Shown: positions 1 through 64,000 of the stretch, in pieces
Layout of the letters: the number at the start of each line of letters is the position of its first letter
Numbering within the stretch: position 1 is the stretch's first letter
Source of the DNA: a virus
Lineage: Duplodnaviria > Caudoviricetes
IMG/VR virus record: IMGVR_UViG_3300021978_000001
Location: 224,001 to 288,000 of that record
Strand: one strand, 5' to 3'
DNA: 64,000 bases
Made by a program: the position numbers and the translations under genes
The notes under the pieces: model-generated
What the model saw: the letters and a program-made list of their open reading frames with translations, nothing else
Databases searched by the model: none
What the model was told of the DNA's origin: nothing

Positions 1-80
1 GGTCGAACCCTGAAATTCAGGGCCACGCGACGCCAAGACGTCGAGGATGCCTTGTTTATCCGCCATCTCTTCTCCTCAGA

Positions 81-698
81 TCAGATGTCACCGACTGCTG
101 CGGTATCCGACTGGCGATCTGCGGTCACGGTGACCTCGACCACGTTGTTGGACTCATCCGTCGCGAAGCCGTGAACGGCTGCGGGGATAATGATCGACGT
201 GTCAGTGAACGTACCACCACCACCTGTGATGTCTGCTGCGGCCAACAAAATCGTTGCAGCGTTCGCAGCGGTCACGAGGACCGTGGACACATCAGGCGCC
301 GTCGAGAGGAAGTTGGTTCCCGTGATCTCGACGCGATAGTCATTGGTCGCATCCGTAGCGTCTGCGTTATCCTGGTTCGCGGTCGCGATAGCAGGAGCAG
401 CGAGCGCACCATCAGCGATGTCGATGACGGTCACAAAGCCCCCATCAGCAAGACCTGCGATCACGCCATGGTCACGGCTCAGGAGAACATCATCCGTGGG
501 GAGGAGGTCGATGAACCCGGGATTGTCCGTATCCACTTCGACCAGCCCATCGGCGTTGAAGAACTTACGGTTGAACGTCACATAGACGTCTTGCTTGTTG
601 TAGTCGTCGAAGGGGCGACGTGGCGTGCCATCCTCGATGTCATTGACGAGCAAATCGCCAATCTGCGTTTGCGTGTGTACAAGGCGGATCTTCGCCAT
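81..698 (-). CDS. Putative virion protein with C-terminal Ig-like (IPT/TIG-type) domain
   Basis: 205 aa, RBS AGGAGG upstream; beta-rich C-half with 'APAIAT...VEITGTNF...TDTSIIIP...VEVTVT' pattern typical of IPT/TIG folds. Confidence 0.6.
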   Translation of the reverse strand: MAKIRLVHTQTQIGDLLVNDIEDGTPRRPFDDYNKQDVYVTFNRKFFNADGLVEVDTDNPGFIDLLPTDDVLLSRDHGVIAGLADGGFVTVIDIADGALAAPAIATANQDNADATDATNDYRVEITGTNFLSTAPDVSTVLVTAANAATILLAAADITGGGGTFTDTSIIIPAAVHGFATDESNNVVEVTVTADRQSDTAAVGDI

Positions 699-781
699 GG
701 TAGCCTCCTATCGGTTGGGGTCGCGACGCAACTCGTGCTGCCCGGAGAGAAATATCAATGGATTACAAATGAAGCCCCGTA

Positions 782-1744
782 TCAGCGCAGCATGCGTTGC
801 GCGTTCAACGTGACCGTGATGTAGATAGGCACTCCAGCACCATCCCCTCGCACCGTCAGGGTCGAGACGTTCAAGCGGTTGTTTCTTATGGTCTCACCCC
901 CCGCCACAGTCACTTCCTGTGTCCCTGTGCCGAAGGAAACGAACAAGTCATTGGCACCGTCGAGGTTCTTCAGTTCATACGAACTTGTTTGACGGGGAAG
1001 GTTCAAAACGGTAGCGTCATCGAATGACGCCGCCGCTGGAGCTGTACCCGCCAGCGTCAACATGGTATGAGATTCGAGGAGCTGCTTTTCCGTCAACAGG
1101 ATGTCGATAGGCGTCTCCAACGGAGTCACTGCCACACCTGCAAATTGAGGGATGTACTGAAAGAAGTTCACCACATCATCCGTGAGACCGAGGTCTGCCA
1201 GGTTCAGCACGATACGCGTGTAATTGCGCATCTGGTTGGCGTTCACGGTCAAGGCATCGAGACGTTCTCGATCACGCCCCACGGTCGGTGAGACGAAGCC
1301 ATGATGACGAGACACCTCTTGTACAGAAGCGAACACCCCATCCCAGTTGGGTGCAGACTGGACATCAATCGTATCCGGGGGGTCTGGACGATAACGGATC
1401 GAACCGTCCACGTCCGTGGTGTCCACGAAGAGATTGAGTTGTCCCCCAAAGTTATCGTGTCGCAGACGGAAGGCCGCGCCACCTGTGGCAGGAGCCGCCG
1501 CCGTATAAGCAGTGGCCGGTACAGTGGAAGCGTTGATCTGCGCGATAAGGTCTGCGACGATCGCTGCCGAGCTATCCAAACCTGCGTTGGGGTCCGTCGC
1601 CTGAAAGGTTACGCCAGCCACCGTAACCGAATACACGCCCACATCTGTGGTACCATCTACCACGATGACCTGCGCCCAATCATGCTTGGGGATCAGAAGC
1701 TCGACGAGACCTTCATAGCGACGATAGGTGTAGGACAGAAGCAT
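782..1744 (-). CDS. Putative virion structural protein (beta-rich)
   Basis: 320 aa, RBS GAGGAG; Ala/Thr/Val/Gly-rich, C-terminal beta-sandwich-like segment; downstream of head genes. Confidence 0.55.
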   Translation of the reverse strand: MLLSYTYRRYEGLVELLIPKHDWAQVIVVDGTTDVGVYSVTVAGVTFQATDPNAGLDSSAAIVADLIAQINASTVPATAYTAAAPATGGAAFRLRHDNFGGQLNLFVDTTDVDGSIRYRPDPPDTIDVQSAPNWDGVFASVQEVSRHHGFVSPTVGRDRERLDALTVNANQMRNYTRIVLNLADLGLTDDVVNFFQYIPQFAGVAVTPLETPIDILLTEKQLLESHTMLTLAGTAPAAASFDDATVLNLPRQTSSYELKNLDGANDLFVSFGTGTQEVTVAGGETIRNNRLNVSTLTVRGDGAGVPIYITVTLNAQRMLR

Positions 1745-1756
1745 GGAAGTCTCCTC

Positions 1757-2146
1757 TTACTTGCGAATACGCTCACGTTGAATCAAGGGCTCATAAGTAA
1801 GCCCTGACTTTCCAGCTTCCACGGCAGCGTCTCGCGCTTCTTCCCAACTCCCTGCTTCTTCTCCACCATAGTTGGGGACAAGCTCCGGGGTCTTGTGATT
1901 CGTGCGCATGCGCTTTTCCATATAAGAAGAGCGTCGCTTGCGGTACGCCTTCTCTCTGTGATTCTTGTCTGCCCAAGCATCGCCTGCGAACCCGATGGTC
2001 ACCGAGCCAGGGTTGAACTTGTACACGGCGTGCTCTCCACACTCGGGACAGTCTACACCTTCTTGCTTGACGGTCTTGAACGCATCCATCGAAAGGGATT
2101 GCTCGTGCACATGGCCACAAGACTCACACTCGAAATCATACTTCAC
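1757..2146 (-). CDS. FmdB-family zinc-ribbon protein
   Basis: N-terminal 'YDFECESCGHVHE...CPECG' CxxC-CxxC ribbon. Confidence 0.75.
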   Translation of the reverse strand: MKYDFECESCGHVHEQSLSMDAFKTVKQEGVDCPECGEHAVYKFNPGSVTIGFAGDAWADKNHREKAYRKRRSSYMEKRMRTNHKTPELVPNYGGEEAGSWEEARDAAVEAGKSGLTYEPLIQRERIRK

Positions 2147-2157
2147 TGCCTTACTCC

Positions 2158-2574
2158 TTATGCTTTCTTCGACGCCGCCAGGTGACGACGTGCTACTTTT
2201 TTGGCGAGGGTCTGAGCACTCGCCTGATAAATTCCTGCCAGGGGCTTGGTCGCTTCACGCGAACAGTAATCCGCGTAATCACGCTCCACGCGCCCCGAGA
2301 GCGCTTCGAGACGTTGACGGCACACGTCGATCACAGAGAGAAGCTCGACGGCTTCCTGAGTGATCTCAGTGTGCATTCGCTCAAGCTCTTGCATCTCTTC
2401 TGCGGCCAAATCCAACTCGGACGCCAACATGGGCAAATCACCACAACGAGCCATGACCTTTTTGAGCACCGAGGACGAAGCCATGTATTGGCTCGCGCAC
2501 AGCTCCATGCTCAGGCGCATCTCACGCGTCTTGTTCGCGAAGGTCGAGATTTTACGCTGTTTGGTATCCGCCAC
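2158..2574 (-). CDS. Hypothetical coiled-coil protein with C-terminal KVARRHL motif
   Basis: 138 aa ORF with RBS AGGAGAG, fits tight minus-strand operon. Confidence 0.7.
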   Translation of the reverse strand: MADTKQRKISTFANKTREMRLSMELCASQYMASSSVLKKVMARCGDLPMLASELDLAAEEMQELERMHTEITQEAVELLSVIDVCRQRLEALSGRVERDYADYCSREATKPLAGIYQASAQTLAKKVARRHLAASKKA

Positions 2575-2585
2575 GGTCTCTCTCC

Positions 2586-2960
2586 TTACAGACGACGCAT
2601 CACCGCCAACACGTGCTTACACACACGATGTTGCTGGCGTGGGTCACGCTCACGAGGGGGCGATGCACTACCTCGTGGTCGCCCCTTCAAATAACCCCCA
2701 CGCAATGCGTGGTACTCGGGGCCTTGATACACCCAAAAAAGGCAGGTACAGGAGAACCTGTAGTCTGACCCTGATTGCTCGACACGTACTTCATGCTCAC
2801 CCACCCTCCAGAAAGACGCGTCGCGCTCCAGAGGCTTGAGAGCCCTGGAGCGCTGTATGATTCCTGGTGCGAGCCCACGCTCGATCTGTTGCAGCGTGGC
2901 GCTTTGCTTCTCCAGGTACATACACGCCACACGACGTGCCATCTTGGATGGCTCGGTCAT
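2586..2960 (-). CDS. SWIM-type zinc-finger protein
   Basis: 'FSCTC...VCKHVLAV' CxC-n-CxH signature. Confidence 0.7.
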   Translation of the reverse strand: MTEPSKMARRVACMYLEKQSATLQQIERGLAPGIIQRSRALKPLERDASFWRVGEHEVRVEQSGSDYRFSCTCLFWVYQGPEYHALRGGYLKGRPRGSASPPRERDPRQQHRVCKHVLAVMRRL

Positions 2961-3541
2961 GGGACGGAATCCTGTGACACATCAGGCTTGCTGATATACG
3001 TCGAGAAATTCGAGTAGTCGATCACATCCTGATTCGGCTCTGGCGCACGCTTGGACAGGTCATCTGCACGATCGACGTCGTAGATGGATTCCTGATCTTG
3101 CTTCGTGCGCTCGATGGCCGGGGGGACATCTTCGATGTGTGTCGGGATACCTTGCAATGTCGAAGGATCTGTGATCTTGGCGGCGGCTTCCATGAGCCGG
3201 TCGAGGTCCTTGCGCAAGGCAGGGTTGAGATCCTGACCCGCAGAAGAAACCGCCATTTGATTGACCACATAACTCACAGTTGCCAAATGACGGTTCAGCT
3301 CGGTCAAGGAAGTCTGGAACCGCGTGATCATGTCTCCCGCTTCACGGTAGATATGCTCGCGGTGTTCGGACGCCTCGATGAGCTTCTGACCACGCTCGAC
3401 CATCTCTTCGAGAACAGACGCTTGCACACGCGCCTGAGACAGGGAGGCTTGCATTTGATCGCGAAGTCCCTGTCCCAGATACTTCTGAGCAACCTTGTGG
3501 GCCATGGCTCTTTGGTTACGTGCGTGCATGCTCGCTCTCAC
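2957..3541 (-). CDS. Hypothetical protein (N-terminal KVAQKYL motif)
   Basis: 194 aa ORF; stop overlaps next start (ATGA); exact start uncertain. Confidence 0.7.
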   Translation of the reverse strand: MRASMHARNQRAMAHKVAQKYLGQGLRDQMQASLSQARVQASVLEEMVERGQKLIEASEHREHIYREAGDMITRFQTSLTELNRHLATVSYVVNQMAVSSAGQDLNPALRKDLDRLMEAAAKITDPSTLQGIPTHIEDVPPAIERTKQDQESIYDVDRADDLSKRAPEPNQDVIDYSNFSTYISKPDVSQDSVP

Positions 3542-3547
3542 TACGGG

Positions 3548-4567
3548 TCAAGCCCCGAGTTGGTATTGAGGGAAACTCTTGGCGATGTGCTTTTTCATCG
3601 CATCCGATTCGACTGCGTATGCTGCAATCACGAGGGTCGGGTTATTCGAGTCTTCCAGGAGCTTGAGCTTCGTGCGCCAATGCACCGAGAAATCCCAATC
3701 GAAGGAAGGCATCATCTGACGCGCGAGCGCCAGGCGCGCTTCCTTATCCTGGACCACATCCTCTGCGTTGATCTCAGACTCTTCATGCACCGAGGCCACC
3801 GTCACCGCACCATCACCACCATCCCAGATCGAAGAAAGGCTCTCCTCATCTTGCGCGGTGGTGCCTGCGGTGTGATGCGAGATGCCTTCCATCTCGAACT
3901 CGATGCCTTCACGGACCTGACGAGGCGCAGGTGCTTGAGCAGGAGCCTGGTTCGCGAGCTTTGCCTGGAGATCACGAATCTTGCGCTCAAGGCGCGCGTT
4001 CTCCGCTTCCTGAAGCAGGCGAGCCTTTCGAGCTGCCGTGGACTCCTCGGAAGAGATGGTCGAAGTCGAGGTCATGGCGGAGACGTCCGTAGCCTGCACG
4101 CCCATCCCCTCGGAAGCTCCTTCACCGTAAGCGCGGGTCTGGAACGAAGTACCACCCACCACCACACCTTCCTGTGCTTCGATCGGGTAGTTGGCAGGGT
4201 TCTCATAACGACCGCGCGCGCGCACCGCTTCGATGGTACCCACGTTACGCTCTTCCTCACTGATTGTGGTCGCCGCCACAATGCGATCTTGCTCTGGGGT
4301 CGCGCCAGACATTTCGATCTTGGCGCTGATCGGGCGGTAGCTTTCCACGTTCCCTTGCAACAAGGTTGCCTGGTCCACCAACCAACGCGAACTGATCGCA
4401 GACTTGAGACGAGGAAGGGTATACTCCACACCGTCAATCTTGGCGATGCGCCCGTTGTACTCGATAACATCGCCCTCTTCGATCACGAGCTGTTCCGAGT
4501 TCTCCTTGTCGTTCAAGCCAAGGTGGATCTTCTCCATGGCAATGTAAGTACGGTACTCTTTCCCCAT
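3548..4567 (-). CDS. Hypothetical protein, head-gene cluster
   Basis: Start moved to ATG 4567 (MGKEYRTY) behind RBS AAGGAG; 339 aa. Confidence 0.7.
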   Translation of the reverse strand: MGKEYRTYIAMEKIHLGLNDKENSEQLVIEEGDVIEYNGRIAKIDGVEYTLPRLKSAISSRWLVDQATLLQGNVESYRPISAKIEMSGATPEQDRIVAATTISEEERNVGTIEAVRARGRYENPANYPIEAQEGVVVGGTSFQTRAYGEGASEGMGVQATDVSAMTSTSTISSEESTAARKARLLQEAENARLERKIRDLQAKLANQAPAQAPAPRQVREGIEFEMEGISHHTAGTTAQDEESLSSIWDGGDGAVTVASVHEESEINAEDVVQDKEARLALARQMMPSFDWDFSVHWRTKLKLLEDSNNPTLVIAAYAVESDAMKKHIAKSFPQYQLGA

Positions 4568-4652
4568 CACGTCACTCCTTATCTCGGTAAAAGCCTTCAA
4601 GCCACGAGCACCGTACACCACGGTGCTCTATAAGGGGTGAGCTACAAGCGGA

Positions 4653-5660
4653 TTATTCATCCTCCATCAGGAGGGTAGGCGTCTCGTACCCGGGGATCAT
4701 GTCCGCAGCACGTCGAATCTTCTCCGCAGCAGCGGTCTCGTTAAGTGCGTGCAAGAGACTGGAGACCTTGCGCAACGTGTAGATGATGCAGGGAGGGATG
4801 TCTTCGGTCGCGTCGGATTCGAGGACGGCATCGAAGACGTTGGCAGCCTCATAAAGGTCTTGCAAGTAAGGGACGAGCTGGACATAGGGCAGATGCCACC
4901 TCTCGCCATCACGTTGCAGAGCATGCACCATAGCTTCCCGAAAGAGCGACGCCTCATCGTAATACTTGAGGTGATCGAGGTAGTTGATCAGGGTACGCAC
5001 GAAGCCTGTGTGAAAGAAAGACAAGGCCCCTGCGTTGAACCCCCGATTGAGGGCACATCTACGACTCAAGGCCACCGCTTCTCCTGTCAAGGTATAACCC
5101 GTCTGGGGGAGAGGTCGCGAAGCGGTAAGAGTCCCCATGCCCGGCGAACCCGGCGTGAAAGGACGCACGAGGCGTTTGCCTCGAAGGAAATCCCCTTCAA
5201 GGTACTCGATCCATCCAAACGTGCGCGTGGGGTCGATGAGCATCTGCTCGTCACAGTTTCCTTGCGTAAACTTCGAGTGGCTCATCCCGATAGCGTTGGT
5301 GAACCCTGCATTGACCTCTTGCTTGAGCGGACGCTCGGGGACGCTGTGGTCCACGGAAACAGTCACCGCCAACCAGAAGCGTGGCGCCATGGGCTCGGTG
5401 TTATTGCGTAGGACAATGTACTTCGCGGTCACCGTATAATGAGAAGCCGTGGACTTGGAAACCTCGACCTCCTCGAAGTCCACCTTGCGTCCGAGAGCCT
5501 GGTACAAATAACGCTCGTACTCCGCGCGCGCACGTCGCAGTTGTGATGCAAGCGCATCAGCGTGTTGATTCACGCGCTTTGCTTCCGTGCGTTGAGATGG
5601 GTCCATCCCCAGCATGGAAGCGCGTCGTACAAACTTTTCGACCAGTTCTCGGTGTGTCAT
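4653..5660 (-). CDS. Hypothetical protein
   Basis: 335 aa ORF, ATGA-coupled to the upstream Dps-like gene. Confidence 0.7.
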   Translation of the reverse strand: MTHRELVEKFVRRASMLGMDPSQRTEAKRVNQHADALASQLRRARAEYERYLYQALGRKVDFEEVEVSKSTASHYTVTAKYIVLRNNTEPMAPRFWLAVTVSVDHSVPERPLKQEVNAGFTNAIGMSHSKFTQGNCDEQMLIDPTRTFGWIEYLEGDFLRGKRLVRPFTPGSPGMGTLTASRPLPQTGYTLTGEAVALSRRCALNRGFNAGALSFFHTGFVRTLINYLDHLKYYDEASLFREAMVHALQRDGERWHLPYVQLVPYLQDLYEAANVFDAVLESDATEDIPPCIIYTLRKVSSLLHALNETAAAEKIRRAADMIPGYETPTLLMEDE

Positions 5661-6103
5661 GTCTCTACCTTGGTGCGTTGCTTGAGGAGGTACACATGCG
5701 TCTCATGAAGGCTTGCCACCGCAGGCAAGAAGTCATCGAGCCCCATGGTCAACTCTCCCTCATCATCCAGGCGAGCATAGACCCTCTGGAGGAACTCCAG
5801 AAACAGGGTCTCCGCACGAAGCGAACGCGAAGCGAGATCCAGCTCCTCATCGTGTGACTCGAAGATCGTCATGATGTCCGCGACCTGATCGGCCTGTTGC
5901 ATGACATCAATCTCGATGTCATACACACCAATCATCTTCTCAGCGAGCCCATCAATCTCATCCGCGATGCCTTCATAGAGCCTCTGGAAGAGGAGATGGT
6001 CCCCATACGACGGGACACCCCGTGACAACCAATGTGCGTTTTGGTGGATCTGAAAGAGCGCTCGCAAGGTGGCGAGCAATCCCAGCATGCTTTGGCTTAT
6101 CAT
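5657..6103 (-). CDS. Dps/ferritin-like protein
   Basis: 'HQNAHW...GDHLLFQRLYE...EIDGLAEK' matches Dps ferroxidase motif spacing (HW, H, D-x3-E). Confidence 0.8.
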   Translation of the reverse strand: MISQSMLGLLATLRALFQIHQNAHWLSRGVPSYGDHLLFQRLYEGIADEIDGLAEKMIGVYDIEIDVMQQADQVADIMTIFESHDEELDLASRSLRAETLFLEFLQRVYARLDDEGELTMGLDDFLPAVASLHETHVYLLKQRTKVET

Positions 6104-6516
6104 CAGAAATCCGAAGGTGTATCCACCCCGAGGAGCGTCGCGATCTGCCCCGCCTGGTTACGCACCTGGAGGTCGTCCCAACGGTCCGCGTTGTGGAGAA
6201 GGTTGTTGAGTTTGTTCACCGCCATCTCTTCGTTGCGCGTCAAGAGCGAACCTACAGCTCCCGCGATAGAACGCAGCATCTTGTAGGTCGCAGGGCTCGA
6301 AGAGCGGAACTTGCGTGCCAGGTTACCGAGCGCGCGCATATCGACCAGATCATCCGCATAGGACGCCGTGCGCTGCTCGGGCGCGTTATCCTGGATGGTG
6401 TCCAGGGGAGAGAGCGCGTTGACCTCACCATGCTTTTCGATCACAGGGAGCAGCACCCCCCGCAATTCAGGGTTCGCGTGCGCGAGGCGAATAAGATCAT
6501 CACGAAGCGTAGACAT
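6103..6516 (-). CDS. Hypothetical protein with N-terminal LIRLA..PELR tag
   Basis: Start moved to ATG 6516 (MSTLRDDLIRLAHANPELRGVLLPVI); 137 aa. Confidence 0.7.
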   Translation of the reverse strand: MSTLRDDLIRLAHANPELRGVLLPVIEKHGEVNALSPLDTIQDNAPEQRTASYADDLVDMRALGNLARKFRSSSPATYKMLRSIAGAVGSLLTRNEEMAVNKLNNLLHNADRWDDLQVRNQAGQIATLLGVDTPSDF

Positions 6517-6590
6517 GGGAAGCTCGGAAAGGTGGTTATAGAAGTGGCCAAAGGTTCCATTGTGCATGAGGTATAAAACCATCACCAAGC

Positions 6591-6620
6591 AAAAAAGGGC
6601 CACCCGAAGGCAGCCCTTTT
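6591..6620 (-). terminator. Rho-independent terminator
   Basis: Stem AAAAGGGC/GCCCTTTT (6593-6600/6613-6620) with U-tract on the minus strand, after stop at 6636. Confidence 0.75.
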
Positions 6621-6635
6621 ACGAACCCAGAAGCG

Positions 6636-6932
6636 TTACCGCATACGGTCGATCAAGCGCTTGAGCTTGCGCATCTCGTGGTTGAGGTCCGCATACGCCG
6701 TATCGAGGCGACGCAAGCCCATGTAGTAAGGCTTCTCGTCTTCCGCCTCGGACACCATACGATAGGCTTGGTACATATCGTCTGCAATGCTCTTGAAGAC
6801 GCTGGGCATTTCACCGAGGTCATCGACAGGCGTACCCGCCTGACGGTCAAGGTGTGCGATCACAGGCTTGAGGTCTTTGCGAAGCTCGGGGTTCGCGTTC
6901 CCGAGACGAATGAGCTGCGTTTTCAGATCCAT
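6636..6932 (-). CDS. Hypothetical protein with N-terminal LIRLG..PELR tag
   Basis: 98 aa, RBS AAGGAG; starts MDLKTQLIRLGNANPELRKDLKPVIAHLDRQA. Confidence 0.8.
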   Translation of the reverse strand: MDLKTQLIRLGNANPELRKDLKPVIAHLDRQAGTPVDDLGEMPSVFKSIADDMYQAYRMVSEAEDEKPYYMGLRRLDTAYADLNHEMRKLKRLIDRMR

Positions 6933-6956
6933 GAGGGTCTCCTTTCCTTGTGAGTC

Positions 6957-7000
6957 AAAAAAGAACCCCCTGCTGCCCAGGGCTGCAAGGGGTTCTCTTT
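6957..7000 (-). terminator. Rho-independent terminator after the major capsid gene
   Basis: GAACCCC/GGGGTTC stem (6963-6969/6989-6995) plus A-run 6957-6962 (U-tract on minus). Confidence 0.8.
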
Positions 7001-7024
7001 AAGCCATAGCGCTCTGATCAGTGA

Positions 7025-7903
7025 TCAGCGACGCACCACCAGGCGGACGAGACCGCGAGGGTTGTGGCAGCCGATACCGAGGTTCTCGAAGATCGAGAAG
7101 CCGATGCGGCGCTGTGCAGGGTTGTCTGCCGAGAGGACGGTCAGCTCCGTGCGGACAGGGATGCGACCGAACAGCTCGGGCTCCGTGCAGATGTACACGA
7201 ACCCAGCAGGAACCAGGCGCGACACGATGATCTGGGCACCCCAGAGGGTAGCCTGGAGACCCGTGTTCAGAAGCGTAGCCTGCGACTCGATGTCGAGGAT
7301 CTCGCGACCGAACTTGCGGATGTCGCTGTAGTCCTTGGCGTTCATGTAGATACGCGCGACGCGGAGGTCGTGCTTCTCCACCTCTGCAAACGCGTCTGCG
7401 AGGACGGCCTGCGAGATAGGAGCGATCACCTGGAGGTCAGGGTTGACCGAGCCAGGGATCGAGTCGAAGCCCGTGGTCGCCACAGCGTCGAGGATCGAGA
7501 AGACACGCTCGTCTTCTGCGGCCTGGATCTGGGACTTGCCGAGCTGTTGAGCACGCTCGATGAGGTCGAAGCGACGCTCCTTGATCTGCGTGATCGGGAT
7601 GGTGGGAAGCGAAGCGATCTCGAACAAGGGGATGATCACGCGGCGTGGCTTCTGCACGGCCTGGATGGATTCACCCTCTTCCCCGATGACGTATGCGGTC
7701 ACGTCGGGGTCCTTGTCGTAGATAGGCAATGCGCCATCAGGGAGCTGCTCCACGAGGAAGGTCTTGCGACCCACCGAAGAGTAATCCCTGCGCGAACGCA
7801 AAGGCTGGATCATGGACGCTGCCAGACGCGCGCGTCCTGCGGCGGTCTTGATGAAGCGACCGATGAGCTGCTGCTTGGCAGCGATGTCGAGTGCATTGGA
7901 CAT
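7025..7903 (-). CDS. Major capsid protein (HK97 fold)
   Basis: Start moved to ATG 7903 (MSNALDIAAK) behind RBS AAGGAG; 292 aa; HK97-like pattern (E-loop 'AYVIGEEG', 'IYMNAKDYSDIR', 'LWGAQIIVSRLVPAG', C-terminal 'IGCHNPRGLVRL'); order protease-scaffold-decoration-MCP followed by a terminator. Confidence 0.85.
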   Translation of the reverse strand: MSNALDIAAKQQLIGRFIKTAAGRARLAASMIQPLRSRRDYSSVGRKTFLVEQLPDGALPIYDKDPDVTAYVIGEEGESIQAVQKPRRVIIPLFEIASLPTIPITQIKERRFDLIERAQQLGKSQIQAAEDERVFSILDAVATTGFDSIPGSVNPDLQVIAPISQAVLADAFAEVEKHDLRVARIYMNAKDYSDIRKFGREILDIESQATLLNTGLQATLWGAQIIVSRLVPAGFVYICTEPELFGRIPVRTELTVLSADNPAQRRIGFSIFENLGIGCHNPRGLVRLVVRR

Positions 7904-7961
7904 ATCGAAGTCTCCTTCTTGTGAGCTGTTCAGAGGTGAGCTTGAACCGAGCGCGTCTGGG

Positions 7962-8630
7962 TCAGATGCGCTGGTCAATCACGAGTTCTGCGTGAACGGA
8001 ATCAGGTACGATCGTGATCACACCCAACGCAGTAGCGGCTGCGATGTTCGCAGCATCGCCGTAGGCCACCTCGTGCACATCAGCCGACTCCGAACCTGCT
8101 GCCGAGACAGCGGTGGTCACGTAGCCGTTGACCGATGCGTAGACGTACAGCCCATTCTCGTACAGGAGCGCATCACCCTGTGCCCCGCTGGTCGTTCCTG
8201 CACCACCAGGTGCCTGAACAGCGGTTTCATAGAGACGCAGACCCACCGTGCCCTGTGCGGACATGTAGGGACCCTTGTTGCTCGCAGCAGCAGGGGTGTT
8301 CTCGTAGGCGTTCCCGGCTGCATCATTGATGAAGAGACCGAGAGGGCGGATTGCGCCAGCAGCCGCAGCAGCGCCCGTTGGGCCACCGATGAGGCCGTTT
8401 CCTGCGGCGGGGCGCGTGAAGGCAACCGAAGCGCCAAGCACGCCACGCTTTGGAGCGGCGGGGAGGGTTGTGGACACAGCGGCAGCCGCCGTGATCACGG
8501 GAGGATTGGTCTGAGTGAACGCGTCCGTGGTGAGTTCTGCCGCGAAAGAGTTCAGCGTACCCACGTAAAGAATACGCAGAGCGGAGCTGCTTTCGGTGAA
8601 ATCACCCGATGCCTGTCCTGGGAGTGCCAT
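7962..8630 (-). CDS. Putative head decoration/cement protein
   Basis: 222 aa Ala/Gly-rich; lies between scaffold and MCP. Confidence 0.6.
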   Translation of the reverse strand: MALPGQASGDFTESSSALRILYVGTLNSFAAELTTDAFTQTNPPVITAAAAVSTTLPAAPKRGVLGASVAFTRPAAGNGLIGGPTGAAAAAGAIRPLGLFINDAAGNAYENTPAAASNKGPYMSAQGTVGLRLYETAVQAPGGAGTTSGAQGDALLYENGLYVYASVNGYVTTAVSAAGSESADVHEVAYGDAANIAAATALGVITIVPDSVHAELVIDQRI

Positions 8631-8720
8631 GATTTTCTCCTATCGAGAAGTGGTAGTGGTCGTTTGCACTTGCGTTATATTTGTGAAGGCGGTCGCATCA
8701 GCTCACGCCCAAGAGAGAGT

Positions 8721-10145
8721 TCAGAACTCACCCTTGGAGAATGCGTCAGAGACGTCGGGTGCCGAAGTCCACAGATTCGAGAGGACATCGCCCCCTCCCT
8801 GTGCACTCGATTCCTTCACCCGCCCGAGAGACTGAATGTTCTTCTTGGTGCTTGCCTGGCGCTGGCCAGCAGGCTGCGTCGAGTATTGACGCGACATCAT
8901 CGCTTCGAGATCTTCATCTCCAGCCATCATCGCGTCATCATCGAAGGTGTCCATGGCAGGCATGAGGTCGAGCCCCATTCCCATGCCCATGGCTTCCTCT
9001 TCCATACCCGTGAGCATGGCGTCGAGGTCGTCTTCCATCTCCATGCCGTCATGCATCGAGTCGCCACCCACAGGCGCCCACTCGTCACCACAGCTATCGT
9101 GCTCCATGTCCTCTTCGTCATCTTCGCTGTAGACGAGAGAGTCGTGCTGCATGCCGTCACGCTCAAGCGCGTTCAGCTCTGCGAGCATGGAGTCAAGCGA
9201 GGCTTCCTTATCGGAGTCCTCGTCTTCATCATCATGATCTTCGGCCACCTTGAGACCAGCGGCCTTGAGTGCTGCCTGAACTTCTGTGCGGATGATGTCA
9301 GCAAGAGAAGCCTCCTTGGACTCCTCTTCCTCTTCTTCCTCATCATCCCCAGCAGTCACAGTCGAAGCGTCCTTATCGGACTCGTCTTCGTCCTCTTCAG
9401 CCATCTTGAGGCCAGCAGCCTTGAGCGCAGCCTGGACTTCTTTCTGGACGAGATCAGCGATCGAGGACTCCTTGTCAGACTCTTCATCCTCGTCTTCGTC
9501 CTCGTCCTCATCGTCTTCTGCATCCTTGGAAGCAGCTTGCTTGGCTTCCGCCTGCATCTGACGAAGCATCTCATCGGGGGTCAAGGAAGCGTCCTTATCG
9601 GACTCGTCGTGATCTTCCTCCTCATCGTCTCCCGCGAGGCGCGAAAGCTCTTCTGCTTCCGCGAGGCGAAGAATGGTCGCCACGAGCGCGTCATCAGGCA
9701 TGCTCATGAAGTCGAGAGCCTGCTCGGTGATCACTTCATCGCTGGCAGTGGGGATGAGAAGGCTGGCAATACGAACGCACTGGAGGGCCTTCTTTTCAGC
9801 GTAGCGCTGCATCTGTGCGGCGCGCTGTGCAGCCTGGCGTGGGTTGGTAGGCCCGTCCGAGACACCATTGGTGTCGGTGGGCTTGAACGACCCTGCGTTA
9901 TCGTAGGGCTGGCCGTCCATTGCCTCATCCACGTCCTTGTGATCGTGGGTGTTGTCGAGCATGGTAGGCATCGACACTTCATTGCGACCCTCTTGCTCGA
10001 AGCGGCTCAGGTCTTCCACAGGCTCTTCGGCCCATGCGGAAGGCTCACCCGTCATGTAATCTTCGACAGGGGGGTTGGTCTTATCTTGATTCATGGTGTA
10101 CGGGTCAGCGGAACGCTGCCACGTAAGTCGCTTACGACGGCTCAT
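8721..10145 (-). CDS. Putative scaffolding protein (very acidic, internal repeats)
   Basis: Start moved to ATG 10145 (MSRRKRLTW) behind RBS GGAGG; 474 aa, D/E/M-rich, repeated 'SDK[ED]AS' and duplicated 'EVQAALKAAGLK[MV]AE'; between protease and MCP. Confidence 0.7.
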   Translation of the reverse strand: MSRRKRLTWQRSADPYTMNQDKTNPPVEDYMTGEPSAWAEEPVEDLSRFEQEGRNEVSMPTMLDNTHDHKDVDEAMDGQPYDNAGSFKPTDTNGVSDGPTNPRQAAQRAAQMQRYAEKKALQCVRIASLLIPTASDEVITEQALDFMSMPDDALVATILRLAEAEELSRLAGDDEEEDHDESDKDASLTPDEMLRQMQAEAKQAASKDAEDDEDEDEDEDEESDKESSIADLVQKEVQAALKAAGLKMAEEDEDESDKDASTVTAGDDEEEEEEESKEASLADIIRTEVQAALKAAGLKVAEDHDDEDEDSDKEASLDSMLAELNALERDGMQHDSLVYSEDDEEDMEHDSCGDEWAPVGGDSMHDGMEMEDDLDAMLTGMEEEAMGMGMGLDLMPAMDTFDDDAMMAGDEDLEAMMSRQYSTQPAGQRQASTKKNIQSLGRVKESSAQGGGDVLSNLWTSAPDVSDAFSKGEF

Positions 10146-10268
10146 GTTGATCCTCCAGAGCGGTAGGGGTCTTCGGTGCTTGCAAGTCCGGTCACTTACC
10201 CCTGCCATACAGGGGAGCGTCAAAGACGGTGCCTATAAGCGTAAAACCGGCGAAAATCCCTATTTTTT

Positions 10269-10303
10269 AAAAGACCCCTCGATACAAGGCTTGTATGAGG
10301 GGT
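10269..10303 (-). terminator. Terminator-like hairpin after the protease gene
   Basis: ACCCCTC-G-ATACAAG-G-CTTGTAT-GAGGGGT (10274-10303) followed by CTTTT on the minus strand. Confidence 0.65.
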
Positions 10304-10325
10304 TGGCGAGTAAGAAAAAACTCAT

Positions 10326-11843
10326 TCAGTTGAGCAGCGTGGCCGCATGTAGTGCTTGTTCGGCTTCTGCACGGGTCGGTACACGCCCCAGAGACGCCAT
10401 CAATGCCTTGAGGTAGGTCTTGGTATCCGCGTGACGCTTGAATGCCCCAGCGTGGACGAGAGCCTTATAGAACGAAGCCTCACGTACCTTACGGTTGGGG
10501 TTTTCACGATCTGCCATATACAAGGCGGTCACAATCTCGGAGTTCGCGAAGCGAGGACGCAAAGTCTCGTAACGCTCGGGTGACCCCATCGTGTAAAGAA
10601 GTGCGAACAAGCGACGGCGCGTGTCGATGTCAGGGACGTCCTGTGCATAACGGCGCGTGAAGAGTGCATAGGCCGCGTGCACATCCATCGAAGAATGATG
10701 GATGCTATCATTGGGCGCCATCTCCGCGCCGGGCATGTCCTTCTTGGGCTTCTCATCGCGAAGCTCCTTGCGAAGCTCGCGCATGGCCTTGTCCTTGACC
10801 TTGGTCTTGAACTGGTCCACGGCGTCTTCGAGAGGGGACTTCTCCTCTTCGGTATCCTCTTCCTCATCATCGAAGTCGAACGCCAACTTGAGCTGCATGT
10901 TGATCTGATCCATGGCAGCCTGTGCTGCATGCGCCGCCGTCTTGCGGAACATGTCCGTCCAATCCGGGATCACCTGCGATTGCATGGTGTATGCATGTTC
11001 GATGCGTTGAGAGAGATCAGCGCTATCGTAACGACCAGGGACGTGCGTCGTGGGGCCACCTTCGAGGATGTTACGCATCACCGCTCCCTTGAACGCGGGA
11101 TTGCCCACCCAGGATGCCTCGATAAAGACCACAGACTCGGGGTCCGTGTGGTGTCCACACAGCTCCGCGACCACGCGAATGGCGCCATCGGGACCGATGA
11201 ACTTGTTGCCCTTCTCATAGCGGACGTGACGGCACAACTCGACGTCATCCTTGGCGACGTTGCCGCACTTGGTGCACACGCTGTAAGCAATGGTGCAGCC
11301 CATCGACAAGGTGTTCAACTCACCCGACTCGATGCGCGCGATCAGATCACGATGCTTGCGGTCTGTTGCCACGAGGATGTCAACATAGACGGTATCCCCG
11401 AGGTCTCGGGCCACCGCGTCGATGATCTTCCCCTTGGACAGCTCGGGCACCTGGATATGCTCGACGTAATTCTCTGCACCTACGAAGGTGTTGTACGTCG
11501 CCATCAAGAGCTTGCGCTCCCAGGCATCCCCGTTCTGGTTGATGTAACGCGAGCACTCAGGCTTGATCAGGTAGTCGGCATGGGGGCGGTTGATCTCCTC
11601 CCCATCTGCGTTCTTGACCTTCGAGCCTGTCTTGACGTTGGGGGCATCATCCACATCGACCGATGCAATGATCGTGCAGTGGGTCAAGAGATAATCATCA
11701 GGGCTGTACTGGGACAACATCGTATTCGCGACACGACTCCCATGCGCGCCCGCCTTGAGCGCGGCAGCACGGGACATGTTCCACTGATCGAGACCGACCA
11801 TCGGATGTTGAACAACAGCATTTGCAGTACGGATCATGGCCAT
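10326..11843 (-). CDS. Prohead (capsid maturation) protease with Cys-rich insertion
   Basis: 'NQNGD', 'NYVEH' (His), 'TLSMGC' (catalytic Ser), 'CTKCGN...LCRH', 'EASWVGNPAFKGA'; typical HK97/assemblin-like protease motifs; position upstream of scaffold and MCP. Confidence 0.8.
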   Translation of the reverse strand: MAMIRTANAVVQHPMVGLDQWNMSRAAALKAGAHGSRVANTMLSQYSPDDYLLTHCTIIASVDVDDAPNVKTGSKVKNADGEEINRPHADYLIKPECSRYINQNGDAWERKLLMATYNTFVGAENYVEHIQVPELSKGKIIDAVARDLGDTVYVDILVATDRKHRDLIARIESGELNTLSMGCTIAYSVCTKCGNVAKDDVELCRHVRYEKGNKFIGPDGAIRVVAELCGHHTDPESVVFIEASWVGNPAFKGAVMRNILEGGPTTHVPGRYDSADLSQRIEHAYTMQSQVIPDWTDMFRKTAAHAAQAAMDQINMQLKLAFDFDDEEEDTEEEKSPLEDAVDQFKTKVKDKAMRELRKELRDEKPKKDMPGAEMAPNDSIHHSSMDVHAAYALFTRRYAQDVPDIDTRRRLFALLYTMGSPERYETLRPRFANSEIVTALYMADRENPNRKVREASFYKALVHAGAFKRHADTKTYLKALMASLGRVPTRAEAEQALHAATLLN

Positions 11844-11848
11844 GGGGG

Positions 11849-12133
11849 TTACTCCTCGTTGTGCCTCTGCATGAGCAAAGGCATCAAATCCGAACGCAAC
11901 TCCGGGCGATCGAGCGCCAACTCGACCAGCTCCGCATACAAAGCGCGCTCTTCTTGATCAGTGATCTGGGGAACTCGACTCAAAGTATTCAACAACTGCA
12001 ACCCAGGCGCCTGAAGATCCTGCGAAGATGCGGTGCGTACCGTACCGAAATACAAGCGCGCGGCCTGACGAAAGGATTCATCTCGTGAAGCGCGCGCAGT
12101 AAAAGCACGCTTGATGTCCGCAGGGATTTTCAT
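11849..12133 (-). CDS. Hypothetical protein with C-terminal copy of the PELR tag
   Basis: Start moved to ATG 12133 (ATGA overlap with upstream stop); ends LYAELVELALDRPELRSDLMPLL. Confidence 0.65.
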   Translation of the reverse strand: MKIPADIKRAFTARASRDESFRQAARLYFGTVRTASSQDLQAPGLQLLNTLSRVPQITDQEERALYAELVELALDRPELRSDLMPLLMQRHNEE

Positions 12134-12543
12134 TTCAAATGATCCGAGAGCTTCTGGTCGATCGCAGCAAACAAATCCTCCAAGGACTCGTGTTGCCCGG
12201 TCTCCCACTTGTGGAACTGCGCATCCTGGAAGCTCGTACCCACGTGCAACATGGTCTCGATGTCGTAGCCATCACCCTTGTGCACGATGTCGAACTTGAG
12301 ACGCCATTGTACCTGTGTGATCTGACCCTCCAGATAACCAGGCTCGCGCTTGGTGATAGAAGTGTCGTAGTCACACGCGGTCGCGTAAGCGTCGGTCAAC
12401 TCCTTGAGGAAGTGGTTTCGCACGAAGTCGAAAATCGCCACATCAAGCGTGGACAACCCCGCGCGTTTGAGCACCGGACCCAACGCCTCACGCAACGTAG
12501 GCCGCGCGAGAGCGAGGCCGATGAGTTGGTGGTGCAAAGGCAT
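12130..12543 (-). CDS. Hypothetical protein with divergent N-terminal tag
   Basis: 137 aa, RBS AAGGAG; starts MPLHHQLIGLALARPTLREALGPVL. Confidence 0.75.
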   Translation of the reverse strand: MPLHHQLIGLALARPTLREALGPVLKRAGLSTLDVAIFDFVRNHFLKELTDAYATACDYDTSITKREPGYLEGQITQVQWRLKFDIVHKGDGYDIETMLHVGTSFQDAQFHKWETGQHESLEDLFAAIDQKLSDHLK

Positions 12544-12552
12544 TCGTACTCC

Positions 12553-12948
12553 TTAGAAGCGGACGGGACCCTTCACCTTGAAGCGCTTCGCAAGAAGCGA
12601 AACCATGTCGGGCAACATATCAGGTTGGAAATTCCGCAAAGGCGCCATCACCACGAGATTCTTATCGAGGGCCTCGACCAACACCCCACCCGCGTCCGCC
12701 GCGACACCGAGCGAACGCATATGCTTCGCGATGTCCTCGGTCATCTTGGCAGTCTCCCTGGCCGTATGCTCGACCACAGCGAGCGACGCACCAGAGACGA
12801 GACTGCGCCCGATGTACACACCGTGATAAGCGGTGTACAACGTGTAGGTTGCCGCTTGCTTATCAAGGTGTGCGATCACAGGCTTGAGATCTTGACGAAG
12901 CTCGGGCTTTGCGTTACCGAGTCGAATGAGTTGCGCTTTCAAATCCAT
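12553..12948 (-). CDS. Hypothetical protein with N-terminal LIRLG..PELR tag
   Basis: Start moved to ATG 12948 behind RBS AGGAG; MDLKAQLIRLGNAKPELRQDLKPVIAHLDKQA. Confidence 0.75.
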   Translation of the reverse strand: MDLKAQLIRLGNAKPELRQDLKPVIAHLDKQAATYTLYTAYHGVYIGRSLVSGASLAVVEHTARETAKMTEDIAKHMRSLGVAADAGGVLVEALDKNLVVMAPLRNFQPDMLPDMVSLLAKRFKVKGPVRF

Positions 12949-12959
12949 GAGCTTTCTCC

Positions 12960-13697
12960 TTAGAGCCATTCATTGAGGACCGAGTTGGGGCTCGTAAACT
13001 CCAAGCCCTCATCCTCTTCCTCACACTCCACGGGTTCAGCATCGCAATCCACGAGGTCACCCGGCTTGATCAAGAAAAGACACTCACCACAAGCATAGAG
13101 CCGGGTGCGCTTTTTGTAGACCGTGCGACCCATCTCGCATTTACAACGCGGACAGAAGAGCACGCCGGTCTCGCGTTCTTGCTTGGTCGGCACGTACTGA
13201 CGTCCTCGTGCCTTCCAGTAGATCGCCACCTTGTCGCTGACATCGTATGCAAACTGCACAGCCTCACGCACGACATCATCCCCGTAGGTCGAAGCGTAAC
13301 GTGTGGCCATCTTGCTGTAGGCATCCATCTCGTCGATACCGACTTCGCGCATGCGCAAAGCTGTCTCGTAGAGCGTACCTGCATGACGCGCAAAGAGCGC
13401 AGCGACCACCTTATACAAAGGAGGCGCGCTCGCGCTCTTGCGACGGTCATACGAATCGAGGAAATCAGAATACACCGCAGGTGCTCCCTCGACCTTCATG
13501 AGAAGATCAGGGCTCATACGATCCGTACCCCAGGGAAAAGCCACGTCCACAAAGCCAATGCCAGACAGCACAGCTTCGACGCGACCCTCAAGGAAGTTCG
13601 GGAACTCACGTCCCCTCACAGGATCGACCTTACGCACCAGCTCGCCCACTTTGAATTGGGCGGCAAGTGCCTGGTAGTCTACATACGATGTTTTCAT
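12960..13697 (-). CDS. Hypothetical protein with C-terminal zinc ribbon
   Basis: Start moved to ATG 13697 (RBS GAGG); 'CPRC...YACGEC'. Confidence 0.7.
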   Translation of the reverse strand: MKTSYVDYQALAAQFKVGELVRKVDPVRGREFPNFLEGRVEAVLSGIGFVDVAFPWGTDRMSPDLLMKVEGAPAVYSDFLDSYDRRKSASAPPLYKVVAALFARHAGTLYETALRMREVGIDEMDAYSKMATRYASTYGDDVVREAVQFAYDVSDKVAIYWKARGRQYVPTKQERETGVLFCPRCKCEMGRTVYKKRTRLYACGECLFLIKPGDLVDCDAEPVECEEEDEGLEFTSPNSVLNEWL

Positions 13698-13751
13698 GAT
13701 GAATCCTCGAAGCATCAACAAAGCATTGGCTTCAACACAGCGTGCGAGGGC

Positions 13752-14237
13752 TCACCAGTTGCGCCAGTCCGAATCCGCATCTGCGTCGAGGTCTGTCATC
13801 CACCATGCGTCCGAAGCATCTACCTGGTCGCTGGAATCCTCACCACCAGGCGTCGAGTTGCCTGGCGTAAGCTCGGGGTGGTCGATGAGCTGGTCGAACG
13901 TGTCATCACGGAAATGATCCATGTAGGGCTCGTCCGCGTCCATTTGGTTATCCACGGGACCTGCTTCGTCGAAGGTCTCCATGTAGTCTTCGTCGTTCTC
14001 GTGCTCGATCACGTCAGCATCACGATCGTCACCGATCATACGCTCCAGGCGATCCGAAACGCGATCGAGGTCGTATGCGTGCTGATACGCTTCACGCGCG
14101 GAGAGCCCGTACTTGCCGGGGTTCTCCTGAATCATCGTAGCGAGCTTATCCATGCGCTGTGTCAACGACAGCACGTTTGCCTTCTTGAGCATGACTTGTC
14201 TCCTCGTAGTGAGGTGGAGGTTTGGGGCCTTGGACAC
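13752..14237 (-). CDS. Hypothetical acidic protein
   Basis: 161 aa, GTG start behind AAGG; Asp-rich C-half. Confidence 0.7.
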   Translation of the reverse strand: MSKAPNLHLTTRRQVMLKKANVLSLTQRMDKLATMIQENPGKYGLSAREAYQHAYDLDRVSDRLERMIGDDRDADVIEHENDEDYMETFDEAGPVDNQMDADEPYMDHFRDDTFDQLIDHPELTPGNSTPGGEDSSDQVDASDAWWMTDLDADADSDWRNW

Positions 14238-14306
14238 ACCTTATGCGTGCTCGAAGACCCGATGGTATCAAAGGATTATTCAACTGCCGGGTCTCTCACC
14301 TGACTT

Positions 14307-16331
14307 TCATGTGATCCGGCGAAGAATACCGAGGAGGCGTTCGTAAGTCGGAGCATCAATCATGCCTGCATACTTGTACTGCGACGCCGTGTGGATCGCA
14401 TAATCGAGAGCCAGACACAGAAGCATATCTTCCTGTGCACCTTCCATCTCACGCACATAAGCAAGGCGAGAATCCGTCAACCAGAGCTTCGCTTCGCTCA
14501 AGATGAGCTGGTAGTCTTCCAACTCCAGGCACATCGACCCCAGGGGCAATCGCCACTCGGGCGCGGGCGGGCTCTCCTTGCGGGGGAGGGGACCCGGGAG
14601 TCCTCGGTACTGCGCGGTGCGTGCACGATGCGTCGCGCTCGCACGGTATGCACGAGTCATCCCATGCGCGAAACTCTTTGCGAGCACATGAGCTTTCTTC
14701 TCATTATCCATCAGGGCCTCCAGGAGTTGGGCCATCCAGGCGCCAAAGCCATCACGAGACACATTCTCGGGGGTCTTGGTCGCGCGCTGTTCTTGCTGAC
14801 GCCTCATGATAAACGCCTTGACCTGAATCGGATCGAAGGTTCGAGCACGTCCAGGCTCATCAGGCGTCATACGCAACTGCTCGAAGTAGCCTTGCGTCAA
14901 GAAATCATCGGTCAAGTAATCGAAGAGGCGTTGACGAAAAGCCTGACTCAACACAGCTCCGTCACTCGGAGTGTCCGCATCGTAATCCAACGCCATGCGG
15001 TAGTCCGGGTTATCCTTTACCAAGTCCACAAGCTCTTTATCGGAGAGCTTGCGCATGTTATCCACGAATCCCTTGACGGCATCCGGGTCAGTAAAGTCTA
15101 CCTTGCTGGGATCAAGACCCTCCTTACCCGCGTCCTCCATGGTCTTGAGGAGCTGACCATAGCCTGTGGTAGCATCAAAGCTCTTCTTGGCCAGGACTTC
15201 ACCCATCATACCGCGCAACTCGGTGTAATACTTGTGCGCGCTCGACCCCTCCTCTTGCTTTTCGATCACTTCATCGAGGTCTTCGATGGCCTTGGCCACG
15301 TCCGCCTTCGAGGAGAACAAGGCAGACTGGTAGAGCTTGGGTGAATCGAAATTGAGCTGACGCACCATCGCGGTATCATCGAGCTTGTTGAGTGCTGTCT
15401 TCGAGGGCATCAGCTTCGTGATGCTCACGTTCTCATCCGAGAGCGAAGGCAAGTTACGAAGCTCACCACGCGCCTCTTCGTACACTTTCTGGATCTCTTC
15501 GTAGTACGCCGCCTTGTTCCGATCGTTCTCGCGCACCGCTTGCGCCATGCGCTCAGACACATCCGCCAGGCCAGCATCATGGTCATACACGTCCCAGTTC
15601 TTGGCATGAGTCTCCAACTTCTGGCGCGTCTCTGCGGAGAGTTCACCCTCGAAGTCTTCGGGCATCTCCTGGACACCTTCAGGGTACGGCTGCTTTTGTT
15701 CGAGCATCACCTGGCGGGCCGCTTGCGAGTCGATCGAATCAGGGTTATCCGAGACAGCCTTGTCATACAGATCATCGTAGGTTGCCCCTGAATCACGATA
15801 CTTCTGCGCTCGCGCGTCCACCTTCTCTTCCGGTGTCATGTCTTCGGGGGCCTTGGGCTCCTCTGGAGCGACAGACTGCCCAAGCTCCTCCATAAGCGAC
15901 CTCTCGGTCTCGGAAAGCTCTTCGACAGGCTCATCGGCCTCTGGTCGAATCTGAAGCTGCTTTTCGTGCGGCTCCTCTTCCTCGACCTCCTCTTCAGGTG
16001 ACGCCTCCTCTTCCGTCGAGGTCTCGTCTTGCTCCTGAATCGTGTGATCCTTACGGTCCGCCCCCGGGTGCTTTTCCTTGTAGGCTTCCCACGCCTCTTC
16101 GGTCGCAAACTCCATGGCCATCAAGTACAAGCGCGCGACCCTCCCCCCGATGTCCTTGTAGTTCAGGGAGAGGTCCTTGTCCTTGGTGTCTGTGTCTCGA
16201 TCCTTCTGCTCGACACGACCACGCTCCTTATCACGGCGCGGGGGTTTCTTGGTCGGGCTCTTACGCACCAAGCGCTGTGCCTCTTCTTCCTCGCGCTCTG
16301 CATCTGACTTTGTAGCGTCACGTTTCATCAT
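14307..16331 (-). CDS. Large hypothetical protein between portal and protease (candidate inner-head protein)
   Basis: 674 aa; basic/acidic N-terminus, RVARLYL motif, Glu-rich linker; overlaps the portal stop. Confidence 0.75.
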   Translation of the reverse strand: MMKRDATKSDAEREEEEAQRLVRKSPTKKPPRRDKERGRVEQKDRDTDTKDKDLSLNYKDIGGRVARLYLMAMEFATEEAWEAYKEKHPGADRKDHTIQEQDETSTEEEASPEEEVEEEEPHEKQLQIRPEADEPVEELSETERSLMEELGQSVAPEEPKAPEDMTPEEKVDARAQKYRDSGATYDDLYDKAVSDNPDSIDSQAARQVMLEQKQPYPEGVQEMPEDFEGELSAETRQKLETHAKNWDVYDHDAGLADVSERMAQAVRENDRNKAAYYEEIQKVYEEARGELRNLPSLSDENVSITKLMPSKTALNKLDDTAMVRQLNFDSPKLYQSALFSSKADVAKAIEDLDEVIEKQEEGSSAHKYYTELRGMMGEVLAKKSFDATTGYGQLLKTMEDAGKEGLDPSKVDFTDPDAVKGFVDNMRKLSDKELVDLVKDNPDYRMALDYDADTPSDGAVLSQAFRQRLFDYLTDDFLTQGYFEQLRMTPDEPGRARTFDPIQVKAFIMRRQQEQRATKTPENVSRDGFGAWMAQLLEALMDNEKKAHVLAKSFAHGMTRAYRASATHRARTAQYRGLPGPLPRKESPPAPEWRLPLGSMCLELEDYQLILSEAKLWLTDSRLAYVREMEGAQEDMLLCLALDYAIHTASQYKYAGMIDAPTYERLLGILRRIT

Positions 16332-18246
16332 CGGTGTCCATAGCAGTTTGCATCATCTGAGCCACGCGTTGACTCAGATCAGGATTTGCGGCGAGCGCTC
16401 CCGCGATATAGGAAGCCATGTGTGCCTCATCAGAAGGCGGCATGGCAGCCCCCTTCCTACGAGTCGAACCGAAGCGCGAATTGGTATCCTTGGGCGGCTT
16501 GTAAGACAGCTCCAGGTAGTCCGCCACGCGCTCCAGCATATCCGACTGCTCGGGCAGGGAACGTCCAAGCTCCGAATACGAACTCCTCAAAATCTCGTTG
16601 AACAACGAATCGTTCATGGTCAAGAAATCCTGACGCAAGCGCTCCTCGACCGCCTGGGGGTCGAGGTTGAACAGCTCCAGGATATATCCAACCGCGAGGC
16701 TTCCCTTCTGGTAGAGGTTGAACATCGCATCGAACGTGTCACGGTTATCGCGCAAGGCGAGACGCGTGAAGCTCAACTCGGGGTACAACACCACCTCATT
16801 GCCAAACTCATCATACTCTACGAAGCCCTTCTTGATCGCCACGGGGCGGAACAGGTTCTCTTCGACGTACTGCTGCATGCGTTCGCGATACAACATATAC
16901 CTCGTGTTGATCACCTCGATATTGATGCGCTCTCCTGAGTAGCTCGACTCACCCGTGAGCATGGACTCGGTGACACCCAGACCCGCGAAGAGCTGGCGAT
17001 CGGTGATGTCATACTCGGAGTTCAGGTCGAGCAGGCGATCACGCGCAGAGATCTCCTCCCAGGTCACCTGGAAGTTTGTGATCAGCGAGTAATCAGGGTC
17101 GAGCAACATCAAGTCCACCTGCTCGCGCAGCTCCTCGACGTCTGCGAGGCTCATGTCCTCTGCATAAATCAAGCGCTTGGGAGTCATGGCGCGCGATGCA
17201 ATCGACGTCTGCGCCTGACGCAGCTTGTCGCGATACACGAGCACGCGCATCACAGACTGCAAGATCGAGATGCCGTGATCTTTCCCCGGCTCCTTGTTTC
17301 GCGGGAGGTGATACACGAACGAACCCTCGTCCGGGTCTGTCCCGAGAGGAAGGTTCTCTCCCTGCGCGATGTAGTGGATGATTTCCTCGGGGACATCAGC
17401 CAGCGCTTCGATGGCGTTGGGGTCCTCCATAATAGCAGCCTGGACCAGAGCCTTGGTGCGCTCGTCCGGGACCAGCTCGACCTTGTAAGCTCTGGAGTAA
17501 GAATAAGTCTCCAGCCTTACCTGGTCGGGGGGCAGCAAGATCACACGATCCCACCCCTTGTAGTGCTGCTGCTTGTATGCTCGAATACGATCATCCGCAT
17601 CATCGACACGTTGACGAATGATGCTTGTTTCCCCCGAGGCGGTATCGAGATGATTGACGTCCTCCGTATAGACGTACTCGGGAACATCGACCTCGGAATC
17701 CTCCGCAAACAGGAAGGCTTCCCCGACCACATAGAACTCACGCGTGGCATCCACCAGGAGATTCAAGAGGTCGATACGCTTGACCATATCCTCGTAGAAT
17801 TTCAAGATTTGGCGGTTGCGCTTGGGGTCCTTCCCCTTGGGCATCGTCAAACGGAGCTTCGATAGTGGCAGCTCGGTGTGCAAGATCACCGCTTGCTGCA
17901 CATAAGGGTCGTTATTGTAGAAGAAACGGTAGTACGACCGCATCTCCGCCAGGTTTTGAGGCAGCTCCAGGAAATCAGTGGAGAGCTGTGGCGAATAGAT
18001 GTTGGTCGCGCTTCCCAGGGAGACGTTAGCCGAACCCATCCCGAGACCGCCCCCCATACCCCCACCAAAGCCATAACCGTAAGCGCCGGAGCCTCCTACA
18101 TAGTTGCTGACCTTGTTGGCGCGCGATGCGATGCGTGAGCTAGGCCGTACCTCTGCTTGACCCGAAGCAGACATCATGCGTCTTACCTGAGAGACAGAGG
18201 ACACCGTGATCGCATCCGCGTTTTGCTTGTTCAATTTCGAGGGCAT
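16318..18246 (-). CDS. Portal protein
   Basis: 642 aa; 'DPYVQQAVILHTELPLSK', 'FYVVGEAFLF', 'GISILQSVMRVL...KLRQAQ', 'QLFAGLGVTESMLTG'; directly downstream of terminase. Confidence 0.8.
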   Translation of the reverse strand: MPSKLNKQNADAITVSSVSQVRRMMSASGQAEVRPSSRIASRANKVSNYVGGSGAYGYGFGGGMGGGLGMGSANVSLGSATNIYSPQLSTDFLELPQNLAEMRSYYRFFYNNDPYVQQAVILHTELPLSKLRLTMPKGKDPKRNRQILKFYEDMVKRIDLLNLLVDATREFYVVGEAFLFAEDSEVDVPEYVYTEDVNHLDTASGETSIIRQRVDDADDRIRAYKQQHYKGWDRVILLPPDQVRLETYSYSRAYKVELVPDERTKALVQAAIMEDPNAIEALADVPEEIIHYIAQGENLPLGTDPDEGSFVYHLPRNKEPGKDHGISILQSVMRVLVYRDKLRQAQTSIASRAMTPKRLIYAEDMSLADVEELREQVDLMLLDPDYSLITNFQVTWEEISARDRLLDLNSEYDITDRQLFAGLGVTESMLTGESSYSGERINIEVINTRYMLYRERMQQYVEENLFRPVAIKKGFVEYDEFGNEVVLYPELSFTRLALRDNRDTFDAMFNLYQKGSLAVGYILELFNLDPQAVEERLRQDFLTMNDSLFNEILRSSYSELGRSLPEQSDMLERVADYLELSYKPPKDTNSRFGSTRRKGAAMPPSDEAHMASYIAGALAANPDLSQRVAQMMQTAMDTDDET

Positions 18247-18262
18247 GTTCTACTCCAAATAA

Positions 18263-18643
18263 TCAAAGGGACAGGAACCGGCGAAGCGCACGCTGAAGCT
18301 CATCTTCGACCTCGACCGCACCATGCTCCAATGCACGATCCGCCTGACGATGAAGAAGCTGCTTCTGATACTCCTGCTCCTGAATACGCGCACGTACCGT
18401 CACCATCTTACGGCGCATCGCACGCAACACACTGACACCCTCAAGACCTGCGACCAGGGCACGAAAGCTCCTGGACTCGTTTTGAGCAATGCGAGACAGC
18501 TCACGCTCACCACGACAGAGCGCGATCAACGTGAGCATCTGGTCAGCAAACTCGCGCGTGACCCGCAAGACACGACGCTCTGTTTGTTCCATCTGACGAA
18601 GGTGGGCTTCGATCTCATCGAGGTCTTGTAGGGTCAAACTCAT
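18263..18643 (-). CDS. Hypothetical helical protein
   Basis: Probable start ATG 18643 (ATGA overlap); operon context. Confidence 0.6.
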   Translation of the reverse strand: MSLTLQDLDEIEAHLRQMEQTERRVLRVTREFADQMLTLIALCRGERELSRIAQNESRSFRALVAGLEGVSVLRAMRRKMVTVRARIQEQEYQKQLLHRQADRALEHGAVEVEDELQRALRRFLSL

Positions 18644-18861
18644 TTCTGATCTCTCTTCCAGGCAACATACGCCTTGCACGCTTTCTTGAGCGCGGTCCAG
18701 GCATCAGGGTCAGCATTCGCGAGCGCCTCCCACGAGCCTCCTGTGTTCTCATAGAGCGCCGCGACAGCATCGAGAACAGGCACAGGGCGTTCAGTCACGC
18801 CCATTTTGCGCAACGCTTCATCCACGCAAAGGTGAGCGAAGCGGTCATAACGCTCTGCCAT
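18640..18861 (-). CDS. Hypothetical protein
   Basis: Probable start ATG 18861 overlapping the terminase stop; 73 aa. Confidence 0.6.
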   Translation of the reverse strand: MAERYDRFAHLCVDEALRKMGVTERPVPVLDAVAALYENTGGSWEALANADPDAWTALKKACKAYVAWKRDQK

Positions 18862-20861
18862 CACCATCTCCTCTTGTGCATACGCTGAATCGCACGAAGT
18901 CGTGCGCCGCGTTGAAGCTGTGTGTTGTTACGGCGCCCCTTACGGCGGTGGTACTCGGTCGCAGAACGAGGGACATTATGGTAAGAGGCTTCACCCTGAG
19001 CGTTGTAGTTGGCACCCTTGGCGATATGCGTTTGACGCCCGGACGCCATTACGGAAAGCCATACCGAGCGAATCAACGCATCCGCAAAGTCATCGTGCTT
19101 CCCAACAACATTGGGCGCCGCGACTTCGACCACCTTCTTGGACTTGTAGCTCGCTTGCAGCTCCAACAACTCCTCGATGTAGGGCGCAGACTTGACCACA
19201 CCCGTGCCTTCGAGGTTGGAGAGGTCGATGTTCGAGTCCATGTCATCATCCCCCGCCCCAGTGTCACGCAAGGTGAAATCGTAGAGGCGCAGCTTGTTGT
19301 GGTACATCAGCGTCTTGAACGCGTCGTACATGCGGCTGGTCTCGTCCTTGGTGAATTGCTTGGACTGGATCTGGTCGAGCCCCATCTTGTCAAGTGTCTG
19401 CTGGAAACTCAACGCGTGCCACTGATCGAACAGACCTTCCTTGATGAAGAATTTGCGCGAGACCGCGCGTACCCAGTTGGCCAATTCATCAAAGTCGAGC
19501 ATCTCGACACCAGGCATCTCCTTGACGTAGGGGACCAGGGGCGCGGAGAGGTGCGGGTTCAACTCATACCAATCTGCCCCTGCCTGCCACTGCTCGTGGT
19601 ACACGAGGCGGATGTGCTCCCCTTCAGGGCGCGTCAAAACCAACGCCGTGCGGTCATTGACCACCGCGAGGTCGAGCCCCATGTAATGCGCTTGCCTCGC
19701 CTGACCACGAACCTCGGGCTTGAGATCGACATCGACACAAGCCATCAGGTCCTTGCGACGCTCGATCCAACCACTGGCGCGGTCCGTGAACTGCGCTCCA
19801 AATTCGGTATCGAACACGCGTGGGTTCGACGCCTGGAAGTTCCGCAAGAAGTTGACGGGGACTGTGGGGTTAACCTCCCAGGTAGGCGCCTGGATCATGA
19901 GCAAGTCTTCCGAATCCTCCCCGCCACGCTTGGACTGCTGATACTGGTTAAAGAACAGCCCCTCCTTGGCGAACGGCGAGGAGATCAGGATGATGCGACC
20001 CTCGGAGTTCTGAGAGAGCATCTCCCCGGGATTGTTCGGGTCCGCAGGGTTGAAGGTCGCCACAGAAGGCGTCACAGCATCATAAACGTTCTGTGCCGAG
20101 CTTCCGCCCTTGCTCTTGAAGAACGCGACCTCATCGAGAATCACGACGATGTTCGCGAAACCACGAATACCCGAGCTAGACGAGGAGAAGAATCGAATCT
20201 GATAGCTGGCGCGACCATCCTCACGTGCAGAACCCGTCGTATCCAGATCGTGCGGCGTCTGGAACTTCATGTACGTCTGCGTATCATGTGACAGATAAGG
20301 GTCAAAGAACGCACACGTCACGAAGTAGTTGCGGATCGCGTTGTACAAGATCTGCGACTGATCCTTGGTCGGAGCCACAGTAGAAAGCGTGATCTCCGCA
20401 CCTTCAGCCATGCCATAGTAATTCTGAGGATCACCCTTACGCAAGAGCTTGTAGCTCTCGAACGCCCCGATAATCGAAGACACGAAGGACTTCCCAGAAC
20501 GACGACCAATCGGCAGCACGAGCGTTCGACGCATGTGATCTTGAGACTTGAGGTTGCACCGCCCCTGATCGTGCAAGTAAGCCATGTACTCCAACTCGGT
20601 GAAGTTGTAGTAATGCTCGGGCTTTGCACTCTGCGCGTATTGCCACAGCCTGGGGATTTTGATGTTGCGTTCGGTGTTATCCAGTTCGATATGGTAAAAG
20701 GACTTGAGGATAAAGCGCTGCACAGGGTACAGTTGAACACGCTGATCAGGACCCATGTTCAAGCCATAGGGCGAGTCCACGAAATCCATGATCGACATGG
20801 CTTCCGTTTCATTATCGCGGCTCCTACGACCGATGCGACCGAAGAGATCTGAGAGTGACAT
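18861..20861 (-). CDS. Terminase large subunit
   Basis: Walker A 'IGRRSGKS', Walker B 'VVILDEVAFF', motif III 'ISSP', RNase H nuclease 'MGLDLA..NDRTA' and 'HDDFADAL'. Confidence 0.92.
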   Translation of the reverse strand: MSLSDLFGRIGRRSRDNETEAMSIMDFVDSPYGLNMGPDQRVQLYPVQRFILKSFYHIELDNTERNIKIPRLWQYAQSAKPEHYYNFTELEYMAYLHDQGRCNLKSQDHMRRTLVLPIGRRSGKSFVSSIIGAFESYKLLRKGDPQNYYGMAEGAEITLSTVAPTKDQSQILYNAIRNYFVTCAFFDPYLSHDTQTYMKFQTPHDLDTTGSAREDGRASYQIRFFSSSSSGIRGFANIVVILDEVAFFKSKGGSSAQNVYDAVTPSVATFNPADPNNPGEMLSQNSEGRIILISSPFAKEGLFFNQYQQSKRGGEDSEDLLMIQAPTWEVNPTVPVNFLRNFQASNPRVFDTEFGAQFTDRASGWIERRKDLMACVDVDLKPEVRGQARQAHYMGLDLAVVNDRTALVLTRPEGEHIRLVYHEQWQAGADWYELNPHLSAPLVPYVKEMPGVEMLDFDELANWVRAVSRKFFIKEGLFDQWHALSFQQTLDKMGLDQIQSKQFTKDETSRMYDAFKTLMYHNKLRLYDFTLRDTGAGDDDMDSNIDLSNLEGTGVVKSAPYIEELLELQASYKSKKVVEVAAPNVVGKHDDFADALIRSVWLSVMASGRQTHIAKGANYNAQGEASYHNVPRSATEYHRRKGRRNNTQLQRGARLRAIQRMHKRRW

Positions 20862-20881
20862 GGGTCCTCCTTGATGGGGGT

Positions 20882-21436
20882 TTACGCGGACGGCCTACCG
20901 CCCGCTTTGATGTACTTCAGTGCCTCCTTCTCCCAGTCCTCGAAGACGGACTGCATGGCGGAGAAAAAGCGCTGAATCATCTCATCAGGCATTTGAGATT
21001 CCATGCATGCCTCCTCGATCTTGTTGCCCCAGAACTCGAACAAGAGCTTGAAGTTCTGTGAGCGGAAATCGAAGGTCTCGTCCAGCATGGTCTCACGTTT
21101 CTTCAAGAACGTGTCGATCACCGCCTTGGTCGCGCTGATCTTCTTGGAAGAAATGCTCGTGGTATCCTTCCCCTTACGCTCCGCCTCACTGCGCTCGAAA
21201 TCCAGGCTCCCGGCTTCCTTGGCCAGCTCAAGCATGGCAAGGTCCAGGATGTCCATCGAATGAGGCGCCTCTTCGAGACGGGTGATCAAGGGGTTGTCAC
21301 GTAGGTGCTTGCGCTTGTTGCGCATGAGCTGTGCGACCTCTTCGTCCACAGGCTCGATGGGAATCTTGGGAGGACGTCCAGGTCCCCTCTTTTTCTCCAC
21401 GCGCTCCAACTTGACAATCTGTAGTTTCCCCATCAC
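20882..21436 (-). CDS. Putative terminase small subunit with AT-hook-like motif
   Basis: 184 aa helical protein immediately upstream of TerL; N-terminal 'KKRGPGRPPK'. Confidence 0.5.
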   Translation of the reverse strand: MMGKLQIVKLERVEKKRGPGRPPKIPIEPVDEEVAQLMRNKRKHLRDNPLITRLEEAPHSMDILDLAMLELAKEAGSLDFERSEAERKGKDTTSISSKKISATKAVIDTFLKKRETMLDETFDFRSQNFKLLFEFWGNKIEEACMESQMPDEMIQRFFSAMQSVFEDWEKEALKYIKAGGRPSA

Positions 21437-21459
21437 GACCTCCTTAACTGTGGTTCCGG

Positions 21460-22146
21460 TTAGCGCAACTGTGCAGCAACACGCTTGAGCATGGCCGCCT
21501 CATTCGGCATATCCAATGCCGAGAAGAGTACCCCCATGGCAAACGTGATCAGGTACGCCTGTTGGCGCATCTTCTTGGGATCTTGGGACATCACGGCGTC
21601 GATAAACTTCGAGCCTCCCGCGCGGAGCTGACCCGCGAGCTGACGAATCTGACCGAAGGCATCTGCGGTAAGCTCCAACGAGCCATAGACAGACAAATCA
21701 GGGCTGACCATTTTGGTCGTATCCAGATGAAGCGTTACCTCCATCTCGCCCCCACGACCCGGCGTGATCTTCAACCTACGGACAGGCACACCTCGTCGAT
21801 CGAGAAGCCTCATCAATGTCTTCTCATCTTGCCGAGCACGGTCCAAATCCTCGATGAACTGAAGCTCTGGGTCCATGGCCACATTCACCCGGTACGTCGC
21901 TCGAATCACATCAGGACCATGCAAGTACGCATCGACATGACGACCGTTGTAATCGCTCATCCTCTTCAACTCACGGCGTACCATCTCAAGGTAGTTCTCG
22001 CGAGTAGACGCTTGACGGTTAGCACTAGGCGAAGAACCCTCCATCGTCGCGGTGACCATGGCGATCACAGGCTTGAGATTTTCCCGAAGCTCGGGGTTCG
22101 CGTTCCCGAGGCGGATGAGTTGGTTTTGTAGCTTCATCAGGTCCAT
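21460..22146 (-). CDS. Hypothetical protein with N-terminal LIRLG..PELR tag
   Basis: 228 aa; MDLMKLQNQLIRLGNANPELRENLKPVIA...RQAS. Confidence 0.75.
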   Translation of the reverse strand: MDLMKLQNQLIRLGNANPELRENLKPVIAMVTATMEGSSPSANRQASTRENYLEMVRRELKRMSDYNGRHVDAYLHGPDVIRATYRVNVAMDPELQFIEDLDRARQDEKTLMRLLDRRGVPVRRLKITPGRGGEMEVTLHLDTTKMVSPDLSVYGSLELTADAFGQIRQLAGQLRAGGSKFIDAVMSQDPKKMRQQAYLITFAMGVLFSALDMPNEAAMLKRVAAQLR

Positions 22147-22164
22147 CGAGGTTCTCCTTAGTGT

Positions 22165-25113
22165 TCAGTCGATCTGCCAATCGGCAGTCATTTCCATGTC
22201 GAAACTTCCTGGCCCTTCCTCGTGCAGATCGAAGTCCAAGCCCCCCGCAGAAGGCGCGAAGTCGAACTCGTTCATCAAGGCGTATCCCGTGGGCGCCGAA
22301 GAGCTGGTATCACTTGCCTTCTGAAACTGAGCTTGCGCTTCATGCTTGGCGGCCTCACGCTGCTGCAAGTAGGCTTGTGCCTTCGCGACATCCACACCGC
22401 GCTGTTCGAGCTGACCATGGTGTGCCTTGACATACCCGGAGTGCTTGGCGTTGTGGTGAGGAAACGCCGTGTGCGCGAGATACGTGCGCTGCTTGGCCGT
22501 TCCAGAAGCCTCGCGCAGGCGAGATGCTTCCGCCTGTGTCAGCTCACCCTTGCGGACACGCTGACCCAAAGCACGATCGACCGTGGCGTCACTGTACTGT
22601 GGCGAGGCAACGAGCTTGCGGTCATAAACCTTGCACTGCCCCTCGACATTGAAGCGGCAACCTGTACACTTGGAGGCTTGCACCACCTGATTGACTGTCG
22701 TCGAAGTCTTCTCGGCACCAAGATGGCAATCATCATAGGCATCCGCGACCACGTAAGCGCGACCATAAAGACCCTCTTCCTCACGCATCGCGAGCACGAC
22801 CGGCGCCTGGTCCACGATCTTCTCGTAGGAGAAGGCACGCTTGATGTCATCCGAGAGACGCGCACCATACGACCCTGCCATCATACGATCACGCATGAAG
22901 CGACCCGCGCGCGTCTTGAAAAATGCACCGAGAGGAGGAATCGAACCCTTCGCTTTGAAGTCAGACGCCGTAACCACCTCGATGATCTTGCGCGCTTGCT
23001 TGAGACGATCCGGCGAACTCGACGCACGCTTGGAAGCCGTGCGCTCGTCACCTGCCAGGTAGATGTCCCCGAGCGTGTCATAACCGAGACGCTTCGAGAG
23101 ACGATCGAGCATGCGATCCCCTCCTGCCTGACGGAGATAGTCTTCGAGCACAGCGAACGCACGCTTGGTCTTGGTGGTCGCGAGACGCTCGACGAACGCG
23201 CGCATGCGATCATTACTGACATACTCGGGGCGCCACTGACGGTAGGGGCTATCGTGTGTCGCGACCTTGGCCTTGACCTGGCGCGCGTATGCCGCATGAG
23301 CAATCTTCTGAACCTCGGGGCCTGAGAGCTTACCGAGCTTATCGATCGTTCGACGCAAATAAGACTGACGCGCGTTCCCTTCGAGCTGCTTCAAATCCGC
23401 CATACGCGCCGCAATGGGTGCGTGCGCGTGCGCAGACGTGAAGAACGTCTCACGGTTATCATCAGTGAGGTAAGGCAACTGCGCCAGATGAGCGTGGCGC
23501 TCTCCCAGGGACGCGAGTTGCTTCGCGGTCACCAGGCTCGTGTCCACATACAAGCGACCGAGCAAATGCAAGTGTGCCTGGAGATCGCGCATCGAAGGAT
23601 CAGATGCCACGAGCGTCGAGACACGCTTTCCGTGATCTCCCGAGAGCATCGCCTCGATAACCTCGGTGCGGTTGGCTACCTTGCGCTTGTTGGCAACCTT
23701 CACACGCTCAGGGGTGTATGCCGCGAACCGATCGAGCGCCTCCCCTTCTGTGATACCCTCGGTAGGATCATAGACATACTTGGCCGCGTGCATCTGCACA
23801 CGTTGCGGCAAGGGACGCGCATACACGCCCTGAGCAAAGGAGAGCGCCTCCTCGCGAGATGCCTGACGCATCATAGCCCAGAGCTTGTCAAAGCGCTCCT
23901 GGTGCTTTTCAGCGCGCTTCTGAGTAGGCCCATGCGTCAACTCAAGGTAGCGGTTGAGCACCGATGCCAGGAGAGAAGCATGACGCACATCGACAAACGA
24001 CGCGCTCGTGTAAGACGAGATCTCGGTTTCATTGTAGGGAATCCCCACGATGAAAGGAGGTGGCGTATCCAGCGCCTCGATAAACGAAGCTGCTTCCTTG
24101 TAGGTCGGGAAGTACGCGATGTTCGCGTACAACGAACCCATCAAGTGGAGATCTTGCTTGAGCGGCGCGAGGTCCGGGTCATGCTTGACACGTTCGACGA
24201 TCGTAGGCCCATGCTCACCCGAGAGCATCGCCTTTGCCCAACGAAGCTGCTTGCGGCGAAGCTGTACATTCCCGACGATCTCTTGCGTGCTCTCGGAAGC
24301 CATCAGGCGCCTGGCCGCTTCCTGCGGAGAAACGGAATCCGCGAGGTGAGCCTGCACAGGCTTGTGGCCCTGTGCAACTTCCCTGGCGCGCGGAGCACGA
24401 AGCATGGCTTGCTGGATGCGCTCCTTGACAGGCAACCCTTGCAGGTCTGCGATGTCCTTGTCTCGCAGGCGACCCTTGACTTGATCCCAAAGCGACTCAT
24501 CATACTGCACATCGAAGACAAGCTGCTTGGTAAAGACCGCGCAACGTCCTTCCTTGTTGTGCACACAATCCACGCACTCGCTTTTGGCGAGGACATAATT
24601 TGCCTGACGGTTGGTCGCGGTGAGATCCCGGACGAGACCTCCAGCGGCGCACTTCGGGAACAAACGCGAATCGAGATACACCGAGCCCAGAAGCCCTCGC
24701 TCACCGAGGACCGCGCGAATACGATCGAGCGACGCACTGAGTGTCCGAGGATCGAACTTCAACTTGAGGTTGGCGATAACCTGCTTGGCCTTGACACCCG
24801 CTTGAACCTGCGCCTTCGTGAAGTGCTCGACAAGCGCAACCGCTTCTGCATCCGTAATGCGCCCGAAGTGTGGACGCTCGGACCAAAACGGTGTCGTGGG
24901 TTGCACAGGCTCGCGATTTTCAGCGGCGAGATGAAACGCCTGCGCATCAGTCAAGTCCTTGAAATGTGCCAGCAGCTCGGGGACGGAATCCAGGTTTTGA
25001 TGTGGCAGCGTCTCCATATAGAGACGGTACTCTTCAGGGCTCACCTCCAACCAGGACAGGTCGTTGACGGGCTCTTCATCGAGAAAATGTCCAATATCTC
25101 CCAGGTCAGCCAT
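22165..25113 (-). CDS. Large internally repeated Cys-motif protein (candidate virion core protein)
   Basis: Start moved to ATG 25113 (MADLGD) behind RBS AGGAGG; 982 aa; two C-x2-C-x2-N-x-EG-x-C modules and repeated 'MLSG.HG...L..G.LY'. Confidence 0.8.
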   Translation of the reverse strand: MADLGDIGHFLDEEPVNDLSWLEVSPEEYRLYMETLPHQNLDSVPELLAHFKDLTDAQAFHLAAENREPVQPTTPFWSERPHFGRITDAEAVALVEHFTKAQVQAGVKAKQVIANLKLKFDPRTLSASLDRIRAVLGERGLLGSVYLDSRLFPKCAAGGLVRDLTATNRQANYVLAKSECVDCVHNKEGRCAVFTKQLVFDVQYDESLWDQVKGRLRDKDIADLQGLPVKERIQQAMLRAPRAREVAQGHKPVQAHLADSVSPQEAARRLMASESTQEIVGNVQLRRKQLRWAKAMLSGEHGPTIVERVKHDPDLAPLKQDLHLMGSLYANIAYFPTYKEAASFIEALDTPPPFIVGIPYNETEISSYTSASFVDVRHASLLASVLNRYLELTHGPTQKRAEKHQERFDKLWAMMRQASREEALSFAQGVYARPLPQRVQMHAAKYVYDPTEGITEGEALDRFAAYTPERVKVANKRKVANRTEVIEAMLSGDHGKRVSTLVASDPSMRDLQAHLHLLGRLYVDTSLVTAKQLASLGERHAHLAQLPYLTDDNRETFFTSAHAHAPIAARMADLKQLEGNARQSYLRRTIDKLGKLSGPEVQKIAHAAYARQVKAKVATHDSPYRQWRPEYVSNDRMRAFVERLATTKTKRAFAVLEDYLRQAGGDRMLDRLSKRLGYDTLGDIYLAGDERTASKRASSSPDRLKQARKIIEVVTASDFKAKGSIPPLGAFFKTRAGRFMRDRMMAGSYGARLSDDIKRAFSYEKIVDQAPVVLAMREEEGLYGRAYVVADAYDDCHLGAEKTSTTVNQVVQASKCTGCRFNVEGQCKVYDRKLVASPQYSDATVDRALGQRVRKGELTQAEASRLREASGTAKQRTYLAHTAFPHHNAKHSGYVKAHHGQLEQRGVDVAKAQAYLQQREAAKHEAQAQFQKASDTSSSAPTGYALMNEFDFAPSAGGLDFDLHEEGPGSFDMEMTADWQID

Positions 25114-25702
25114 GGCCACCCCTCCTGTTGACGTTGAGCGTCGCCTTCTTGACGACCTCTTCCTTGTACTCACGCTCGACGAACGCATCAGGGTTCAAGC
25201 TGATCTCATCAGATTCTTCGAGCATCTGCTCGGCTTCTGCTTCCTCGGAAGCGGGGATAGCTAGAGCGGTAGCGTCCCAGTGCGCGGCACGAAGTTCATC
25301 ATAAAGTGTGTCCTGGAGCGCGCTCAGGGTCTCGACGGAATCCGTCATCGACTTGCGCATCCCCTTGATCGTCTGAATAAACCCTGCGCCTCCCAGCTTC
25401 CCATCAGGGGAAATGGAGACTGCCTTGATCTTGGAGAAGGTCGAGTGCGCGCTGATCAAGTGACCGAGCGCGACAGAGACCGACCACAGAACCTTCGCGA
25501 GTGGCTTCTTGGCTTTGGGGTTGTACTCATAGGCGTCGGGCAGAACGCGACCTTCCGGTCCCTGGTCCTTGATGAAACGAATTTCACCAGCGGTCCTGGT
25601 CATGGTATAACCCGAAGCCTCCAGATGGCGACGCGCGACCTCAGACGCCAGACGAAGCGTGCGCTCAGGCGTCATCGCATTTGCGGTGTGCTTTCGGGTC
25701 AT
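25106..25702 (-). CDS. Hypothetical protein (EVARRHL motif)
   Basis: 198 aa ORF in tight operon. Confidence 0.75.
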   Translation of the reverse strand: MTRKHTANAMTPERTLRLASEVARRHLEASGYTMTRTAGEIRFIKDQGPEGRVLPDAYEYNPKAKKPLAKVLWSVSVALGHLISAHSTFSKIKAVSISPDGKLGGAGFIQTIKGMRKSMTDSVETLSALQDTLYDELRAAHWDATALAIPASEEAEAEQMLEESDEISLNPDAFVEREYKEEVVKKATLNVNRRGGHG

Positions 25703-25708
25703 GGTGTA

Positions 25709-26002
25709 TCACTCCGCCTTGAGGGGGTTACCCTCACTATCCGTAAGGCGCTCGACCACCCAGTGGCCATCTTCCCCTTGACGCAGCTTCCAGAAGTCCT
25801 GCTCCGACTTGCGAACCAGAAGATCCTGTGCGACACGACGGAAACCCTTGAGCTGCTTCACAGACGCCACACGAAAGCTCTGAGGCGGCGCGGCAACCTG
25901 AGCAGCACGAAAATCGACAGGCTCGGGCTCCTCACCGAGGTAAGAATCCAGGCCGGATTCGCCCATGGTCAATGCGTGAATATCGAAGTCTTTGTAGTCC
26001 AT
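25709..26002 (-). CDS. Hypothetical protein
   Basis: 97 aa, RBS GGAG; 'FRVAS...GFRRVAQDLLVRKSEQDFW'. Confidence 0.7.
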   Translation of the reverse strand: MDYKDFDIHALTMGESGLDSYLGEEPEPVDFRAAQVAAPPQSFRVASVKQLKGFRRVAQDLLVRKSEQDFWKLRQGEDGHWVVERLTDSEGNPLKAE

Positions 26003-26027
26003 GGTGGTATCTCCCTTGGAGGTGAGT

Positions 26028-26300
26028 TCAAAAGCCAGTCAACGTGAGCCCATCCTTGTGCGCAGCATCCGCGACAGCCGAAGCCACCTCACGGTACTGT
26101 GTCAAGAAAGTCACGTAATCAAAGCCCCGGGTCGAGGCCAGGCGATTGGGGTAAGCCGCTTGCATGCGAGCGCTGAAGGAGGTCAGATGCCGCTCATCAC
26201 TGAAATACACAGTCAGCGTCGAGGTGACCTGACCCACGCGCTCCAGATAAGCATGCGCGACTGTCTTGGACATCACCACATGTTTGGTGGTCTTTCGCAT
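26028..26300 (-). CDS. Hypothetical protein (TVAHAYL motif)
   Basis: 90 aa ORF, first gene of the morphogenesis block. Confidence 0.6.
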   Translation of the reverse strand: MRKTTKHVVMSKTVAHAYLERVGQVTSTLTVYFSDERHLTSFSARMQAAYPNRLASTRGFDYVTFLTQYREVASAVADAAHKDGLTLTGF

Positions 26301-26327
26301 CTAGGGCCTCAAAATCCTGGTATCAGT

Positions 26328-26358
26328 GGGGTACTGTACATAACTCATACAGTACCCC
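26328..26358. promoter_or_regulatory. Perfect 11-bp inverted repeat at the module boundary
   Basis: GGGGTACTGTA-N9-TACAGTACCCC; no U-tract. Confidence 0.5.
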
Positions 26359-26399
26359 CCATAAACAGAATATCACGTCATGAGGCTATCGTGTGCGGC

Positions 26400-27203
26400 T
26401 CACACGAGCGAGTGCTTGGGGCGGGAGGTCCACTTGGGCGAACGAATTTCGCGCAGAATGTTGAAGTGGTACCGAATGGTCAAGAAGGTCTTGTAGTAGT
26501 CACCCAACAACAGAAGGTCGGGCGGGAGGACTTCATCGTCATCAATCTCGCGCATCGCGTTGACCACCCAGAAGAGCAAATCATCTTCCGGGGCCTTGAC
26601 CTCGGGCAGGGCGCCTTCTTTCCTGAGATCATCATAGTCTTCGATCATCTCACACACGCGAACTGCTTCCGGTCCGAGTTGCACATCAGACAAGCTGTAA
26701 TCCCATTCCAGGAGGCGGTCACAAAGATGATCACCGAGCTTGGCGAGGTTAGCAATGTACCGATGACGCACACGCCCTTGCGAGATGTCGAGGATTTTGG
26801 CCACTTCTGATTGGCAAGTCGAGAGGAACATCTCCGAGAAGATGCGCGCATCGAGTTCTTCCATCAACCCGTGTAGATCCGTGAAGATCTGTTCCTTGCT
26901 CACCTCGGGGATCTCGATCAGAAAGCGGATACGCATCAGCGCGCGCTGGAGACGATAAGACACCGCTGCCTGAGTCACGCTGAAGATCTCTGCGATGTCG
27001 GTCTGGCGCTTCCCTCTGAAAAAGTAAAGGCGAACCAGGTCGGCTTCCCGCGCGGGAAGCCGGTCGAGGACCGCCTTGATCTTATCGAGATGTAGGTTCT
27101 TCCACTGCTCGTCTGTCTCCGGCAGCGGTTCGAGACCATCACCCTGTGAAAAGCGGGCGGCGATTTCCTGGGGGTCGAGGGGTTGGATATAATACGCTGT
27201 CAT
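26400..27203 (-). CDS. Transcription factor with two sigma70 region-4-like HTH domains
   Basis: 'LDRLPAREADLVRLYFFRGKRQTDIAEIFSVTQAAVSYRLQRA' plus second 'CQSEVAKILDISQGRVRHR'; no region 2 recognised. Confidence 0.7.
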   Translation of the reverse strand: MTAYYIQPLDPQEIAARFSQGDGLEPLPETDEQWKNLHLDKIKAVLDRLPAREADLVRLYFFRGKRQTDIAEIFSVTQAAVSYRLQRALMRIRFLIEIPEVSKEQIFTDLHGLMEELDARIFSEMFLSTCQSEVAKILDISQGRVRHRYIANLAKLGDHLCDRLLEWDYSLSDVQLGPEAVRVCEMIEDYDDLRKEGALPEVKAPEDDLLFWVVNAMREIDDDEVLPPDLLLLGDYYKTFLTIRYHFNILREIRSPKWTSRPKHSLV

Positions 27204-28141
27204 CTTGGGTCTCCTGTCTTTTGAAACCCCGAGGGGCTGGACACAAACGTGCGCAACGACGACTCCAGCGAGGATAACTCCAGGGTCTCACATACATGCG
27301 CGACTGTTGATTCATTGGCCACCCCCGCGAGCACTTCCGGGGACTCGGGAGGGTTCAGCGCCATCACCTGAGCGTTGATCCTTGCCTGGGGCTCGAAAGA
27401 AACAAGAGTCTTGCGTTGGTACGCGGTCAGGCTCACCTTGAAATCTTTATAAATGGATTCCAGATCACCGCCATGCTCATTTGCGAGGCTCGCGAGCAAC
27501 TTACGAGGTACGCGCCGCGCACCGGGCATCCCATCCGAGCTATCCCCCGCGAACGTGCGATAACATAAAAACTGCTCGGGGTGCACACCGTACTCATCCC
27601 AGACAGCATCTCTATCGTAGAGCTTGGAAGCGTTGGGTGTAGAGAGAATGGTATGGTCAGACACGAGCTGCAAGAGATCTCTGTCTGAGCTTACAATGGC
27701 GCACGCTTCTCCCGGTACACGATAAGGGAGGTCTGGCAAATCACCACGCTCTTCTGGAGGAGAGACCAACCATGCAACCACATCATCCGCCTCATAGCCT
27801 TTCGCCCAACACTGGTGAATGCCCAAGGCTTGGAGTAACCGACTCAACAACGGGAGCTGGACCTCCAAAACCTCACCGAGCGCGCCACCCCTACCTTCCT
27901 TGTATGCAGGCCAGATCTCACGTCGTCGTTCGATATGGGTACCGGGACCATCCTGTGCACCCTCTTCAACCCACCAGAAAGTAGCCTTGGGGTGACGCTT
28001 ACGCCAGGAAATAAGAGACTGAGCCACGCCGTAGAGCACGCCTGTAGGGATGCCAGAAGAAGTCTTGAGACCGAAGCGCACATCATGCACGTGATGTGCG
28101 CGCATCACCAGGTTCATCCCATCGAAAATAACATGCTTCAC
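27200..28141 (-). CDS. 5'-3' exonuclease / flap endonuclease (PolA N-terminal-like)
   Basis: 'IFDGMNL', 'EADDVV', 'SSDRDLLQL', 'GDSSDGMPG' motifs. Confidence 0.9.
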   Translation of the reverse strand: MKHVIFDGMNLVMRAHHVHDVRFGLKTSSGIPTGVLYGVAQSLISWRKRHPKATFWWVEEGAQDGPGTHIERRREIWPAYKEGRGGALGEVLEVQLPLLSRLLQALGIHQCWAKGYEADDVVAWLVSPPEERGDLPDLPYRVPGEACAIVSSDRDLLQLVSDHTILSTPNASKLYDRDAVWDEYGVHPEQFLCYRTFAGDSSDGMPGARRVPRKLLASLANEHGGDLESIYKDFKVSLTAYQRKTLVSFEPQARINAQVMALNPPESPEVLAGVANESTVAHVCETLELSSLESSLRTFVSSPSGFQKTGDPR

Positions 28142-28677
28142 GAAGACTCCAATGTGTGATCTGGGAGATCGACCAACTCCATAAACTGATAGGGAAGCTC
28201 GACGATGACCTCCATGGATTCGAGATCTGTCACGTGCACAGTCGCGCGCTCCTCATCGGGAAAGATGTGCAAGATCTTCCCCATCAACTGCGAGTAAGCG
28301 CCTTGCGTGATGCACACCTGGTCCCCCGGTTGGATACTCCGAGACACCAGGAGTTGCAGCTTGGCTTCCAACTCCTGGATTGTACTGTGAGGCACGTACC
28401 GTAAGTACCGCCCATCCGCCTCTTCTTGAGACAGAACAGTTTGAATGTAAAGCGTATCTTCGAGATCAAAATAACGCTCGGTCGAAAGACCCGCACCCAC
28501 AAAGACGTACCCCTCCATCACATAGATGGTGACACAAGTCTCACGACGTGTAAAGGTCATCGCAGGCACAAAGACCTCGACAGTATCGCCAAGGTGTTGC
28601 CTGAGCAGCGTCTCCAGCTCTTGCGGTGTCTTTTTCTCTCCCTGGTGACTTAGCTCCAGGACAACCCACCTCTTCAC
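28138..28677 (-). CDS. nusG: NusG-family transcription elongation factor
   Basis: NGN domain 'WVVL...EVFVP...MEGYVFV' and KOW 'PGDQVCITQGAYSQLMGKI'. Confidence 0.85.
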   Translation of the reverse strand: MKRWVVLELSHQGEKKTPQELETLLRQHLGDTVEVFVPAMTFTRRETCVTIYVMEGYVFVGAGLSTERYFDLEDTLYIQTVLSQEEADGRYLRYVPHSTIQELEAKLQLLVSRSIQPGDQVCITQGAYSQLMGKILHIFPDEERATVHVTDLESMEVIVELPYQFMELVDLPDHTLESS

Positions 28678-30134
28678 GGTTCCTCCTCTGTCAGGGTCTT
28701 CAACGCATTGCGGTTACCTTTGCGTTGTTGTTGCGCACGTTGAAGCGTCGAAGGAGCGGCCTGACGCTTCGCCAGCAAGTCCTCACGGACATCCAACACG
28801 GGTTTACCTCGTGCTGATTTGCTACCGTATGACATCGCCTGATCCGCCCACCTCTGGTTTTGGTGCACGGCCTCTGAAGGCTCGACCAGATCCGCCTTGC
28901 GTTTGGTCGCTCGAACACCAACAGGCGCCGCACTTCCTTCGCCAGATACGGTTTGGTGAACCACAACAGTCTGACCTTCATGCCCCAGGCTTCCCGAGGT
29001 TAACGCATGTCGGACATAAAGCAGTTCACACAATGCCTGCGCTTCGTTCTGTACAGGGTTCGCGAGTAGATGGCGCGCGATAAGCAAAAGCTCTTCCCCC
29101 TCGAATTGATCCGAGAGTTGATGCAGCGTCACCTGATCCAACGCAGAAAGCCCTGTAGTGATGTTGTGGGAAAGTCGATAAGCCGCGAGCGCCGCTTGAG
29201 CAACACCTTGATACACAGAAGACGCGTTGGTATAGACCAATGCGTCTGCCAGTCCTCGTGCGATGGCGTTGCTATCCTGCTTCATCCCCATCAAGATCTG
29301 ATACTGGTGGTCCACTACCGCCAGCCCAAGCTGTGCCTTAACTGTTGCGGGAGTCACCTCACCCGCCACCGACACACGCTCCAGCGCAGTAACCATGTCC
29401 CGCATGTGTCCTTGACCATAATCGAAGATGGTTTCGAGAGCCTGCGAGTCAAACGACAAACCCTCTTGCCCGCAGATATAGGCCAGGCGCTCGACGGCGA
29501 CCTGACGTGTTGGAGACTGCACGTCGAACACCATGGAGCGCCCCTTGATCGTACCACGCAGTTTGTGCGGCTCCGTGGTACAAAACAAACACACCAGGCG
29601 CTTATCCTTACTCCCAGGAACCGTATCTTCCATAGGCTTGAGCAGCGCATCCATCGCTTGAGCGCTCAAGCGATGTGCCTCATCAATCAAGTAGATGGTG
29701 CGATCACGGCCTCCCAGGACAAAGTAGCCCAGGCTCTCCACGATCTGTCGGATGTTGGCGGCGCCGGAGTTGTTAGCAGCATCCATCTCCTTGAAAGAAG
29801 GCACCTCACCTCCATCCAAGAATGCACGGCAGCTTGAACACGCATCACAGGGTGTACCATCGCGCAAGTCTTCGCAAAGCATGGCACGTGCGAGGATGCG
29901 AGCGACGGTGGTCTTGCCTGTTCCCGAAGGACCCGCAAAGACATAACTACGCTCGAAGATCTTACCCTGCCCCAACAAGGTCTTCAAGACCTCGATCGTC
30001 GCGTCCTGTCCTGCCACGTCCTCGAAGGTGTGCGGACGATATGTCGTGTCGAATCCCATGTTTGCCCTTGTGTCCCCTGCTCCATATAAAAAAAGGGTGC
30101 GATGCCATGCCCACTCCAAAGAGAGCCACCGCAC
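28674..30134 (-). CDS. dnaX: DNA polymerase III gamma/tau (clamp loader ATPase)
   Basis: 'YRPHTFEDVAGQ', Walker A 'GPSGTGKTT', Zn 'PCDACSSC', 'EMDAANNSG', 'LIDEAHRLS'; true start may be MGFDTTYRP. Confidence 0.92.
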   Translation of the reverse strand: MRWLSLEWAWHRTLFLYGAGDTRANMGFDTTYRPHTFEDVAGQDATIEVLKTLLGQGKIFERSYVFAGPSGTGKTTVARILARAMLCEDLRDGTPCDACSSCRAFLDGGEVPSFKEMDAANNSGAANIRQIVESLGYFVLGGRDRTIYLIDEAHRLSAQAMDALLKPMEDTVPGSKDKRLVCLFCTTEPHKLRGTIKGRSMVFDVQSPTRQVAVERLAYICGQEGLSFDSQALETIFDYGQGHMRDMVTALERVSVAGEVTPATVKAQLGLAVVDHQYQILMGMKQDSNAIARGLADALVYTNASSVYQGVAQAALAAYRLSHNITTGLSALDQVTLHQLSDQFEGEELLLIARHLLANPVQNEAQALCELLYVRHALTSGSLGHEGQTVVVHQTVSGEGSAAPVGVRATKRKADLVEPSEAVHQNQRWADQAMSYGSKSARGKPVLDVREDLLAKRQAAPSTLQRAQQQRKGNRNALKTLTEEEP

Positions 30135-30169
30135 CGCACCCCAGACCTCGATGATGCATCACTGCATGA

Positions 30170-30685
30170 TCAAGAGGACACGTCCTGCGTCACCGAAGAC
30201 TCTTCCTGCTGGCGAACCTTGGGCTCGGTCAGCGTAGGCTGATCATTGAGACGCAGCGTGCGGAGAGGCGTCACACCAGTATCCCACTGGACACCGTGGC
30301 GGTTGAGGATCACGGGGAATGCAACAATCGAAGGACGGCGCAGCTTCCACTTGATCGTGCCATCATCCTTCTCCTCACCGAAGCATTGCTCCAGGCAATG
30401 ATCCACCCAGGCAGCCTTCTGGTCGCGGTTGAGTTCATTCCAGGCATCGGCGCCGAACTCCAAGATGAAATCGAAACCGATGTCACCGTTATCCTGCTCG
30501 GTCATGAAGGGCTTGTAGATCTCAGGCACCTTCTTGGCCTTTCCGACGATCGGCTGCCCATCACGCTTGCTGGCCTTGGTCTTGAAGACATAACCGATGT
30601 GAGCGCCCATCAGATCGGGGTGCAACCCGAGGTACTCTTCTGCGATCTCTGCCGCCTCATCTGCGATCCAATACTCGTTTGGCAT
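30170..30685 (-). CDS. Phage putative-metallopeptidase-family protein with degenerate active-site motif
   Basis: 'IGYVFK...IVGKAKKV...DFILEF..DAWNEL...DHCLEQC'; family normally has DHELxH. Confidence 0.6.
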   Translation of the reverse strand: MPNEYWIADEAAEIAEEYLGLHPDLMGAHIGYVFKTKASKRDGQPIVGKAKKVPEIYKPFMTEQDNGDIGFDFILEFGADAWNELNRDQKAAWVDHCLEQCFGEEKDDGTIKWKLRRPSIVAFPVILNRHGVQWDTGVTPLRTLRLNDQPTLTEPKVRQQEESSVTQDVSS

Positions 30686-30763
30686 TCCACTTCCTTTGTT
30701 TTCGTGTTCGTTAAAGGTGCTCGTGTCATATGTGCCTGATCACAACCCGACCAGACCTCACAC

Positions 30764-30793
30764 ATCCTAAAGCACCATGCGGTGCAAAGTCAA
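30764..30793 (-). promoter_or_regulatory. Sigma70-like promoter
   Basis: TTGACT (30793-30788), 18-bp spacer, TAGGAT (30769-30764); -35 lies in palindrome AGTCAA-G-TTGACT. Confidence 0.5.
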
Positions 30794-30801
30794 GTTGACT
30801 T

Positions 30802-31503
30802 TTACAACGCGCCTCTCTTTAAAAGCTCCTGTTGGAACTTCTCTTCTCCCAGGCGAGCCCAAAGCTCGCTCGGGTCCTTGGCAGGTAACTTCATCCGCGC
30901 GGTATGCGTGAAGTCCCTACCGTACTTCTCTTGAAACTCACGCCAAAAACGCTCGCCTCCCCAATCCGTATCAAAGGCCACAATCACCGTATCCACATAA
31001 CGACGAAGGAACTCGATCTGATTACGACTGACATTTGCGGTGCCCGCGCATAACGTGTTCGGGAACACACGCAACAAGGGAGGCAGGTCAAACAAACCCT
31101 CGCACAAGTACACGGTACGTGTTGACCAGATGTGAGGCATCACCAGATGCGTTCCAAAGAAAATAGCATCGATACCTGACTTCTCCAGGTAAAACTTGGA
31201 GTAGTCCTTGACCGCAGGATCAGGGCTACGCAGTTGCAAACCCCGTACTTTCCCCAACGCATTGGTGATGGGGAAAATCAGCTTACCCTTCAAGCGGTAA
31301 CCATTGGACGACCATTCACACCACCGAGAAGCATCCACGCCTTCGCCCACGACTCGGGGTGGCCACACTTCCTTCGGAAAATAACCGATACCGAGTTGAC
31401 GCGCTTGCTCCAGGGGCACTCCTCGCGCGCGAAGGTAACTCGATGCCTCCGTATGCTCAAGATGGGTCTGCGCTTGTGTCAGGATCGTGTCCAGGAAGCT
31501 CAT
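30802..31503 (-). CDS. DnaG-like primase catalytic/TOPRIM core lacking the zinc-binding domain
   Basis: 'YLRARG', 'LIFPI...G...G...R', 'YLCEGLFD', 'AFDTD..G', 'KDPSEL'. Confidence 0.85.
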   Translation of the reverse strand: MSFLDTILTQAQTHLEHTEASSYLRARGVPLEQARQLGIGYFPKEVWPPRVVGEGVDASRWCEWSSNGYRLKGKLIFPITNALGKVRGLQLRSPDPAVKDYSKFYLEKSGIDAIFFGTHLVMPHIWSTRTVYLCEGLFDLPPLLRVFPNTLCAGTANVSRNQIEFLRRYVDTVIVAFDTDWGGERFWREFQEKYGRDFTHTARMKLPAKDPSELWARLGEEKFQQELLKRGAL

Positions 31504-32296
31504 CAGATTCCTCGTGCTCGTTTTCGTTTTCCGAACCCAACATAACTCGTATCGTCACGCACCCGCGCTCTGCATTATGCACGAGCACTGCCGCACGCTC
31601 ATCAACGCGATAGAGGTGTCCGAGCGCACGCGGCTCGACCGTGAACGCGATGTCGAGACTGATCTGGGGGTTGTAATACACGGGCACCTCCTCTTCCCCA
31701 AGGCGCCCCACGCAGTAATAGGTGCTCATCCACTCTTCGAGTGTCTCGGCAGTAAGCTGGTCTTCTGGAAAATCAGGTGACACACCTTCAGGGAACTGCA
31801 AAAGGCCCGTTGTGTAAAGTGACACCCAACCCACGAAGCCACAGAAGATCTGGTGCACGGACAGGTCATAAGCCGCGAAATACTCAGACACTTCCTGGAT
31901 ACAGCCTGGAGTCACCTCGCGGCGAGTCACCGCACCACCCCAACCTTGCTGTATGCCCTGCTCGTGGAGGAACTTGACCAGCGAAGCATGCACGCGATCT
32001 TCCTCATCAGAAGGGGAGTGCAAATACAGCTCTGCGTGAATCTCCTCATCATCATCCTCTGCTGCATCACCAGAATCGACATACGCGTAGGGCAAGGCAA
32101 AGAAGCCCGTGCGCGTCGGGCGATCACGCGCGATGCGCACGAGTCGAAAATCTCCCTTGCGAAGGCTGATACACGCACAGCCCAGCTCGGGAGGCAAGGG
32201 GATCTGCAAGATGAGCGGAGTCTTCACTTGACCTGTCTTGGGGTCAACCTGGCTCCGCGCGCGTTCGCGTTGTAGCATACGTGTCAAACAAGACAT
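31457..32296 (-). CDS. Hypothetical protein
   Basis: 279 aa ORF in operon. Confidence 0.7.
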   Translation of the reverse strand: MSCLTRMLQRERARSQVDPKTGQVKTPLILQIPLPPELGCACISLRKGDFRLVRIARDRPTRTGFFALPYAYVDSGDAAEDDDEEIHAELYLHSPSDEEDRVHASLVKFLHEQGIQQGWGGAVTRREVTPGCIQEVSEYFAAYDLSVHQIFCGFVGWVSLYTTGLLQFPEGVSPDFPEDQLTAETLEEWMSTYYCVGRLGEEEVPVYYNPQISLDIAFTVEPRALGHLYRVDERAAVLVHNAERGCVTIRVMLGSENENEHEESDELPGHDPDTSADPS

Positions 32297-32796
32297 TACG
32301 TTTCCTCCTTGCGTGGGGCCTCTTCCTCATCCTCTGTGGTGAGCAACGCCTGAAACTCATCAGGTTGATTGGGAAGCTGCTCACCTCGCAACCAATCCAG
32401 GATACGCATATACCAGGGCGGCTCCGAGGCTTCGAGAACCCAGGTCAACGTTGCGAGATCGGGCGCGTTCTCTTCGAGCCACGACTCATCCTGGATAAAA
32501 GCCTCGAAGCGCTCCAGCACCTCATCACGTGTGTGTTTTGCCTTGTAAAAAGGACAGGCACGCGCGTTCTCGACCGTATCACAGAGATTCCCCGGCCAGT
32601 TTTGTATATCCTGAGCACCCAACATACAGAAACGCGCTCCCGCACCCGCACTCAAGACGCCTTCACGTTCTTCCGGCTCCTTGTAATTGTACTGGCAGTT
32701 GCAAGGCGCCTTGCGTAAATGCTCTCGGAGCATCTCAGCCCGCAGTTCATAACGAACCCGGCGATACCTTCGATGAATTTCTGTCTCCTGGCGCAT
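32296..32796 (-). CDS. Hypothetical Cys-containing protein
   Basis: 166 aa; 'CNCQYN...FC...CD...ACPFY'. Confidence 0.7.
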   Translation of the reverse strand: MRQETEIHRRYRRVRYELRAEMLREHLRKAPCNCQYNYKEPEEREGVLSAGAGARFCMLGAQDIQNWPGNLCDTVENARACPFYKAKHTRDEVLERFEAFIQDESWLEENAPDLATLTWVLEASEPPWYMRILDWLRGEQLPNQPDEFQALLTTEDEEEAPRKEET

Positions 32797-32797
32797 G

Positions 32798-33439
32798 CTA
32801 CTCCTTGATGTGCTCTAGCACGAGACTCCCGTCTGTGCCCATTCTACCCTTGTACGCATGTGTCGCATGCTCAAGAAAACCCTCGTTGTGTGTAACCAAC
32901 AAGACATGAACCCCCAGGCGTTCACACAAGCGCCTCAAGAACTCCCCACAAGTGTCCACATATTCGACACTGAGAGCGGCCAGGGACTCATCGAGGAAAA
33001 GGTATCGTGCCTGCTTTGCCTTGAGCAACACCAGCAAGCGCAACAACAAGCTCTCGATCGAAGCAACACCACCCCCAAACGATTCCAGGGGCGCACCAGC
33101 GCGTCCACCTTGCTCGGTCAAGAACTCGACGTGAACCTTGCCACGCTTCTGGGTAACTTCAATGCGAAAGGTTAAATCCTGGTCATAATAAATCGCCTGG
33201 AGCCCCTCGGTTACGAGCTTCGAGAAGTTCTCTGCGTAGTCATGCACGTGACGTTCGATCAGGTGCTTGAACAGTTCGCTTACTTGCTTGAGAACCTCCA
33301 GCTCTTCATCGAGATCGACCAGCTCTTGCTGCAACTCTGCTTCACGAGACAACAGATTAGCGTGCCTCTCTTCCAGGCGATGCGCCTGTTGCGTGAGAGC
33401 ACCCATGCGCGTCTCGAAGCGTTCAGATAAGGACGTCAT
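32798..33439 (-). CDS. Rad50/SbcC-like ABC ATPase, C-terminal half
   Basis: Coiled coil then signature 'SFGGG', Walker B/D-loop 'LFLDESLAALS', H-loop 'VTHN'; no Walker A. Confidence 0.85.
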   Translation of the reverse strand: MTSLSERFETRMGALTQQAHRLEERHANLLSREAELQQELVDLDEELEVLKQVSELFKHLIERHVHDYAENFSKLVTEGLQAIYYDQDLTFRIEVTQKRGKVHVEFLTEQGGRAGAPLESFGGGVASIESLLLRLLVLLKAKQARYLFLDESLAALSVEYVDTCGEFLRRLCERLGVHVLLVTHNEGFLEHATHAYKGRMGTDGSLVLEHIKE

Positions 33440-34605
33440 GCCAACCTCAAGCTCATCAGGGTCGTGAGGTTACACGAGAGATCTTCATCGCGCTGGTGGA
33501 ATTTGGCGTAAACAGGACCTCCCGTGTTCACTCCGACAGTGACCTCCCCAGAACCAAACTTGGACACCGCGAGGTTGAGCCATTCGATGTTCACGATCAC
33601 ACGCAAGGGGGTCCCCGGGTTGGAGACGCGCTCACGCTCCAGCACCATATCCACCGTACAAGTCTGCTGATCCGATACATCCTTAACCGCCAGCGTAAGC
33701 GTCCCCTCGCCCGCCTCGTGCATTGCCCCGAGGCTCAGAGTCAACTCCTGGTCTGTAGCTGCACGCACGGCGTTGAGAGCACCTAGCGCTTGCTTGAGCG
33801 CAGACAGATCGAAGCGCCAGATCTCTTCCTCATCGACCTCGGACCGCAACCCTGGAATTGACGCGGGTGTGAACTGAGGGATCGCAAACCCAAACATCGA
33901 ACCATCATCCCCATGCAAGAGATAGAAACTCCCGGTCGTCTCACACCGAAAGCGCTCGACAGAGGACATCCCCAGAAACTTGATGACCTTGGGAAGCTCC
34001 ACCTTTCCGACCTTGAATACGTCATCGCCTACCTCATAACCTTCGACATCCTTGACGTCGTAGATCGAGATCACGTGCGTATCCGAAGCAAAGAAGCGGT
34101 CGGTCTTGAACTCCGCGATCTGAAACTGGTTCGCAGCTTCATTGTTCGAGGTCTCCTTACCAATAGCTGTCCGCACGAAGCCAAGCCCCTTGGTAAAAGG
34201 CTCGACAGGTCCCGACACCAGCAAGGAAGCACCCTTCTGTTGCTCAGTGAAGTCAGGGAACGCCTCCACATCGAAGGAGGCCAGGAACGCCTTGGCGTCC
34301 TCACACGTCAGGTGCACACCATCATCGAGCGCTTCGATCTCGACGAGTTCCCCCTCGATGTTCGAGAGCCACCCGCTCAAGCGCGCTGCCTCGACTGCAA
34401 ACTTGCCCGAACCATGGATCGCTTCCGCGCCCACGGGCACACATGAGATAAAGATGTTGTCCGTGGTGAGCAAGCGCAGCTCCGACTGATCCAACACACG
34501 CTCGACAAGTACACAGGATGTAATCTGCCCCGCATCCTTGGACACCGCGAGCTTCGAGATCCCCAATGCCTGTTCGAGCAAGTCTTTGTTTATCGTGATA
34601 CGCAT
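33436..34605 (-). CDS. dnaN: DNA polymerase III beta sliding clamp
   Basis: 389 aa; 'I.K..L..AL', 'LLTTDN', 'G.FAV.A..L', 'FPDF', 'FASDTH', 'VIVNIEWL..A'; three-domain length. Confidence 0.8.
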   Translation of the reverse strand: MRITINKDLLEQALGISKLAVSKDAGQITSCVLVERVLDQSELRLLTTDNIFISCVPVGAEAIHGSGKFAVEAARLSGWLSNIEGELVEIEALDDGVHLTCEDAKAFLASFDVEAFPDFTEQQKGASLLVSGPVEPFTKGLGFVRTAIGKETSNNEAANQFQIAEFKTDRFFASDTHVISIYDVKDVEGYEVGDDVFKVGKVELPKVIKFLGMSSVERFRCETTGSFYLLHGDDGSMFGFAIPQFTPASIPGLRSEVDEEEIWRFDLSALKQALGALNAVRAATDQELTLSLGAMHEAGEGTLTLAVKDVSDQQTCTVDMVLERERVSNPGTPLRVIVNIEWLNLAVSKFGSGEVTVGVNTGGPVYAKFHQRDEDLSCNLTTLMSLRLA

Positions 34606-34608
34606 GCC

Positions 34609-34887
34609 TTACCCCTCGTAACGACCGAGCTGGTCTTCCATCTCTTCCAGGGCTTCCTCGAAGAGCGCCACTTCAGCGTTAAGGGCACGTTTCTTCTCTG
34701 CGAGGAGGTCGGAGAGATCTTTCAGCTCCCAACCATGCTCGCGCGCTTCGTCACGAAGACGACGCAACTCCTCTTGAGATGAGTTGAAGGTCGCGACCTT
34801 CTCCGCTCTCGTTGTCACAAGCGATTCACGCTTTTTACGCAGGGCAGAGATCTTGGCCTCCAACTCCTCTTTACTCAGGTCACTCAT
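34609..34887 (-). CDS. Small coiled-coil protein
   Basis: 92 aa, heptad-rich throughout. Confidence 0.7.
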   Translation of the reverse strand: MSDLSKEELEAKISALRKKRESLVTTRAEKVATFNSSQEELRRLRDEAREHGWELKDLSDLLAEKKRALNAEVALFEEALEEMEDQLGRYEG

Positions 34888-34955
34888 CTTCCATCACCTC
34901 GTGATCAGGGTCTTATTCGTGGTTCGTAGTGTGTTCGTAGGTCATATAAGCCGTC

Positions 34956-35870
34956 TCAATCCTCGACGACCTTACCCCCAAAGCCAATGAATGCTTCGTC
35001 TGTCTCTGTCTCGGGAACAACCTCGACGCCATTCTCGATCTTGTTCCAACGACGCTTGGCGCGTTTCTTGGTCAAGATGGCCTGGCGCTCGGGGCACATG
35101 TTCTCGAACTCGCAGTATTTGCAAGCCGAGCCCGAGGGTGTCGCGCGGAACCAGGTACGTTGGATCTTGGTGAAGGTATCCTGCACCTTGACACGCAACG
35201 CCGCGAGACGCTCGGGCGTCGGTTCGATCCAATCGAACGCGCGCTCACCTTCATCCGCAAAGTGGTAGAAGAAGAACCCGAGCTTGTCGGGTATCTTACC
35301 ATGCATGATCGAAAAAGCCAGTGCGTAGAACAGAAGTTGCTCTTCGTCCACATACTTTTCACGATGCTTGCTGGCCTTGCCGTCGATCAGCAGCAAGGTC
35401 CCATCCGCCTTACGGATCACGAAATCCACGCGCCCGAACATGAAGAAATTCTTCTCCAGGTGCGCTCGCACCGTTACTTCAGAGCGCGCGTAAGGCCCGA
35501 GCAAGCCGTGATCTTTGATGCCCTGGAGTACGCGAGGCACCATCTCCTCGCACATACCCAGGAGATCTTCCATCGTGTACGGGCAGGTCACGTCATCGAA
35601 GTTGACGTACTCGTTGTCCAGGTACTCGTAGAAATACTTGGGCACAAGATCCATGAGCGCCGACGATGTATCCGCCCCCTTACGCCACAGCTCGACGTTG
35701 TAGAAGTCTTCGTACACGCGTTGTACGACAGACCCGACCACAGCATTGTGCCTCGAATCAGGCACAGGAGGATCTTTCTTATCCACCTTGCGCCAACGAT
35801 AATGTTGAGGACACTCGTTGTAGAGCTTGTAGCTCGAATAGGAGAGCCAGTATTCTTTCCGCGCGCTCAT
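34956..35870 (-). CDS. PD-(D/E)xK exonuclease with 4-Cys (AddB/Cas4-like Fe-S) motif
   Basis: 'LSYSS...ECP', 'GRVDF', 'IDGKAS', 'CKYCEFENMC'. Confidence 0.85.
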   Translation of the reverse strand: MSARKEYWLSYSSYKLYNECPQHYRWRKVDKKDPPVPDSRHNAVVGSVVQRVYEDFYNVELWRKGADTSSALMDLVPKYFYEYLDNEYVNFDDVTCPYTMEDLLGMCEEMVPRVLQGIKDHGLLGPYARSEVTVRAHLEKNFFMFGRVDFVIRKADGTLLLIDGKASKHREKYVDEEQLLFYALAFSIMHGKIPDKLGFFFYHFADEGERAFDWIEPTPERLAALRVKVQDTFTKIQRTWFRATPSGSACKYCEFENMCPERQAILTKKRAKRRWNKIENGVEVVPETETDEAFIGFGGKVVED

Positions 35871-35886
35871 GCTTACCTCATATGGA

Positions 35887-36903
35887 CTAGGGCGTCGCTT
35901 TATCCAAATAGCGCAACGCTTTTTCTCGTACCTTCACCTCGAAGCCTTTCATGGCCTCGACGGTGGACCGCATATCGGACTCTTCCATGTCCACGGTCTG
36001 TGCAGCGAGCTGGTCGAGGAAATGCTCGATGTTTCGCTGCTCCTCTTGCAACTGTTCGTGCGTCACGAGGTCGAACACCTCATTCGCGGGTCGCACCTGT
36101 AGTGGGATAGCTTCGGTGATGAGCTTGACCTCACCTGTAGCCGGATCTTTTGTGATCTGGAGCCAGCCCACGCGAGGGGTCCGTTCGAGATTGTCATCCG
36201 TCAAGCTACCGCGCGTCATGGACCCAAGGTTGTAGAAGACCTTTCCTCGAACTTCCTCGATGCCCTGGTCGATATGCCAATGTCCAAATATCATGGCATC
36301 CGGTGAACACTCCGCCAGCTCGTGGTAAGACTGGACCTTCTCCTTGCCAAACCACTGCCCCCCTTCGAGAGAGGCAAACGTGTGTGCGCAAACAATCAAG
36401 ATGTCCTCGTCTCCACGCTCGATGTCCCACTCCTCGACCTCGAACTTGACCTTGTAGGGCAACCCCACCACGCGCACGTTGAGCGCTGAGTGTGGACCCG
36501 CGCCCATGCCTCCGCCTTCGGTGACCGTGAAGGTGTGATCTGTCATGCGCTCGAAGACACCTGTAGAAAAAAGCACCCCGAGCGGTTGTTGGTGAATGTA
36601 GTCCACGTTGGCATAAGGGAAATCATGGTTACCCGGATTACAATACACCGGACAGGGGTAGGTGCGGTGGAGATCTGCGACCCTGCGCACGAGTAGGTGG
36701 GAGTTGCGGCTGGCTGACTTGTTATGAAAGAAGTCGCCATTGTCGAGAATTGCATAGGCTTCACGCTCCCTGGCGATGTCCGAGATCTGCTTGAGCTTGT
36801 CGATGCAGGTCTGCGTGTAGTCATCACACCGGGACGCAGGCGCGCGATCACTGATATGAACATCCGTGCGAATCACAAAGCCCATCTTGATAAGACCACT
36901 CAT
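35887..36903 (-). CDS. Mre11/SbcD-like metallophosphoesterase nuclease
   Basis: 'TDVHI', 'NGDFF', 'GNHD', 'CAH', 'GHWH', 'GSMTR'. Confidence 0.9.
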   Translation of the reverse strand: MSGLIKMGFVIRTDVHISDRAPASRCDDYTQTCIDKLKQISDIAREREAYAILDNGDFFHNKSASRNSHLLVRRVADLHRTYPCPVYCNPGNHDFPYANVDYIHQQPLGVLFSTGVFERMTDHTFTVTEGGGMGAGPHSALNVRVVGLPYKVKFEVEEWDIERGDEDILIVCAHTFASLEGGQWFGKEKVQSYHELAECSPDAMIFGHWHIDQGIEEVRGKVFYNLGSMTRGSLTDDNLERTPRVGWLQITKDPATGEVKLITEAIPLQVRPANEVFDLVTHEQLQEEQRNIEHFLDQLAAQTVDMEESDMRSTVEAMKGFEVKVREKALRYLDKATP

Positions 36904-38117
36904 GCTGCACCTGCCTTCATACTACGCTCACAGGTGGGACACACGCCTGCCTCATGCAAGAGATCGTGCAGTTCGGTATCGAGGCGCTCGATACGTTCAT
37001 CGAGGTCTGTCCGCGCATCCTGACAAGACTTCATGCATGACAGGGCGCGAGTCAAACGCTGTTGAAACCCCGAAAGCATCGCCACCTCTTCTTGCAAGGT
37101 TTCAACCGAGAGTACAGGCACTTCGAGCGTTTCCACCCCCTGGTAGGCTTTCACGAGTTGAAGCGAACGACGAGCGCGCGCGAAAAGCGACTGGGCATGA
37201 GCATACTCGGATAACATCTCCTGGAGCTTATCCTCTCCTGCGGGAGCCACCACATCAGCAACCCCCTGAAGAGCCTCCACGCGCCTCGTACAACGATCGC
37301 GCTCCTGAATAAGGGTCTCCAATCGCCTGATCTCCCCGAGCGCCTCTGTGTAGCTTTCCAGGGGCTCAGGCGAAGGGACTTCGATGTCTGCCACACCATC
37401 ATAGCGCGACACCACCTGGTGATGCCTGTTGTAGTTATCGACCAATCGCTCGACCGATACAATCTCACGCTCCAGGGAGAGCGCTTTACTCCAACGGTCC
37501 CGTACTTCCTGATACTGTCTCATATCTTCTTCGTAGGTCTCAAAGACTGCTTTCTTGGCTTGAACATCCGCGAGGTCTTTCGTGCGCACCTTTTTCGTCG
37601 CCTTGGCAGAGCGACGATCGGAGTCACACGACCGAAGCGCATCCTGCACCGTGGTAAGCCGTTCCACATCCGAGATGGCTTCCGCAGCAACAGAACCCTG
37701 CGCATCTAACAGGAATAGGGGATCGAATTGATCCGCCACCTGTACCGAGAGCTTCTGATCACGACCGACTTCCAGAGGGAAAAACCCCGCCTGCGCCACA
37801 TGCTCGGGGGCTCCGCGACCCACGCTCCGAAGTTCCTCCCCGTTGACATCGTAATCGTTGTAGCTGCCGCCCTTGCGCCAGGTAAGATCTAACGCCCCAC
37901 GTCCCTGGGAAGCAGGAACCTCAAGATGCACCTCGCAATGAGTAATGTCGTCACCTTCGCGCACAAAGGTATCGCCCTCCAGATTTCCCAGGGCGCCTGA
38001 CACCGCGCGAATCACCGCTGACTTCCCGATGTTGGACTTTCCTACCAGGACCGTGAGCCCCTCGATCTCCAACTCCGCGTGTGCGATGGATTGAAAGTTT
38101 GTGATCTCGACCTTCAT
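36900..38117 (-). CDS. Rad50/SbcC-like ABC ATPase, N-terminal half ending in zinc hook
   Basis: 'EITNFQSI', Walker A 'GKSNIGKS', Q-loop 'DQFDP', coiled coil, terminal 'CPTC'. Confidence 0.88.
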   Translation of the reverse strand: MKVEITNFQSIAHAELEIEGLTVLVGKSNIGKSAVIRAVSGALGNLEGDTFVREGDDITHCEVHLEVPASQGRGALDLTWRKGGSYNDYDVNGEELRSVGRGAPEHVAQAGFFPLEVGRDQKLSVQVADQFDPLFLLDAQGSVAAEAISDVERLTTVQDALRSCDSDRRSAKATKKVRTKDLADVQAKKAVFETYEEDMRQYQEVRDRWSKALSLEREIVSVERLVDNYNRHHQVVSRYDGVADIEVPSPEPLESYTEALGEIRRLETLIQERDRCTRRVEALQGVADVVAPAGEDKLQEMLSEYAHAQSLFARARRSLQLVKAYQGVETLEVPVLSVETLQEEVAMLSGFQQRLTRALSCMKSCQDARTDLDERIERLDTELHDLLHEAGVCPTCERSMKAGAA

Positions 38118-38153
38118 ACCTTAACCCTCACGTACTTCGTATTCATACGACAC

Positions 38154-38177
38154 GAGGCGGGACATCGCCCGCCTCGA
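38154..38177. other. GC-rich hairpin between recA and Rad50-N
   Basis: CGAGGCGGG-N6-CCCGCCTCG, no U-tract. Confidence 0.5.
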
Positions 38178-38206
38178 TCAAGCGCCTCGCTTCACACAAG
38201 CAGCGC

Positions 38207-39370
38207 TCACTCGTCGTCTTCGTAATCGTCTTCGTAGTCTTCCCCGTACTCCTCGTCCAACTCCTCGAAATCAGCGTCTTCCATCGTGAGCCCCTCGGAA
38301 CCCGTTTCGTTCCTGAGCTGCATCAAGAGGTGGTAGTAGTGCTCCTCGTTCTCGACCAAGTACGTGCGCAGCGCTTCCTTGCCCTGGTGCGATTGCTCTT
38401 CTCCCGAGGCGTCCACGAACTTGTACCATGCGCCAGACTTTTTGATGATCTTGCGCGCCTCACAGATGTCCATGATCGAACGCACCGAGTCGATACCTTC
38501 ACCGAAACGAATCACCATATCGGCGCTGTGATTGAAGTGCGAAGACACCTTGGTCTTGGTGATGGTTGCGCGCGTGATCCTCGCGACGGCCTGCTTCTCC
38601 TTTTTACGCGTCAGGTCATTCACAAACCCCGTGTCATACTCGTATCGCAAGGGCTTGAGGCTAATGCGCAGCGAAGAGTAGAACTTGAGCGCGACACCAC
38701 CCGAGGTATCTTCGTTGGGGCCTGGATCATACTTACTGGTCTTGATGCGGCTGCGAAGCTGGTTGAGGTAGATGATCGACGTGCCCGTGCGCTTGAGCAC
38801 AGGCACCAGACGACGCAAGAAGTTGGACTGCAAGCGCGCGAGCAGACCAATCTGTCCCGACTCGGACATCTGCCTCTCGTGGAGGTTCTCGGGGACCATG
38901 GCGCTCACCGAATCGACGATGATCAAATCGACCCCGGCTTCTGCGAGCGCGGAGATGATCTCAGCACCCTCCTCCCAGGTGGCGGGCATGTAGAGGTCCC
39001 ACTTATCCTCTGAGTAGTCGATCCCAAGGTTCTGCGCGTAAGCGTAATCGAGCGCGTTCTCATAGTCGAGGAAGCAGACCGTGCCTCCCGCCAACTGAGC
39101 CTGCACCGCGACTTCCAGGGCCACCGTGGTCTTACCCGAGGAGTACGGACCATAAATCTCGATGATACGACCCTTGGGGATACCAGGACACTGACGCTCC
39201 CCTCCATTGACGCGGTTACCCCCGATGAGGTGATCGAGGATAGGTGAACCCGTCGAGATACAATCATGCACCGGGGCCTTGGTAGGGTCCAGGACATGGC
39301 GGTTGTTCTTCATATCGACGGCCTTGTTTTTCTTCAGGGCCGCGCGTGCCTTTTCAAGCGTGCTGCTCAT
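38207..39370 (-). CDS. recA: RecA recombinase
   Basis: 'ISTGS..LD..IGG', Walker A 'GPYSSGKTT', 'IIVDSVSAM', 'NQLRSRI', 'TSGGVALKFYSSLRI', 'KKSGAWY'. Confidence 0.95.
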   Translation of the reverse strand: MSSTLEKARAALKKNKAVDMKNNRHVLDPTKAPVHDCISTGSPILDHLIGGNRVNGGERQCPGIPKGRIIEIYGPYSSGKTTVALEVAVQAQLAGGTVCFLDYENALDYAYAQNLGIDYSEDKWDLYMPATWEEGAEIISALAEAGVDLIIVDSVSAMVPENLHERQMSESGQIGLLARLQSNFLRRLVPVLKRTGTSIIYLNQLRSRIKTSKYDPGPNEDTSGGVALKFYSSLRISLKPLRYEYDTGFVNDLTRKKEKQAVARITRATITKTKVSSHFNHSADMVIRFGEGIDSVRSIMDICEARKIIKKSGAWYKFVDASGEEQSHQGKEALRTYLVENEEHYYHLLMQLRNETGSEGLTMEDADFEELDEEYGEDYEDDYEDDE

Positions 39371-40105
39371 TCAGTGCTCCTGTTCGTCCGATTCGTCGGC
39401 TTCGTTGTTTTCGTCGTTGTTTTCGTCAGCGTTCTCGTAGAGCGAATCATACTGCGCAGAGGGATAATCAATGTACTTGCCGTCTTCGCCTTCATTGAAG
39501 ATGTACCCCTCGAAGCGTTCCTTGCCCGTCTTACGTGACACGGTGTTCTTGGTGTACATGTCCTGCTCGTAATCCAGGAGATCGTCCTCCGAGATGTGCC
39601 CACGGATAAGTAGCGCGAAGCGTGAGGCCATAAAGCCACAGATGCCTGCATCAGCCACATTGTTGTTGAAACGGCCTTCGTAATCGAAGATCTCCAGGAA
39701 GAGGTCCTTCATGTCTTGCTTGGACATCTTCCCCTTCTCACCCAGGCGGCGCCTGGCATAGGCTTTGAGTTGGGAAGGCAGGTACAACACAAAAGGAAGC
39801 CTCGCATCCAGCAAGACTTCCCAAATATCCATATACAGAGCATACAAGCCCAGCGAATAACTGGCGCTGAAAGGAGGGTGTTCGATGCCCACGAAGTCTA
39901 TCCCAGTACCCTCGTGGTGTTCGGCTTGAATGAGCGCAGCGAGGCTTTCTCGCAGACTCTTGTAACGCCATGGCATCGGGGTTCGCTTGTTGGTCTTGAA
40001 GGTACCGTGCTTCAAATGAGTAGCGCGATCCCCATCACCCTCGATCGTATCGAGGAGTACCCAACCAAATCCCGTCAATGACGGGTCCAAACCCAGAATA
40101 CGCAT
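39371..40105 (-). CDS. RuvC-like Holliday junction resolvase
   Basis: 'MRILGLDPSLTGFGW', 'IEHP', 'NNVADA'. Confidence 0.8.
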   Translation of the reverse strand: MRILGLDPSLTGFGWVLLDTIEGDGDRATHLKHGTFKTNKRTPMPWRYKSLRESLAALIQAEHHEGTGIDFVGIEHPPFSASYSLGLYALYMDIWEVLLDARLPFVLYLPSQLKAYARRRLGEKGKMSKQDMKDLFLEIFDYEGRFNNNVADAGICGFMASRFALLIRGHISEDDLLDYEQDMYTKNTVSRKTGKERFEGYIFNEGEDGKYIDYPSAQYDSLYENADENNDENNEADESDEQEH

Positions 40106-40227
40106 GCCATTCTCCCTACCTTATCGTAACCGTAGTCGAATACGGCGCTGGGCTCACAAGAGAACGCTTGCAAGGCCAGCGCCGGGCTCGACCGCCCGGA
40201 GTTGTGATCAAAGACCACAGAGTCTCA

Positions 40228-40893
40228 TCAACCCAACGTGCTCATGAGCCCGTCAAAGTCGAGGTCATCATCATCCGAGGATACAACCTCGACAGGCTGA
40301 CCCATGGCCGCCTTGATCTCGTCGATCGAGACTTCGCGAGCCAGGTTGATGTCACCGTGATCAGCGACCGCCTTCAAGACCGCTGCGCGCATGTCAGGGT
40401 CGCGACGCCACAGAGCTTCACCCGAGCATGCAGTGAACGTGAGCTTCTGATACTGCTCGCCGTTGCAGTTCACCTTCAGGTCATGCATGGTGAGAGGGAA
40501 CTCTTCGTTGATGGCCGCGAGGTCCTCGAACTTCGAGGAACCGAACTGCCACTCCATGATCTCGTATTCGAGAGGAGGCTGGGGCTTCCCGCTGCGGTCC
40601 GTGCGGTACTTGAGCACGTAGGTCCCGAGACGAATCTTGGGAGCGCCGAACTTCTGGGTCGTGTACTCACCCTGGGGCTTGATGTACCCGAGCCCGGGGG
40701 CGTAGTGGCAACGAACCTTCGCGAACTTGGGAGTGGCATTTTCTCCCAACTCGTACTCGCCGGTCTCAGGGTTCTTGTAAAACCAGATGAGCGCGATGCG
40801 GTCCGTCTGGTTTTCCTTGCCCTTGTAGCGCTCAAGGCGTCCGTTGTTGAGGACTTCCTTATCGCCGCGACCAAATCCAATGAAATCTGACAT
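40228..40893 (-). CDS. Putative single-stranded DNA-binding protein
   Basis: 221 aa, aromatic/beta-rich core, acidic tail 'SSDDDDLDFD'; next to resolvase and recA. Confidence 0.65.
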   Translation of the reverse strand: MSDFIGFGRGDKEVLNNGRLERYKGKENQTDRIALIWFYKNPETGEYELGENATPKFAKVRCHYAPGLGYIKPQGEYTTQKFGAPKIRLGTYVLKYRTDRSGKPQPPLEYEIMEWQFGSSKFEDLAAINEEFPLTMHDLKVNCNGEQYQKLTFTACSGEALWRRDPDMRAAVLKAVADHGDINLAREVSIDEIKAAMGQPVEVVSSDDDDLDFDGLMSTLG

Positions 40894-40914
40894 AGTACGT
40901 CTCCTTTTGAGAAC

Positions 40915-41035
40915 GTGGGTGAGCTGGAGGCATAAGGACCTCTCGTCTGGATGCGGTCCGGCTCACAGTTTGTTGATCCCCATACGCCTAATGCGTGAGA
41001 TGGGGCGAAACGCCACCGAGGTCCTCCGGTGGTAG
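40915..41035 (-). ncRNA. Candidate structured cis-regulatory RNA in the SSB 5' leader
   Basis: Five stems readable by eye plus an 8-bp alternative pairing (see findings). Confidence 0.45.
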
Positions 41036-41159
41036 AGGTACACTTTTATTTAACTTCTTCGACTTACAAAACCTGCTCATCCCTGCATGGTTGCTTGTGA
41101 TCCAGGGGCTATAGCCTTATGTGATCTGAACAACCTTACAGTGTGATCTTGAGCTGTGA

Positions 41160-41402
41160 TCACTCGTCCTCGCATGCCTCACAAGACATGGGCGTGGGCA
41201 TCTGCGAGGTGATCTCTTGCGTGGCAGCCTCGCCCTTACTGACGCTCAGAAGCTCTGCGCGGATAGCCTTGGCGTGGTCTTTCGACAATGCCTGAAGCGC
41301 TTTCCTCGCACGAACAGCCGCCGCCTTGTTGCCTGCATAGCCTTTGATGATGTCATCTTCAGCAGCTCGCAATTCCGTGATCATTTTTTCGTAAGAGTTC
41401 AT
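41160..41402 (-). CDS. Histone H1-like (Hc1-family) small DNA-binding protein
   Basis: 'AEDDIIKGYAGNKAAAVRARKALQAL' matches the bacterial Hc1-like GNKAA..R.RK..Q motif; RBS AAGGAG. Confidence 0.75.
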   Translation of the reverse strand: MNSYEKMITELRAAEDDIIKGYAGNKAAAVRARKALQALSKDHAKAIRAELLSVSKGEAATQEITSQMPTPMSCEACEDE

Positions 41403-41474
41403 GGGGTCTCCTTAGCGGATAACCTGCACCCCCGAAGGGTATACCGTATTGAAAGGGACCTCGTAAAAAGTACC

Positions 41475-41503
41475 TTGACATACCGTAGAGGGCAGGTTAC
41501 CAT
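41475..41503 (+). promoter_or_regulatory. Sigma70-like promoter on the antisense (+) strand
   Basis: TTGACA (41475-41480), 17-bp spacer, TACCAT (41498-41503). Confidence 0.5.
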
Positions 41504-41562
41504 AAAGTGTGATCTGGGGTTTCTTCCACAGACCGGGTTCGATGGTACAAGTAACTTCAGGT

Positions 41563-42516
41563 TCAACTCAAGTCACGTAGTACCTGGGCAAAATCCATAT
41601 CAGTGATCTGACTCGCTCGGAACAGTTCTTCCTCGGGGTCAAGGTCGTCCCTCTTCGGTTCAATCGAAGAGGTGGGTACGGTCGATACTTGAGTGCGACG
41701 TGACCGCATAGCGATCCCACCATCACTTGTATCATCCTCACCCTGGAATGTCAACGTATCTTGCGAAGAATCAACCTCACCAGTGGTCGTATCACGATCA
41801 CTTTGATCAGGTGCTTGACCAGAAGGGACATTAGAAGACTCGGGGAAAAGTGCGGCGAGGTCAAGGTCATCTTCCTCTTTTTTGCGAGCCGCTTTCTTCT
41901 GCGCCTCGATCACCTCGAAAGGCGTCTGTGTTTCCGACTTCGCGTTCTCCTGAGAGAGCGCCTCTACCAGCGATTCAGGCTCGGGGAAGACATCATCCCC
42001 CTTGTGGTGCTTGACAGGCTTATCCGAAATGTCATCGCCCCACTGGTTGCCCGTCTCGATCTCCGCCTTGATCAAGTCACGCTGCAAGCGAATGGCAGAC
42101 ATGACCTCGCGAAGCTCGCGACACTTGTCATCAATGACGAGCAACACCGCCTTGGCGTCTTGAAGCTGGTTATCGAGCAGGTTAATGGCCGCCTGATCCT
42201 CACGCAAGCGATAATCTGCGGCAGCTTCCCGGTCCACCCGAGAGAGGTTACGCATGGCGATGATGTCTTCATCATTGGCGAGGAGGTCATTACGGTTGAG
42301 ATCGTACTCCGCTTGAGCAACGCGCAGTTGCGCTGACACCTGACGAATGTAGCGCTGGCATTCACGTTGGTACTTCTGCGCCTCGTTGGTGTAGTTGCGA
42401 CACAGGCCCACCTTGTTGTTGAGCCATGCCGGACCCATGGACAAGGGGTCCTCGTCCAGGTCAATGCGCATATCTTCGAGGCGCGCAAACACCTCGTCGA
42501 TTCGGGAATCGTTCAT
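41563..42516 (-). CDS. Hypothetical coiled-coil protein with acidic tail
   Basis: 317 aa ORF with RBS GAGGTG. Confidence 0.7.
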   Translation of the reverse strand: MNDSRIDEVFARLEDMRIDLDEDPLSMGPAWLNNKVGLCRNYTNEAQKYQRECQRYIRQVSAQLRVAQAEYDLNRNDLLANDEDIIAMRNLSRVDREAAADYRLREDQAAINLLDNQLQDAKAVLLVIDDKCRELREVMSAIRLQRDLIKAEIETGNQWGDDISDKPVKHHKGDDVFPEPESLVEALSQENAKSETQTPFEVIEAQKKAARKKEEDDLDLAALFPESSNVPSGQAPDQSDRDTTTGEVDSSQDTLTFQGEDDTSDGGIAMRSRRTQVSTVPTSSIEPKRDDLDPEEELFRASQITDMDFAQVLRDLS

Positions 42517-42595
42517 ACATCACCTCTTCGTCTGTAATCGTTGGGGTCCGCGAAGGACCGCGTAACCATGAGAGTAAGCCAACCAGATCACAGAG

Positions 42596-43234
42596 TCAAG
42601 TAATACCGAGCTGACGGTGCCATTTTGCCAGATGAACCGCATACCGCACGCTCGCAGCCCGGTCATCGAGGTCCTTCCTGGTGGACCCATCATAATCCAA
42701 CGCTCGCCGGAGCAACTCGTGAATTGGCAAGCGCACCTTGAACACAGGCAACAGGCAACGCTCGCTAATCGTAAGCAAAGCCGCCCAACGATGGTGACCA
42801 TCGAGGATGTAGTTCTCACCCGAGACAATCACAGGGGTCTCGATAAGGAAAGCGCCCTCACCTTTGCGTGCGCTATCCACCATCCCCTGGACCTTCTCCG
42901 CATTCAACTCACCCTGCGTCGCGCGAAGATTTCCAACAGGCATCACACCTGTGGTCACGCGAATACCCTCTTCGAGCAACGTCCCGAGGAAACCCGGGAT
43001 TTGATCCGCTTCGAGTTGCGGCATCTTATCACGCGAAAGGCCAAGGTTGTGCTGACACAGCCCCGTCTCATCACACCAGTTCTGTGCTGCGAGCTTTCGA
43101 GCCAAAGCAGCGACGCGATGCCTGGACCCCTGAAGGCGCAAACCAGCAACCTCCGGGGTAGCCAGGTCTTGCCGCGCTCGTTCAATCTGTGCATGAAGAT
43201 ATGACATCGACGCCTCCATAAGTGAATGTCCCAT
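42596..43234 (-). CDS. ParB/Srx-like domain protein
   Basis: 'LRATQGEL', 'PVIVSGENYILDGHHRWAA'. Confidence 0.75.
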   Translation of the reverse strand: MGHSLMEASMSYLHAQIERARQDLATPEVAGLRLQGSRHRVAALARKLAAQNWCDETGLCQHNLGLSRDKMPQLEADQIPGFLGTLLEEGIRVTTGVMPVGNLRATQGELNAEKVQGMVDSARKGEGAFLIETPVIVSGENYILDGHHRWAALLTISERCLLPVFKVRLPIHELLRRALDYDGSTRKDLDDRAASVRYAVHLAKWHRQLGIT

Positions 43235-43254
43235 AGAGGCAACGCATCAACGCA

Positions 43255-46200
43255 TTAATCATCACCCTCATCCATCAGGAGAGCGCGCACACGTTGGTCG
43301 AAGTGCGTATTACGACGTGTCACCTCGTTGTTGTGGACCGCGCGCTCCACTGCGCCCCACTCGCCCAACATGATCACCTTACTCTTGGCGCGCGTAATTG
43401 CCGTGTAGAACAAGTTGCGCTGAAGTTGAAAACCGTAAGAAGGCACGAAAGGCAAAATCACGTAGTCGAACTCAGACCCTTGCGAGTTCCAACCCGAACA
43501 TCCGTTCTGCAAGAAGCGATGACCATCAGGTACCTCCACACACATGGGAGTAAACCTGACCGGCTCCAAAGCCTCCACCCGAACGTGAAGCCAGGCAAGG
43601 CGCTCGATCAACCAGGGAGGTGCCTCGTCTCCCAGGACGGAGACCAGATTCTCTACCACCCCACGAGACCAATATCCTCGTTGCTTGCCATTCCCGCGCA
43701 TGCTTGCAGAGGAGAACGCCGAACGGTGATGTGCCCAAAGCCACTCCACTTCATCTGCGGAGATTGGCACCACCACCCGACGCGTTGCAGGCCATTCTAC
43801 ATTAGCCAGGCGCGCTCGTTTGAACTCAGAGGGAAAAGACACCTGCTGCGCGAACTGCTGACACGCCTCGCTATAGAGGTACAATGCGGGAAGGCGATCG
43901 GGATAATCTTTTCGCGAGGACGCCATACCCATCCGAAGTAGCATCGTCTGCACTGTATCCAACATGCGAGCGTTCTTCTGAGTCAGACAGATATGATCGA
44001 ACACACCTTCCTTGAGGTGAACAGAAGCATCCGCGAACAAACCTCGCAAAAAGGCTTGTTGGACCTGCAATGAAGACTGAAGGACGCAAGGCGGGATGTC
44101 TTTGCTATGGGGCGCCAAACCCCCCAACGACCGCAACCAGCGCGAAAGAAACGTGGAGCTTACCTCCCATCCCTTGGTCCCATGAGTCTCGATCTCGACC
44201 GGATCGACGCCGAAGAACTCACGCATCAACTCCGAAGACCTTTCGACCACATCATCATGCCGCTTGACCAAGCGCACACCTCGATCATGCACACAACCAT
44301 CCGCGACAAGAAGCCCCAACAACTCCCCGAAAGACTTGCTCATCTGAGAAGGCGTTGAATACACACGCTCACGCACATCACCCGCATCAGGCTCAGGCAG
44401 GCCCGCTTCATACTGAGGAGACACAACCTCCCCCAAGCGATAACGCAAGAAATCACCTTTACGAATATCCGATGCTTCTTTTCTCGCGTAAGCCGTCCCG
44501 TCCCATACATCCAAGCCATGCTCGGGGGTCACTGTAACGTGGTAACCCCCCTCGGACACCACACGAAACCCTTCCCGTTCGGGGAGTTCAATCTTATTGC
44601 AATACTCCTTCACCCCTTCGGGCGTCGCAATCATGCCTACGCGCGGGATGTCCGCAATCTGCATGAGGCCATGGGGCGTTTCAACCCAGGTATCAGGAGA
44701 TACGCATTTGTGAATTGTTATGCAAAAAGCCAACTTGAGCATCTTGTGCGTTTCTTTATATCCGATAGGAATCACCTTCGTGTGGCGATCTCGGATGCGC
44801 ACCTTCACCTCCTTGTTCGAGGTGTCGATGTCTACGATAGTGCCTTGTTCGCCATTATACACACCAAGATCGTAATCGTTCGCCATCACGATCACACGAT
44901 CCCCCACACGCCACGACACCCCACGCCCGACCGACACAGCTTTCTGCCCCTTGTCAGGATTGAGCACGTTGCGGATCTCCTCGTTGAGCGAAGTTACACC
45001 GAGAGTACCCGCCCATCTCGGAGACAAGACCTGAAAAGTCACGCCACGGTCCGCCTTCTCCTGGATACGCTGCACCAGGGTCTTGATATGCTCGACCACC
45101 TTACGCTCAGACGCCACAGACACGAACTGAAAGTCCTTGTAGCCTCGTCGTGGCTCCTGGCCCTGGTTGATGCTATGCGCGGCGAGTACAATCCCAGACG
45201 CCTCCTCCTGGCGGAAGATCTGCGTCAGATTCACCCTGGGGATCACCTGCGATCGAATCATATCATGCAACACGTTCCCTGCGCCAACACTGGGGAGCTG
45301 CGCGTGATCACCGACACACACGAGCACTGCGCCTTCTTTGAGCGAACCGAGTAAGTGGTACAGCAAGCTCTGATCGACCATCGAAAACTCATCCACGAGC
45401 ACCGCGTCCGCTTGTAGCGGATTGTTCGGGCCATGCATCCACTCCGTACCCCGGTATCCCAGCGCACGGTGAATCGTTGAAGCCGAGTGCCCCACCACAC
45501 TGGAGAGGCGTTTGGCCGCGATTCCCGTAGGAGACATCAGCTCCACGCGCAAGTTCTGCTCCTTGAATAGCTTGACGATAGCCTTGGAAATTGTAGTGTT
45601 GTGACTGATAAAACCTCCCGACAGAAACTCATGATCGCCAGGTACATGAAAATCATACACCTGACCTTGACCGCGCTCACATGAGGCCACCTTATCGTAG
45701 AAGAATTTCGGATCTGCGAACGCCTGAAGCTCGGCATAAACCGGCAAGTCTTCATGGCCAAACGACAACAACCTATCCAACAAGGCCCGAGAGGGTTGAC
45801 GGCGGCCCGTAGCACTACGGTAGAACAGATTGTAATCTCTACCCTTGGAAGGGCGCACTGCTTGCATGTACCGCTTCAATACAGGAGCGATGCCATAAAG
45901 AAGATGCATATTGGTGTTCGAGTCCAACGAACGCTCAGGTAACGACGTGAAGTGGAAACCTACCTCGTCACGAAAGCGATCATAATCCTCCCCCGAGATA
46001 AACAAGCGCCAAGAGCCTCCCGAGCGGGGATGACACGTCGCCACGATGCCCAGGGAGAGGAGAAGCATCTGCACCTGACGCACAAGGGTTTCCGACATCG
46101 AACCGTACTCGATAGTGTACCTATCTTCTGACACCGCACCATCGCCCTCAAAAAGCGCAGAAAGAAAGGCACACACACTCGACCTGGACGAACGAAGAAT

Positions 46201-47940
46201 ACACTCAGGAACCCTCTGCTCCGCGCTAAGAACTTGCGCGACACCTTGCGCGTGGCACCAATGATCCAAGCGCACTGAATGCACACGCACTCTCACATCA
46301 CAACCATAACGCTTATCGAAGGTCCGAGACGTGCGCAGAGCGAAGACCTCTTCGATGGCGGCTTCCACATAGGACAAAACCTGCTCTTCGTGAGCCGTAA
46401 TGGAGAGTGAGCGTTCTTCACAAAGATAGCCCTCAGAAACCACATAACCAAGCAAGCGCGCGAGTTGCTTCGTCATACGCGTAGGTCGAACCATATCAGA
46501 CGCGCGAGCAGTCACATCTGGCGAAGGATAATCGAGCAATGCCGTCGCATCGTCTCCAAAGCTATAAGAAGAACCACGCACCAATACAACAACATCTTCG
46601 GGACTCAACTCGTCCAAACGACGCCATGCGTGTTGACCCTCCTCGACAACACGTACCGGGTGCTCAGGCGTACCCTCCAGGACAAAGCCACACGAAGTCT
46701 CGATCTTGATTGTATCCGAGACCCCCCCATTATAGATATACGCAGCTTTACGCACGCCGCACGACGTATCGACAGCAACATCGAGGTCATAGGTCTCCTG
46801 GGGCAGTAAATGATCAGGCGCAAGGCTATCAATACGAGCAAAGCCCCATGGTCCTGACACAAGCGTATCTCCCACCACACACTTGCCAGTTCCAGGCAAG
46901 CCCGTCACCAACACCACCGGATGCTCTGCGACCGCCGCGACCGCTTCCCGTTGTTGTTCTGACAAGCTAATGCCCTGGACGCGTTCGTACTCGGAGAGAA
47001 ACGCCTCCATATCCACAGAAGACAAGGGGGAGGGAGCTTCAAGCAACGTCGCGAGGCGCTCTGCCGCCACCGTCTCCGCGTGATAAGCATGGGACAGGTA
47101 AAGCCTCGACCCATCCACCACCACGCGATCACGATTACGCAAATCCGCGACAGCCATCGCGAGGTCATTCATTTCGAGCGCGCGCCCGAAGCCATCGAGA
47201 CCTTCCTGGTGAATGCACCGCCCGAGTTGTTCCTGAAGTTGAGGCAAGGTCAAATACAGATGCCCCTCTGATTGAGACGCGCGCTCAAGCACATATTCGA
47301 TCATCCCCGCGAGCCTTGCATGAGCATCTGGAGCGAGCCCGAGCCCTAACCCGAGGCGATCGGCAAGAACAAAGCCCGCGCCATCGAGTTCCATGAGAGC
47401 GTAAGGATTGGCGCGAAGACGATCCATGGTCGTGGCGCCCCAGGTTTGATACGCCTTTGTTACGAGCGTCTTCGGGAGACCGATGCGCAACAAGTCCACC
47501 GCAATCTGGCGATACTCTCGTTGCTCATTCCAAGCCTGAATCAACTCCTCGCGTGCGCGTTTGCTCAAGCGCTCGACCGTCTCCAGGCGCTCCGGCTCGT
47601 GATCGAGCACATACACCGTATCAGCACCAAAGGCTTCGACCAGGCGACGCGAGAGCACTGGACCAATATGCTTGACGTGCCCCTGGAGATACTCAGCAAG
47701 ACCCTCGACGCTCTCAGGCACAGGGATAGACAAAGCGGTAGCGTTGAATGTCGGCCCCCACTTCGTCTGCTCCCATTGCCCTTCCAACCGAACGAACTGC
47801 CCGGGCGTAGGCTTATCCATCACAAACGTCCCCTTGACCTTCTTGGGGCGCCCGTCAGATGCATCATCAACCGTGAAGATGTAGAAGGCCGAATCCTGAT
47901 CGACATAGATCAGCTTGCCTACGGTCCCTGCCAGTTCCAT
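43255..47940 (-). CDS. RecD2-like SF1B helicase interrupted by two inteins
   Basis: HhH region 'NPYAL', Walker A 'GLPGTGK|TT', 'LVDEFSM', 'GDHAQLPSVGAG', 'IFRQ', 'TIHK|SQGSEF', 'YTAITRA'; exteins total 726 aa. Confidence 0.92.
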   Translation of the reverse strand: MELAGTVGKLIYVDQDSAFYIFTVDDASDGRPKKVKGTFVMDKPTPGQFVRLEGQWEQTKWGPTFNATALSIPVPESVEGLAEYLQGHVKHIGPVLSRRLVEAFGADTVYVLDHEPERLETVERLSKRAREELIQAWNEQREYRQIAVDLLRIGLPKTLVTKAYQTWGATTMDRLRANPYALMELDGAGFVLADRLGLGLGLAPDAHARLAGMIEYVLERASQSEGHLYLTLPQLQEQLGRCIHQEGLDGFGRALEMNDLAMAVADLRNRDRVVVDGSRLYLSHAYHAETVAAERLATLLEAPSPLSSVDMEAFLSEYERVQGISLSEQQREAVAAVAEHPVVLVTGLPGTGKCVVGDTLVSGPWGFARIDSLAPDHLLPQETYDLDVAVDTSCGVRKAAYIYNGGVSDTIKIETSCGFVLEGTPEHPVRVVEEGQHAWRRLDELSPEDVVVLVRGSSYSFGDDATALLDYPSPDVTARASDMVRPTRMTKQLARLLGYVVSEGYLCEERSLSITAHEEQVLSYVEAAIEEVFALRTSRTFDKRYGCDVRVRVHSVRLDHWCHAQGVAQVLSAEQRVPECILRSSRSSVCAFLSALFEGDGAVSEDRYTIEYGSMSETLVRQVQMLLLSLGIVATCHPRSGGSWRLFISGEDYDRFRDEVGFHFTSLPERSLDSNTNMHLLYGIAPVLKRYMQAVRPSKGRDYNLFYRSATGRRQPSRALLDRLLSFGHEDLPVYAELQAFADPKFFYDKVASCERGQGQVYDFHVPGDHEFLSGGFISHNTTISKAIVKLFKEQNLRVELMSPTGIAAKRLSSVVGHSASTIHRALGYRGTEWMHGPNNPLQADAVLVDEFSMVDQSLLYHLLGSLKEGAVLVCVGDHAQLPSVGAGNVLHDMIRSQVIPRVNLTQIFRQEEASGIVLAAHSINQGQEPRRGYKDFQFVSVASERKVVEHIKTLVQRIQEKADRGVTFQVLSPRWAGTLGVTSLNEEIRNVLNPDKGQKAVSVGRGVSWRVGDRVIVMANDYDLGVYNGEQGTIVDIDTSNKEVKVRIRDRHTKVIPIGYKETHKMLKLAFCITIHKCVSPDTWVETPHGLMQIADIPRVGMIATPEGVKEYCNKIELPEREGFRVVSEGGYHVTVTPEHGLDVWDGTAYARKEASDIRKGDFLRYRLGEVVSPQYEAGLPEPDAGDVRERVYSTPSQMSKSFGELLGLLVADGCVHDRGVRLVKRHDDVVERSSELMREFFGVDPVEIETHGTKGWEVSSTFLSRWLRSLGGLAPHSKDIPPCVLQSSLQVQQAFLRGLFADASVHLKEGVFDHICLTQKNARMLDTVQTMLLRMGMASSRKDYPDRLPALYLYSEACQQFAQQVSFPSEFKRARLANVEWPATRRVVVPISADEVEWLWAHHRSAFSSASMRGNGKQRGYWSRGVVENLVSVLGDEAPPWLIERLAWLHVRVEALEPVRFTPMCVEVPDGHRFLQNGCSGWNSQGSEFDYVILPFVPSYGFQLQRNLFYTAITRAKSKVIMLGEWGAVERAVHNNEVTRRNTHFDQRVRALLMDEGDD
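43486..44706 (-). mobile_element. Intein 2 (407 aa) with LAGLIDADG homing endonuclease, atypical W-N terminus
   Basis: Begins C-VSPDT after TIHK, ends SGWN before S; 'LLGLLVADG' and 'FLRGLFADAS'. Confidence 0.9.
45598..46881 (-). mobile_element. Intein 1 (428 aa) with LAGLIDADG homing endonuclease
   Basis: Begins C-VVGDT after GTGK, ends ISHN before T; 'LLGYVVSEG' and 'FLSALFEGDG'. Confidence 0.92.
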
Positions 47941-47943
47941 GCG

Positions 47944-48708
47944 TTACTCCTGTTCTTCGTATTCGTTTTCTTCGTGTTCATCAGCACCCCAAGCCAACAA
48001 GACTCGCGCAAACTTCCCGAGTCTTGTTGTCGTCGCGCGGTCATTAAAGCTGGCGACCAATCCCTCGACCTCATATAAGGTCAAGCCATGAAGCTGATCC
48101 CTGTAGGCACACCAGACTTCCTCGACCATGGGAGGAGATAGAGGCCCACCGAAAGCAGGGACACCCAGGCCCGCAGACTTCAACCACCACAGCATCTCAT
48201 AGCGACTATCCGCCTCGAAGCTGCTTTGTTGCGCCACAAAGATAAGGTCTCGACAGGAGGCAGCCGATGCGCGCTCTTCGAGGAGCAACAGACGTCTGGC
48301 CGCTTCCAATGCAGTCTCACCCGGCCTCATGTGCTTCCAAAACGTGTGCTTCGAGAGCTGCACGCTACCTTCTACCGTGCCCGTAAACATCTCCGCGACT
48401 GTCTCCAGCTCCCGAACCACGCCGCGCACCAACACTGCGTTCGGTAACACATCATGATAAGCGGCCTCACTGGAGGGCTTACGATCTTCCTGGTCTACCC
48501 ACCTGATCTGGAGCTGCGCTCTCTTGAGCGAACCTTCCTCATAGGTTAGACACAGGAGAAGACCCCTCGGGGCTTCCTCCCAACACAAGGGAGATGTGTA
48601 TTCAGGTAGACGGTATCCATGTCCTTCGAGGGTCTTCACCGCCTGGTCTGCCCAAGATAAAAAACCCTCGGGAGATAAGGCCCGAGGGTTTCCAGTGTGA
48701 ATGCTCAT
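47944..48708 (-). CDS. Hypothetical protein
   Basis: Start moved to ATG 48708 (MSIHTG) behind RBS AAGGAGAG. Confidence 0.7.
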   Translation of the reverse strand: MSIHTGNPRALSPEGFLSWADQAVKTLEGHGYRLPEYTSPLCWEEAPRGLLLCLTYEEGSLKRAQLQIRWVDQEDRKPSSEAAYHDVLPNAVLVRGVVRELETVAEMFTGTVEGSVQLSKHTFWKHMRPGETALEAARRLLLLEERASAASCRDLIFVAQQSSFEADSRYEMLWWLKSAGLGVPAFGGPLSPPMVEEVWCAYRDQLHGLTLYEVEGLVASFNDRATTTRLGKFARVLLAWGADEHEENEYEEQE

Positions 48709-48740
48709 GTTTCTCTCCTTTGGGTAACCCAGGAGAGTGT

Positions 48741-48769
48741 AATATACTGGAACGAAGACGTCCAGTAAA
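48741..48769 (-). promoter_or_regulatory. Sigma70-like promoter
   Basis: TTTACT (48769-48764), 17-bp spacer, TATATT (48746-48741). Confidence 0.6.
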
Positions 48770-48770
48770 A

Positions 48771-50015
48771 TCAACGCCTGTAATCAGGATCACGAGCCAG
48801 TTCGAGCACGCGAGACAGCATCTTCTGAAGCTCGCGAGCCTCCGTGCGGAGCTTACGCACCGCAACATCGAAAGAGATACGCATATCCTCGAAATCGCTG
48901 TACACCGCCTGAATAGCGAGCATCGCACGAAGGAAATCACGACGCACCGAAGAGACGAGTTCATCTGACCGGCTCAAGCGGCCAAAGATCTTGTCAAGCG
49001 CTCCCATGGCTTCATCGACATACCCCGCCTGGATACGCGAGTACAAGCCTTCCGAGTCCTGCACGAAGTCATTGATAAAGCCCGTCGTGTCTTCCACAAG
49101 GTCCTTGAGGACACGTTGGTAGGTCGCACTGTTGGCGACGCGAGAAACCATGTTACGCTTGAAGTTGACGACACCCTCAATCCATCCGTAATCCCCACCA
49201 TCGACGAAGATGCTCTTGATGTACTTGGCGTAGGGGCGCAACGCATGCTTGATCTCTTCCCGAAGACCCGCATAAGGATCTTCGTAATCGTCATACCCGC
49301 CGAAGTCATCGTCCTCGAAGTCATCATCCCAGTTATCATCATTGTCAGGACGACTCTCGTGACTCTCTTGACGGAAATCGAAGATCACGTTCCCATCCTC
49401 ACGGTTGATCTGCACCGTGTTGTCGCGGCTATACTCACGACCTCGGGAGATCTTGCGCAAGATCGCCTCGACCTCTGCGTAAACATCCACAGTAAGCTCG
49501 GGCTTTGGCGCGGGCTTTGGAGTAGGGGTAGGCTTCGGGGTAGGCTTCGGCGCAGGTTTTGGCGCGGGCTTGCTCGGGCGTTGCGCCGGATGCGTAAAGT
49601 CATACTCGGCATGAAGCGTCTGAGAGACAGTCTCCCATACTGTCGAGAGATTCCTGAGCTTGACCTTGATCGGGCGTTGACGCCCGGGAGTCATGTACAA
49701 CTCCCAGCCACGATCGAGATGCCCTGCGATGCTCAAGGACATCATCACGCGGTTCCCATCCCCATCCTTGGTCACCAGGTTGCCCATCCATTCGAGCGGC
49801 ATACCCGGCTCATCCATAAAGCCCGTGCGCGTGACCTGCACGCGATGCGGCAACAAGCGATTGAGCCACTTCTCGATGTCTGTCATGGCTGCATCAAGAC
49901 GTTCCATGTCACGCGACATACGCACCGCCATCTTGCGCAGCACTCGACCGAGATGAGGTCGAAGCTCCGGTGTGACGTTACCGAGACGAATGAGTTGCTG
50001 TTTAAGGTCTGTCAT
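48771..50015 (-). CDS. Multidomain hypothetical protein with N-terminal LIRLG..PELR tag and Pro/Lys linker
   Basis: 414 aa; MTDLKQQLIRLGNVTPELRPHLGRVLRKMA; 'KPAPKPAPKPTPKPTPTPKPAPKP'. Confidence 0.8.
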   Translation of the reverse strand: MTDLKQQLIRLGNVTPELRPHLGRVLRKMAVRMSRDMERLDAAMTDIEKWLNRLLPHRVQVTRTGFMDEPGMPLEWMGNLVTKDGDGNRVMMSLSIAGHLDRGWELYMTPGRQRPIKVKLRNLSTVWETVSQTLHAEYDFTHPAQRPSKPAPKPAPKPTPKPTPTPKPAPKPELTVDVYAEVEAILRKISRGREYSRDNTVQINREDGNVIFDFRQESHESRPDNDDNWDDDFEDDDFGGYDDYEDPYAGLREEIKHALRPYAKYIKSIFVDGGDYGWIEGVVNFKRNMVSRVANSATYQRVLKDLVEDTTGFINDFVQDSEGLYSRIQAGYVDEAMGALDKIFGRLSRSDELVSSVRRDFLRAMLAIQAVYSDFEDMRISFDVAVRKLRTEARELQKMLSRVLELARDPDYRR

Positions 50016-50215
50016 GTCTTTTGATGCTCCAATTCGCGGAGATAATGCGCCGCCTGTTCCAAATCGACACAGGTCAAGCGAACGTGCTTGTTCTTGTAAG
50101 GCTGCAACAGCTCATCGAGAGGGACCGACTTGCCTTCGATCTCCAGAAACCAACGTCCCTTGCGGTTACGACGCAGGACCCCTTCCTTGAGCACAGACAG
50201 ATCTTCCACATTCAT
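50012..50215 (-). CDS. Hypothetical protein
   Basis: 67 aa, RBS GGGAG, ATGA-coupled. Confidence 0.65.
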   Translation of the reverse strand: MNVEDLSVLKEGVLRRNRKGRWFLEIEGKSVPLDELLQPYKNKHVRLTCVDLEQAAHYLRELEHQKT

Positions 50216-50226
50216 ACGACACTCCC

Positions 50227-50538
50227 TTACTCGGACCCGCGCAAGCAGGTCTCATGACCGTAACACTGCCCCTGGTGGGCAGCCTCTTCCCGCGCCTTGA
50301 TGACGCTCTTGTAATGACGACACTCCTGCGACTTGGGGTCTTTCTCACAAGAGACACGACCCTCTGTCTGATACCAGATGTCACACGAATGCGTATAGCG
50401 ATGTGGACATTTCTGAGTATGTGCAGAGGTCATACAAGCGCCAGTCCAAATGACCAGGCTCGCGGCCATCAATGCTTCACGTATCACCATGTTCACATCC
50501 AAAGAAAAGAGGGTTGCCATGGCATAGCGCCACAACAA
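50227..50538 (-). CDS. Putative small Cys-rich lipoprotein
   Basis: Hydrophobic stretch 'ALMAASLVIWTGA-C' then several Cys; start uncertain. Confidence 0.45.
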   Translation of the reverse strand: MLWRYAMATLFSLDVNMVIREALMAASLVIWTGACMTSAHTQKCPHRYTHSCDIWYQTEGRVSCEKDPKSQECRHYKSVIKAREEAAHQGQCYGHETCLRGSE

Positions 50539-50569
50539 CCCACTCAGATAAAGGGATTATAGAGCGGAA

Positions 50570-53326
50570 TCAGCCGCAACCGCTATGCCCACAATCGAGA
50601 CACGTCGAGCACCCCGACTGATACACGACGTTGGTCGAGGCGCACGATGGGCAGGACGCGCCAACAGCCTTGGCGCCGTCCTCGATATGCTCGGAGAGGA
50701 ACTTGCGCACTGCCGTGAGGGTGGTCGAGATGTAATCCCCGTCGATGTCCGTGATCGCTGCCACAATCTGAGGCATCCCGATTGCATGACGCAAGGCCAT
50801 AGAGATGATCTTCCCGAGCTTCACGTGATACGCATCCGCATGAATCTTCTCTACTTGCGAAAGCACGAGGTCGTGATCCACGCCCTGGCGCAACAAGAGC
50901 TTCGTCACTTCACGAAACGCGCGATTCATCGTGACGTACTCCCCCTTGGAGTAATCGTTCGAGTGAATCCAGAACGCGATGGGGTTGATCGAATCACACG
51001 GAAGGTAGCTCAGGTGGAAGTAGAACTTCGAGCCCTCGCGCTTGACCTGGTGCGTCGGGCCATTGTTAAAGGCGTCAGGGAGCTTGACCTCGCGAATGAT
51101 CACGCCCTCTTCCGTGATAGCTGCGGTCTCTGGCGTGCACCCGGCATGAATCAATGAAGCCGCCAGGTCACCATACGTCGGAATAAACGCATCCTCCTCT
51201 CCCACCGTCGCAGAAGACTCGACCGCAAGCACCGCTTCCATCGTCCCCGCACGATACGTGGTAAACCCGTTGAGACCACGCTGCCAAGCATTGAGGTAGA
51301 GACCTTTGAAATCCTCGTAAGGATAATCGTTGGGCAAGTTCGCGGTCTTCGACACCGACTGGTTAAGGTGCTCCTGTACCACCGCCTGAACATCCACGTG
51401 CGTCTGGACAGGAAGATCCTGCGCCGTCACGAGGTAGGGCGCTTCATTTTGAATGTCCTCGGGGTAGTGCTCCAATACCCAACCGTAGCCATAATCACGC
51501 ACAGGCTCGATAAAACAAAGGCCCCTGTTGTGTGGCTCGTAGTACCACGTGCGACCCTTGTATTCACCACGCCACGCAGTCGCATCCCCTACCTCGATCT
51601 CATCGAGGTAGCTCTTGACGTTATCCTGGTTCAAACCTTCGGGCCACTTGTCCGTGATCACCGTGCGCTCATAGCCATGCGAGAAAACAGGCTCGATCCC
51701 ATTGCTCACCATATCACAGATCACGCTGGAGTTTCCGAGCGGCGGGTTCGTGGTGGTCTTGAGGTTGCGCACGCCATGCTGCTCCATAAGCGCACGAACA
51801 TCCGCATCAAGATCTGCAAACTCGGTATACCAGGGCGTCTGGAAAAACGCTTCACGATCAAACGCGGGCGCAGGGCCACGCTCTTGCGCAAGCAACGCAG
51901 AGGACTTCCAGGTGAGATTCTCCTTGAGACGATTGATGCGCTTGACAAAAGCGAGAGAATCTTCACTGCCGTAAGTGAGACCGAGCATATAGTGCGCAGA
52001 TCCCAGCCCATTGACACCCATGCCGTACTGACGCACGTTTTCGAGCGCCCACTGGTACTCAGGCAGAGGAACGTTTCCAATGTCGTTGACGTTTTCGAGC
52101 ATGCGCGCGAACGTTTGGATGTCCTGCGCATAGAGATCCCAATCGAAGGTGCGATCAGCTCGCACGTACCTCGGGAGATTGAGCGACCCCAACAAGCACA
52201 CGGTGGTCGTGTAAGGGTTTCCACCAATCTCACCGCAGGGGTTGGTCGCGTTGTTGCGCCCCATATACACGATCGGATTCGCACGATTCATGTTCCCTTC
52301 AAAGAGAACCCCCGGCTCATTGCGCGTGTACGTCGAGGACATGATCAACTCGTAGAGGTCACGCGCGACCACGCGCTTGTAGGTCACGCCCTCGAAATGC
52401 AAATCGTACATTTCATCTGCGATCACCGCTTCCATAAACGCGTCATCCACAACCACGCTCATGTTGAACTTCGTCAGGCGACCCTTGGTCTGCTTGGCGC
52501 GGACGAACTCCTCGATGTCCGGGTGCCACACGCTCAAGCAACCCATCTGCGCGCCCTTGCGAGGCATCGCCTTCTCCAGCTCATCGAACATGCGCTCGCT
52601 TTGCGGGAGATGGTTGGTGATCGTATCCACATAACCATCCGTGTCGCCACGCACGATCATGTCCGCGACCTTATCCCAGACTTCCATGTACGCGATCACG
52701 CCGGGGTGACGCACACCCGTTCCCTTGATGAGAGAACCACGCGGACGGATGAAGTCGAAGTTGACCCCATACCCGCCCTCGTTCGCGAGCGTCTTCGCCT
52801 GCGCCGCCAAGCCCACCATGATGTTGAGCAAGTCATCCGCAGTATCCGAAGCCCCAGAAAGTGTCACTGGGATCTCGTGCAAACCATCAGGAGTGCGCTT
52901 TGTGTAGGAGACCTCCGCACCCTTGACACCCCCCTGGATGAAACAGTTGAGAAGAGTCGCGCCCTTGAACGCCGTTCCTGCATTCGCCGTGATCCGACCC
53001 CCGGTCGTAGCCTTCAAACCGATAGCACGCCACAGCACGCCTTGGGGATCGAGATACCAATCCTCGGGTACGCCATCATTTGCCCGGTACATCTCCATCT
53101 GCTGGAGCGCATCGACACCATCCGCCAGGCGCTCGAACTGCACCAGGACTTTCAAGAAGCGGTCACCCCACTCCGTGATCTGCTCATCAGAAGCACCATA
53201 CTTCGCTTCGACTTCCGCGAGCGCGAACGCTACACGCTTGAACGTCTCCAGGGACGTTTCACCATCATACTGGTATTTCGTTGCCCAGTTCTCGCGGGCA
53301 AGGGAGGTGGAAAAAATCATCGTCAC
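50570..53326 (-). CDS. nrdJ: Ribonucleotide reductase, class II (B12-dependent) type
   Basis: 'GGRITANAG..LLNCF', 'GGYGVNFDFIRPRG', 'RKGAQM', 'NPCGE', 'CLLGSLNL', C-terminal Zn ribbon 'CPSC...SGCSTCLDCGHSGC'; no NrdB in window. Confidence 0.85.
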   Translation of the reverse strand: MTMIFSTSLARENWATKYQYDGETSLETFKRVAFALAEVEAKYGASDEQITEWGDRFLKVLVQFERLADGVDALQQMEMYRANDGVPEDWYLDPQGVLWRAIGLKATTGGRITANAGTAFKGATLLNCFIQGGVKGAEVSYTKRTPDGLHEIPVTLSGASDTADDLLNIMVGLAAQAKTLANEGGYGVNFDFIRPRGSLIKGTGVRHPGVIAYMEVWDKVADMIVRGDTDGYVDTITNHLPQSERMFDELEKAMPRKGAQMGCLSVWHPDIEEFVRAKQTKGRLTKFNMSVVVDDAFMEAVIADEMYDLHFEGVTYKRVVARDLYELIMSSTYTRNEPGVLFEGNMNRANPIVYMGRNNATNPCGEIGGNPYTTTVCLLGSLNLPRYVRADRTFDWDLYAQDIQTFARMLENVNDIGNVPLPEYQWALENVRQYGMGVNGLGSAHYMLGLTYGSEDSLAFVKRINRLKENLTWKSSALLAQERGPAPAFDREAFFQTPWYTEFADLDADVRALMEQHGVRNLKTTTNPPLGNSSVICDMVSNGIEPVFSHGYERTVITDKWPEGLNQDNVKSYLDEIEVGDATAWRGEYKGRTWYYEPHNRGLCFIEPVRDYGYGWVLEHYPEDIQNEAPYLVTAQDLPVQTHVDVQAVVQEHLNQSVSKTANLPNDYPYEDFKGLYLNAWQRGLNGFTTYRAGTMEAVLAVESSATVGEEDAFIPTYGDLAASLIHAGCTPETAAITEEGVIIREVKLPDAFNNGPTHQVKREGSKFYFHLSYLPCDSINPIAFWIHSNDYSKGEYVTMNRAFREVTKLLLRQGVDHDLVLSQVEKIHADAYHVKLGKIISMALRHAIGMPQIVAAITDIDGDYISTTLTAVRKFLSEHIEDGAKAVGASCPSCASTNVVYQSGCSTCLDCGHSGCG

Positions 53327-54289
53327 TTATCCTCGGGTTTCGGTTTGGTCTTGGTACATGAAAAGGTGAAGGCGCTGATCAGCGGGGCCTCCTGTTTTGG
53401 CCGCCGCTTCGATCTCACACAGCTCGATGTAAGCCTTACGCAAGCTCACGACATCCCAAGCTGCTCCTTGCGAGGTCAACGTCTCCCAGGTCTTTCCCTT
53501 GACTCCCAACATCTTCGAGATCTCACCATCGCTCATCCCGACCTTGTGCGCCGAGACATATGTCAAGAGCTGCTGACAGCGCTTGAGCAATAGCGTGATC
53601 ACGGGCAACAACGCCCACGCATCTTTGGTTTGATGCAAGTACAAGGTGAGCATGCGATCCGCTTGAACGCTCTTGCGCGCTGCCCAGGCATCTACAATCA
53701 GCCAGGGCTTCAAACTTTCATGCTGCACCAACAAGCGCGTCAAGTCTGACGCCTCGATAACCTTGCGTTTATCCATCAGAACAAACGCCTTGGTCAATTC
53801 ACTCGTCAAGGCATAGGGGTCCTCCCCCACGTTCTGGACCAACGCTTGCGCCAGGTGTATCGCGAGGTCATACCCCTGATTCCTGGCCCAAAGCACGACC
53901 CAATCCGAGATCTCCCATGGTTTGGGCGCCGGGAAGGTCTCCTGCTCATTGAACTGAAGACCTCGATACCAGGACGCCACACGACCAGAAGAGACCAACA
54001 CGAGGACCGTATCCGTCAAGCCGCCTTTCTCACAATACTTCTGCAACATCGTTTGGTAAGCGCCCTGGAGCTTGTTCGCCTCCCAGAGCACGATAAGCCT
54101 TGGAGGCGAGAACAAGGGGACCGCGAATAAGGCTCCCTGGATTTCCGCCGCCTGTGTGGGCGTGAAGTCAAGCCGTGTGTGATCAGGGAGAAAGCGCTCC
54201 GCTCGATCGACCTCCGCCTTGACATCGAAGTCAAAACCATCGAGACGCACGATGGCCGGGCAATGTTTCCAAGCCACGGTCATCGACAC
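53327..54289 (-). CDS. holA: DNA polymerase III delta subunit
   Basis: 'PLFSPPRLIVL', 'ISDWV...A...G', 'LVQNVGEDPYALTSELTK'; about 320 aa; next to holB. Confidence 0.75.
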   Translation of the reverse strand: MSMTVAWKHCPAIVRLDGFDFDVKAEVDRAERFLPDHTRLDFTPTQAAEIQGALFAVPLFSPPRLIVLWEANKLQGAYQTMLQKYCEKGGLTDTVLVLVSSGRVASWYRGLQFNEQETFPAPKPWEISDWVVLWARNQGYDLAIHLAQALVQNVGEDPYALTSELTKAFVLMDKRKVIEASDLTRLLVQHESLKPWLIVDAWAARKSVQADRMLTLYLHQTKDAWALLPVITLLLKRCQQLLTYVSAHKVGMSDGEISKMLGVKGKTWETLTSQGAAWDVVSLRKAYIELCEIEAAAKTGGPADQRLHLFMYQDQTETRG

Positions 54290-55293
54290 CTCTCCTTGAT
54301 CTTCAACAATTCACTTACCACATGATGCTCGTGTGCGAGCGACAGGTGCGCGCGCTCGGACAATACACGAGACTTAGAAGCAATATCGAAGACACGAGAC
54401 CCCAGAGCAGCGACCGCTTGCATCCCGACCGCTCCCAGCATCTCCTGAGCGCGTTCTACCCCCGATGCAGCCGCCACAAGTTCACACAGTGTTTCCTCCA
54501 GGAGATCAATCAACTGCGTCGGTGTGACTTCCTTGGCGAGCGCGTTCATGACCCACATCACCAGATTCCAATCAGGGACACGAGGCATCCGAGACAACAT
54601 CTCCAGAAGATCACCGCGAAGACGATTGCCATGCTTGACATGAAACACGACCTGGGTAGGTAAACCGCGAGCAAAGTACACGAGCGTTTCGACCGCGCTC
54701 TCAGGAGGACGCTGGCCAAACTCCTCTTCGACAATAACGGGAATCAACTCACGCATAACTGCATCTTCGAGGCGACCCACGTACAAGGTGTGACAACGCG
54801 AGCGTACTGTCTGAGGCAAACCCATGTTACACCCTTCATCGAGGGTCAGCACAAAACGTGCGCAAGGAGGAGGCTCTTCGAGAGTCTTGAGCAAAGCATC
54901 AGCGCCTTGCTCGGAAAGCTCCTCGACATGAGGCAGCATCAACACGCGATAGGGGGCCTTGAGCGGCGCGCGGTAGGCTTCTGCGAGCACAGCACGGACA
55001 TCTCCGATAGCTGGGGAAGCCAGGACATGATAGTCGAGTTGATTCCCTACTTCGATGCGCGTTTGAATCTGCGAGGCTTCTACACTGGTAGAAGCACCCT
55101 TGGACGTGCTCATCAAATGAGACACCCACCATTCACCAAGCTCGCGCTTACCTACCCCACCAGGACCTTCCAGAAGCAAGGCTTTCGGGGGATTCGCGAG
55201 CATACGCAACATCTGGCTGCGTAGCCTGGCATGGCTTTGGTGTGGAGTCGTCATGAGAGGTAAACCGTATTCGTGATCGCCATGGTACAGCAC
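54280..55293 (-). CDS. holB: DNA polymerase III delta-prime subunit
   Basis: 'ALLLEGPGGVGK', 'ADALLKTLEEPP', 'QTVRSRC'; start uncertain. Confidence 0.85.
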   Translation of the reverse strand: MLYHGDHEYGLPLMTTPHQSHARLRSQMLRMLANPPKALLLEGPGGVGKRELGEWWVSHLMSTSKGASTSVEASQIQTRIEVGNQLDYHVLASPAIGDVRAVLAEAYRAPLKAPYRVLMLPHVEELSEQGADALLKTLEEPPPCARFVLTLDEGCNMGLPQTVRSRCHTLYVGRLEDAVMRELIPVIVEEEFGQRPPESAVETLVYFARGLPTQVVFHVKHGNRLRGDLLEMLSRMPRVPDWNLVMWVMNALAKEVTPTQLIDLLEETLCELVAAASGVERAQEMLGAVGMQAVAALGSRVFDIASKSRVLSERAHLSLAHEHHVVSELLKIKERCR

Positions 55294-55328
55294 TCACTGT
55301 GCCCCAGATCACGGCATTCTGTCAAGGC

Positions 55329-55377
55329 GAAAAGAAAGACCCCTCGATGCCTGGGAAAAGCATCGAGGGGTCTTTCT
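55329..55377 (-). terminator. Rho-independent terminator (18-bp stem)
   Basis: AGAAAGACCCCTCGATGC/GCATCGAGGGGTCTTTCT (55333-55350/55360-55377). Confidence 0.8.
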
Positions 55378-55395
55378 CATGAAGAGAGCGCCAGC

Positions 55396-55599
55396 TCAGA
55401 AATTACAAGCACCACCCGTCGAGACTGCCCAGGTATAGTTGCACTTCACGCAACGATACTGGCGAACACCCTGCGTGTTGGGCGCGCTCATGATGATTGC
55501 TCGAACGCTGTCGCACTGACCGCTCGTGCGAAGGTCACTGCCACGACGGCAAGCCATGTTCACTTCGGGGTGCTTCTCTGTAGGCTTTGAATCAGACAT
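55396..55599 (-). CDS. Small zinc-finger protein
   Basis: Start moved to ATG 55599 (MSDSKP); 'C...C...YRCVKC..TW'. Confidence 0.65.
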   Translation of the reverse strand: MSDSKPTEKHPEVNMACRRGSDLRTSGQCDSVRAIIMSAPNTQGVRQYRCVKCNYTWAVSTGGACNF

Positions 55600-55621
55600 C
55601 TTGGATCTTCCTTTGTTTGGG

Positions 55622-56350
55622 TTACTGTACCATCTTCGCGAGAAACGCATCGCAGGCTTGCTCGGCAATCTCCGCACTATCCATAGCGCCATCATATTCG
55701 AGGCGCTCCAGGACTTCACCTCCAGGAGTCGAGATCGTCACGACCACCATCACTGAATCCAAATCACAAGCGTCGATACCGTATTGCAAACGATACCGTG
55801 TACGGTCTGACTTGCGCGTGGTCTCTGCCCAGTGATTCGCGTCACTAACTTTGTGCGCGGTCAACTCGGGGACCTTCCTCAAGATCTTCTGTGAGATGCG
55901 CGCGAGCGACGAGCAGTAGTCCGTCAAGGTCTCGAACAGGGATTCGCTCGCCTGTTTGTTCCGCGACGCTACACGCGTATCCCCTTGAGTAACAAGAGAA
56001 GCGACACGCGCCGCGTTCAGGAGATCCCCTTCCAGGGAAGGGAGGAGCGGGGCGAGGTGCTTGAGTTCTGCTTCGAGCTGGCGAATGCTCGACATATCAA
56101 GAGGCTTCATGGTCGTCTCGGGTGCTCGTGCGGCCTTGATGGATGTATAGTCTATGGAAAAGATCTGTGAAGGCCCATCACCGTCAAAGGTGAAATCCTG
56201 GGGGATGTCCTCACCCAGGTTATTGATCGAGAAATCACGTGTGCAACCCACGTGCCCGCACCATTCGAGCGCACGAAGCAACGGCTCAAGGTCATCCCTT
56301 GCAGCCTCGTTACACACGACCGTGATCTTGTAGTGCTTCTCATCAGACAT
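55622..56350 (-). CDS. Hypothetical multi-module protein
   Basis: 242 aa; internal 'RVAS...RVASRNKQAS'. Confidence 0.7.
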   Translation of the reverse strand: MSDEKHYKITVVCNEAARDDLEPLLRALEWCGHVGCTRDFSINNLGEDIPQDFTFDGDGPSQIFSIDYTSIKAARAPETTMKPLDMSSIRQLEAELKHLAPLLPSLEGDLLNAARVASLVTQGDTRVASRNKQASESLFETLTDYCSSLARISQKILRKVPELTAHKVSDANHWAETTRKSDRTRYRLQYGIDACDLDSVMVVVTISTPGGEVLERLEYDGAMDSAEIAEQACDAFLAKMVQ

Positions 56351-56394
56351 TCGAGCCTCTCATAGAATCTCCACAGCACCAGGCTACCAAAGGA

Positions 56395-56637
56395 TTAATC
56401 GCCTCCCGGTAGCACCACGTTATCCGTAGGCTTCAAAATCAACCACGCCTGGTGACCCTTGTTCGAGGTGAAGACATGCACCGTATCTTGCACCAGGAAC
56501 GCACCTCGTATCGCACCCTTGCTCGGTTCCACGAAATCGAGCCATAAAGTCTCATCCTTACGCGGGAGCACCTTGAGGCCCACACGTAGAGGGCCGTCCC
56601 ATGCCTGTGGACAGAACATCTGTACAGAAAGCATCAC
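56395..56637 (-). CDS. Hypothetical protein
   Basis: 80 aa, overlap-coupled. Confidence 0.6.
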   Translation of the reverse strand: MMLSVQMFCPQAWDGPLRVGLKVLPRKDETLWLDFVEPSKGAIRGAFLVQDTVHVFTSNKGHQAWLILKPTDNVVLPGGD

Positions 56638-57206
56638 GTCTCCTCTCGCAACTCAGCAGTCAGCTCGGACACCACGACCCAGGAACGCAACACGTCCATA
56701 AGGTCATCCTGGACTCGCGAAGTCACCGTGCCGCACAACTCAAGTTCGCGCGGATCACCCGGGGTATCTTTTGGCGTGAAGATGTACTGCTGAGAGGAGG
56801 TCATGCGCAAGTACATCGTCATGTCTTTGTGATCGAGAGTAGGAAAGAACGTCTCCACATACCTCGAATCAGCTTTGAACCATGTGTGGAGGTCTGATAC
56901 GCGTTGAACATCATACTCGAAACGCAAGACGCAACGCCTCATGGCTAGATGATGCAGTACAAAATACTCACCAACCACAAGCTCGAACCTGTACAGGTCT
57001 CCGACCGTACCAGAGGCCGATCGAGGGTAGGTAGGATACTCGGGGACCCTCTTGGCGCGCCTCGCAGTCTCGTGACGAGACTTCATGTACCACGCAAGGA
57101 GGTCACCAGGATCTCGGAAATCAAACTCCTTGAGTTGACCCCGTGGTTGGGCTGTCTTCTCATCCGCCAGGACCGCATAAAACATCGCGTCGAGATGCTC
57201 GCTCAT
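56634..57206 (-). CDS. Hypothetical protein
   Basis: Start moved to ATG 57206 behind RBS GGAGG. Confidence 0.7.
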   Translation of the reverse strand: MSEHLDAMFYAVLADEKTAQPRGQLKEFDFRDPGDLLAWYMKSRHETARRAKRVPEYPTYPRSASGTVGDLYRFELVVGEYFVLHHLAMRRCVLRFEYDVQRVSDLHTWFKADSRYVETFFPTLDHKDMTMYLRMTSSQQYIFTPKDTPGDPRELELCGTVTSRVQDDLMDVLRSWVVVSELTAELREET

Positions 57207-57237
57207 ATTTACCTCCATAACTCCCAAGACCAAACTC

Positions 57238-58896
57238 TCATTCTTCCTCGCTGCTCACATCCTCGGAGTCATCGATACCCAAATCGACTGCGACCGAACT
57301 CAGCGTGTTGCCGTCAGGGGCCTGCACTGAAACGCGATCCTGCGCGAGCATCTGTTCCTCGTTTTCCATCTCCTCAAGCATCGCGACAGCTACCTGCATC
57401 TCTTGGTCAATTTCATCCGCATCCACTTCTTCCGACCCTTCAGGTCGAGCCACCCCGAGCCGTTCCTCCAGCTCTTGGATAATCTCACCGGGAAGAGTCT
57501 CTGTCTCCTCTGCCTCTTCGGAGCGTGCGCGGTCTTCCCTCACAGACGACACAGGCGAGGTCTCCCACAAGCCCTCAAGGTCCTCGATGTCCTGGTCAGC
57601 GAGGTTAAACAAGGTGTCGATGCTCTCGGTGCCCGGATTATCGAGATCAATCTCATCCTCCAGGCCCTCTTCCTCTCGATCCGCAGCATCCGCAAGCGAC
57701 TCGTAATCCAGGAGATCACCTTCGGGCTCGCATTGCTCCAGGGGCTTGATGTAGGTCAGGATACGCAGCTCCTCATCGGTCGCTGCTTCCAAGAGATGGC
57801 GACGAATCTGTGCACCCTCTTCCCTCAAGTCAGAAGAGGGGTCTCGACCAATGAAGGTTTGACGCAGCTCTTGAGGGCTCATGTCCGGGTTCGCTTTTGC
57901 ATGATCCTCATAAGAGTACGAGACCTGGTTATTCTCGGTCACGTACTCGCTGTAGTTCCCCTGCAAGAGATCGAGCGCGCGTTCGATGTCCTCATACCCG
58001 AGGCGCGTGAGCACCTGACGGTACATCTCTTCCTTGTCGCTCTCTTCGATGCTATCTCCAGGTGTCATTGCCTGCAACAACCCTTGCCCTGCGGATTCCT
58101 CCACAGAGTAGCGAGATACCGCAGGACGCACCGTCCTCTGACTAACCGAAGAGTCGATCAAGGCAGAAAACACGGGATCACGCAAGGCCATGATATAACT
58201 CTTCACGCGGTCGATCGTTTCCACATCGAGGTACCCACGGAAGCTCGACTCCACATGTTGGAAGGAAAAAAGATCCATCTGAGCCGCTGTCAAATCGTTG
58301 CTCAAGCATTGCAAGAGACGACGCATGGTCTGTTCGGCGTGCTCCTTGAAGATCTTCATCCTTGGCCGCCACACATAGGAATCGTCTCGAATCGCGTCCC
58401 TCTTCACAGAGGTCTTGCGCGTCTTACTCATGCGCTTGAGCTGCTCGCTGTAGTCCTTGTAATCCGAGGGCAACGTCAGAAGCAGAAGGACATACGAATA
58501 GGCTTCGTGGAAGTTGTGATTCGAGATCACCCTCAAGACCATCGTGATCATGTCGTGAGACGTTTCTGGAGCCTTGAAACGACTGCGCGCTTCTCTCACC
58601 GCTCCACAAAACATGTGCTCTGACCACACATCCACGAAACCACCGTTGCCATGGTCCAACGCTTCCTCCAACTCCCCGTCATCCACATTGGCCGCCAGGA
58701 CCCAAGCCGCGATGTACATCCTCAAGATGTTGTGAGGCTCCAGCTTCGCATAAGCCAGAGGATTGAAACGTGAACCGACACGTTCCATCACAAGACGGTT
58801 GATTCGTTGCAGGTCCAGCGCCCCGTCAGGGAGGCCGTTCACCTGGAATCGACGGGAGAATACGGGATCATTAGGGTTCAAGTCGTCACGCTGCAT
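57238..58896 (-). CDS. Acidic-tailed hypothetical protein, possibly a very divergent sigma70-like factor
   Basis: 552 aa ORF is real (RBS AGAGG); sigma similarity is weak and by eye only. Confidence 0.55.
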   Translation of the reverse strand: MQRDDLNPNDPVFSRRFQVNGLPDGALDLQRINRLVMERVGSRFNPLAYAKLEPHNILRMYIAAWVLAANVDDGELEEALDHGNGGFVDVWSEHMFCGAVREARSRFKAPETSHDMITMVLRVISNHNFHEAYSYVLLLLTLPSDYKDYSEQLKRMSKTRKTSVKRDAIRDDSYVWRPRMKIFKEHAEQTMRRLLQCLSNDLTAAQMDLFSFQHVESSFRGYLDVETIDRVKSYIMALRDPVFSALIDSSVSQRTVRPAVSRYSVEESAGQGLLQAMTPGDSIEESDKEEMYRQVLTRLGYEDIERALDLLQGNYSEYVTENNQVSYSYEDHAKANPDMSPQELRQTFIGRDPSSDLREEGAQIRRHLLEAATDEELRILTYIKPLEQCEPEGDLLDYESLADAADREEEGLEDEIDLDNPGTESIDTLFNLADQDIEDLEGLWETSPVSSVREDRARSEEAEETETLPGEIIQELEERLGVARPEGSEEVDADEIDQEMQVAVAMLEEMENEEQMLAQDRVSVQAPDGNTLSSVAVDLGIDDSEDVSSEEE

Positions 58897-58933
58897 GGCA
58901 CGCCTCTCTGTTCAAGGTCAGGCTGTTCAAGGA

Positions 58934-59194
58934 TTATTCGTGGATGACAAGCTGGACGTTCTTTCCCTGCTTGCATCCAAGCGCATAGAAAAGGGTCTGC
59001 ATGCTCTCAAGGATGCAACCCTTGCGTCCGATGATCTTTCCCCGATCATCGGGAACCACGTCAATCGAGTACACCACAGAACGCCCTTTCTTGATCACGT
59101 GAATATCCACGTATTCAGGGTACTCCACCAGGGACTTGACCATATCGGTCAAGAGGGGCTTGATCGGGGTCGGCTTGGGTTCTTCATACAACAT
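58934..59194 (-). CDS. khpA: KhpA-family single KH-domain RNA-binding protein
   Basis: Start moved to ATG 59194 behind AGGAG; 'MVKSLVEYPEYV', 'VVPDDRGKIIGRKG..LESM' GxxG loop. Confidence 0.85.
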   Translation of the reverse strand: MLYEEPKPTPIKPLLTDMVKSLVEYPEYVDIHVIKKGRSVVYSIDVVPDDRGKIIGRKGCILESMQTLFYALGCKQGKNVQLVIHE

Positions 59195-59518
59195 GATGTC
59201 TCTCCTGTTCTTTTGCTTCCATAACTCCAGAATACCACACAAGAAAGCCGGTAGCTTCCCCATGTACCCTATCCTTACGCAAAAGAACGGGGGAGTGTTC
59301 GATATTGGATGCAACCCTTCCGTTCCAACCTCCATCTCTTTTCAAAATGGACGCGGTATAGAGAGCTTTCGGTCAAGATTCCAGATCACGTTCCGAGTCC
59401 TATCCCAGGTCATCCTTTTTCCCGGATGACCCCTACAGACACAACCCGTTCAAGAGAAGAGAGTCCTCTCGAACCTCTTCCCGAACAATGAACCCGATCA
59501 AGCTCGCTCACATACTCT

Positions 59519-59556
59519 CAGTTCCCTGTTTCCAGTTCCCTGTTTCCAGTTCCCTG
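59519..59556. repeat. 14-bp tandem repeat x2.7
   Basis: CAGTTCCCTGTTTC-CAGTTCCCTGTTTC-CAGTTCCCTG; partial copy CCAGTTCCCG near 59742. Confidence 0.9.
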
Positions 59557-59790
59557 ACGTGATCACGAGCCCTCAAGCTCTCTCATCCCCCTTACTGGTC
59601 TACCTGAACTCCTCTTGGATCACCCCTTCAAGGATCACCCCCAGATAAAGCCCATCAAGCTCCTTATACGCGCGTGAGCGCGTATATCTCCCTATGCGTG
59701 CTTGAAGGGGCACCTTTAAACCCTCTGGTGACTTACGGAGACCAGTTCCCGTGTGGGGGGAGGCTTTCAGATCCTCCGCTTTAAACCCGA

Positions 59791-59876
59791 GCTAAAGCTG
59801 CCAAAGCTGATGCTTCTGCTGCTGATGCTACTGCATCTGCTGCTACTGCATTTGCTACTGCTGCTACTGCTTCTGT
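59791..59876. repeat. Imperfect GCT/GCA/ACT triplet microsatellite
   Basis: gctgatgcttctgctgctgatgctactgcatctgctgctactgc... Confidence 0.8.
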
Positions 59877-60744
59877 TTTTACTATGGTTTTTCTTTTCTC
59901 GATCATACGAGGAAAGAAGATCAAGGAACTTACTGGGGTAAGTTCCGTCATAGAACATATACTCTTCTCTCTCTGTAGAAGAGAGAAGAACAAGAAGTTC
60001 AAGAAAGAGTCTTTGAGTAAAGACTCTTTGACTGAAGCTCTGTTCTTGAAGATCAGAATCGGGAAGAGAGAGGGAAGAGGCTTGAAAGGTGTTGGAGGGG
60101 GTAGGGAGGTGTGATTGGATACCCGAGCCCTTCACAGAAAGGCTCTCAAACGTCACAGGAGCGACGGAGAGCCTCTTGAGGGGTTTGATGTGGGTATCGA
60201 GTCGCATTTTATCTTCCTTGCCTTCTACGTGCCTTCCAGGGGCCTTCTAAATCTTCCAGTTCTCTTACGTCAGATCTTCTGTGTTCTATGTGGTCTCCCG
60301 ACCGCCCTGGTTACTCTGTGAACACCGTCTCGTCCTTGAGGGCTGTCTTCCCAGATCCCTCAACACGTCCATAAGTCTCTCAGATGTAGCGTTCTCAGCG
60401 ACAAGAAAGGCATCCTGTGTCTGCATGATGCCAAGATCAACCTCATGATCTCTCTCTTGAAAGGTTCCTCGAAAGGATGCCTCAAAAGTTCCTTGCCCTG
60501 TCCAACGTCTCCTCAACCTCCACAGCCGTTATACGAGAAGGGAAGTCTCGGTCCATAAGTGATCTCTCTTGCTCTTGGAGTGCTCCAGGATGCAGGAGAG
60601 AGAACGCACACGTGACCAGGGGGAGTTACCGATAAGGATCGAGGTGCTATACCTCTTGAGAGACTCGGTTCCTCGTATCGAGCTTTTTTGTTTAAAGAGG
60701 GGAGACAGCAACCCCTCGCACGGCTTCTCTCAATGCTCCTGAAA

Positions 60745-60780
60745 AGACCTCCACGTTCTTTTGTGAGAACGTGGAGAGGT
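60745..60780 (-). terminator. Terminator/attenuator-like hairpin
   Basis: CTCCACGTTCT/AGAACGTGGAG (60749-60759/60766-60776) followed by GTCTTTTC on the minus strand. Confidence 0.55.
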
Positions 60781-60833
60781 GTGCCTTTTCAAGCCTTCAC
60801 CGTCCTCGCGGTTCATACCCCGCGACGAAAAAG

Positions 60834-60862
60834 AGTATGACTCCCCCGAGAGAGGGAGTCAA
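60834..60862 (-). promoter_or_regulatory. Sigma70-like promoter overlapped by a palindrome
   Basis: TTGACT (60862-60857), 17 bp, CATACT (60839-60834); inverted repeat TGACTCCC-N8-GGGAGTCA (60838-60861); second TTGACA at 60873-60868. Confidence 0.55.
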
Positions 60863-60930
60863 GCTCTTGTCAAGAGAAAAAAGTAGAATACCGAAAAAAG
60901 GGGAGGATCTTGGTTGTCCTGTAAGGGGGT

Positions 60931-61629
60931 TCAGGACTCGAATGAGAGGGAGGCGAGCTGGTCTTGGAGGTTGATGTAATCCTGCTCGACAAAGGACAGG
61001 TCAGGTTCCTGTGGGGTGTCGATTCGAGCGGCCAGTGCTTGGAGGACCTTGAACCTTGTTGCGCCGCAGGCTTCCTTGAAGATGCATGTTTTGGTGCATT
61101 CAGAGTTGGTCTCGTCGAGAAACCCGAAGCAACCCTTGACCAGCTTCAGGTCTTGAGGAGTCATCCCCCTTGCAGGCTTCGGGTCTCCTACCATGAAGTC
61201 GAAGGGGAGTGTATCAGGCACCAGGGGCTCGGGCTCGGGCTCGGGCTTTGCAACGGGTTTGGATACAGCCTTGGGTTTCGGTGCAGGGGTTGCTTTGGGT
61301 TTCGGTGCAGGCTTAGGGGGCTTGAGGCTGCCCGAAGGGAGCAAGCTGATTCCCACGCGGGTGAGTTGTCGAATCAACCTCTTCCTGGCGCTTCCGTTGT
61401 GGATGGAAGGGGTCGAGGTGATGGAAGCAACGTTCCCCTCTTGCAAATCCTGGAACAACGTCACCGCATCTTGAGCCAGGTACCGAAGGTCATCGGGTTG
61501 AGTCTCCACGGTGACGTGGGCCGTGATAACACCATCCTTGGTGAGCTTGGCGAGCTGTTCATGCGTGAGCCCGGTCAAACTCACAACCTCTTGTGGTTCG
61601 AGGTAGGCGTTCTTCTTGTACATTCTCAT
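60931..61629 (-). CDS. HTH (MerR/Xis-like) protein with C-terminal 4-Cys motif
   Basis: Start moved to ATG 61629; 'YLEPQEVVSLTGLTHEQLAKLTKDG'; Pro/Lys linker; 'CFG...CTKTC....C'. Confidence 0.7.
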   Translation of the reverse strand: MRMYKKNAYLEPQEVVSLTGLTHEQLAKLTKDGVITAHVTVETQPDDLRYLAQDAVTLFQDLQEGNVASITSTPSIHNGSARKRLIRQLTRVGISLLPSGSLKPPKPAPKPKATPAPKPKAVSKPVAKPEPEPEPLVPDTLPFDFMVGDPKPARGMTPQDLKLVKGCFGFLDETNSECTKTCIFKEACGATRFKVLQALAARIDTPQEPDLSFVEQDYINLQDQLASLSFES

Positions 61630-61674
61630 CGTTGAGTCTCCCTTGTCTTGTGTGTTCGTTCGCGTACCTGGCCT

Positions 61675-61703
61675 TTTATACCACAAGGCAGCATGAGTGT
61701 AAA
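61675..61703 (-). promoter_or_regulatory. Sigma70-like (probably early) promoter
   Basis: TTTACA (61703-61698), 17 bp ending TTGTGG, TATAAA (61680-61675). Confidence 0.7.
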
Positions 61704-61710
61704 GCCATCC

Positions 61711-63849
61711 TCATCGAGACAACCTTTGCTTGAGGCGTTGGTGAATCCAACCGTTGACCTCTTTGGCGAACTGCTCCAGGCGGTGGACGCGGATGTAGGC
61801 TTCCTTGGGCAGGAAGTCCAGGCAGATGGTCTCGGTGCCCTGGAAGCCCACGAAGAGCACATCCATATCTTCTCGGGTCAGGTCCTCGTACATGTTGCGC
61901 ATGATGGGGTGAGGATGGAGGTTTGTTTGTTTGCTGTGGTTGCCATCCGTGATGACAATGAGCATCTTCCGTTCTTCTTTACGGGTCTTGAGGCGCTTGG
62001 CGCCTTCCCAGAAGCCGTCCATAAGAGGTGTCCCACCATTTGGTTTGCTCTGGATAAGTTTTGTCAGAGTCAGCAGGTCGTTGGGTTCGTCGAAGTCATG
62101 GAAGACCGGAAAGCTCACCGACCCGAAGCGCGTGAACTGGTCACGCAGTCCTTGTTGCGTTGCTCTGATACCCTTGCTGGAGTCGTATGCGTTTTCTTCT
62201 CGGGCCGCTTGTTCTTCTGCGTAGTATTGCATCGAGGTTCCTTCCTGGAAACCGATGGCGCTCCACTTGACTCCGAGGTCTCCGAGGACCTCGGAGAACG
62301 CCATCATCAGCAAGTGTGGGTTGCCTCTACACATGGAGCCTGAGAGGTCCAGGACGATCTGGACGGCGGTGTTTTCGGCGCGGCGGTGCGTTTTCTTCTC
62401 GAAAGGTTTGGGTATGCGTTGTGTCGCCACGTTGACCAGCGTTCGATTCGATATTTTCCTACCACGCTTGAGGTTACGGAGCGTGCGCGTCTTGCGTTGT
62501 CCTCGCAGCAACAGCGCGAGTTGTGACTTGATAGCGGCCACATAAGGCTTGATTTTCGCCTGGGCTGCTTGGACATCGGGGATAAGGTTTGCTTTCTTTG
62601 CCGGGACAGGGAAACGGTCACGCGAGGTGGTGTAGGGGCGCGGACGCTTTAGGTTATTGTCCAGACCATCCTGGGCTCGCTTGACCAGGGCATCCGAAGG
62701 TTGCATGGCTTTCGTGGAGTTTGCGGTCGAGATGCCCCAGGTGAAATCCAGGTTCTTGGCAGGAGCCTCCGAATCATCTGAGGCTTTCTGTGGGCTCTCA
62801 GAATCGCCTGTAGCGTCTTCATCCTTATCCTGACCCTCGCCACCGCTTGGAGAGCCTTCAGAGGCTTCCTGTACATCCTCAGAGGTGTCACTTTGCCCTT
62901 GCCCTTGCCCTTGTTCGCCCTTCTCGGGCTTTTTGGTGCTTGAGTCACCGTTTGCGTCCTGGTTGTCTTGCTGGCGGTGCTCGCCTTTCTTCCCTTGTGA
63001 GGGAGCTTCTCCCTTTCCAGAACCTTGCTGTTTCTGCTGCTGCTGTTCTTTTTGCTCTTCGATAGCATTGTGGAGCTTGCCCAGGGTGCGGAGCGCGAGC
63101 GCCAGGGTGTCATAGGAGTCCCTTGCCTTGTCGGAGTCTGCAATCTCTTGTGCGAGGTTGTAGTCGGTCCACGCCTTCGCGTATTCGTCGTATTCATCGA
63201 GAGGAGCACGGTCTGTCCATTCTTCGATGATGTCACGCAGGTAGCACGTGATGTGGTCAATCTCTCGGAATTGGTCACGTTGCTCCAACTCCCACACGTC
63301 TTCGTGCGTGCGGCACAGGAGCTTGCGCGCGCCAGCCCACTCCTGGATACCGTAACGTTCGATCATGGCATCTTCGTAGATGTTCCAGAGCGAGGCGAAC
63401 AGGGAGTATTTGTAGCTGTAGCGCAACCCGGGAGTCCAGCACTGGTCGAGGATGGCTTTGAGCCTTGTCATGTCCACAGAATCCCCACGGACCGTGTAGA
63501 GGCTGTGCAGGGCCTCATGGATGATGCCTCCATCAAGGATAGCGAGGTACTCACGCGTGACTCTTGGGGGTGTCATCCCGATGACGATGGTCTTGGTCTT
63601 CGAGATGTTGATGCTCGCGTTTGGCCAGTACATCACAAGCTCTTGCATGGTCGGGGCAACGAGCTTCGTGTGGTAGTTCAAGATGTATTGCATGAAGGTG
63701 TGCAAGGGGAAGTCGCTCGCGTTGTAGTACCTGCGACCCTTGCTGATAATTTTCGTGTCATGGTCCGCCTTATCGAGTAGCATGCGCGTGATGGCACCGT
63801 GCCCGCTCTCGATCCACGTCCCTTGAATCACGTCTTCCTTGTGTGCCAT
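61711..63849 (-). CDS. CobT-like protein: N-terminal HExxH metalloprotease-like domain plus C-terminal VWA domain
   Basis: 'GGIIHEALH...NIYED..IE'; Q/E/G-rich linker; MIDAS 'VLDLSGSM', 'GGTPL', 'IVITDG'. Confidence 0.85.
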   Translation of the reverse strand: MAHKEDVIQGTWIESGHGAITRMLLDKADHDTKIISKGRRYYNASDFPLHTFMQYILNYHTKLVAPTMQELVMYWPNASINISKTKTIVIGMTPPRVTREYLAILDGGIIHEALHSLYTVRGDSVDMTRLKAILDQCWTPGLRYSYKYSLFASLWNIYEDAMIERYGIQEWAGARKLLCRTHEDVWELEQRDQFREIDHITCYLRDIIEEWTDRAPLDEYDEYAKAWTDYNLAQEIADSDKARDSYDTLALALRTLGKLHNAIEEQKEQQQQKQQGSGKGEAPSQGKKGEHRQQDNQDANGDSSTKKPEKGEQGQGQGQSDTSEDVQEASEGSPSGGEGQDKDEDATGDSESPQKASDDSEAPAKNLDFTWGISTANSTKAMQPSDALVKRAQDGLDNNLKRPRPYTTSRDRFPVPAKKANLIPDVQAAQAKIKPYVAAIKSQLALLLRGQRKTRTLRNLKRGRKISNRTLVNVATQRIPKPFEKKTHRRAENTAVQIVLDLSGSMCRGNPHLLMMAFSEVLGDLGVKWSAIGFQEGTSMQYYAEEQAAREENAYDSSKGIRATQQGLRDQFTRFGSVSFPVFHDFDEPNDLLTLTKLIQSKPNGGTPLMDGFWEGAKRLKTRKEERKMLIVITDGNHSKQTNLHPHPIMRNMYEDLTREDMDVLFVGFQGTETICLDFLPKEAYIRVHRLEQFAKEVNGWIHQRLKQRLSR

Positions 63850-63902
63850 GGCTTATCTCCGTGTCTCTTGCTCTTCAAGCTGTCGTACTGTCGTCAGATT
63901 CC

Positions 63903-63931
63903 TTGTTACCACAAAACAAACACAGTGTAAA
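63903..63931 (-). promoter_or_regulatory. Sigma70-like promoter, same architecture as 61675-61703
   Basis: TTTACA (63931-63926), 17 bp ending TTGTGG, TAACAA (63908-63903). Confidence 0.55.
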
Positions 63932-63967
63932 AGGAAAAGGTTTTGAGAAGAGTCTCAAAACCTTTTC
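63926..63967 (-). terminator. Rho-independent terminator (15-bp stem)
   Basis: GAAAAGGTTTTGAGA/TCTCAAAACCTTTTC (63934-63948/63953-63967) followed by CTTTT on the minus strand. Confidence 0.75.
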
Positions 63968-64000
63968 ACTTGCTACTTGCCACTTGCTATCAGGGGTCAG

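What the first reader, a model, noticed from the sequence alone, without database searches (positions are those of the whole stretch)
2179..26264. Second shared peptide motif [RKET]-V-A-x-x-[YH]-L on six unrelated head-region proteins
Seen: KVARRHL (2199-2179, C-terminal), RVACMYL (2933-2913), KVAQKYL (3496-3476), RVARLYL (16142-16122), EVARRHL (25642-25622), TVAHAYL (26264-26244). All are near protein termini and none is in a recognised enzyme. Looser copies: RVANTML (protease), RVAALAR (ParB-like), KVVAALF (12960 ORF). Inference: a short amphipathic helix acting as a second docking signal for the prohead core, or an extended protease recognition site.
Basis: partly seen in the sequence, partly recalled or inferred. 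Interest (0 to 1): 0.7.

Follow-up and report, generated by a model that had tools for sequence, protein, structure and literature searches.

The report
Shared terminal docking helix on megaphage proteins
A 437-kb uncultured phage and its relatives put the same 10-residue helix at the very start or end of many otherwise unrelated small proteins, mostly encoded among the head genes; it is probably a docking or address tag for virus assembly, but its binding partner is still unknown.

Summary
All six peptides are in frame in real genes that are conserved in relatives. The full motif is [L/M/I]-[small]-x-[R/K/T/E]-V-A-x-x-[Y/H]-L, an amphipathic helix.

- **Numbers:** the genome holds about 10 copies against 1.1 expected. 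Nine lie within about 30 residues of a terminus (two C-terminal), and eight lie in the 40-kb head/neck module.
- **Conservation:** in orthologues the motif positions stay fixed while the flanks diverge.
- **Spread:** a variant (R-V-A-x-R-[F/Y]-L) is enriched at N-termini in two complete relatives and appears in at least 37 protein families of the clade.
- **Independence:** it does not depend on the 30-residue "tag 1" found earlier in this genome, which those two relatives lack.

No carrier has a known function. The one complex prediction gave no answer, so the partner and destination are inferred from gene context only. The prohead-loading reading is plausible (about 0.4).

The scan had already noted this "RVA-type" leader on two genes just upstream (e1-5379139), and different tags in other huge phages.

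The parts
2179..2208 (-). Tag 2 copy LAKKVARRHL, C-terminal (6 residues before the stop) in ORF 2158-2574 (138 aa)
   Evidence: The C-terminal helix is kept in orthologues as K-V-x-A-R/T-Y-I/M followed by a basic tail.
2913..2942 (-). Tag 2 copy MARRVACMYL, residues 7-16 of ORF 2586-2960 (124 aa, weak SWIM-like Cys/His domain)
   Evidence: The Val is an invariant column in a 26-member family alignment, and the helix V-[AIV]-x-x-[YWF]-[LM] is conserved; in long forms it is internal. AlphaFold2 gives residues 1-18 pLDDT below 50, so they are not packed on the domain.
3476..3505 (-). Tag 2 copy MAHKVAQKYL at the N-terminus of ORF 2957-3541 (194 aa from the first GTG; relatives start at the equivalent Met)
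   Evidence: The closest relatives begin MHRKVAKKYL, MHMHRRVAKKYL or MHKRIAKKHM; distant orthologues keep only the V-Y-L part.
16122..16151 (-). Tag 2 copy IGGRVARLYL, residues 61-70 of ORF 14307-16331 (674 aa), the gene directly after the portal gene; it follows a conserved charged N-terminal module
   Evidence: The module plus an R-[VI]-[AV]-x-R-[FY]-L helix is conserved across the clade.
25622..25651 (-). Tag 2 copy LASEVARRHL, residues 18-27 of ORF 25106-25702 (198 aa)
   Evidence: Orthologues carry DIARRVATDYL, NLAKRVASEYL and RIAERVASQYL with unrelated flanks. 37 of 103 homologues keep a broad form in the first 45 residues, against 1 in a control stretch. Modelled as helix 12-29.
26244..26273 (-). 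Tag 2 copy MSKTVAHAYL, residues 10-19 of ORF 26028-26300 (90 aa)
   Evidence: Orthologues carry VVMSKKVATAYL, VVMSKKVASAYL and VIMSKRVAAKYI.
16318..18246 (-). Portal protein gene (context)
   Evidence: PHROG portal families, E 1e-27
10326..11843 (-). Head maturation protease gene (context); its RVANTML is not a tag
   Evidence: PHROG 18299, E 4e-13; family N-termini
8721..10223 (-). Scaffold-like protein gene, assigned by position and composition only (context)
   Evidence: no family match; conserved N- and C-terminal ends around a low-complexity middle
7025..7978 (-). Major capsid protein gene, HK97 fold (context)
   Evidence: PHROG 2522, E 5e-51; 75% identical to LR745208.1 and 40% to Bacillus phage G

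Best explanation
Tag 2 is a short linear docking motif: a roughly 10-residue basic amphipathic helix, [L/M/I]-small-x-[R/K]-V-A-x-x-[Y/F/H]-[L/M]. It sits at the extreme N-terminus, at the extreme C-terminus, or behind a disordered charged segment. Through it, many unrelated and fast-evolving small proteins of this megaphage clade bind one common partner.

Most likely the partner is part of the assembling virion (capsid shell interior, scaffold/core or portal region). The helix would then work as an address tag that brings accessory or cargo proteins into the head or neck. In concept this resembles the T4 capsid-targeting sequence or an encapsulin cargo-loading peptide.

- **Shown:** the motif is real, it is terminal, and it is under selection at exactly its hydrophobic-face and Arg positions. 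It sits on unrelated proteins, it is clade-wide, and it is independent of tag 1.
- **Inferred:** that it binds a protein partner, that the partner is a virion component, and that carriers end up in particles.
For: - **Real, position-specific motif.** See the statistics.
- **Selection on the motif only.** In close relatives the tags of the 25106 and 26028 proteins are kept while the preceding residues are unalignable. Motif columns are invariant in 14 of 28 cases against 8 of 69 for other columns. In the 25106 family, 37 of 103 homologues keep a broad form N-terminally against 1 in a control stretch.
- **Recurs on unrelated proteins across the clade.** Terminal hits occur in at least 37 BLAST families. 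The core is enriched in the first 25 residues in complete relatives G1 (8 seen, 0.41 expected, P 1e-8) and G4 (4 seen, 0.28 expected, P 2e-4), with 0 in the reversed controls. Tandem copies exist.
- **Either terminus works.** This fits a peptide recognised on its own.
- **Consistent with a flexible attachment.** The tag follows a 60-residue charged segment in the post-portal family. It has pLDDT below 50 in the 2586 model. In the 25106 model it is a separate helix followed by a low-confidence stretch.
- **Virion context.** Eight of 10 carriers in this genome lie in 40 kb around the terminase, portal, protease, scaffold-like and capsid genes (P 2e-7). The post-portal carrier sits between the portal and protease genes, where T4 encodes its prohead-core proteins gp67 and gp68 (T4 gene order is from my own knowledge; the core composition and the CTS role are as summarised in PMC5694885).
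Against: - No carrier has a known function or a detectable relative in a phage with a virion proteome, so there is no direct link to particles.
- In relative G1 the N-terminal carriers are scattered over the genome: only one of eight lies within 20 kb of the capsid gene.
- In two families the motif helix is an old family feature and is internal in the long forms. In the 26028 protein it runs almost directly into the first strand. Some copies may therefore be part of the fold rather than free tags.
- Orthologues at about 75-80% capsid identity have often lost the strict motif.
- Similar 'capsid-loading' readings of shared tags elsewhere in this scan were later given low odds.
Confidence: 0.42

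Rival explanations
1. The helix docks carriers onto a hub that is not part of the virion, for example the phage-encoded GroEL-like chaperonin or another chaperone. It would then be a client or co-chaperone recruitment tag rather than an address for the capsid.
For: All five related genomes tested encode a Cpn60-family chaperonin above Pfam's cut-off. In G1 the carriers are spread over the genome. The core of the 25106 protein has a helix, beta-hairpin, helix topology whose best though non-significant PDB matches are prefoldin beta subunits (E about 1, probability 0.6-0.8). From my own knowledge, GroEL binds basic amphipathic helices.
Against: No dedicated chaperonin tag is known. The chaperonin gene lies about 13 kb beyond the nearest carrier. 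The structural match is not significant. In this genome the carriers cluster in the head module.
Confidence: 0.13
2. The helices bind each other. Carriers would assemble into a heteromeric complex through bundling of their similar amphipathic helices, with no separate receptor.
For: Three adjacent genes (2957, 2586 and 2158) all carry the motif, and two of them are fused into one ORF in locus L005. Tandem copies occur within single proteins. Paired hydrophobic positions are typical of helix-helix packing.
Against: Ten residues are short for a stable bundle. An invariant Arg and small Ala positions suggest a shaped pocket rather than a zipper. Many carriers are lineage-specific singletons.
Confidence: 0.12
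3. The copies have no common function. They are N- or C-terminal structural helices of separate families that look alike through shared composition, descent of a few families, and the reader's selection.
For: In the 2586 and 2957 families the helix is an old family feature, partly internal. Blind pattern enumeration does not single out VA..YL. The strict motif is near background in G1 and G4.
Against: Flank positions that were never selected for fit in 10 of 10 copies. N-terminal enrichment in G1 and G4 is far above expectation and above the reversed controls. Conservation falls on the motif positions while the flanks diverge. The carriers are unrelated.
Confidence: 0.15
4. The motif is a propeptide or extended recognition element for the prohead protease, removed during maturation.
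For: The T4 capsid-targeting sequence is both a targeting signal and a cleaved propeptide. An acidic residue or Ala often follows the Leu, as in Y-L-E-A.
Against: Copies sit 4-9 residues from C-termini. No consistent cleavage-type position exists. The motif is helical, whereas proteases bind extended strands. The protease's own look-alike is part of its conserved domain.
Confidence: 0.08

Closest known systems
Capsid-targeting sequence (CTS) of phage T4 internal proteins IPI-III and Alt (Mullaney and Black 1996, as summarised in PMC5694885)
   Same: A short (10-20 residue) shared terminal peptide on otherwise unrelated proteins of a large myovirus. Here most carriers are encoded in the head module (T4's IP and alt genes are not), and the post-portal carrier sits where T4 encodes core proteins (T4 gene order is from my own knowledge).
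   Different: The T4 CTS is strictly N-terminal and is cut off by the prohead protease after Glu. Tag 2 also occurs at C-termini and behind internal linkers, has no consistent cleavage site, shows no sequence similarity to the CTS, and packaging of its carriers has not been shown.
Encapsulin cargo-loading (targeting) peptides (own knowledge)
   Same: A motif of about 10 residues, at either terminus, on unrelated cargo proteins. The shell there also has the HK97 fold, and cargo genes tend to lie near the shell gene.
   Different: Encapsulin peptides are extended Gly/Ser/Leu-rich motifs that bind a pocket of the shell protein. Tag 2 is a basic amphipathic helix in a tailed phage that also has a scaffold, a protease and packaged DNA. 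Binding to the capsid protein is untested.
C-terminal coat-binding helix-turn-helix of the P22 scaffolding protein, and the C-terminal capsid-targeting tail of the HK97 protease (own knowledge)
   Same: Terminal, basic, helical peptides that dock a protein to the inside of an HK97-fold procapsid. A C-terminal position is allowed.
   Different: Each of those is a feature of one protein, not a motif shared by many unrelated proteins.
Tag 1 of the same genome (earlier finding e1-5379136): a leader of about 30 residues, L-I-R-L-G-N-A-N-P-E-L-R-x-x-L-K-P-V-I
   Same: Same gene module, same kind of carriers (small proteins of unknown function), and mostly N-terminal with some C-terminal copies.
   Different: The sequence and length differ (two helices against one). 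No protein carries both. Tag 1 is confined to the nearest relatives (8 of 47 large loci, none in G1 or G4), whereas tag 2 is found across the clade.
A-kinase anchoring protein (AKAP) amphipathic helices (own knowledge)
   Same: Paired hydrophobic residues repeat every four positions on one face of a short helix that docks into a helical groove.
   Different: This is a resemblance of pattern only. No D/D-type receptor is known here, and the idea that tag 1 plays that role fails because relatives have tag 2 without tag 1.

Membership tests
T4-type capsid-targeting sequence | Short shared peptide at the N-terminus of otherwise unrelated proteins | tested here: met
   Seven of 10 copies lie within the first 31 residues, and the carriers are unrelated. 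However, two copies in this genome and several in relatives are C-terminal.
T4-type capsid-targeting sequence | Removed by the prohead protease at a conserved site directly after the tag | tested here: inconclusive
   No consistent residue follows the motif: E or D follows in 4 of 10 copies and A in 3. C-terminal copies cannot be N-terminal propeptides. Cleavage itself cannot be tested with these tools.
T4-type capsid-targeting sequence | Carriers are found inside proheads or mature heads, and the tag is sufficient to load a foreign protein | not testable with these tools
   The phage is uncultured, and no carrier has a relative in a phage with a virion proteome.
Encapsulin-type cargo-loading peptide | Short conserved motif at either terminus of unrelated cargo | tested here: met
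Encapsulin-type cargo-loading peptide | Flexible linker between the peptide and the cargo domain | tested here: inconclusive
   The tag sits behind a 60-residue charged segment in the post-portal family. It lies in low-pLDDT stretches in two models. In the 26028 protein only about 5-8 residues separate it from the domain.
Encapsulin-type cargo-loading peptide | Binds the inner face of the HK97-fold shell protein | not testable with these tools
   Only one complex job was available, and it gave no verdict (see Tried and rejected).
Encapsulin-type cargo-loading peptide | Cargo genes lie next to the shell gene | tested here: inconclusive
   Met in this genome, where 8 of 10 carriers lie in a 40-kb module. 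Not met in relative G1, where the carriers are scattered.

The most novel reading that the evidence does not exclude
This megaphage clade uses a bi-terminal, encapsulin-like cargo-loading helix that binds the inside of its HK97-fold capsid or its core. The window's phage runs two orthogonal address tags (tag 1 and tag 2) that sort two sets of a dozen or so proteins each to different places or stages of head assembly. The tag would then serve as a sequence handle for reading the packaged and injected protein cargo of hundreds of uncultured huge phages directly from their genomes.
Probability: 0.2. Interest if true: 0.8.

Novelty: new variant of a known kind. Interest (0 to 1): 0.55.

Why it matters
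Huge phages carry hundreds of genes of unknown function, and how their very large heads are built and loaded is largely unknown. A short, recognisable tag shared by dozens of unrelated proteins would give three things:
- a way to group these dark proteins by destination;
- a concrete peptide for pull-downs to find the hub it binds;
- if it is a capsid address, a tool for loading foreign proteins into large capsids, as was done with the T4 CTS.

Two independent tags in one phage also raises the question of whether head cargo is sorted into classes. If the partner turns out to be a chaperone or another hub instead, the tag would still define a new interaction network in these phages.

Tried and rejected
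- **Complex prediction.** It gave no verdict and counts neither for nor against binding.
- **Tag 1 as receptor for tag 2.** I considered a helix-loop-helix dock for an AKAP-like helix and dropped it. A tag 1 profile finds 15-16 carriers here but none in the complete relatives G1 and G4, which do have tag 2.
- **Blind pattern enumeration.** Listing all four-residue gapped patterns does not single out VA..YL. The top real patterns are a Pro repeat and ML.N.F, so I did not rest the case on raw enrichment.
- **KVADPYL.** This string, at the N-terminus of the scaffold-like protein in several relatives, is a false positive. It contains Pro, and the window's own orthologue reads RSADPYT.
All three were rejected.
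- **A possible 11th copy.** RVAHCYL lies about 12.4 kb before the window's start, in an 88-codon ORF that overlaps both neighbours and has no start codon in the 12 codons before the motif. I treat it as doubtful.
- **Family searches.** Pfam, PHROGs and NCBIfam on carriers from three genomes gave nothing functional.
- **Structure and feature searches.** Foldseek against the PDB and BFVD, and the ESM Atlas, gave no significant match.
- **Near-identical phage DNA.** Megablast of window 14307-25188 (portal, terminase and neighbouring head-module genes) against the phage collection found no match.
- **Literature.** A full-text search for six versions of the peptide string found no paper.
- **Two carriers outside the window.** A search for relatives in IMG/VR found none.
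- **Tunturiibacter phage Tunturi_5.** The motif is absent from its 41-kb head region (48% capsid identity), and its 'DNA ejection protein' is unrelated to the post-portal carrier.
- **ClpP.** No ClpP family gene occurs in five related genomes, so a phage Clp degron is unlikely.


Full report
**Setting**

The window is bases 224001-288000 of a 437,490-bp virus record with direct terminal repeats. All its genes lie on the minus strand. The region under study holds a classical head module:

| Gene | Window coordinates | Evidence |
|---|---|---|
| Large terminase | 18861-20861 | |
| Portal | 16318-18246 | |
| Prohead protease | 10326-11843 | |
| Scaffold-like protein (500 aa, assigned by position only) | 8721-10223 | |
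| Unassigned 222-aa protein | 7962-8630 | |
| HK97-fold major capsid protein | 7025-7978 | |

The capsid protein is 75% identical to that of the 485-kb uncultured phage LR745208.1, 48% to Tunturiibacter phage Tunturi_5 and 40% to Bacillus phage G. IMG/VR holds at least 595 related capsid genes.

**The observation**

All six peptides are present as written, in frame, in ORFs that are real genes, since each has orthologues elsewhere. There is no other six-frame match in the window.

Three residues before the basic position there is always L, M or I, and two residues before it there is always a small residue. The full form is [L/M/I]-[A/G/S/T]-x-[R/K/T/E]-V-A-x-x-[Y/H]-L.

The whole genome adds further copies with the same flanks:
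- an N-terminal copy 10.1 kb before the window's start (RVAQQYL);
- an N-terminal copy at +85 kb (TVAQRYL);
- a C-terminal copy at +183 kb (RVASVYL);
- a doubtful copy 12.4 kb before the window's start.

**Is it more than chance?**

The strict motif is expected 0.17 times in the window and 1.13 times in the genome. Six and about ten copies are seen. Shuffled proteomes average 1.06 with a maximum of 5 in 300 runs, and the reversed proteome has none.

The motif was defined after the fact, so I also ran a blind enumeration of four-residue gapped patterns. VA..YL is not among the top fifteen, and shuffles reach comparable P values. Raw enrichment is therefore not decisive.

Four independent facts are decisive:
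- The two flank positions, which were not part of the definition, fit in 10 of 10 copies (joint chance 3e-14).
- Nine of ten copies lie in the first 30 or last 15 residues (P 1.5e-6).
- Eight of ten lie within 40 kb of a 437-kb genome (P 2e-7).
- With the tag masked, the carriers show no similarity to one another.

**Conservation**

In the closest relatives the orthologues of the 25106 protein begin with unalignable residues, followed by DIARRVATDYL, NLAKRVASEYL or RIAERVASQYL. Orthologues of the 26028 protein read VVMSKKVATAYL, VVMSKKVASAYL or VIMSKRVAAKYI. Over four orthologue sets the motif columns are invariant in 14 of 28 cases, against 8 of 69 for neighbouring columns (Fisher 1e-4).

Among 103 database homologues of the 25106 protein, 37 keep a broad form of the motif in the first 45 residues, against 1 in a control stretch. 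A distant subfamily has shortened it to P-x-x-V-A-R.

The gene after the portal gene has a clade-wide N-terminal module: a conserved charged segment, then L-S-L-N-Y-K-x-I-G-G-S, then a helix R-[VI]-[AV]-x-R-[FY]-L. In some relatives this module sits at the C-terminus or in the middle of a larger ORF.

In the 2586 family the Val of the motif is an invariant column, and the helix V-[AIV]-x-x-[YWF]-[LM] is conserved. In the long forms of that family it lies about 120-150 residues from the start.

At about 75-80% capsid identity the strict motif has often decayed.

**Spread in the clade**

I fetched two complete relatives, G1 (447,761 bp) and G4 (407,078 bp). The core [RK]-[VI]-A-x-x-[FYH]-[LMVIF] occurs in the first 25 residues of 8 proteins in G1 (0.41 expected, P 1e-8) and 4 proteins in G4 (0.28 expected, P 2e-4). 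The reversed controls give none. There the aromatic residue is mostly Phe (MGTDIVQRVARRFL, MTHLPLRVARKFL and similar).

Over 80 capsid-centred loci plus three genomes, terminal copies fall in at least 37 BLAST families, most of them singletons, at both N- and C-termini. Tandem copies occur.

Fifty-five non-redundant terminal copies give these free positions:
- position -3: L 21, M 7, I 4;
- position -2: A 25;
- position +4: R 22;
- position +7: A or E most often;
- position +8: A most often, then R.

**Relation to tag 1**

The same module carries the roughly 30-residue leader found earlier (e1-5379136). A profile built from it finds 15-16 carriers in this genome, and no protein has both tags. 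The profile finds nothing in G1 or G4. Among 47 large loci, 8 have tag 1, 16 have a terminal tag 2 within 10 kb of the capsid gene, and 9 have tag 2 only. Tag 2 is therefore the older and more widespread system and does not need tag 1.

**What the carriers are**

None matches a family of known function in Pfam, PHROGs or NCBIfam. There is only a sub-threshold SWIM zinc-finger match in the 2586 protein.

- AlphaFold2 on the 2586 family gives a moderately confident small domain, with the first 18 residues, including the tag, below pLDDT 50.
- AlphaFold2 on the 25106 family (53 sequences, mean pLDDT 83) gives the tag as helix 12-29. A low-confidence stretch follows, then a helix, beta-hairpin, helix core.
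- The best PDB matches of that core are prefoldin beta subunits, but they are not significant.

**Mechanism**

The hydrophobic residues fall in pairs every four positions (-3/-2, +1/+2, +5/+6). This gives one non-polar face on a basic helix. Together with a terminal position at either end, selection confined to that face and the Arg, and unrelated carriers, this is the signature of a short docking motif recognised by one partner.

The gene context in this genome points to virion assembly. The post-portal carrier occupies the place where T4 encodes prohead-core proteins, and the T4 core recruits internal proteins through a 10-20-residue targeting peptide (PMC5694885; T4 gene order is from my own knowledge). 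I therefore rate an assembly address tag as the best single reading (0.42).

The partner is unknown, and the only complex job gave no verdict (listed under Tried and rejected). Against the reading stand the scattered carriers in G1, the family-intrinsic and partly internal helices, and the lack of any particle data.

Rival readings:
- docking to the clade's conserved chaperonin;
- mutual bundling of the helices, since three adjacent carriers exist and two are fused in L005;
- no common function;
- a protease propeptide, which fits worst because of the C-terminal copies and the helical nature.

**Comparison and novelty**

In concept the nearest known systems are the T4 capsid-targeting sequence and encapsulin cargo-loading peptides. 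The motif matches neither in sequence. Unlike the T4 sequence it works at both termini and shows no cleavage site. I found no paper containing the peptide strings. I class it as a new variant of a known kind, with the function still to be shown.

Noticed in passing
G000:C1 about 109,700-372,400 (outside the window; for example window-relative 73049-73678, 122537-124814, 145726-148367): Fourteen proteins contain M-L-[ILVYE]-N-x-F, against 0.36 expected. In most it is the very N-terminus, and many lie in plus-strand clusters of 170-200-aa proteins. This is either a paralogous family or a third leader type.
   Followed up: no
window 14307-16331 (residues 1-60) and loci L002, L020, L054, L072, L074: The charged module before the tag of the post-portal protein (T-K, E-R-E-x-E-E-A-E-R-L-V-R-P-x-P-K-x-K-P-P-R-x-D-x-R-R-E, D-P-D, L-S-L-N-Y-K) has 16 invariant columns in 28 sequences. 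In most phages it is N-terminal, but in five loci it is C-terminal or internal to a larger ORF. It may be a mobile linker or a junction in a polyprotein.
   Followed up: partly
portal C-termini in related loci (for example L012, L014, L061) and window 16318-16420: The last helix of the portal protein in most relatives reads D-[IV]-x-x-[KR]-I-A-x-Y-L-x-L. It resembles tag 2 but has one residue fewer between the Ala and the Tyr. The window's own portal ends D-L-S-Q-R-V-A-Q-M-M.
   Followed up: no
window 7340-7370 (capsid protein residues 204-212): The capsid protein has an internal segment D-L-R-V-A-R-I-Y-M-N-A, invariant or nearly invariant at every position over 46 sequences, that matches the tag core. 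It may be a coincidence or a helix that the tags imitate.
   Followed up: no
L005:17873-18949: The orthologues of the adjacent carriers 2957-3541 and 2586-2960 are fused into one 358-aa ORF. This hints that the two proteins work together.
   Followed up: no
G000:C1:197191-198711 and four relatives: A GroEL-like (Cpn60) chaperonin gene is conserved in all five related huge-phage genomes tested. No ClpP gene was found in any of them.
   Followed up: partly
L002:36106-37269, G4 327522-327920, L014:1322-1696: Tandem double copies of the tag occur within one protein, for example a C-terminal K-V-A-M-R-H-L-A-S-I-V-A-K-R-H-L-A-R.
   Followed up: no
window 25106-25702: The predicted core of this conserved 198-aa protein is a long helix, a beta-hairpin and a long helix. 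Its best PDB matches are prefoldin beta subunits, with E about 1, so they are not significant.
   Followed up: partly

What the first reader, a model, noticed from the sequence alone, without database searches (positions are those of the whole stretch)
6427..50015. Candidate capsid cargo-targeting system: one ~25-aa tag grafted onto seven unrelated proteins
Seen: MDLKTQLIRLGNANPELRKDLKPVIAHLDRQA (start 6932), MDLKAQLIRLGNAKPELRQDLKPVIAHLDKQA (12948), MDLMKLQNQLIRLGNANPELRENLKPVIA...RQAS (22146), MTDLKQQLIRLGNVTPELRPHLGRVLRKMA (50015), MSTLRDDLIRLAHANPELRGVLLPVI...RTAS (6516), MPLHHQLIGLALARPTLREALGPVLKRA (12543), and a C-terminal copy LYAELVELALDRPELRSDLMPLL (11941-11873). Copies at 6848-6932, 12863-12948 and 22060-22146 are also similar at DNA level (e.g. 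shared GCGATCACAGGCTTGAG). Sequences after the tag are unrelated, and the tag is usually followed by a [KR]-x-A site. Six carriers sit in the head module. Established analogues: the T4 capsid-targeting sequence on IPI/IPII/IPIII removed by gp21, phiKZ gp175 propeptides, and encapsulin cargo-loading peptides. Inference: a portable helix-Pro-helix address label that loads diverse effector or ejection proteins into the prohead and is then cleaved; duplication of the leader exon-like unit would let the phage recruit new cargo. I do not recall a description of this motif, but could not search.
Basis: partly seen in the sequence, partly recalled or inferred. Interest (0 to 1): 0.9.

Follow-up and report, generated by a model that had tools for sequence, protein, structure and literature searches.

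The report
Portable helix-Pro-helix tag of huge phages
A 437-kb phage attaches one conserved ~27-residue helix-proline-helix peptide to at least 16 otherwise unrelated proteins, most of them encoded among its head-assembly genes; the same undescribed peptide occurs in thousands of huge-phage proteins and is most likely an address label that loads cargo into the capsid.

Summary
All seven copies are present. The whole 437,490-bp phage genome has 17 copies on 16 ORFs: 13 N-terminal, the rest C-terminal or internal. With the tag masked, the carrier bodies show no similarity to each other, and synonymous differences show selection on the peptide. The motif (LRxxLIRLA/GxxNPELRxxLLPLL) has no Pfam, PHROG, PDB or literature match. 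It matches 2,172 metagenomic protein clusters, often 2-5 copies per protein. It is essentially confined to phage contigs and at chance level in 185,579 cellular genomes.

Support for capsid loading is circumstantial but converges:
- Six window carriers lie inside the terminase-portal-protease-scaffold-MCP cluster.
- A [KR]-x-A-[S/G/A] site flanks the tags. The same site is about 17-fold enriched in the acidic scaffold-like protein and recurs in its orthologues across the clade, so it is probably the prohead-protease site.
- AlphaFold gives helix-kink-helix, a floppy linker, then the body.
- Tagged bodies elsewhere include a Dps-fold protein, ADP-ribosyltransferases of the polyvalent type, GNAT and pentapeptide proteins, which resemble known packaged or injected phage proteins.

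There is no proteomic or binding evidence, and an MCP-tag co-fold gave no answer. Close relatives with about 80%-identical MCP lack the tag. Verdict: a genuine, undescribed, phage-specific portable module. Capsid targeting is the best reading at about 50%.

The parts
6430..6513 (-). Tag copy, N-terminus of the 137-aa carrier (gene 6103-6516). A QRTAS site lies 22 residues after the tag. The gene's stop overlaps the start of the Dps-like gene (TGATG).
6849..6932 (-). Tag copy, N-terminus of the 98-aa carrier (gene 6636-6932), the first gene after the MCP. DRQA-G lies at the tag-linker boundary.
   Evidence: AF2 model: helices 3-13 and 15-31, linker 32-43 at pLDDT about 63, body helices 44-62 and 66-97.
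11864..11947 (-). Tag copy at the C-terminus of a 94-aa carrier (gene 11849-12133), directly upstream of the prohead protease gene. It has an internal VRTAS site.
12463..12543 (-). The most divergent tag copy, N-terminus of the 137-aa carrier (gene 12130-12543). Orthologues in four relatives keep the tag skeleton and the K-x-A-[G/T/S] junction.
12865..12948 (-). Tag copy, N-terminus of the 131-aa carrier (gene 12553-12948), followed by DKQA-A.
22054..22137 (-). Tag copy, residues 4-31 of the 228-aa carrier (gene 21460-22146), upstream of the terminase genes. NRQAS lies 14 residues after the tag.
49929..50012 (-). Tag copy, N-terminus of the 414-aa carrier (gene 48771-50015), between the ribonucleotide reductase gene and a RecD/ExoV-like helicase gene, so outside the head module.
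7025..7903 (-). Major capsid protein, HK97 family, 292 aa from Met at 7903.
   Evidence: phrog_2522 E 5e-51; homologues carry PF05065
8721..10145 (-). Acidic, repeat-bearing scaffold-like protein between protease and MCP, with six [KR]-x-A-S sites.
   Evidence: 6 sites observed against 0.36 expected, reached in 0 of 5000 shuffles.
10326..11843 (-). Prohead (head maturation) protease, 505 aa.
   Evidence: phrog_18299 E 3.8e-13 and phrog_2774 E 1.7e-21
16318..18246 (-). Portal protein.
   Evidence: phrog_16240 E 1.4e-27
18861..20861 (-). Terminase large subunit.
   Evidence: phrog_2 E 2.2e-25
5657..6103 (-). Dps-like ferritin-fold protein (DUF5856/PF00210 family). It is untagged here but translationally coupled to the tagged gene at 6103-6516. 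Orthologues in two relatives carry tags.

Best explanation
The ~27-residue peptide (core LRxxLIRL[A/G]xxNPELRxxL[L/K]P[L/V][L/I]) is a phage-specific, portable, amphipathic helix-Pro-helix docking module that folds on binding. It marks proteins for co-assembly into the procapsid. It most likely binds the scaffold core or the inner capsid surface, as the C-terminal helix-turn-helix of P22 scaffolding protein or the T4 capsid-targeting sequence do. It is joined to its cargo by a flexible linker that often carries a [KR]-x-A-[S/G/A] site. That site is repeated in the acidic scaffold-like protein and is probably cut by the prohead protease. Maturation would therefore free the cargo inside the head, from where it could be ejected into the host with the DNA. 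Cargo includes Dps-like protein, ADP-ribosyltransferases, acetyltransferases, pentapeptide proteins and many orphans. Proteins with several tags separated by charged linkers would act as multivalent scaffold-like or polyprotein cargo. Shown here: the module, its selection, its portability, its phage restriction, its flanking motif and its head-module enrichment in this genome. Inferred: binding to the procapsid, cleavage and ejection.
For: (1) There are 17 copies on 16 ORFs in the genome. Fourteen lie in the 30-kb block that also holds TerL, portal, protease, scaffold-like protein and MCP. (2) Bodies are unrelated: best E 0.5 within the genome, and 118 carriers from more than 40 phage contigs fall into 98 BLAST components, 85 of them singletons. 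(3) Selection acts on the peptide. Only 10 of 24 identical-residue codons are the same between two copies that are 86% identical in amino acids. (4) Portability is shown on one orthologous body. The Dps-fold protein is untagged in this genome, in four relatives and in 118 database homologues. It carries a degenerate N-terminal tag in one relative (12.7 bits, E 5e-6) and two clear tags in another. The fold is confirmed by AF2 and Foldseek, where all of the top 50 hits are Dps. (5) Predicted structure is helix-kink-helix, then a low-confidence linker, then the body, in both models. (6) For the flanking site, [KR]xA[SAG] lies just upstream of 61 of 173 internal tags (background 2.8%) and within 14 residues downstream of 127 of 330 tags (background 6.9%). 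The junction is conserved among orthologues. The scaffold-like protein has 6 [KR]xAS sites against 0.36 expected, and its orthologues have 1-8 sites, mostly 3-8, in most relatives examined. (7) Cargo types resemble known packaged or injected phage proteins: three N-tagged ART-PolyVal proteins above the Pfam cut-off, a GNAT protein with five tags, a pentapeptide protein, WGR, and weak LPD1 and RelA/SpoT hits. Phage polyvalent proteins with these domains are predicted to be capsid-packaged, and T4 Alt is packaged and injected (PMC5512222). (8) Phage restriction: 63 of 65 pattern hits in IMG/VR are true tags, against 1-2 of 40 chance-level hits in 596 Gb of cellular genomes.
Against: There is no virion proteomics, no cultured phage with the tag and no RNA data. 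The MCP-tag co-fold gave no answer. Complete or near-complete relatives with 77-81%-identical MCP and the same protease and scaffold-like genes have no tag at all, so the receptor is not obvious. In other phages tagged genes are scattered, and in one record all 15 tags lie more than 10 kb from the MCP. Nearly half of the copies are internal, which a simple propeptide model does not predict. Only about 35-38% of tags have the flanking site within the windows tested, and Ser or Ala before a helix could partly be a capping preference. The protease's specificity is inferred, not known.
Confidence: 0.5

Rival explanations
1. The tag is a general docking or oligomerisation module that assembles diverse phage proteins on a non-capsid hub or on each other, for example as tag-tag helical bundles or a cytoplasmic assembly or condensate. 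On this reading the head-module location in this genome is incidental.
For: Multi-copy proteins with charged linkers look like multivalent network formers. Tagged genes are scattered in other phages. One window carrier sits in the replication block. No MCP binding was predicted. Tag-free relatives share the same head genes.
Against: Fourteen of 17 copies lie in the head block of this genome. In a distant lineage six tagged ORFs again neighbour the portal gene. The flanking motif is shared with the scaffold-like protein. Cargo types are typical of packaged effectors.
Confidence: 0.2
2. The conserved peptide is the product and not the address. On this view the multi-copy precursors are cut at the flanking [KR]-x-A-S sites to release free ~27-residue amphipathic peptides. 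These could be internal head peptides like T4 peptides II and VII, or peptides that act on the host.
For: Internal copies are preceded by K-x-A-S (K 42%, A 41%, S 42% at fixed positions) and followed by K-x-A. First copies start M-S-L-R and internal copies A-S-L-R, so cleavage would give the same N-terminus. Some proteins are little more than tags and linkers.
Against: In this genome and in 39 of 40 single-copy database proteins the tag is a single N-terminal unit on a 90-375-aa body. Bodies such as Dps and ART are clearly functional domains.
Confidence: 0.1
3. The carriers are a fast-evolving paralogue family that kept only its N-terminal domain. On this view the tag was never grafted.
For: Nine carriers in this genome have similar sizes (94-167 aa) and are clustered. 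Tag DNA of some copies is 77-88% identical.
Against: Tags occur on bodies with different known folds and families: Dps, ART-PolyVal, GNAT and pentapeptide. They occur at either end or internally. Orthologous Dps proteins exist with and without the tag.
Confidence: 0.07
4. The tag is a membrane- or lipid-binding amphipathic helix pair of the apolipoprotein type, interrupted by a proline, that sends proteins to a membrane.
For: The only PDB sequence resemblances are weak matches of the second helix to apolipoprotein A-I repeats and to a designed helical repeat. Both helices are amphipathic.
Against: Those matches are not significant per domain. No transmembrane or lipid-related genes are linked. 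The head-module context argues otherwise.
Confidence: 0.05

Closest known systems
T4 capsid-targeting sequence (CTS) on IPI/IPII/IPIII, and the packaged ADP-ribosyltransferase Alt, processed by prohead protease gp21
   Same: A short peptide on unrelated internal or injected proteins, a protease site at the junction, and ART cargo. Carrier genes may lie outside the head cluster.
   Different: The T4 CTS is about 10 residues, strictly N-terminal, and recognisable mainly by the L/I-x-E cleavage site. Here the module is about 27 residues and strongly conserved across many phage lineages. It also occurs C-terminally, internally and in multiple copies, and the putative site is [KR]-x-A-[S/G/A]. Packaging is proven for T4 and not shown here.
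C-terminal helix-turn-helix coat-binding domain of P22-type scaffolding proteins
   Same: A small amphipathic, slightly basic helix-turn-helix that binds the inside of an HK97-fold procapsid and can carry foreign cargo when fused. Multi-tag proteins with charged linkers resemble scaffolds.
   Different: In P22 the domain belongs to one dedicated scaffold protein and leaves intact without proteolysis. Here it sits on many different proteins, and there is no sequence similarity.
Encapsulin cargo-loading peptides and domains
   Same: A terminal peptide on diverse cargo. Cargo genes lie beside the HK97-fold shell gene. Ferritin-superfamily cargo occurs (here Dps-like). Multi-copy motifs in disordered regions occur, as in family 2 encapsulins.
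   Different: The shell here is a true phage capsid with portal, terminase and protease. The motif is unrelated in sequence and longer than family 1 peptides. It is not a member of the encapsulin systems.
phiKZ/SPN3US-type propeptides of head and ejection proteins (protease gp175/gp245, site S/A/G-x-E)
   Same: Giant phages with many packaged proteins that are trimmed by the prohead protease (PMC5694885, PMC10052503 listed).
   Different: To my knowledge those propeptides share only the cleavage motif and not a common sequence module. Both the MCP type and the site differ here.
Polyvalent proteins of phages (Iyer et al. 2017, PMC5512222)
   Same: Carriers include ART-PolyVal, GNAT, and weak LPD1 and RelA/SpoT matches. 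Some are large multidomain proteins near virion genes, predicted to be packaged and injected.
   Different: My term search of the paper returned no passage about such a short conserved peptide. Most carriers here are small single-domain orphans.

Membership tests
T4-type capsid-targeting sequence | Short N-terminal peptide shared by otherwise unrelated head-internal proteins | tested here: inconclusive
   Thirteen of 17 copies in this genome are N-terminal on unrelated bodies. Among the 155 database proteins analysed, 143 of 301 copies are internal and 29 are C-terminal.
T4-type capsid-targeting sequence | Removed by the prohead protease at a consensus site shared with scaffold and core proteins | tested here: inconclusive
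   [KR]xA[SAG] is enriched on both flanks of tags, and [KR]xAS is about 17-fold enriched in the scaffold-like protein. Cleavage itself was not observed.
T4-type capsid-targeting sequence | Carriers present in proheads or virions; tag sufficient to package a foreign protein | not testable with these tools
   No cultured tag-bearing phage exists in the phage collection, and there are no RNA or proteome data.
P22-type scaffold coat-binding helix-turn-helix | Small helix-turn-helix at a protein end | tested here: met
   AF2 gives helices 3-13 and 15-31 and 5-16 and 18-29, each followed by a low-confidence linker.
P22-type scaffold coat-binding helix-turn-helix | Binds the major capsid protein | tested here: inconclusive
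   The MCP-tag co-fold scored 0.00, 'no answer'.
Encapsulin cargo system | HK97-fold shell without portal, terminase or tail genes | tested here: not met
   Portal, TerL and prohead protease flank the MCP. The record is a 437-kb phage genome with terminal repeats.
Encapsulin cargo system | Targeting peptide on cargo encoded next to the shell gene; ferritin-like cargo common | tested here: met
   Two tagged genes and a Dps-like gene directly follow the MCP gene. The Dps-like protein carries tags in two relatives.
Pfam LRV/HEAT-type helical repeats | Match to the family profile | tested here: not met
   No Pfam family matched the tag in 118 carriers or in the window carriers at E 0.1. One database hit that carries LRV repeats has them beside the tag match, not on it.
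Phage polyvalent proteins | Several effector domains (ART, GNAT, LPD and others) in one polypeptide near virion genes | tested here: inconclusive
   A few carriers qualify: a 1780-aa GNAT protein with five tags, and a 723-aa protein (L020:15159-17327) with a weak LPD1 match. Most carriers are small with a single body.

The most novel reading that the evidence does not exclude
Huge phages possess a sequence-recognisable, transferable packaging code. Under this reading, one conserved helix-Pro-helix label, bounded by prohead-protease sites, is enough to load arbitrary proteins into the capsid for delivery to the host, including a Dps-type ferritin-fold protein, ADP-ribosyltransferases and whole polyproteins. 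This would be a natural phage counterpart of encapsulin cargo loading and a mechanistic bridge between phage capsids and encapsulins. It would also allow the injected-effector repertoire of uncultured huge phages to be read directly from sequence.
Probability: 0.35. Interest if true: 0.85.

Novelty: new variant of a known kind. Interest (0 to 1): 0.7.

Why it matters
Which proteins huge phages carry in their heads and inject is almost unknown, because nearly none are cultured. If this tag is a loading signal, an HMM search would list candidate packaged or injected proteins in hundreds of metagenomic phage genomes. It would give a defined peptide and site for engineering cargo-loaded capsids. 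It would also show a phage using the same cargo-tagging strategy as encapsulins, with ferritin-fold cargo. Even if the capsid reading is wrong, this is a large undescribed family of short, phage-restricted docking motifs (2,172 clusters at 50% identity). The recurrent flanking [KR]-x-A-S site is a testable candidate specificity for the prohead protease of this clade.

Tried and rejected
- Co-fold of the MCP (alignment A2) with the 34-residue tag (A1): score 0.00, 'no answer', which is evidence neither for nor against binding.
- PHROG and Pfam scans of the window carriers returned nothing meaningful.
- A PDB sequence search with the tag profile gave only weak helix-repeat and apolipoprotein-like resemblances. 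The same search with the protease found nothing.
- tblastn of the tag and of a multi-tag protein against 50,697 phage records hit only one uncultured 485-kb phage. No cultured phage matched.
- A literature search for five motif strings gave 0 papers.
- A genome-wide count of [KR]xAS sites using greedy ORF calls was too noisy, because spurious plus-strand ORFs displaced real genes. It showed only 99 sites against 74 expected, so I used per-protein tests instead.
- I tested whether tag-free relatives use another shared label. The N-terminal extension of their Dps-like protein ends in LKAAS or DRTAS, but it is not repeated elsewhere in those genomes.
- I tested whether the Dps-like gene co-occurs only with tags. 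It does not; it is present in all five relatives checked.
- An ESM Atlas search of the 414-aa carrier gave no usable hit.
- Upstream DNA of the tagged genes shares only a Shine-Dalgarno sequence, not a duplicated promoter cassette.
- Carrier bodies have mixed pI (4.9-9.8), so they are not uniformly basic like the T4 internal proteins.
Full report
**What the window is.** It covers bases 224,001-288,000 of a 437,490-bp IMG/VR virus record with direct terminal repeats, estimated complete. Near-identical DNA occurs in a hydrothermal-vent metagenome and partly in several marine and seawater studies. No RNA run holds it. Almost all genes are tightly packed on the minus strand. PHROG and Pfam scans identify a classical head block. 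In transcription order it reads:
- a 1007-aa protein (22165-25188)
- a tagged 228-aa protein (21460-22146)
- a 184-aa protein
- TerL (18861-20861)
- portal (16318-18246)
- proteins of 674, 161 and 253 aa
- two N-tagged proteins (12553-12948 and 12130-12543)
- a C-tagged 94-aa protein (11849-12133)
- prohead protease (10326-11843)
- a very acidic, repeat-bearing scaffold-like protein (8721-10145)
- a 222-aa protein
- HK97-family MCP (7025-7903)
- two N-tagged proteins (6636-6932 and 6103-6516)
- a Dps-like protein (5657-6103)

The seventh carrier (48771-50015) lies between the ribonucleotide reductase gene and a RecD/ExoV-like helicase gene.

**The observation.** All seven copies are present as described. 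An HMM built from them finds 17 domains in the six-frame translation of the whole genome, cleanly separated from noise. Thirteen are N-terminal copies between genome 216 and 246 kb, one is at 274 kb (window 50015), and one is the C-terminal copy. One ORF near 324 kb has a copy at each end, and ORFs near 219 kb and 383 kb each have an internal copy. With the tag masked, carrier bodies show no pairwise similarity (best E 0.5). The most similar copies are 75-89% identical in amino acids, yet they differ at many synonymous positions. For example, only 10 of 24 codons for identical residues are the same between two copies. The peptide itself is therefore under purifying selection, and the copies are not just recent duplicates. 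Upstream regions share only a ribosome-binding site.

**Distribution.** The tag profile matched 2,172 of 1.84 billion representative proteins at E <= 1e-3, and 102 at E <= 1e-10. Elsewhere the consensus is LRSxLIRLAHxNPELRxxLLPLL. I analysed the 155 proteins retrieved up to that point, which are the 150 best hits plus a few earlier ones:
- Forty carry one copy. In 39 of these the copy is N-terminal, on bodies of about 90-375 aa.
- One hundred and fifteen carry 2-5 copies.
- Of 301 copies, 129 are N-terminal, 143 internal and 29 C-terminal. They are often separated by K/E/D-rich linkers.

None of the ten sampled proteins has an informative name. No Pfam or PHROG family covers the motif in 118 carriers. 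No PDB chain matches it meaningfully, and no paper in the library contains the motif strings. A degenerate DNA pattern for I-R-L-A-H-x-N-P-x-L-R found 65 stretches in IMG/VR. Sixty-three are true tags, on contigs mostly 50-485 kb long and often several per contig. In 596 Gb of bacterial and archaeal genomes the pattern gave only 40 matches. That is the number expected by chance from its ~34 bits, and only 1-2 are true tags, one of them on a 1.3-kb contig in a MAG. The motif is thus essentially confined to large phages.

Within the MCP clade of this phage (595 IMG/VR loci, 73-87% identity) the tag distribution is as follows:
- It is present in the 7-member subclade around this genome.
- It is also present in several more distant lineages: L010, L020 and the contig of L074, and the record of L054, which has 15 copies.
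- It is absent from three large records of the biggest subclade, one of them complete.

In other phages the tagged genes are scattered over the genome. In an unrelated lineage, six tagged ORFs again neighbour the portal gene and a Dps-like gene.

**Modularity.** The clearest case is the Dps-like protein.
- Its fold is confirmed by a high-confidence AF2 model, for which the top 50 Foldseek hits are all Dps.
- It is untagged here, in four relatives and in 118 database homologues.
- In the closest large relative it has a degenerate N-terminal tag (12.7 bits, E 5e-6 for that single test).
- In another relative it is fused to two clear tags.
- In this genome its start codon overlaps the stop of a tagged gene.

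In both AF2 models the tag forms two helices kinked at the conserved proline. A 10-12-residue low-confidence linker follows, and then the body. Bodies of 118 carriers from more than 40 contigs fall into 98 similarity components. Recognisable domains among them are:
- three N-tagged ART-PolyVal ADP-ribosyltransferases (43-48 bits, cut-off 31.2)
- a pentapeptide-repeat protein
- WGR, DUF5710, DUF2958 and DUF7717 domains
- a GNAT protein with five tags
- weak LPD1, RelA/SpoT and bactofilin matches

They overlap the domain set of phage polyvalent proteins, which Iyer et al. predicted to be capsid-packaged. They also parallel T4 Alt, a packaged and injected ART (PMC5512222).

**The flanking site.**
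- Among orthologues of the 12130-12543 carrier the tag sequence drifts, but the K-x-A-[G/T/S] junction and the body are conserved.
- In the wider set, internal tags are preceded by K-x-A-S at fixed positions (K 42%, A 41%, S 42%).
- [KR]xA[SAG] lies directly upstream of 61 of 173 internal tags (background 2.8%) and within 14 residues downstream of 127 of 330 tags (background 6.9%).
- Independently, the acidic scaffold-like protein next to the protease has six [KR]xAS sites against 0.36 expected (0 of 5000 shuffles). Its orthologues have 1-8 such sites, mostly 3-8, in most relatives examined, whether or not they carry tags, with recurring forms such as PEKTAS, LPKTAS and VRTAS.
- The 1007-aa head-block protein has five such sites, the joint highest count in the noisy genome-wide tally.

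I infer that [KR]-x-A-S is the recognition site of this clade's prohead protease. This inference is untested.

**Most likely mechanism (about 50%).** The tag is a docking hairpin that folds on binding. It recruits its carrier into the assembling procapsid by binding the scaffold core or the inner capsid surface. The protease then cuts at the flanking sites, degrades the scaffold and frees the cargo, which stays in the head and may enter the host with the DNA. Multi-tag proteins would be multivalent scaffold-like cargo or polyproteins. The steps shown and the steps inferred are listed under the best explanation. Against this reading stand several points: direct evidence is lacking, the co-fold was uninformative, tag-free relatives have nearly the same head genes, tagged genes are scattered in other phages, and the flanking site is incompletely present. 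The rivals, a non-capsid docking or oligomerisation module, a released peptide product, a diverged paralogue family and a membrane-binding helix pair, are weighed separately.

**Comparison with known systems.** The tag would work like the T4 capsid-targeting sequence, the P22 scaffold helix-turn-helix and encapsulin cargo peptides, but it is a member of none of them. It is longer and far more conserved than the T4 CTS, and it is not restricted to the N-terminus. Unlike the P22 domain, it sits on many proteins. Its shell is a true phage capsid, not an encapsulin. I therefore class it as a new variant of a known kind of system, resting on an undescribed sequence family.

**Earlier notes of this scan.** Two first-stage notes on overlapping windows of the same genome made the same suggestion. 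I confirmed the copy positions they list with my own HMM search. They are not independent evidence.

Noticed in passing
window 2158-2574 (C-terminus), 2586-2960 and 2957-3541 (N-termini), 25106-25702; genome 213646-213945 and 407179-407850: A second short recurrent motif, about (K/R)(L/M)A-x-(R/K)-V-A-x-x-Y-L, sits at the N- or C-ends of several otherwise different proteins next to the head block. In relatives it is preceded by the same site, for example DKDAS-LAARVARRFL and SRTAS-QRIAARYL. It may be a second label of the same kind.
   Followed up: partly
L087:2161-2388:- and L089:1715-1915:+ (tag-free relatives): In tag-free relatives the Dps-like protein carries a different 65-75-residue N-terminal extension with a conserved proline- and tyrosine-rich block. 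It ends in LKAAS or DRTAS just before the Dps domain. The extension is not repeated elsewhere in those genomes.
   Followed up: yes
L010:4638-7442 and L020:4880-7612: In two relatives the prohead protease gene matches in two pieces separated by about 1-1.2 kb, which suggests an inserted element such as an intron, intein or homing endonuclease. In another lineage the portal gene is flanked by LAGLIDADG hits (L084).
   Followed up: no
window 22165-25188: A 1007-aa orphan protein at the start of the head block has five [KR]xAS sites, the joint highest count in the genome tally. It is a candidate large processed head or ejection protein.
   Followed up: no
window 6945-6990: A strong terminator-like GC hairpin with a T-run lies directly after the MCP gene and before the first tagged gene. 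A similar hairpin precedes the tagged gene near genome 216.8 kb.
   Followed up: no
scaffold-like orthologues in L004-L082 (about 7.4-9.3 kb of each locus): Scaffold-like proteins of tag-bearing lineages are far more acidic (D+E fraction 0.20-0.34) than most in the tag-free subclade (0.12-0.16, with exceptions at 0.20-0.24). This is a possible link to the slightly basic tag, but it is confounded by phylogeny.
   Followed up: partly
G006:C1:42514-42615 (record of L054): One tag-bearing reading frame in a relative contains an in-frame TAG. An earlier first-stage note on this genome mentions an amber-suppressor tRNA.
   Followed up: no
database proteins P0009, P0011, P0014, P0016, P0026: Multi-tag proteins share other short recurrent blocks between the tags. 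Examples are FEEGKPADPTKNMSPEDAEKW...DKYEDKFK, AGCEKLPEGGMRDNC and GEVPEAFKKQW. This suggests a wider vocabulary of short modules in these phage proteins.
   Followed up: no

Follow-up and report, generated by a model that had tools for sequence, protein, structure and literature searches.

The stretch of DNA analysed here (the window, 64 kb) is part of a phage record of 437,490 bp and contains a gene-free span of about 1.74 kb, which ranks second in size among the gaps of this genome on an ORF-based gene map. The span is bounded by the start codon of a KH-domain gene (ATG at 59194, with an AGGAG site) and by the stop codon of the upstream gene at 60931. The features considered below are the following:

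59195-60930, no strand: the whole non-coding region, probably an origin region, from the KH-domain gene to the upstream gene
60931-61629, minus strand: gene before the gap, 230-251 aa, with a putative N-terminal MerR/Xis-like winged helix, a Pro/Lys linker and a C-terminal four-Cys motif
60834-60862, minus strand: predicted sigma-70-like promoter (TTGACT-17-CATACT) aimed at the core; both hexamers conserved in L005, spacer different
60806-60825, minus strand: hairpin H1, just past the predicted transcript start; stem kept in L005
60748-60777, minus strand: hairpin H2, terminator-like, followed by TCTTTTC; absent in L005
60697-60717, minus strand: hairpin H3, loop TTGCTGTCT; nine-base loop identical in four lineages, two compensatory stem pairs
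60551-60560, minus strand: repeat CTTATGGAC (GTCCATAAGT on the plus strand), first copy
60367-60376, minus strand: the same repeat, second copy
59600-60800, no strand: interval of the leading/lagging strand switch (GC-skew change point, step-function fit)
59950-60126, plus strand purine-rich: AT-rich tract, candidate unwinding element, with perfect short hairpins at 60004-60029 and 59960-59992
59925-59946, minus strand: hairpin H4 in the middle of the core, with a 9-bp stem, a CCCA loop and compensatory changes
59870-59888, minus strand: A-rich anchor ACCATAGTAAAAACAGAAG at the start of the array, recognisable in all five lineages
59791-59884, minus strand: in-phase trinucleotide array (NAG)n, which is (CTN)n on the plus strand
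59600-59790, minus strand: block between the array and the KH gene, G-rich on the gene strand, with GGGTTTAAAG twice, GGGGTGATCC twice and a palindromic hairpin at 59666-59687
59519-59556, no strand: 14-nt tandem repeat, 2.7 copies; one copy fewer in L002 and L004
58934-59194, minus strand: KhpA-like KH-domain gene, first after the gap (PF13083, E 1.3e-16)

A gap of 1.1-1.7 kb is found at the equivalent place in four other lineages of related huge phages (designated L002, L005 and so on where they need to be told apart). The five lineages keep both the gap and the architecture of its core, with a neighbouring VWA protein that is 32-78% identical in the four lineages compared, and the gene order and strand to the right of the gap are identical in all of them. 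The comparison set consists of seven gap sequences from few relatives, three of them near-duplicates, and independent assemblies have the same gap junctions. No match was returned by blastn in distant mode against public phage records, and scans of IMG/VR with two flanking proteins, an AAA-protein alignment and two conserved DNA patterns found only the record itself. A metagenome scan for the anchor motif returned the known L005-L007 lineage (as L012) and four unrelated chance matches, and three distant contigs (L014, L015 and L020) were set aside, having a different context or ending before the gap.

The KH-domain gene takes the same position after the gap in all lineages, and the upstream gene is conserved in five. 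The model of the upstream protein reaches a pLDDT of about 80 over residues 20-115, and comparison with Pfam, PDB sequences and Foldseek gave weak fold matches to CvkR, BldC, Xis and CueR (best E 0.045). These are weak hints of a MerR/Xis-like fold, and as an initiator this protein is putative. The gap heads a replication/recombination module that includes clamp-loader subunits, ribonucleotide reductase, RecD2, RecA, an SbcCD-like pair, a PD-(D/E)XK nuclease and a 5'-3' exonuclease. The phage proteins also comprise a DnaG-type zinc ribbon (35.9 bits), a Toprim_2 domain and a DnaB-like match; Pol III alpha and an IstB/DnaC-like loader are absent from the phage genome or below the cut-off.

A preliminary description, made from the letters of the window, had seen no convincing gene in this region, and comparison with L002 upholds that view. 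Substitutions by codon position are flat in each of the three frames of the gap (48/53/49, 48/48/52 and 51/47/45), whereas the flanking genes show a strong third-position excess (1/1/13, 29/14/88 and 100/69/230), so that 59195-60930, judged by its substitutions, is truly non-coding. About 9% of the sites in the gap are divergent from L002, compared with 15% for the KH gene and about 31-36% for the third codon positions of three flanking genes; the gap thus diverges about 3.5 times more slowly than the third codon positions of its neighbours. Pfam and PHROG searches of the ORFs in the gap gave no match, and a search for tRNA and tmRNA found nothing. A changed genetic code is ruled out by the presence of all three kinds of stop codon in every frame, and a 160-aa ORF called inside the L005 gap has no relative in the window or in the genome.

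The replication strands switch at the gap

The genome-wide cumulative GC-skew has its minimum at position 283,908 of the record, equivalent to 59,908 of the window, and a step-function fit places the break at 60,000, with about 95% support for 59,600-60,800. Cumulative GC-skew was among the checks proposed in the preliminary description, and its outcome is positive, with the minimum and the break both inside the region and a flip that is independent of gene strand. The exact position of the minimum within the gap is partly set by the composition of the element itself. Genes on the minus strand have a mean skew of -0.061 to the left of the gap (n=249) and of +0.049 to the right (n=40). Near the gap, the skews of 18 left and 9 right minus-strand genes show zero overlap (Mann-Whitney p 3.5e-5), and the third-position skew also flips. 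Since the flip occurs between genes of the same strand, it follows replication and not transcription: the replication strands switch at the gap.

A skew switch independent of gene orientation, as is characteristic of a bidirectional origin, is therefore present in the window, and it is repeated across the gap in L002 (p 0.001), L005 (p 0.0025) and L013 (p 0.03), and not in L017, where no flip is seen. In L005 the local cumulative minimum falls outside the gap. The genes on both sides point away from about 284-291 kb of the record, as expected for the surroundings of an origin and not of a terminus.

Anatomy of the gap

The core shared by the five lineages consists of a polypurine/polypyrimidine AT-rich tract, a hairpin in which compensatory changes occur, the A-rich anchor and an in-phase run of 25-36 NAG units. 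The AT-rich tract has a GC content of 36-40%, against 56% for the genome, and a 200-nt segment within 59850-60071 (38% GC) ranks second in the 437 kb for AT-richness. At 59977-60126 the purine fraction reaches 0.69, which belongs to the top 0.006% of the genome, and a CT-rich, AT-rich tract lies at the equivalent position in all lineages. The purine-skewed tract noted in the preliminary description behaves as a candidate unwinding element. In the centre of the core, H4 is fully paired in four lineages, with five of its nine pairs changed on both sides, and none of 500 shuffles was as good; in L017 a different hairpin occupies this position.

The array, at about 59791-59884, was initially listed as a GCT-type microsatellite. 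It is indeed there, and turns out to be the best-conserved element of the region, phased across lineages. In four lineages it is 25-36 units long, and at least 90% of the units have a central A (23 of 25 in the window itself), whereas L017/L018 have a 15-unit run with a central A throughout, a two-unit break and then an in-phase resumption. The commonest unit is CAG. The array is the top NAG-periodic segment of the genome (20 of 30 units, against 14 for the next best and a mean of 1.8), and its plus strand holds 19 CTG/CTA per 96 nt, the genome maximum (mean 1.86). The core is also symmetrical, the plus strand being purine-rich to the right and the minus strand to the left, through the anchor and the array that lie there. 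Each new leading strand would therefore begin with a purine-rich stretch copied from a pyrimidine-rich template.

Between the array and the KH gene, the block at 59600-59790 is 89-99% identical to L002. Its palindromic hairpin is nested between 59623-32 and 59701-10 and has a GTGA loop, inverted to TCAC in L002 and L004. GGATCACCCC occurs at 59617 and 59632 and CTTTAAACCC at 59714 and 59779, and other lineages have short repeats of their own in this block. The palindrome at 59558 was confirmed, and the hairpin at 59408-59431 lies inside a hypervariable block not kept by relatives. All the sequence features of the preliminary description are thus present, at most one or two bases off, including the repeats that it read as iterons. 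Classical iterons, in the sense of several direct repeats of about 17-22 bp that serve a neighbouring initiator gene, as in the lambda ori or Rep-iteron plasmids, are not established: what was found are two-copy short repeats, of which the 10-mers, taken singly, could arise by chance, and the copy-variable 14-nt tandem. All but CTTATGGAC are lineage-specific, and among the repeats first described it is this one alone, as GTCCATAAGT, that recurs across lineages, with two copies in the window, L002, L004 and L013 and diverged forms in L005 and L017. Copies of TGATCTCTCT lie at 60446 and 60560. No double-strand binding site common to all lineages was found in the gaps compared.

Upstream of the core, the predicted promoter is the sole promoter-like site within 58800-61100 (2.3 kb). 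It was also considered as a member of a repeated phage promoter family and rejected as such, with one further match in the genome, inside a gene. In the L005 form of H1, a U-A pair has become C-G and a G-C pair U-G, the latter being possible on the minus strand only. The terminator-like H2 lies about 85 nt from the promoter. By our reading of the alignment, its minus-strand form in L002 and L004 retains 10 of the 11 pairs, two of them G-U, while the plus-strand version breaks. The changes in H3 and H4 are between Watson-Crick pairs only. The Watson-Crick complement of the H3 loop is present in the arrays of L005, L013 and L017, and pairing with the array of the window needs one G-U. Taken together, the promoter and the compensatory and G-U changes in the hairpins indicate a predicted minus-strand transcript, and the region is probably also transcribed.

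An origin reading and its alternatives

We consider it likely that the 1.74-kb gap is the bidirectional replication origin region of this 437-kb phage, with initiation in or beside the AT-rich core at about 59,790-60,130. The preliminary description had left a choice between an origin and a large structured RNA, and the skew minimum and change point inside the region support the former. The constraint over 1.7 kb exceeds the need of an origin alone, and therefore other functions probably share the region. Firing may rely on a single-strand track for an initiator, on a start pad for primase or on an R-loop. In the mechanism that we propose, an early sigma-70-type promoter 0.9 kb upstream would send a structured transcript towards the core, and the AT-rich tract would open. 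The three-base-phased array, with A on one strand and T on the other at every third base, would then offer a single-strand landing track to a phage initiator or loader, or to the phage DnaG-type primase, and synthesis would proceed both to the left, into the replication-gene module, and to the right. The DnaG primase of bacteria initiates at d(CTG) and d(CTA), beginning with the middle T (PMC2978363), and the CTG/CTA run of the plus strand may represent start sites of this type. It is a tentative and rather doubtful proposal that the (NAG)25-36 array is a new DnaA-independent origin element, either as a phased single-strand track for a filament-forming phage initiator or loader, or as a CTG/CTA primase start pad. 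The upstream transcript might assist, as an idea only, since UUGCUG in the H3 loop can pair with the CAGCAG or CAGCAA units of the array.

Among the alternatives, the one that survives best, albeit unlikely, is that the main function is that of a long structured ncRNA, or of a 1.6-kb leader of the KH operon, with the skew switch coincident in the same intergenic space. The conserved promoter on the gene strand, the compensatory changes in H1, H3 and H4, the minus-strand-only G-U pairs in H1 and H2, the invariant nine-base loop of H3 and two CCC-UUCG-GGG hairpins in the L013 gap would all suit such an RNA, as would an RNA-binding KH gene always following the gap and the nucleotide constraint across nearly its whole length. 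Even though 59900-60835 folds with a z of -6.5, it does so on either strand, and the purely Watson-Crick changes of H3 and H4 are also those of DNA hairpins. The structured RNA first suggested is partly borne out by the conserved promoter and covarying hairpins, while membership of a known family (GOLLD, ROOL and OLE had been named) is not: Rfam gave no match at gathering score over the whole window, and chance-level matches only for 58800-61200 at E up to 10. An RNA would leave the skew switch, the extreme AT-rich tract and the three-base phase of the array unexplained, and it is compatible with the origin reading rather than exclusive of it.

We find quite improbable a regulatory hub without origin activity, in which promoters, operators and a small RNA would serve the replication module and the adjacent winged-helix protein would be a repeat-binding regulator. 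The closely spaced promoter and terminator-like hairpin, the lineage-specific short repeats and the neighbouring gene with a putative MerR/Xis-like fold are what such a hub might contain, although a single promoter-like site in 2.3 kb fits it poorly, and neither the strand-independent skew flip nor a phased array of 75-110 nt conserved across lineages is accounted for.

Small or decayed protein genes are very improbable. Several lineages have open ORFs of 146-182 aa or in the Ala frame, the ATG of the 146-aa ORF (59767-60207) comes after an AGGAAG site, and in four lineages there is an in-frame ATG ahead of the array. Against this, the substitutions of the 146-aa ORF relative to L002 are flat (13/9/10 by codon position; 4 synonymous, 20 non-synonymous), the open frame varies between lineages (Ser frame in the window and L005, Ala frame in L013), and the array would need A- or T-ending codons rare in this genome (GCA 19%, GTA 9%, GCT 16%, ACT 8%). 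The Ala-rich peptide, a plus-strand Ala/hydrophobic frame and the 146-aa ORF were accordingly rejected on substitutions, frame consistency and codon usage, in line with the missing Pfam/PHROG matches and the stops in every frame. It is hardly credible that the switch represents a terminus, the boundary of a recent inversion or an artefact of assembly: the rule that the leading strand is G-rich is borrowed from bacteria, but the genes point away from the switch, its junctions are common to independent assemblies, and the head-on genes to the right of the gap have the skew typical of that side of the genome which, with order and strand constant in five lineages, means that they were not recently inverted.

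Comparison with known origins

The basal unwinding system of bacterial oriC consists of DnaA boxes, DnaA-trios and an AT-rich region (Richardson 2016, as reviewed in PMC10797057), the trios being 3'-G/A-A-T-5' repeats close to a DnaA box, in a few copies (PMC10797057). The complement of the B. subtilis trio strand is quoted as CTACTATTACTTCTACTA in work on the DnaD recognition element (PMC10201434). As in oriC, one strand of the phage core presents, 5' to 3', an AT-rich tract (38% GC, 59850-60071), then a three-base repeat with a central A, and then a GC-richer segment. Some array units (TAG, TAA and AAG) are identical to those of the B. subtilis trio strand, and the opposite strand of the array is a repeated TnnT. 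Contrary to the trios, which are present in a few copies, the array runs to 25-36 units, is dominated by CAG and not by TAG, and has no box nearby. No DnaA box (TTATCCACA-like) occurs with up to one mismatch in any of the seven gaps; with up to two mismatches there are 0-3 sites per gap (0-1.8/kb, against 2.26/kb in the genome), none of which adjoins the array. A phage DnaA was not found either, with PF00308 reaching only 15.4 bits, below the cut-off, in an AAA_5 protein and PF08299 giving no match. Since the gap has no DnaA boxes and the phage no DnaA gene, this is not a copy of oriC, and host DnaA is probably not used. A trinucleotide-phased element similar to the DnaA-trios can therefore exist without boxes or a phage DnaA gene, and either three-base-phased single-strand origin recognition extends beyond DnaA, or the phase is due to the start sites of primase. 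Both outcomes would bear on how replication begins in a 0.4-Mb phage that encodes a clamp loader, helicase and primase of its own.

About 30% of huge phage genomes have a GC skew indicating bidirectional replication (Al-Shayeb et al. 2020, PMC7162821), and this genome represents another such skew-defined example. In the literature searched, huge-phage origins appear as GC-skew patterns only, and the passages of Al-Shayeb et al. consulted present skew as a genome-level pattern, with no origin sequence (PMC7162821). In the present genome the switch is assigned to a single gap with conserved anatomy and narrowed to a core of about 300 nt common to five lineages, which constitutes a concrete, testable sequence. 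The element would also be a practical marker for genome start points and for read-depth estimates of replication rate in this phage group.

Other origins depend on a transcript: T4 oriF and oriG have a promoter and a downstream unwinding element and use an R-loop primer, and the ColE1 RNA II and T7 primary origins are also transcript-dependent. At T4 oriF/oriG and ColE1 a transcript and an origin go together. A phased trinucleotide array is not known from the T4 oriF/oriG, ColE1 or T7 primary origins. Contrary to these, about 0.9 kb separates the phage promoter from the core, and a terminator-like hairpin lies within this distance. Like them, the gap has a conserved predicted promoter, recognised from sequence, that is aimed at an AT-rich tract across a predicted structured transcript, and this RNA would turn purine-rich exactly at the skew switch.

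Skew switch and a probable replication origin

The full virus record has 437,490 bp, with terminal repeats of 149 bp, and the window (its bases 224,001-288,000) carries nearly all of its genes on the minus strand. Over the whole genome, the cumulative GC skew drops from around 25 kb to one minimum at 283,908 (window 59,908) and rises afterwards, and the break in a two-level fit across 240-330 kb falls at window 60,000 (approximately 95% support for 59,600-60,800). Both positions lie within the stretch which the preliminary description had regarded as either an origin or a large structured RNA (59195-60740), and the cumulative-skew check proposed there thus favors the origin. The gap at 59195-60930 is therefore supported as the probable replication origin of this phage.

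Skew is positive, also at third codon positions, in the minus-strand genes just right of the gap, whereas just left of it both values are negative, with no overlap between the sides (18 left vs 9 right genes, p 3.5e-5). Genome-wide, minus-strand genes average -0.061 left of the gap and +0.049 right of it, with a mean of +0.054 for plus-strand genes on the right. Since this flip occurs between genes of the same strand, and the gene strand switches only near 291 kb and not at the skew break, it is no by-product of transcription. Genes on both sides of the gap area are directed away from it and, applying the rule that the leading strand is the G-rich one, skew and gene orientation indicate an origin and not a terminus. 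Skew patterns of such kind are attributed to about 30% of huge phages (PMC7162821).

Exact-protein look-ups yielded four further lineages sharing the gene order of VWA protein, a gene of ~230-270 aa, gap, KH gene, and clamp loader plus reductase. The gap measures 1.1-1.7 kb in every lineage, and the independent lineages behind the conservation described here are few, five in all. The relatives are:

L002, L004: close relatives of the window
L005, L006, L007: gap sequences identical to each other; VWA protein 54% identical to that of the window
L013: VWA protein 32% identical to that of the window
L017, L018: one lineage, reached via the neighbouring AAA protein

A flip in the skew of same-strand genes across the gap is likewise present in L002 (p 0.001), L005 (p 0.0025), and L013 (p 0.03); in L017, the same test across the gap gave no flip.

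A constrained, non-coding gap and its array

The absence of a convincing gene had been noted from the start, and the whole span 59195-60930, the second-largest gap of the genome in an ORF-based gene map, is gene-free, with stops of all three kinds crowding all six frames. The deciding evidence is a comparison of the gap and its flanking genes with L002, whose DNA is ~86% identical. The flanking genes show a third-position excess of substitutions (1/1/13, 29/14/88, and 100/69/230 by codon position), unlike the gap, where they are flat in every frame (48/53/49 and similar); a 146-aa ORF within it has 13/9/10, and its codon changes are synonymous in 4 cases and non-synonymous in 20. Judged by these patterns, the gap is non-coding. 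It is also under sequence constraint by the same comparison, with ~9% of sites differing vs 31-36% at the third codon positions of three neighbours, and blocks such as 59700-59999 and 60100-60199 being 92-99% identical vs 70-85% in the surrounding genes.

All the repeats and hairpins listed in the preliminary description are present. From the KH-gene side towards the promoter, the elements of this half of the gap are:

G-rich block on the minus strand, beyond the array on the KH-gene side: lineage-specific repeats, the palindromic hairpin, and the 14-nt tandem repeat
59519-59556: 14-nt tandem repeat, 2.7 copies in the window, one copy fewer in L002 and L004
59666-59687: palindromic hairpin TATACGCGC-GTGA-GCGCGTATA, perfect stem
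59791-59884, minus-strand reading: triplet array, in phase, 25-36 units across lineages, mainly CAG, TAG, and AAG
A-rich anchor ACCATAGTAAAAACAGAAG, minus-strand reading: recognisable in all five lineages
59946-59925, minus: hairpin H4, 100% paired in four lineages
AT-rich tract, CT-rich in minus-strand reading: perfect short hairpins within
Motif CTTATGGAC, minus-strand reading: two copies in most lineages

The window's array is the strongest NAG-periodic stretch of the genome (20/30 units, next best 14, mean 1.8, sd 1.55), and across lineages at least 90% of the units have a central A. In L017/L018, a first unbroken run of 15 units is followed by a two-unit break, after which the array resumes in phase. 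On the complementary strand, 96 nt contain 19 CTG/CTA, the highest count in the genome, and each lineage has 16-20. As coding sequence the array was rejected: its codons would all end in A on one strand (GCA, GTA, ACA, GAA) or in T on the other, and such codons are a minority in this genome (GCA 19%, GTA 9%, GCT 16%, ACT 8%); the lineages differ in which frame is open; first and third codon positions are fixed with the middle one variable; and, in the lineage comparison, the shared ATG has no good ribosome-binding site ahead. On these grounds the array is not coding. Other non-coding gaps of 1.3-1.6 kb occur outside the window in the same ORF-based map (genome 369,806-371,440, 124,255-125,720, and 126,871-128,165), and none of the three contains a NAG array.

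The AT-rich tract, which on the plus strand is the purine-skewed tract of the preliminary description, includes a 200-nt stretch that ranks second in AT content genome-wide; the sole 200-nt stretch surpassing the origin core in AT content lies outside the window (genome 65,755-66,022, 37% GC). The skew minimum sits between H4 and the A-rich anchor. The composition of the element is polarised in the same sense as the skew of the whole genome, and the element thus helps to set the exact position of the minimum.

Within the G-rich block, the hairpin loop GTGA is exactly inverted to TCAC in L002 and L004 with identical stems, which looks like a small stem-mediated DNA inversion. The block 59385-59490, next to the tandem repeat, is hypervariable, with many indels.

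Promoter, hairpins, and a predicted transcript

The other end of the gap carries the following elements:

60862-60834, minus: promoter TTGACT-17-CATACT, the sole promoter-like site within 2.3 kb
60825-60806, minus: hairpin H1, preserved in L005 via a double change and a U-G pair
60777-60748, minus: hairpin H2, terminator-like, its minus-strand form kept in L002 and L004 via G-U pairs
60717-60697, minus: hairpin H3, nine-base loop TTGCTGTCT, the same in four lineages

L005 keeps both promoter hexamers with a different spacer, and its U-G pair in H1 is viable on the minus strand only. The H3 stem has two compensatory pairs, and in H4 five of the nine pairs are changed on both sides (0/500 shuffles as good). 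L013 has two UUCG-type hairpins. The promoter, the G-U pairs viable on one strand, the H3 loop shared by four lineages, and the hairpins of L013 point to minus-strand transcription of the opening part of the gap at least, and to this extent the structured-RNA alternative of the preliminary description stands. The same features would agree with an RNA as the main function of the gap, its coincidence with the skew switch being accidental, but this is improbable, as both strands fold equally (z = -6.5), H3 and H4 change solely between Watson-Crick pairs, and no Rfam family matched. Thus, the structured transcript would be a part of the origin region, and not a competing identity.

The H3 loop includes TTGCTG, which is complementary to CAGCAA and, if one G-U is allowed, to CAGCAG; both occur as units in the array, which lies 0.8 kb downstream, and L017 has TTGCTGCTT at a comparable distance. 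A long-range pairing between the loop and the array is possible.

Neighbouring proteins and possible modes of initiation

The gap is bounded by the following genes:

58934-59194, minus: KhpA-like KH-domain gene (PF13083, E 1.3e-16), on the left
60931-61686, minus: 251-aa ORF, on the right
60931 to genome 291,083: five head-on genes right of the origin, namely the 251-aa gene, VWA, AAA_5 ATPase, a 330-aa gene, and a 235-aa ORF

These five successive genes (60931-64000 and on to genome 291,083) are transcribed towards the origin, an order kept in all lineages; the counterpart of the 235-aa ORF in relatives is a lytic transglycosylase. The gene before the gap (60931-61629, minus) encodes a protein of ~230 aa, kept in all lineages, with an N-terminal domain (model pLDDT ~80), a Pro/Lys-rich linker, and, towards the C-terminus, a motif with four Cys (C-x-G-x2-DET-x3-C-x3-C-x5-C). 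The protein matched no Pfam family, and the fold of its N-terminal domain weakly resembles winged helices of the MerR and Xis/BldC types (best Foldseek E 0.045, TM by target 0.74-0.78 across ~54 residues). As a lead only, this predicted winged-helix protein is a candidate for origin binding or for regulation. The KH protein is the second candidate partner of the origin, given that KH domains bind single-stranded nucleic acids. Its gene is the first past the gap in all five lineages and, with 13 synonymous and 2 non-synonymous codon changes in 87 codons vs L002, evolves slowly and is, on these counts, under strong purifying selection. Left of it lies a replication/recombination module (clamp-loader subunits, ribonucleotide reductase, RecD2 with an intein, RecA, an SbcCD-like pair, a PD-(D/E)XK nuclease, and a 5'-3' exonuclease).

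From this anatomy we infer three possible modes of initiation. In the first, the conserved promoter pointing at the core would allow a transcript-dependent start, as in T4 oriF/oriG and ColE1, with an RNA becoming purine-rich exactly at the A-rich anchor. In the second, the CTG/CTA-rich strand would serve as the template for DnaG-type primer starts, and primer extension would run leftwards, as the left-hand leading strand does. For bacterial DnaG primases, d(CTG) and d(CTA) serve as initiation sites, with primer synthesis beginning at the middle T (PMC2978363). The phage encodes a DnaG-type zinc ribbon, a Toprim_2 domain, and a DnaB-like match, and Pol III alpha was not found in its genome. 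These primase and helicase parts are scattered, with the Toprim_2 domain at window 30802-31503 (minus) and the zinc ribbon at a distant site of the genome, adjoining a 1001-aa ORF that weakly matches DnaB_C (genome 58,179-58,466 and 58,880-59,227).

The third mode would resemble the bacterial basal unwinding system, where DnaA-trios (3'-G/A-A-T-5') adjoin DnaA boxes (PMC10797057) and the opposite strand has TnnT motifs bound by DnaD (PMC10201434). The order of AT-rich tract, central-A trinucleotide array, and GC-richer segment is the same. However, the phage array is several times longer, none of the seven gap sequences has a DnaA box within one mismatch, and no DnaA is encoded in the phage genome, which places the phage element outside this family. 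Phage replication origins are already known as a kind of element, and this probable one appears to be a new variant in its anatomy: a long phased trinucleotide array, free of DnaA boxes and kept in five huge-phage lineages.
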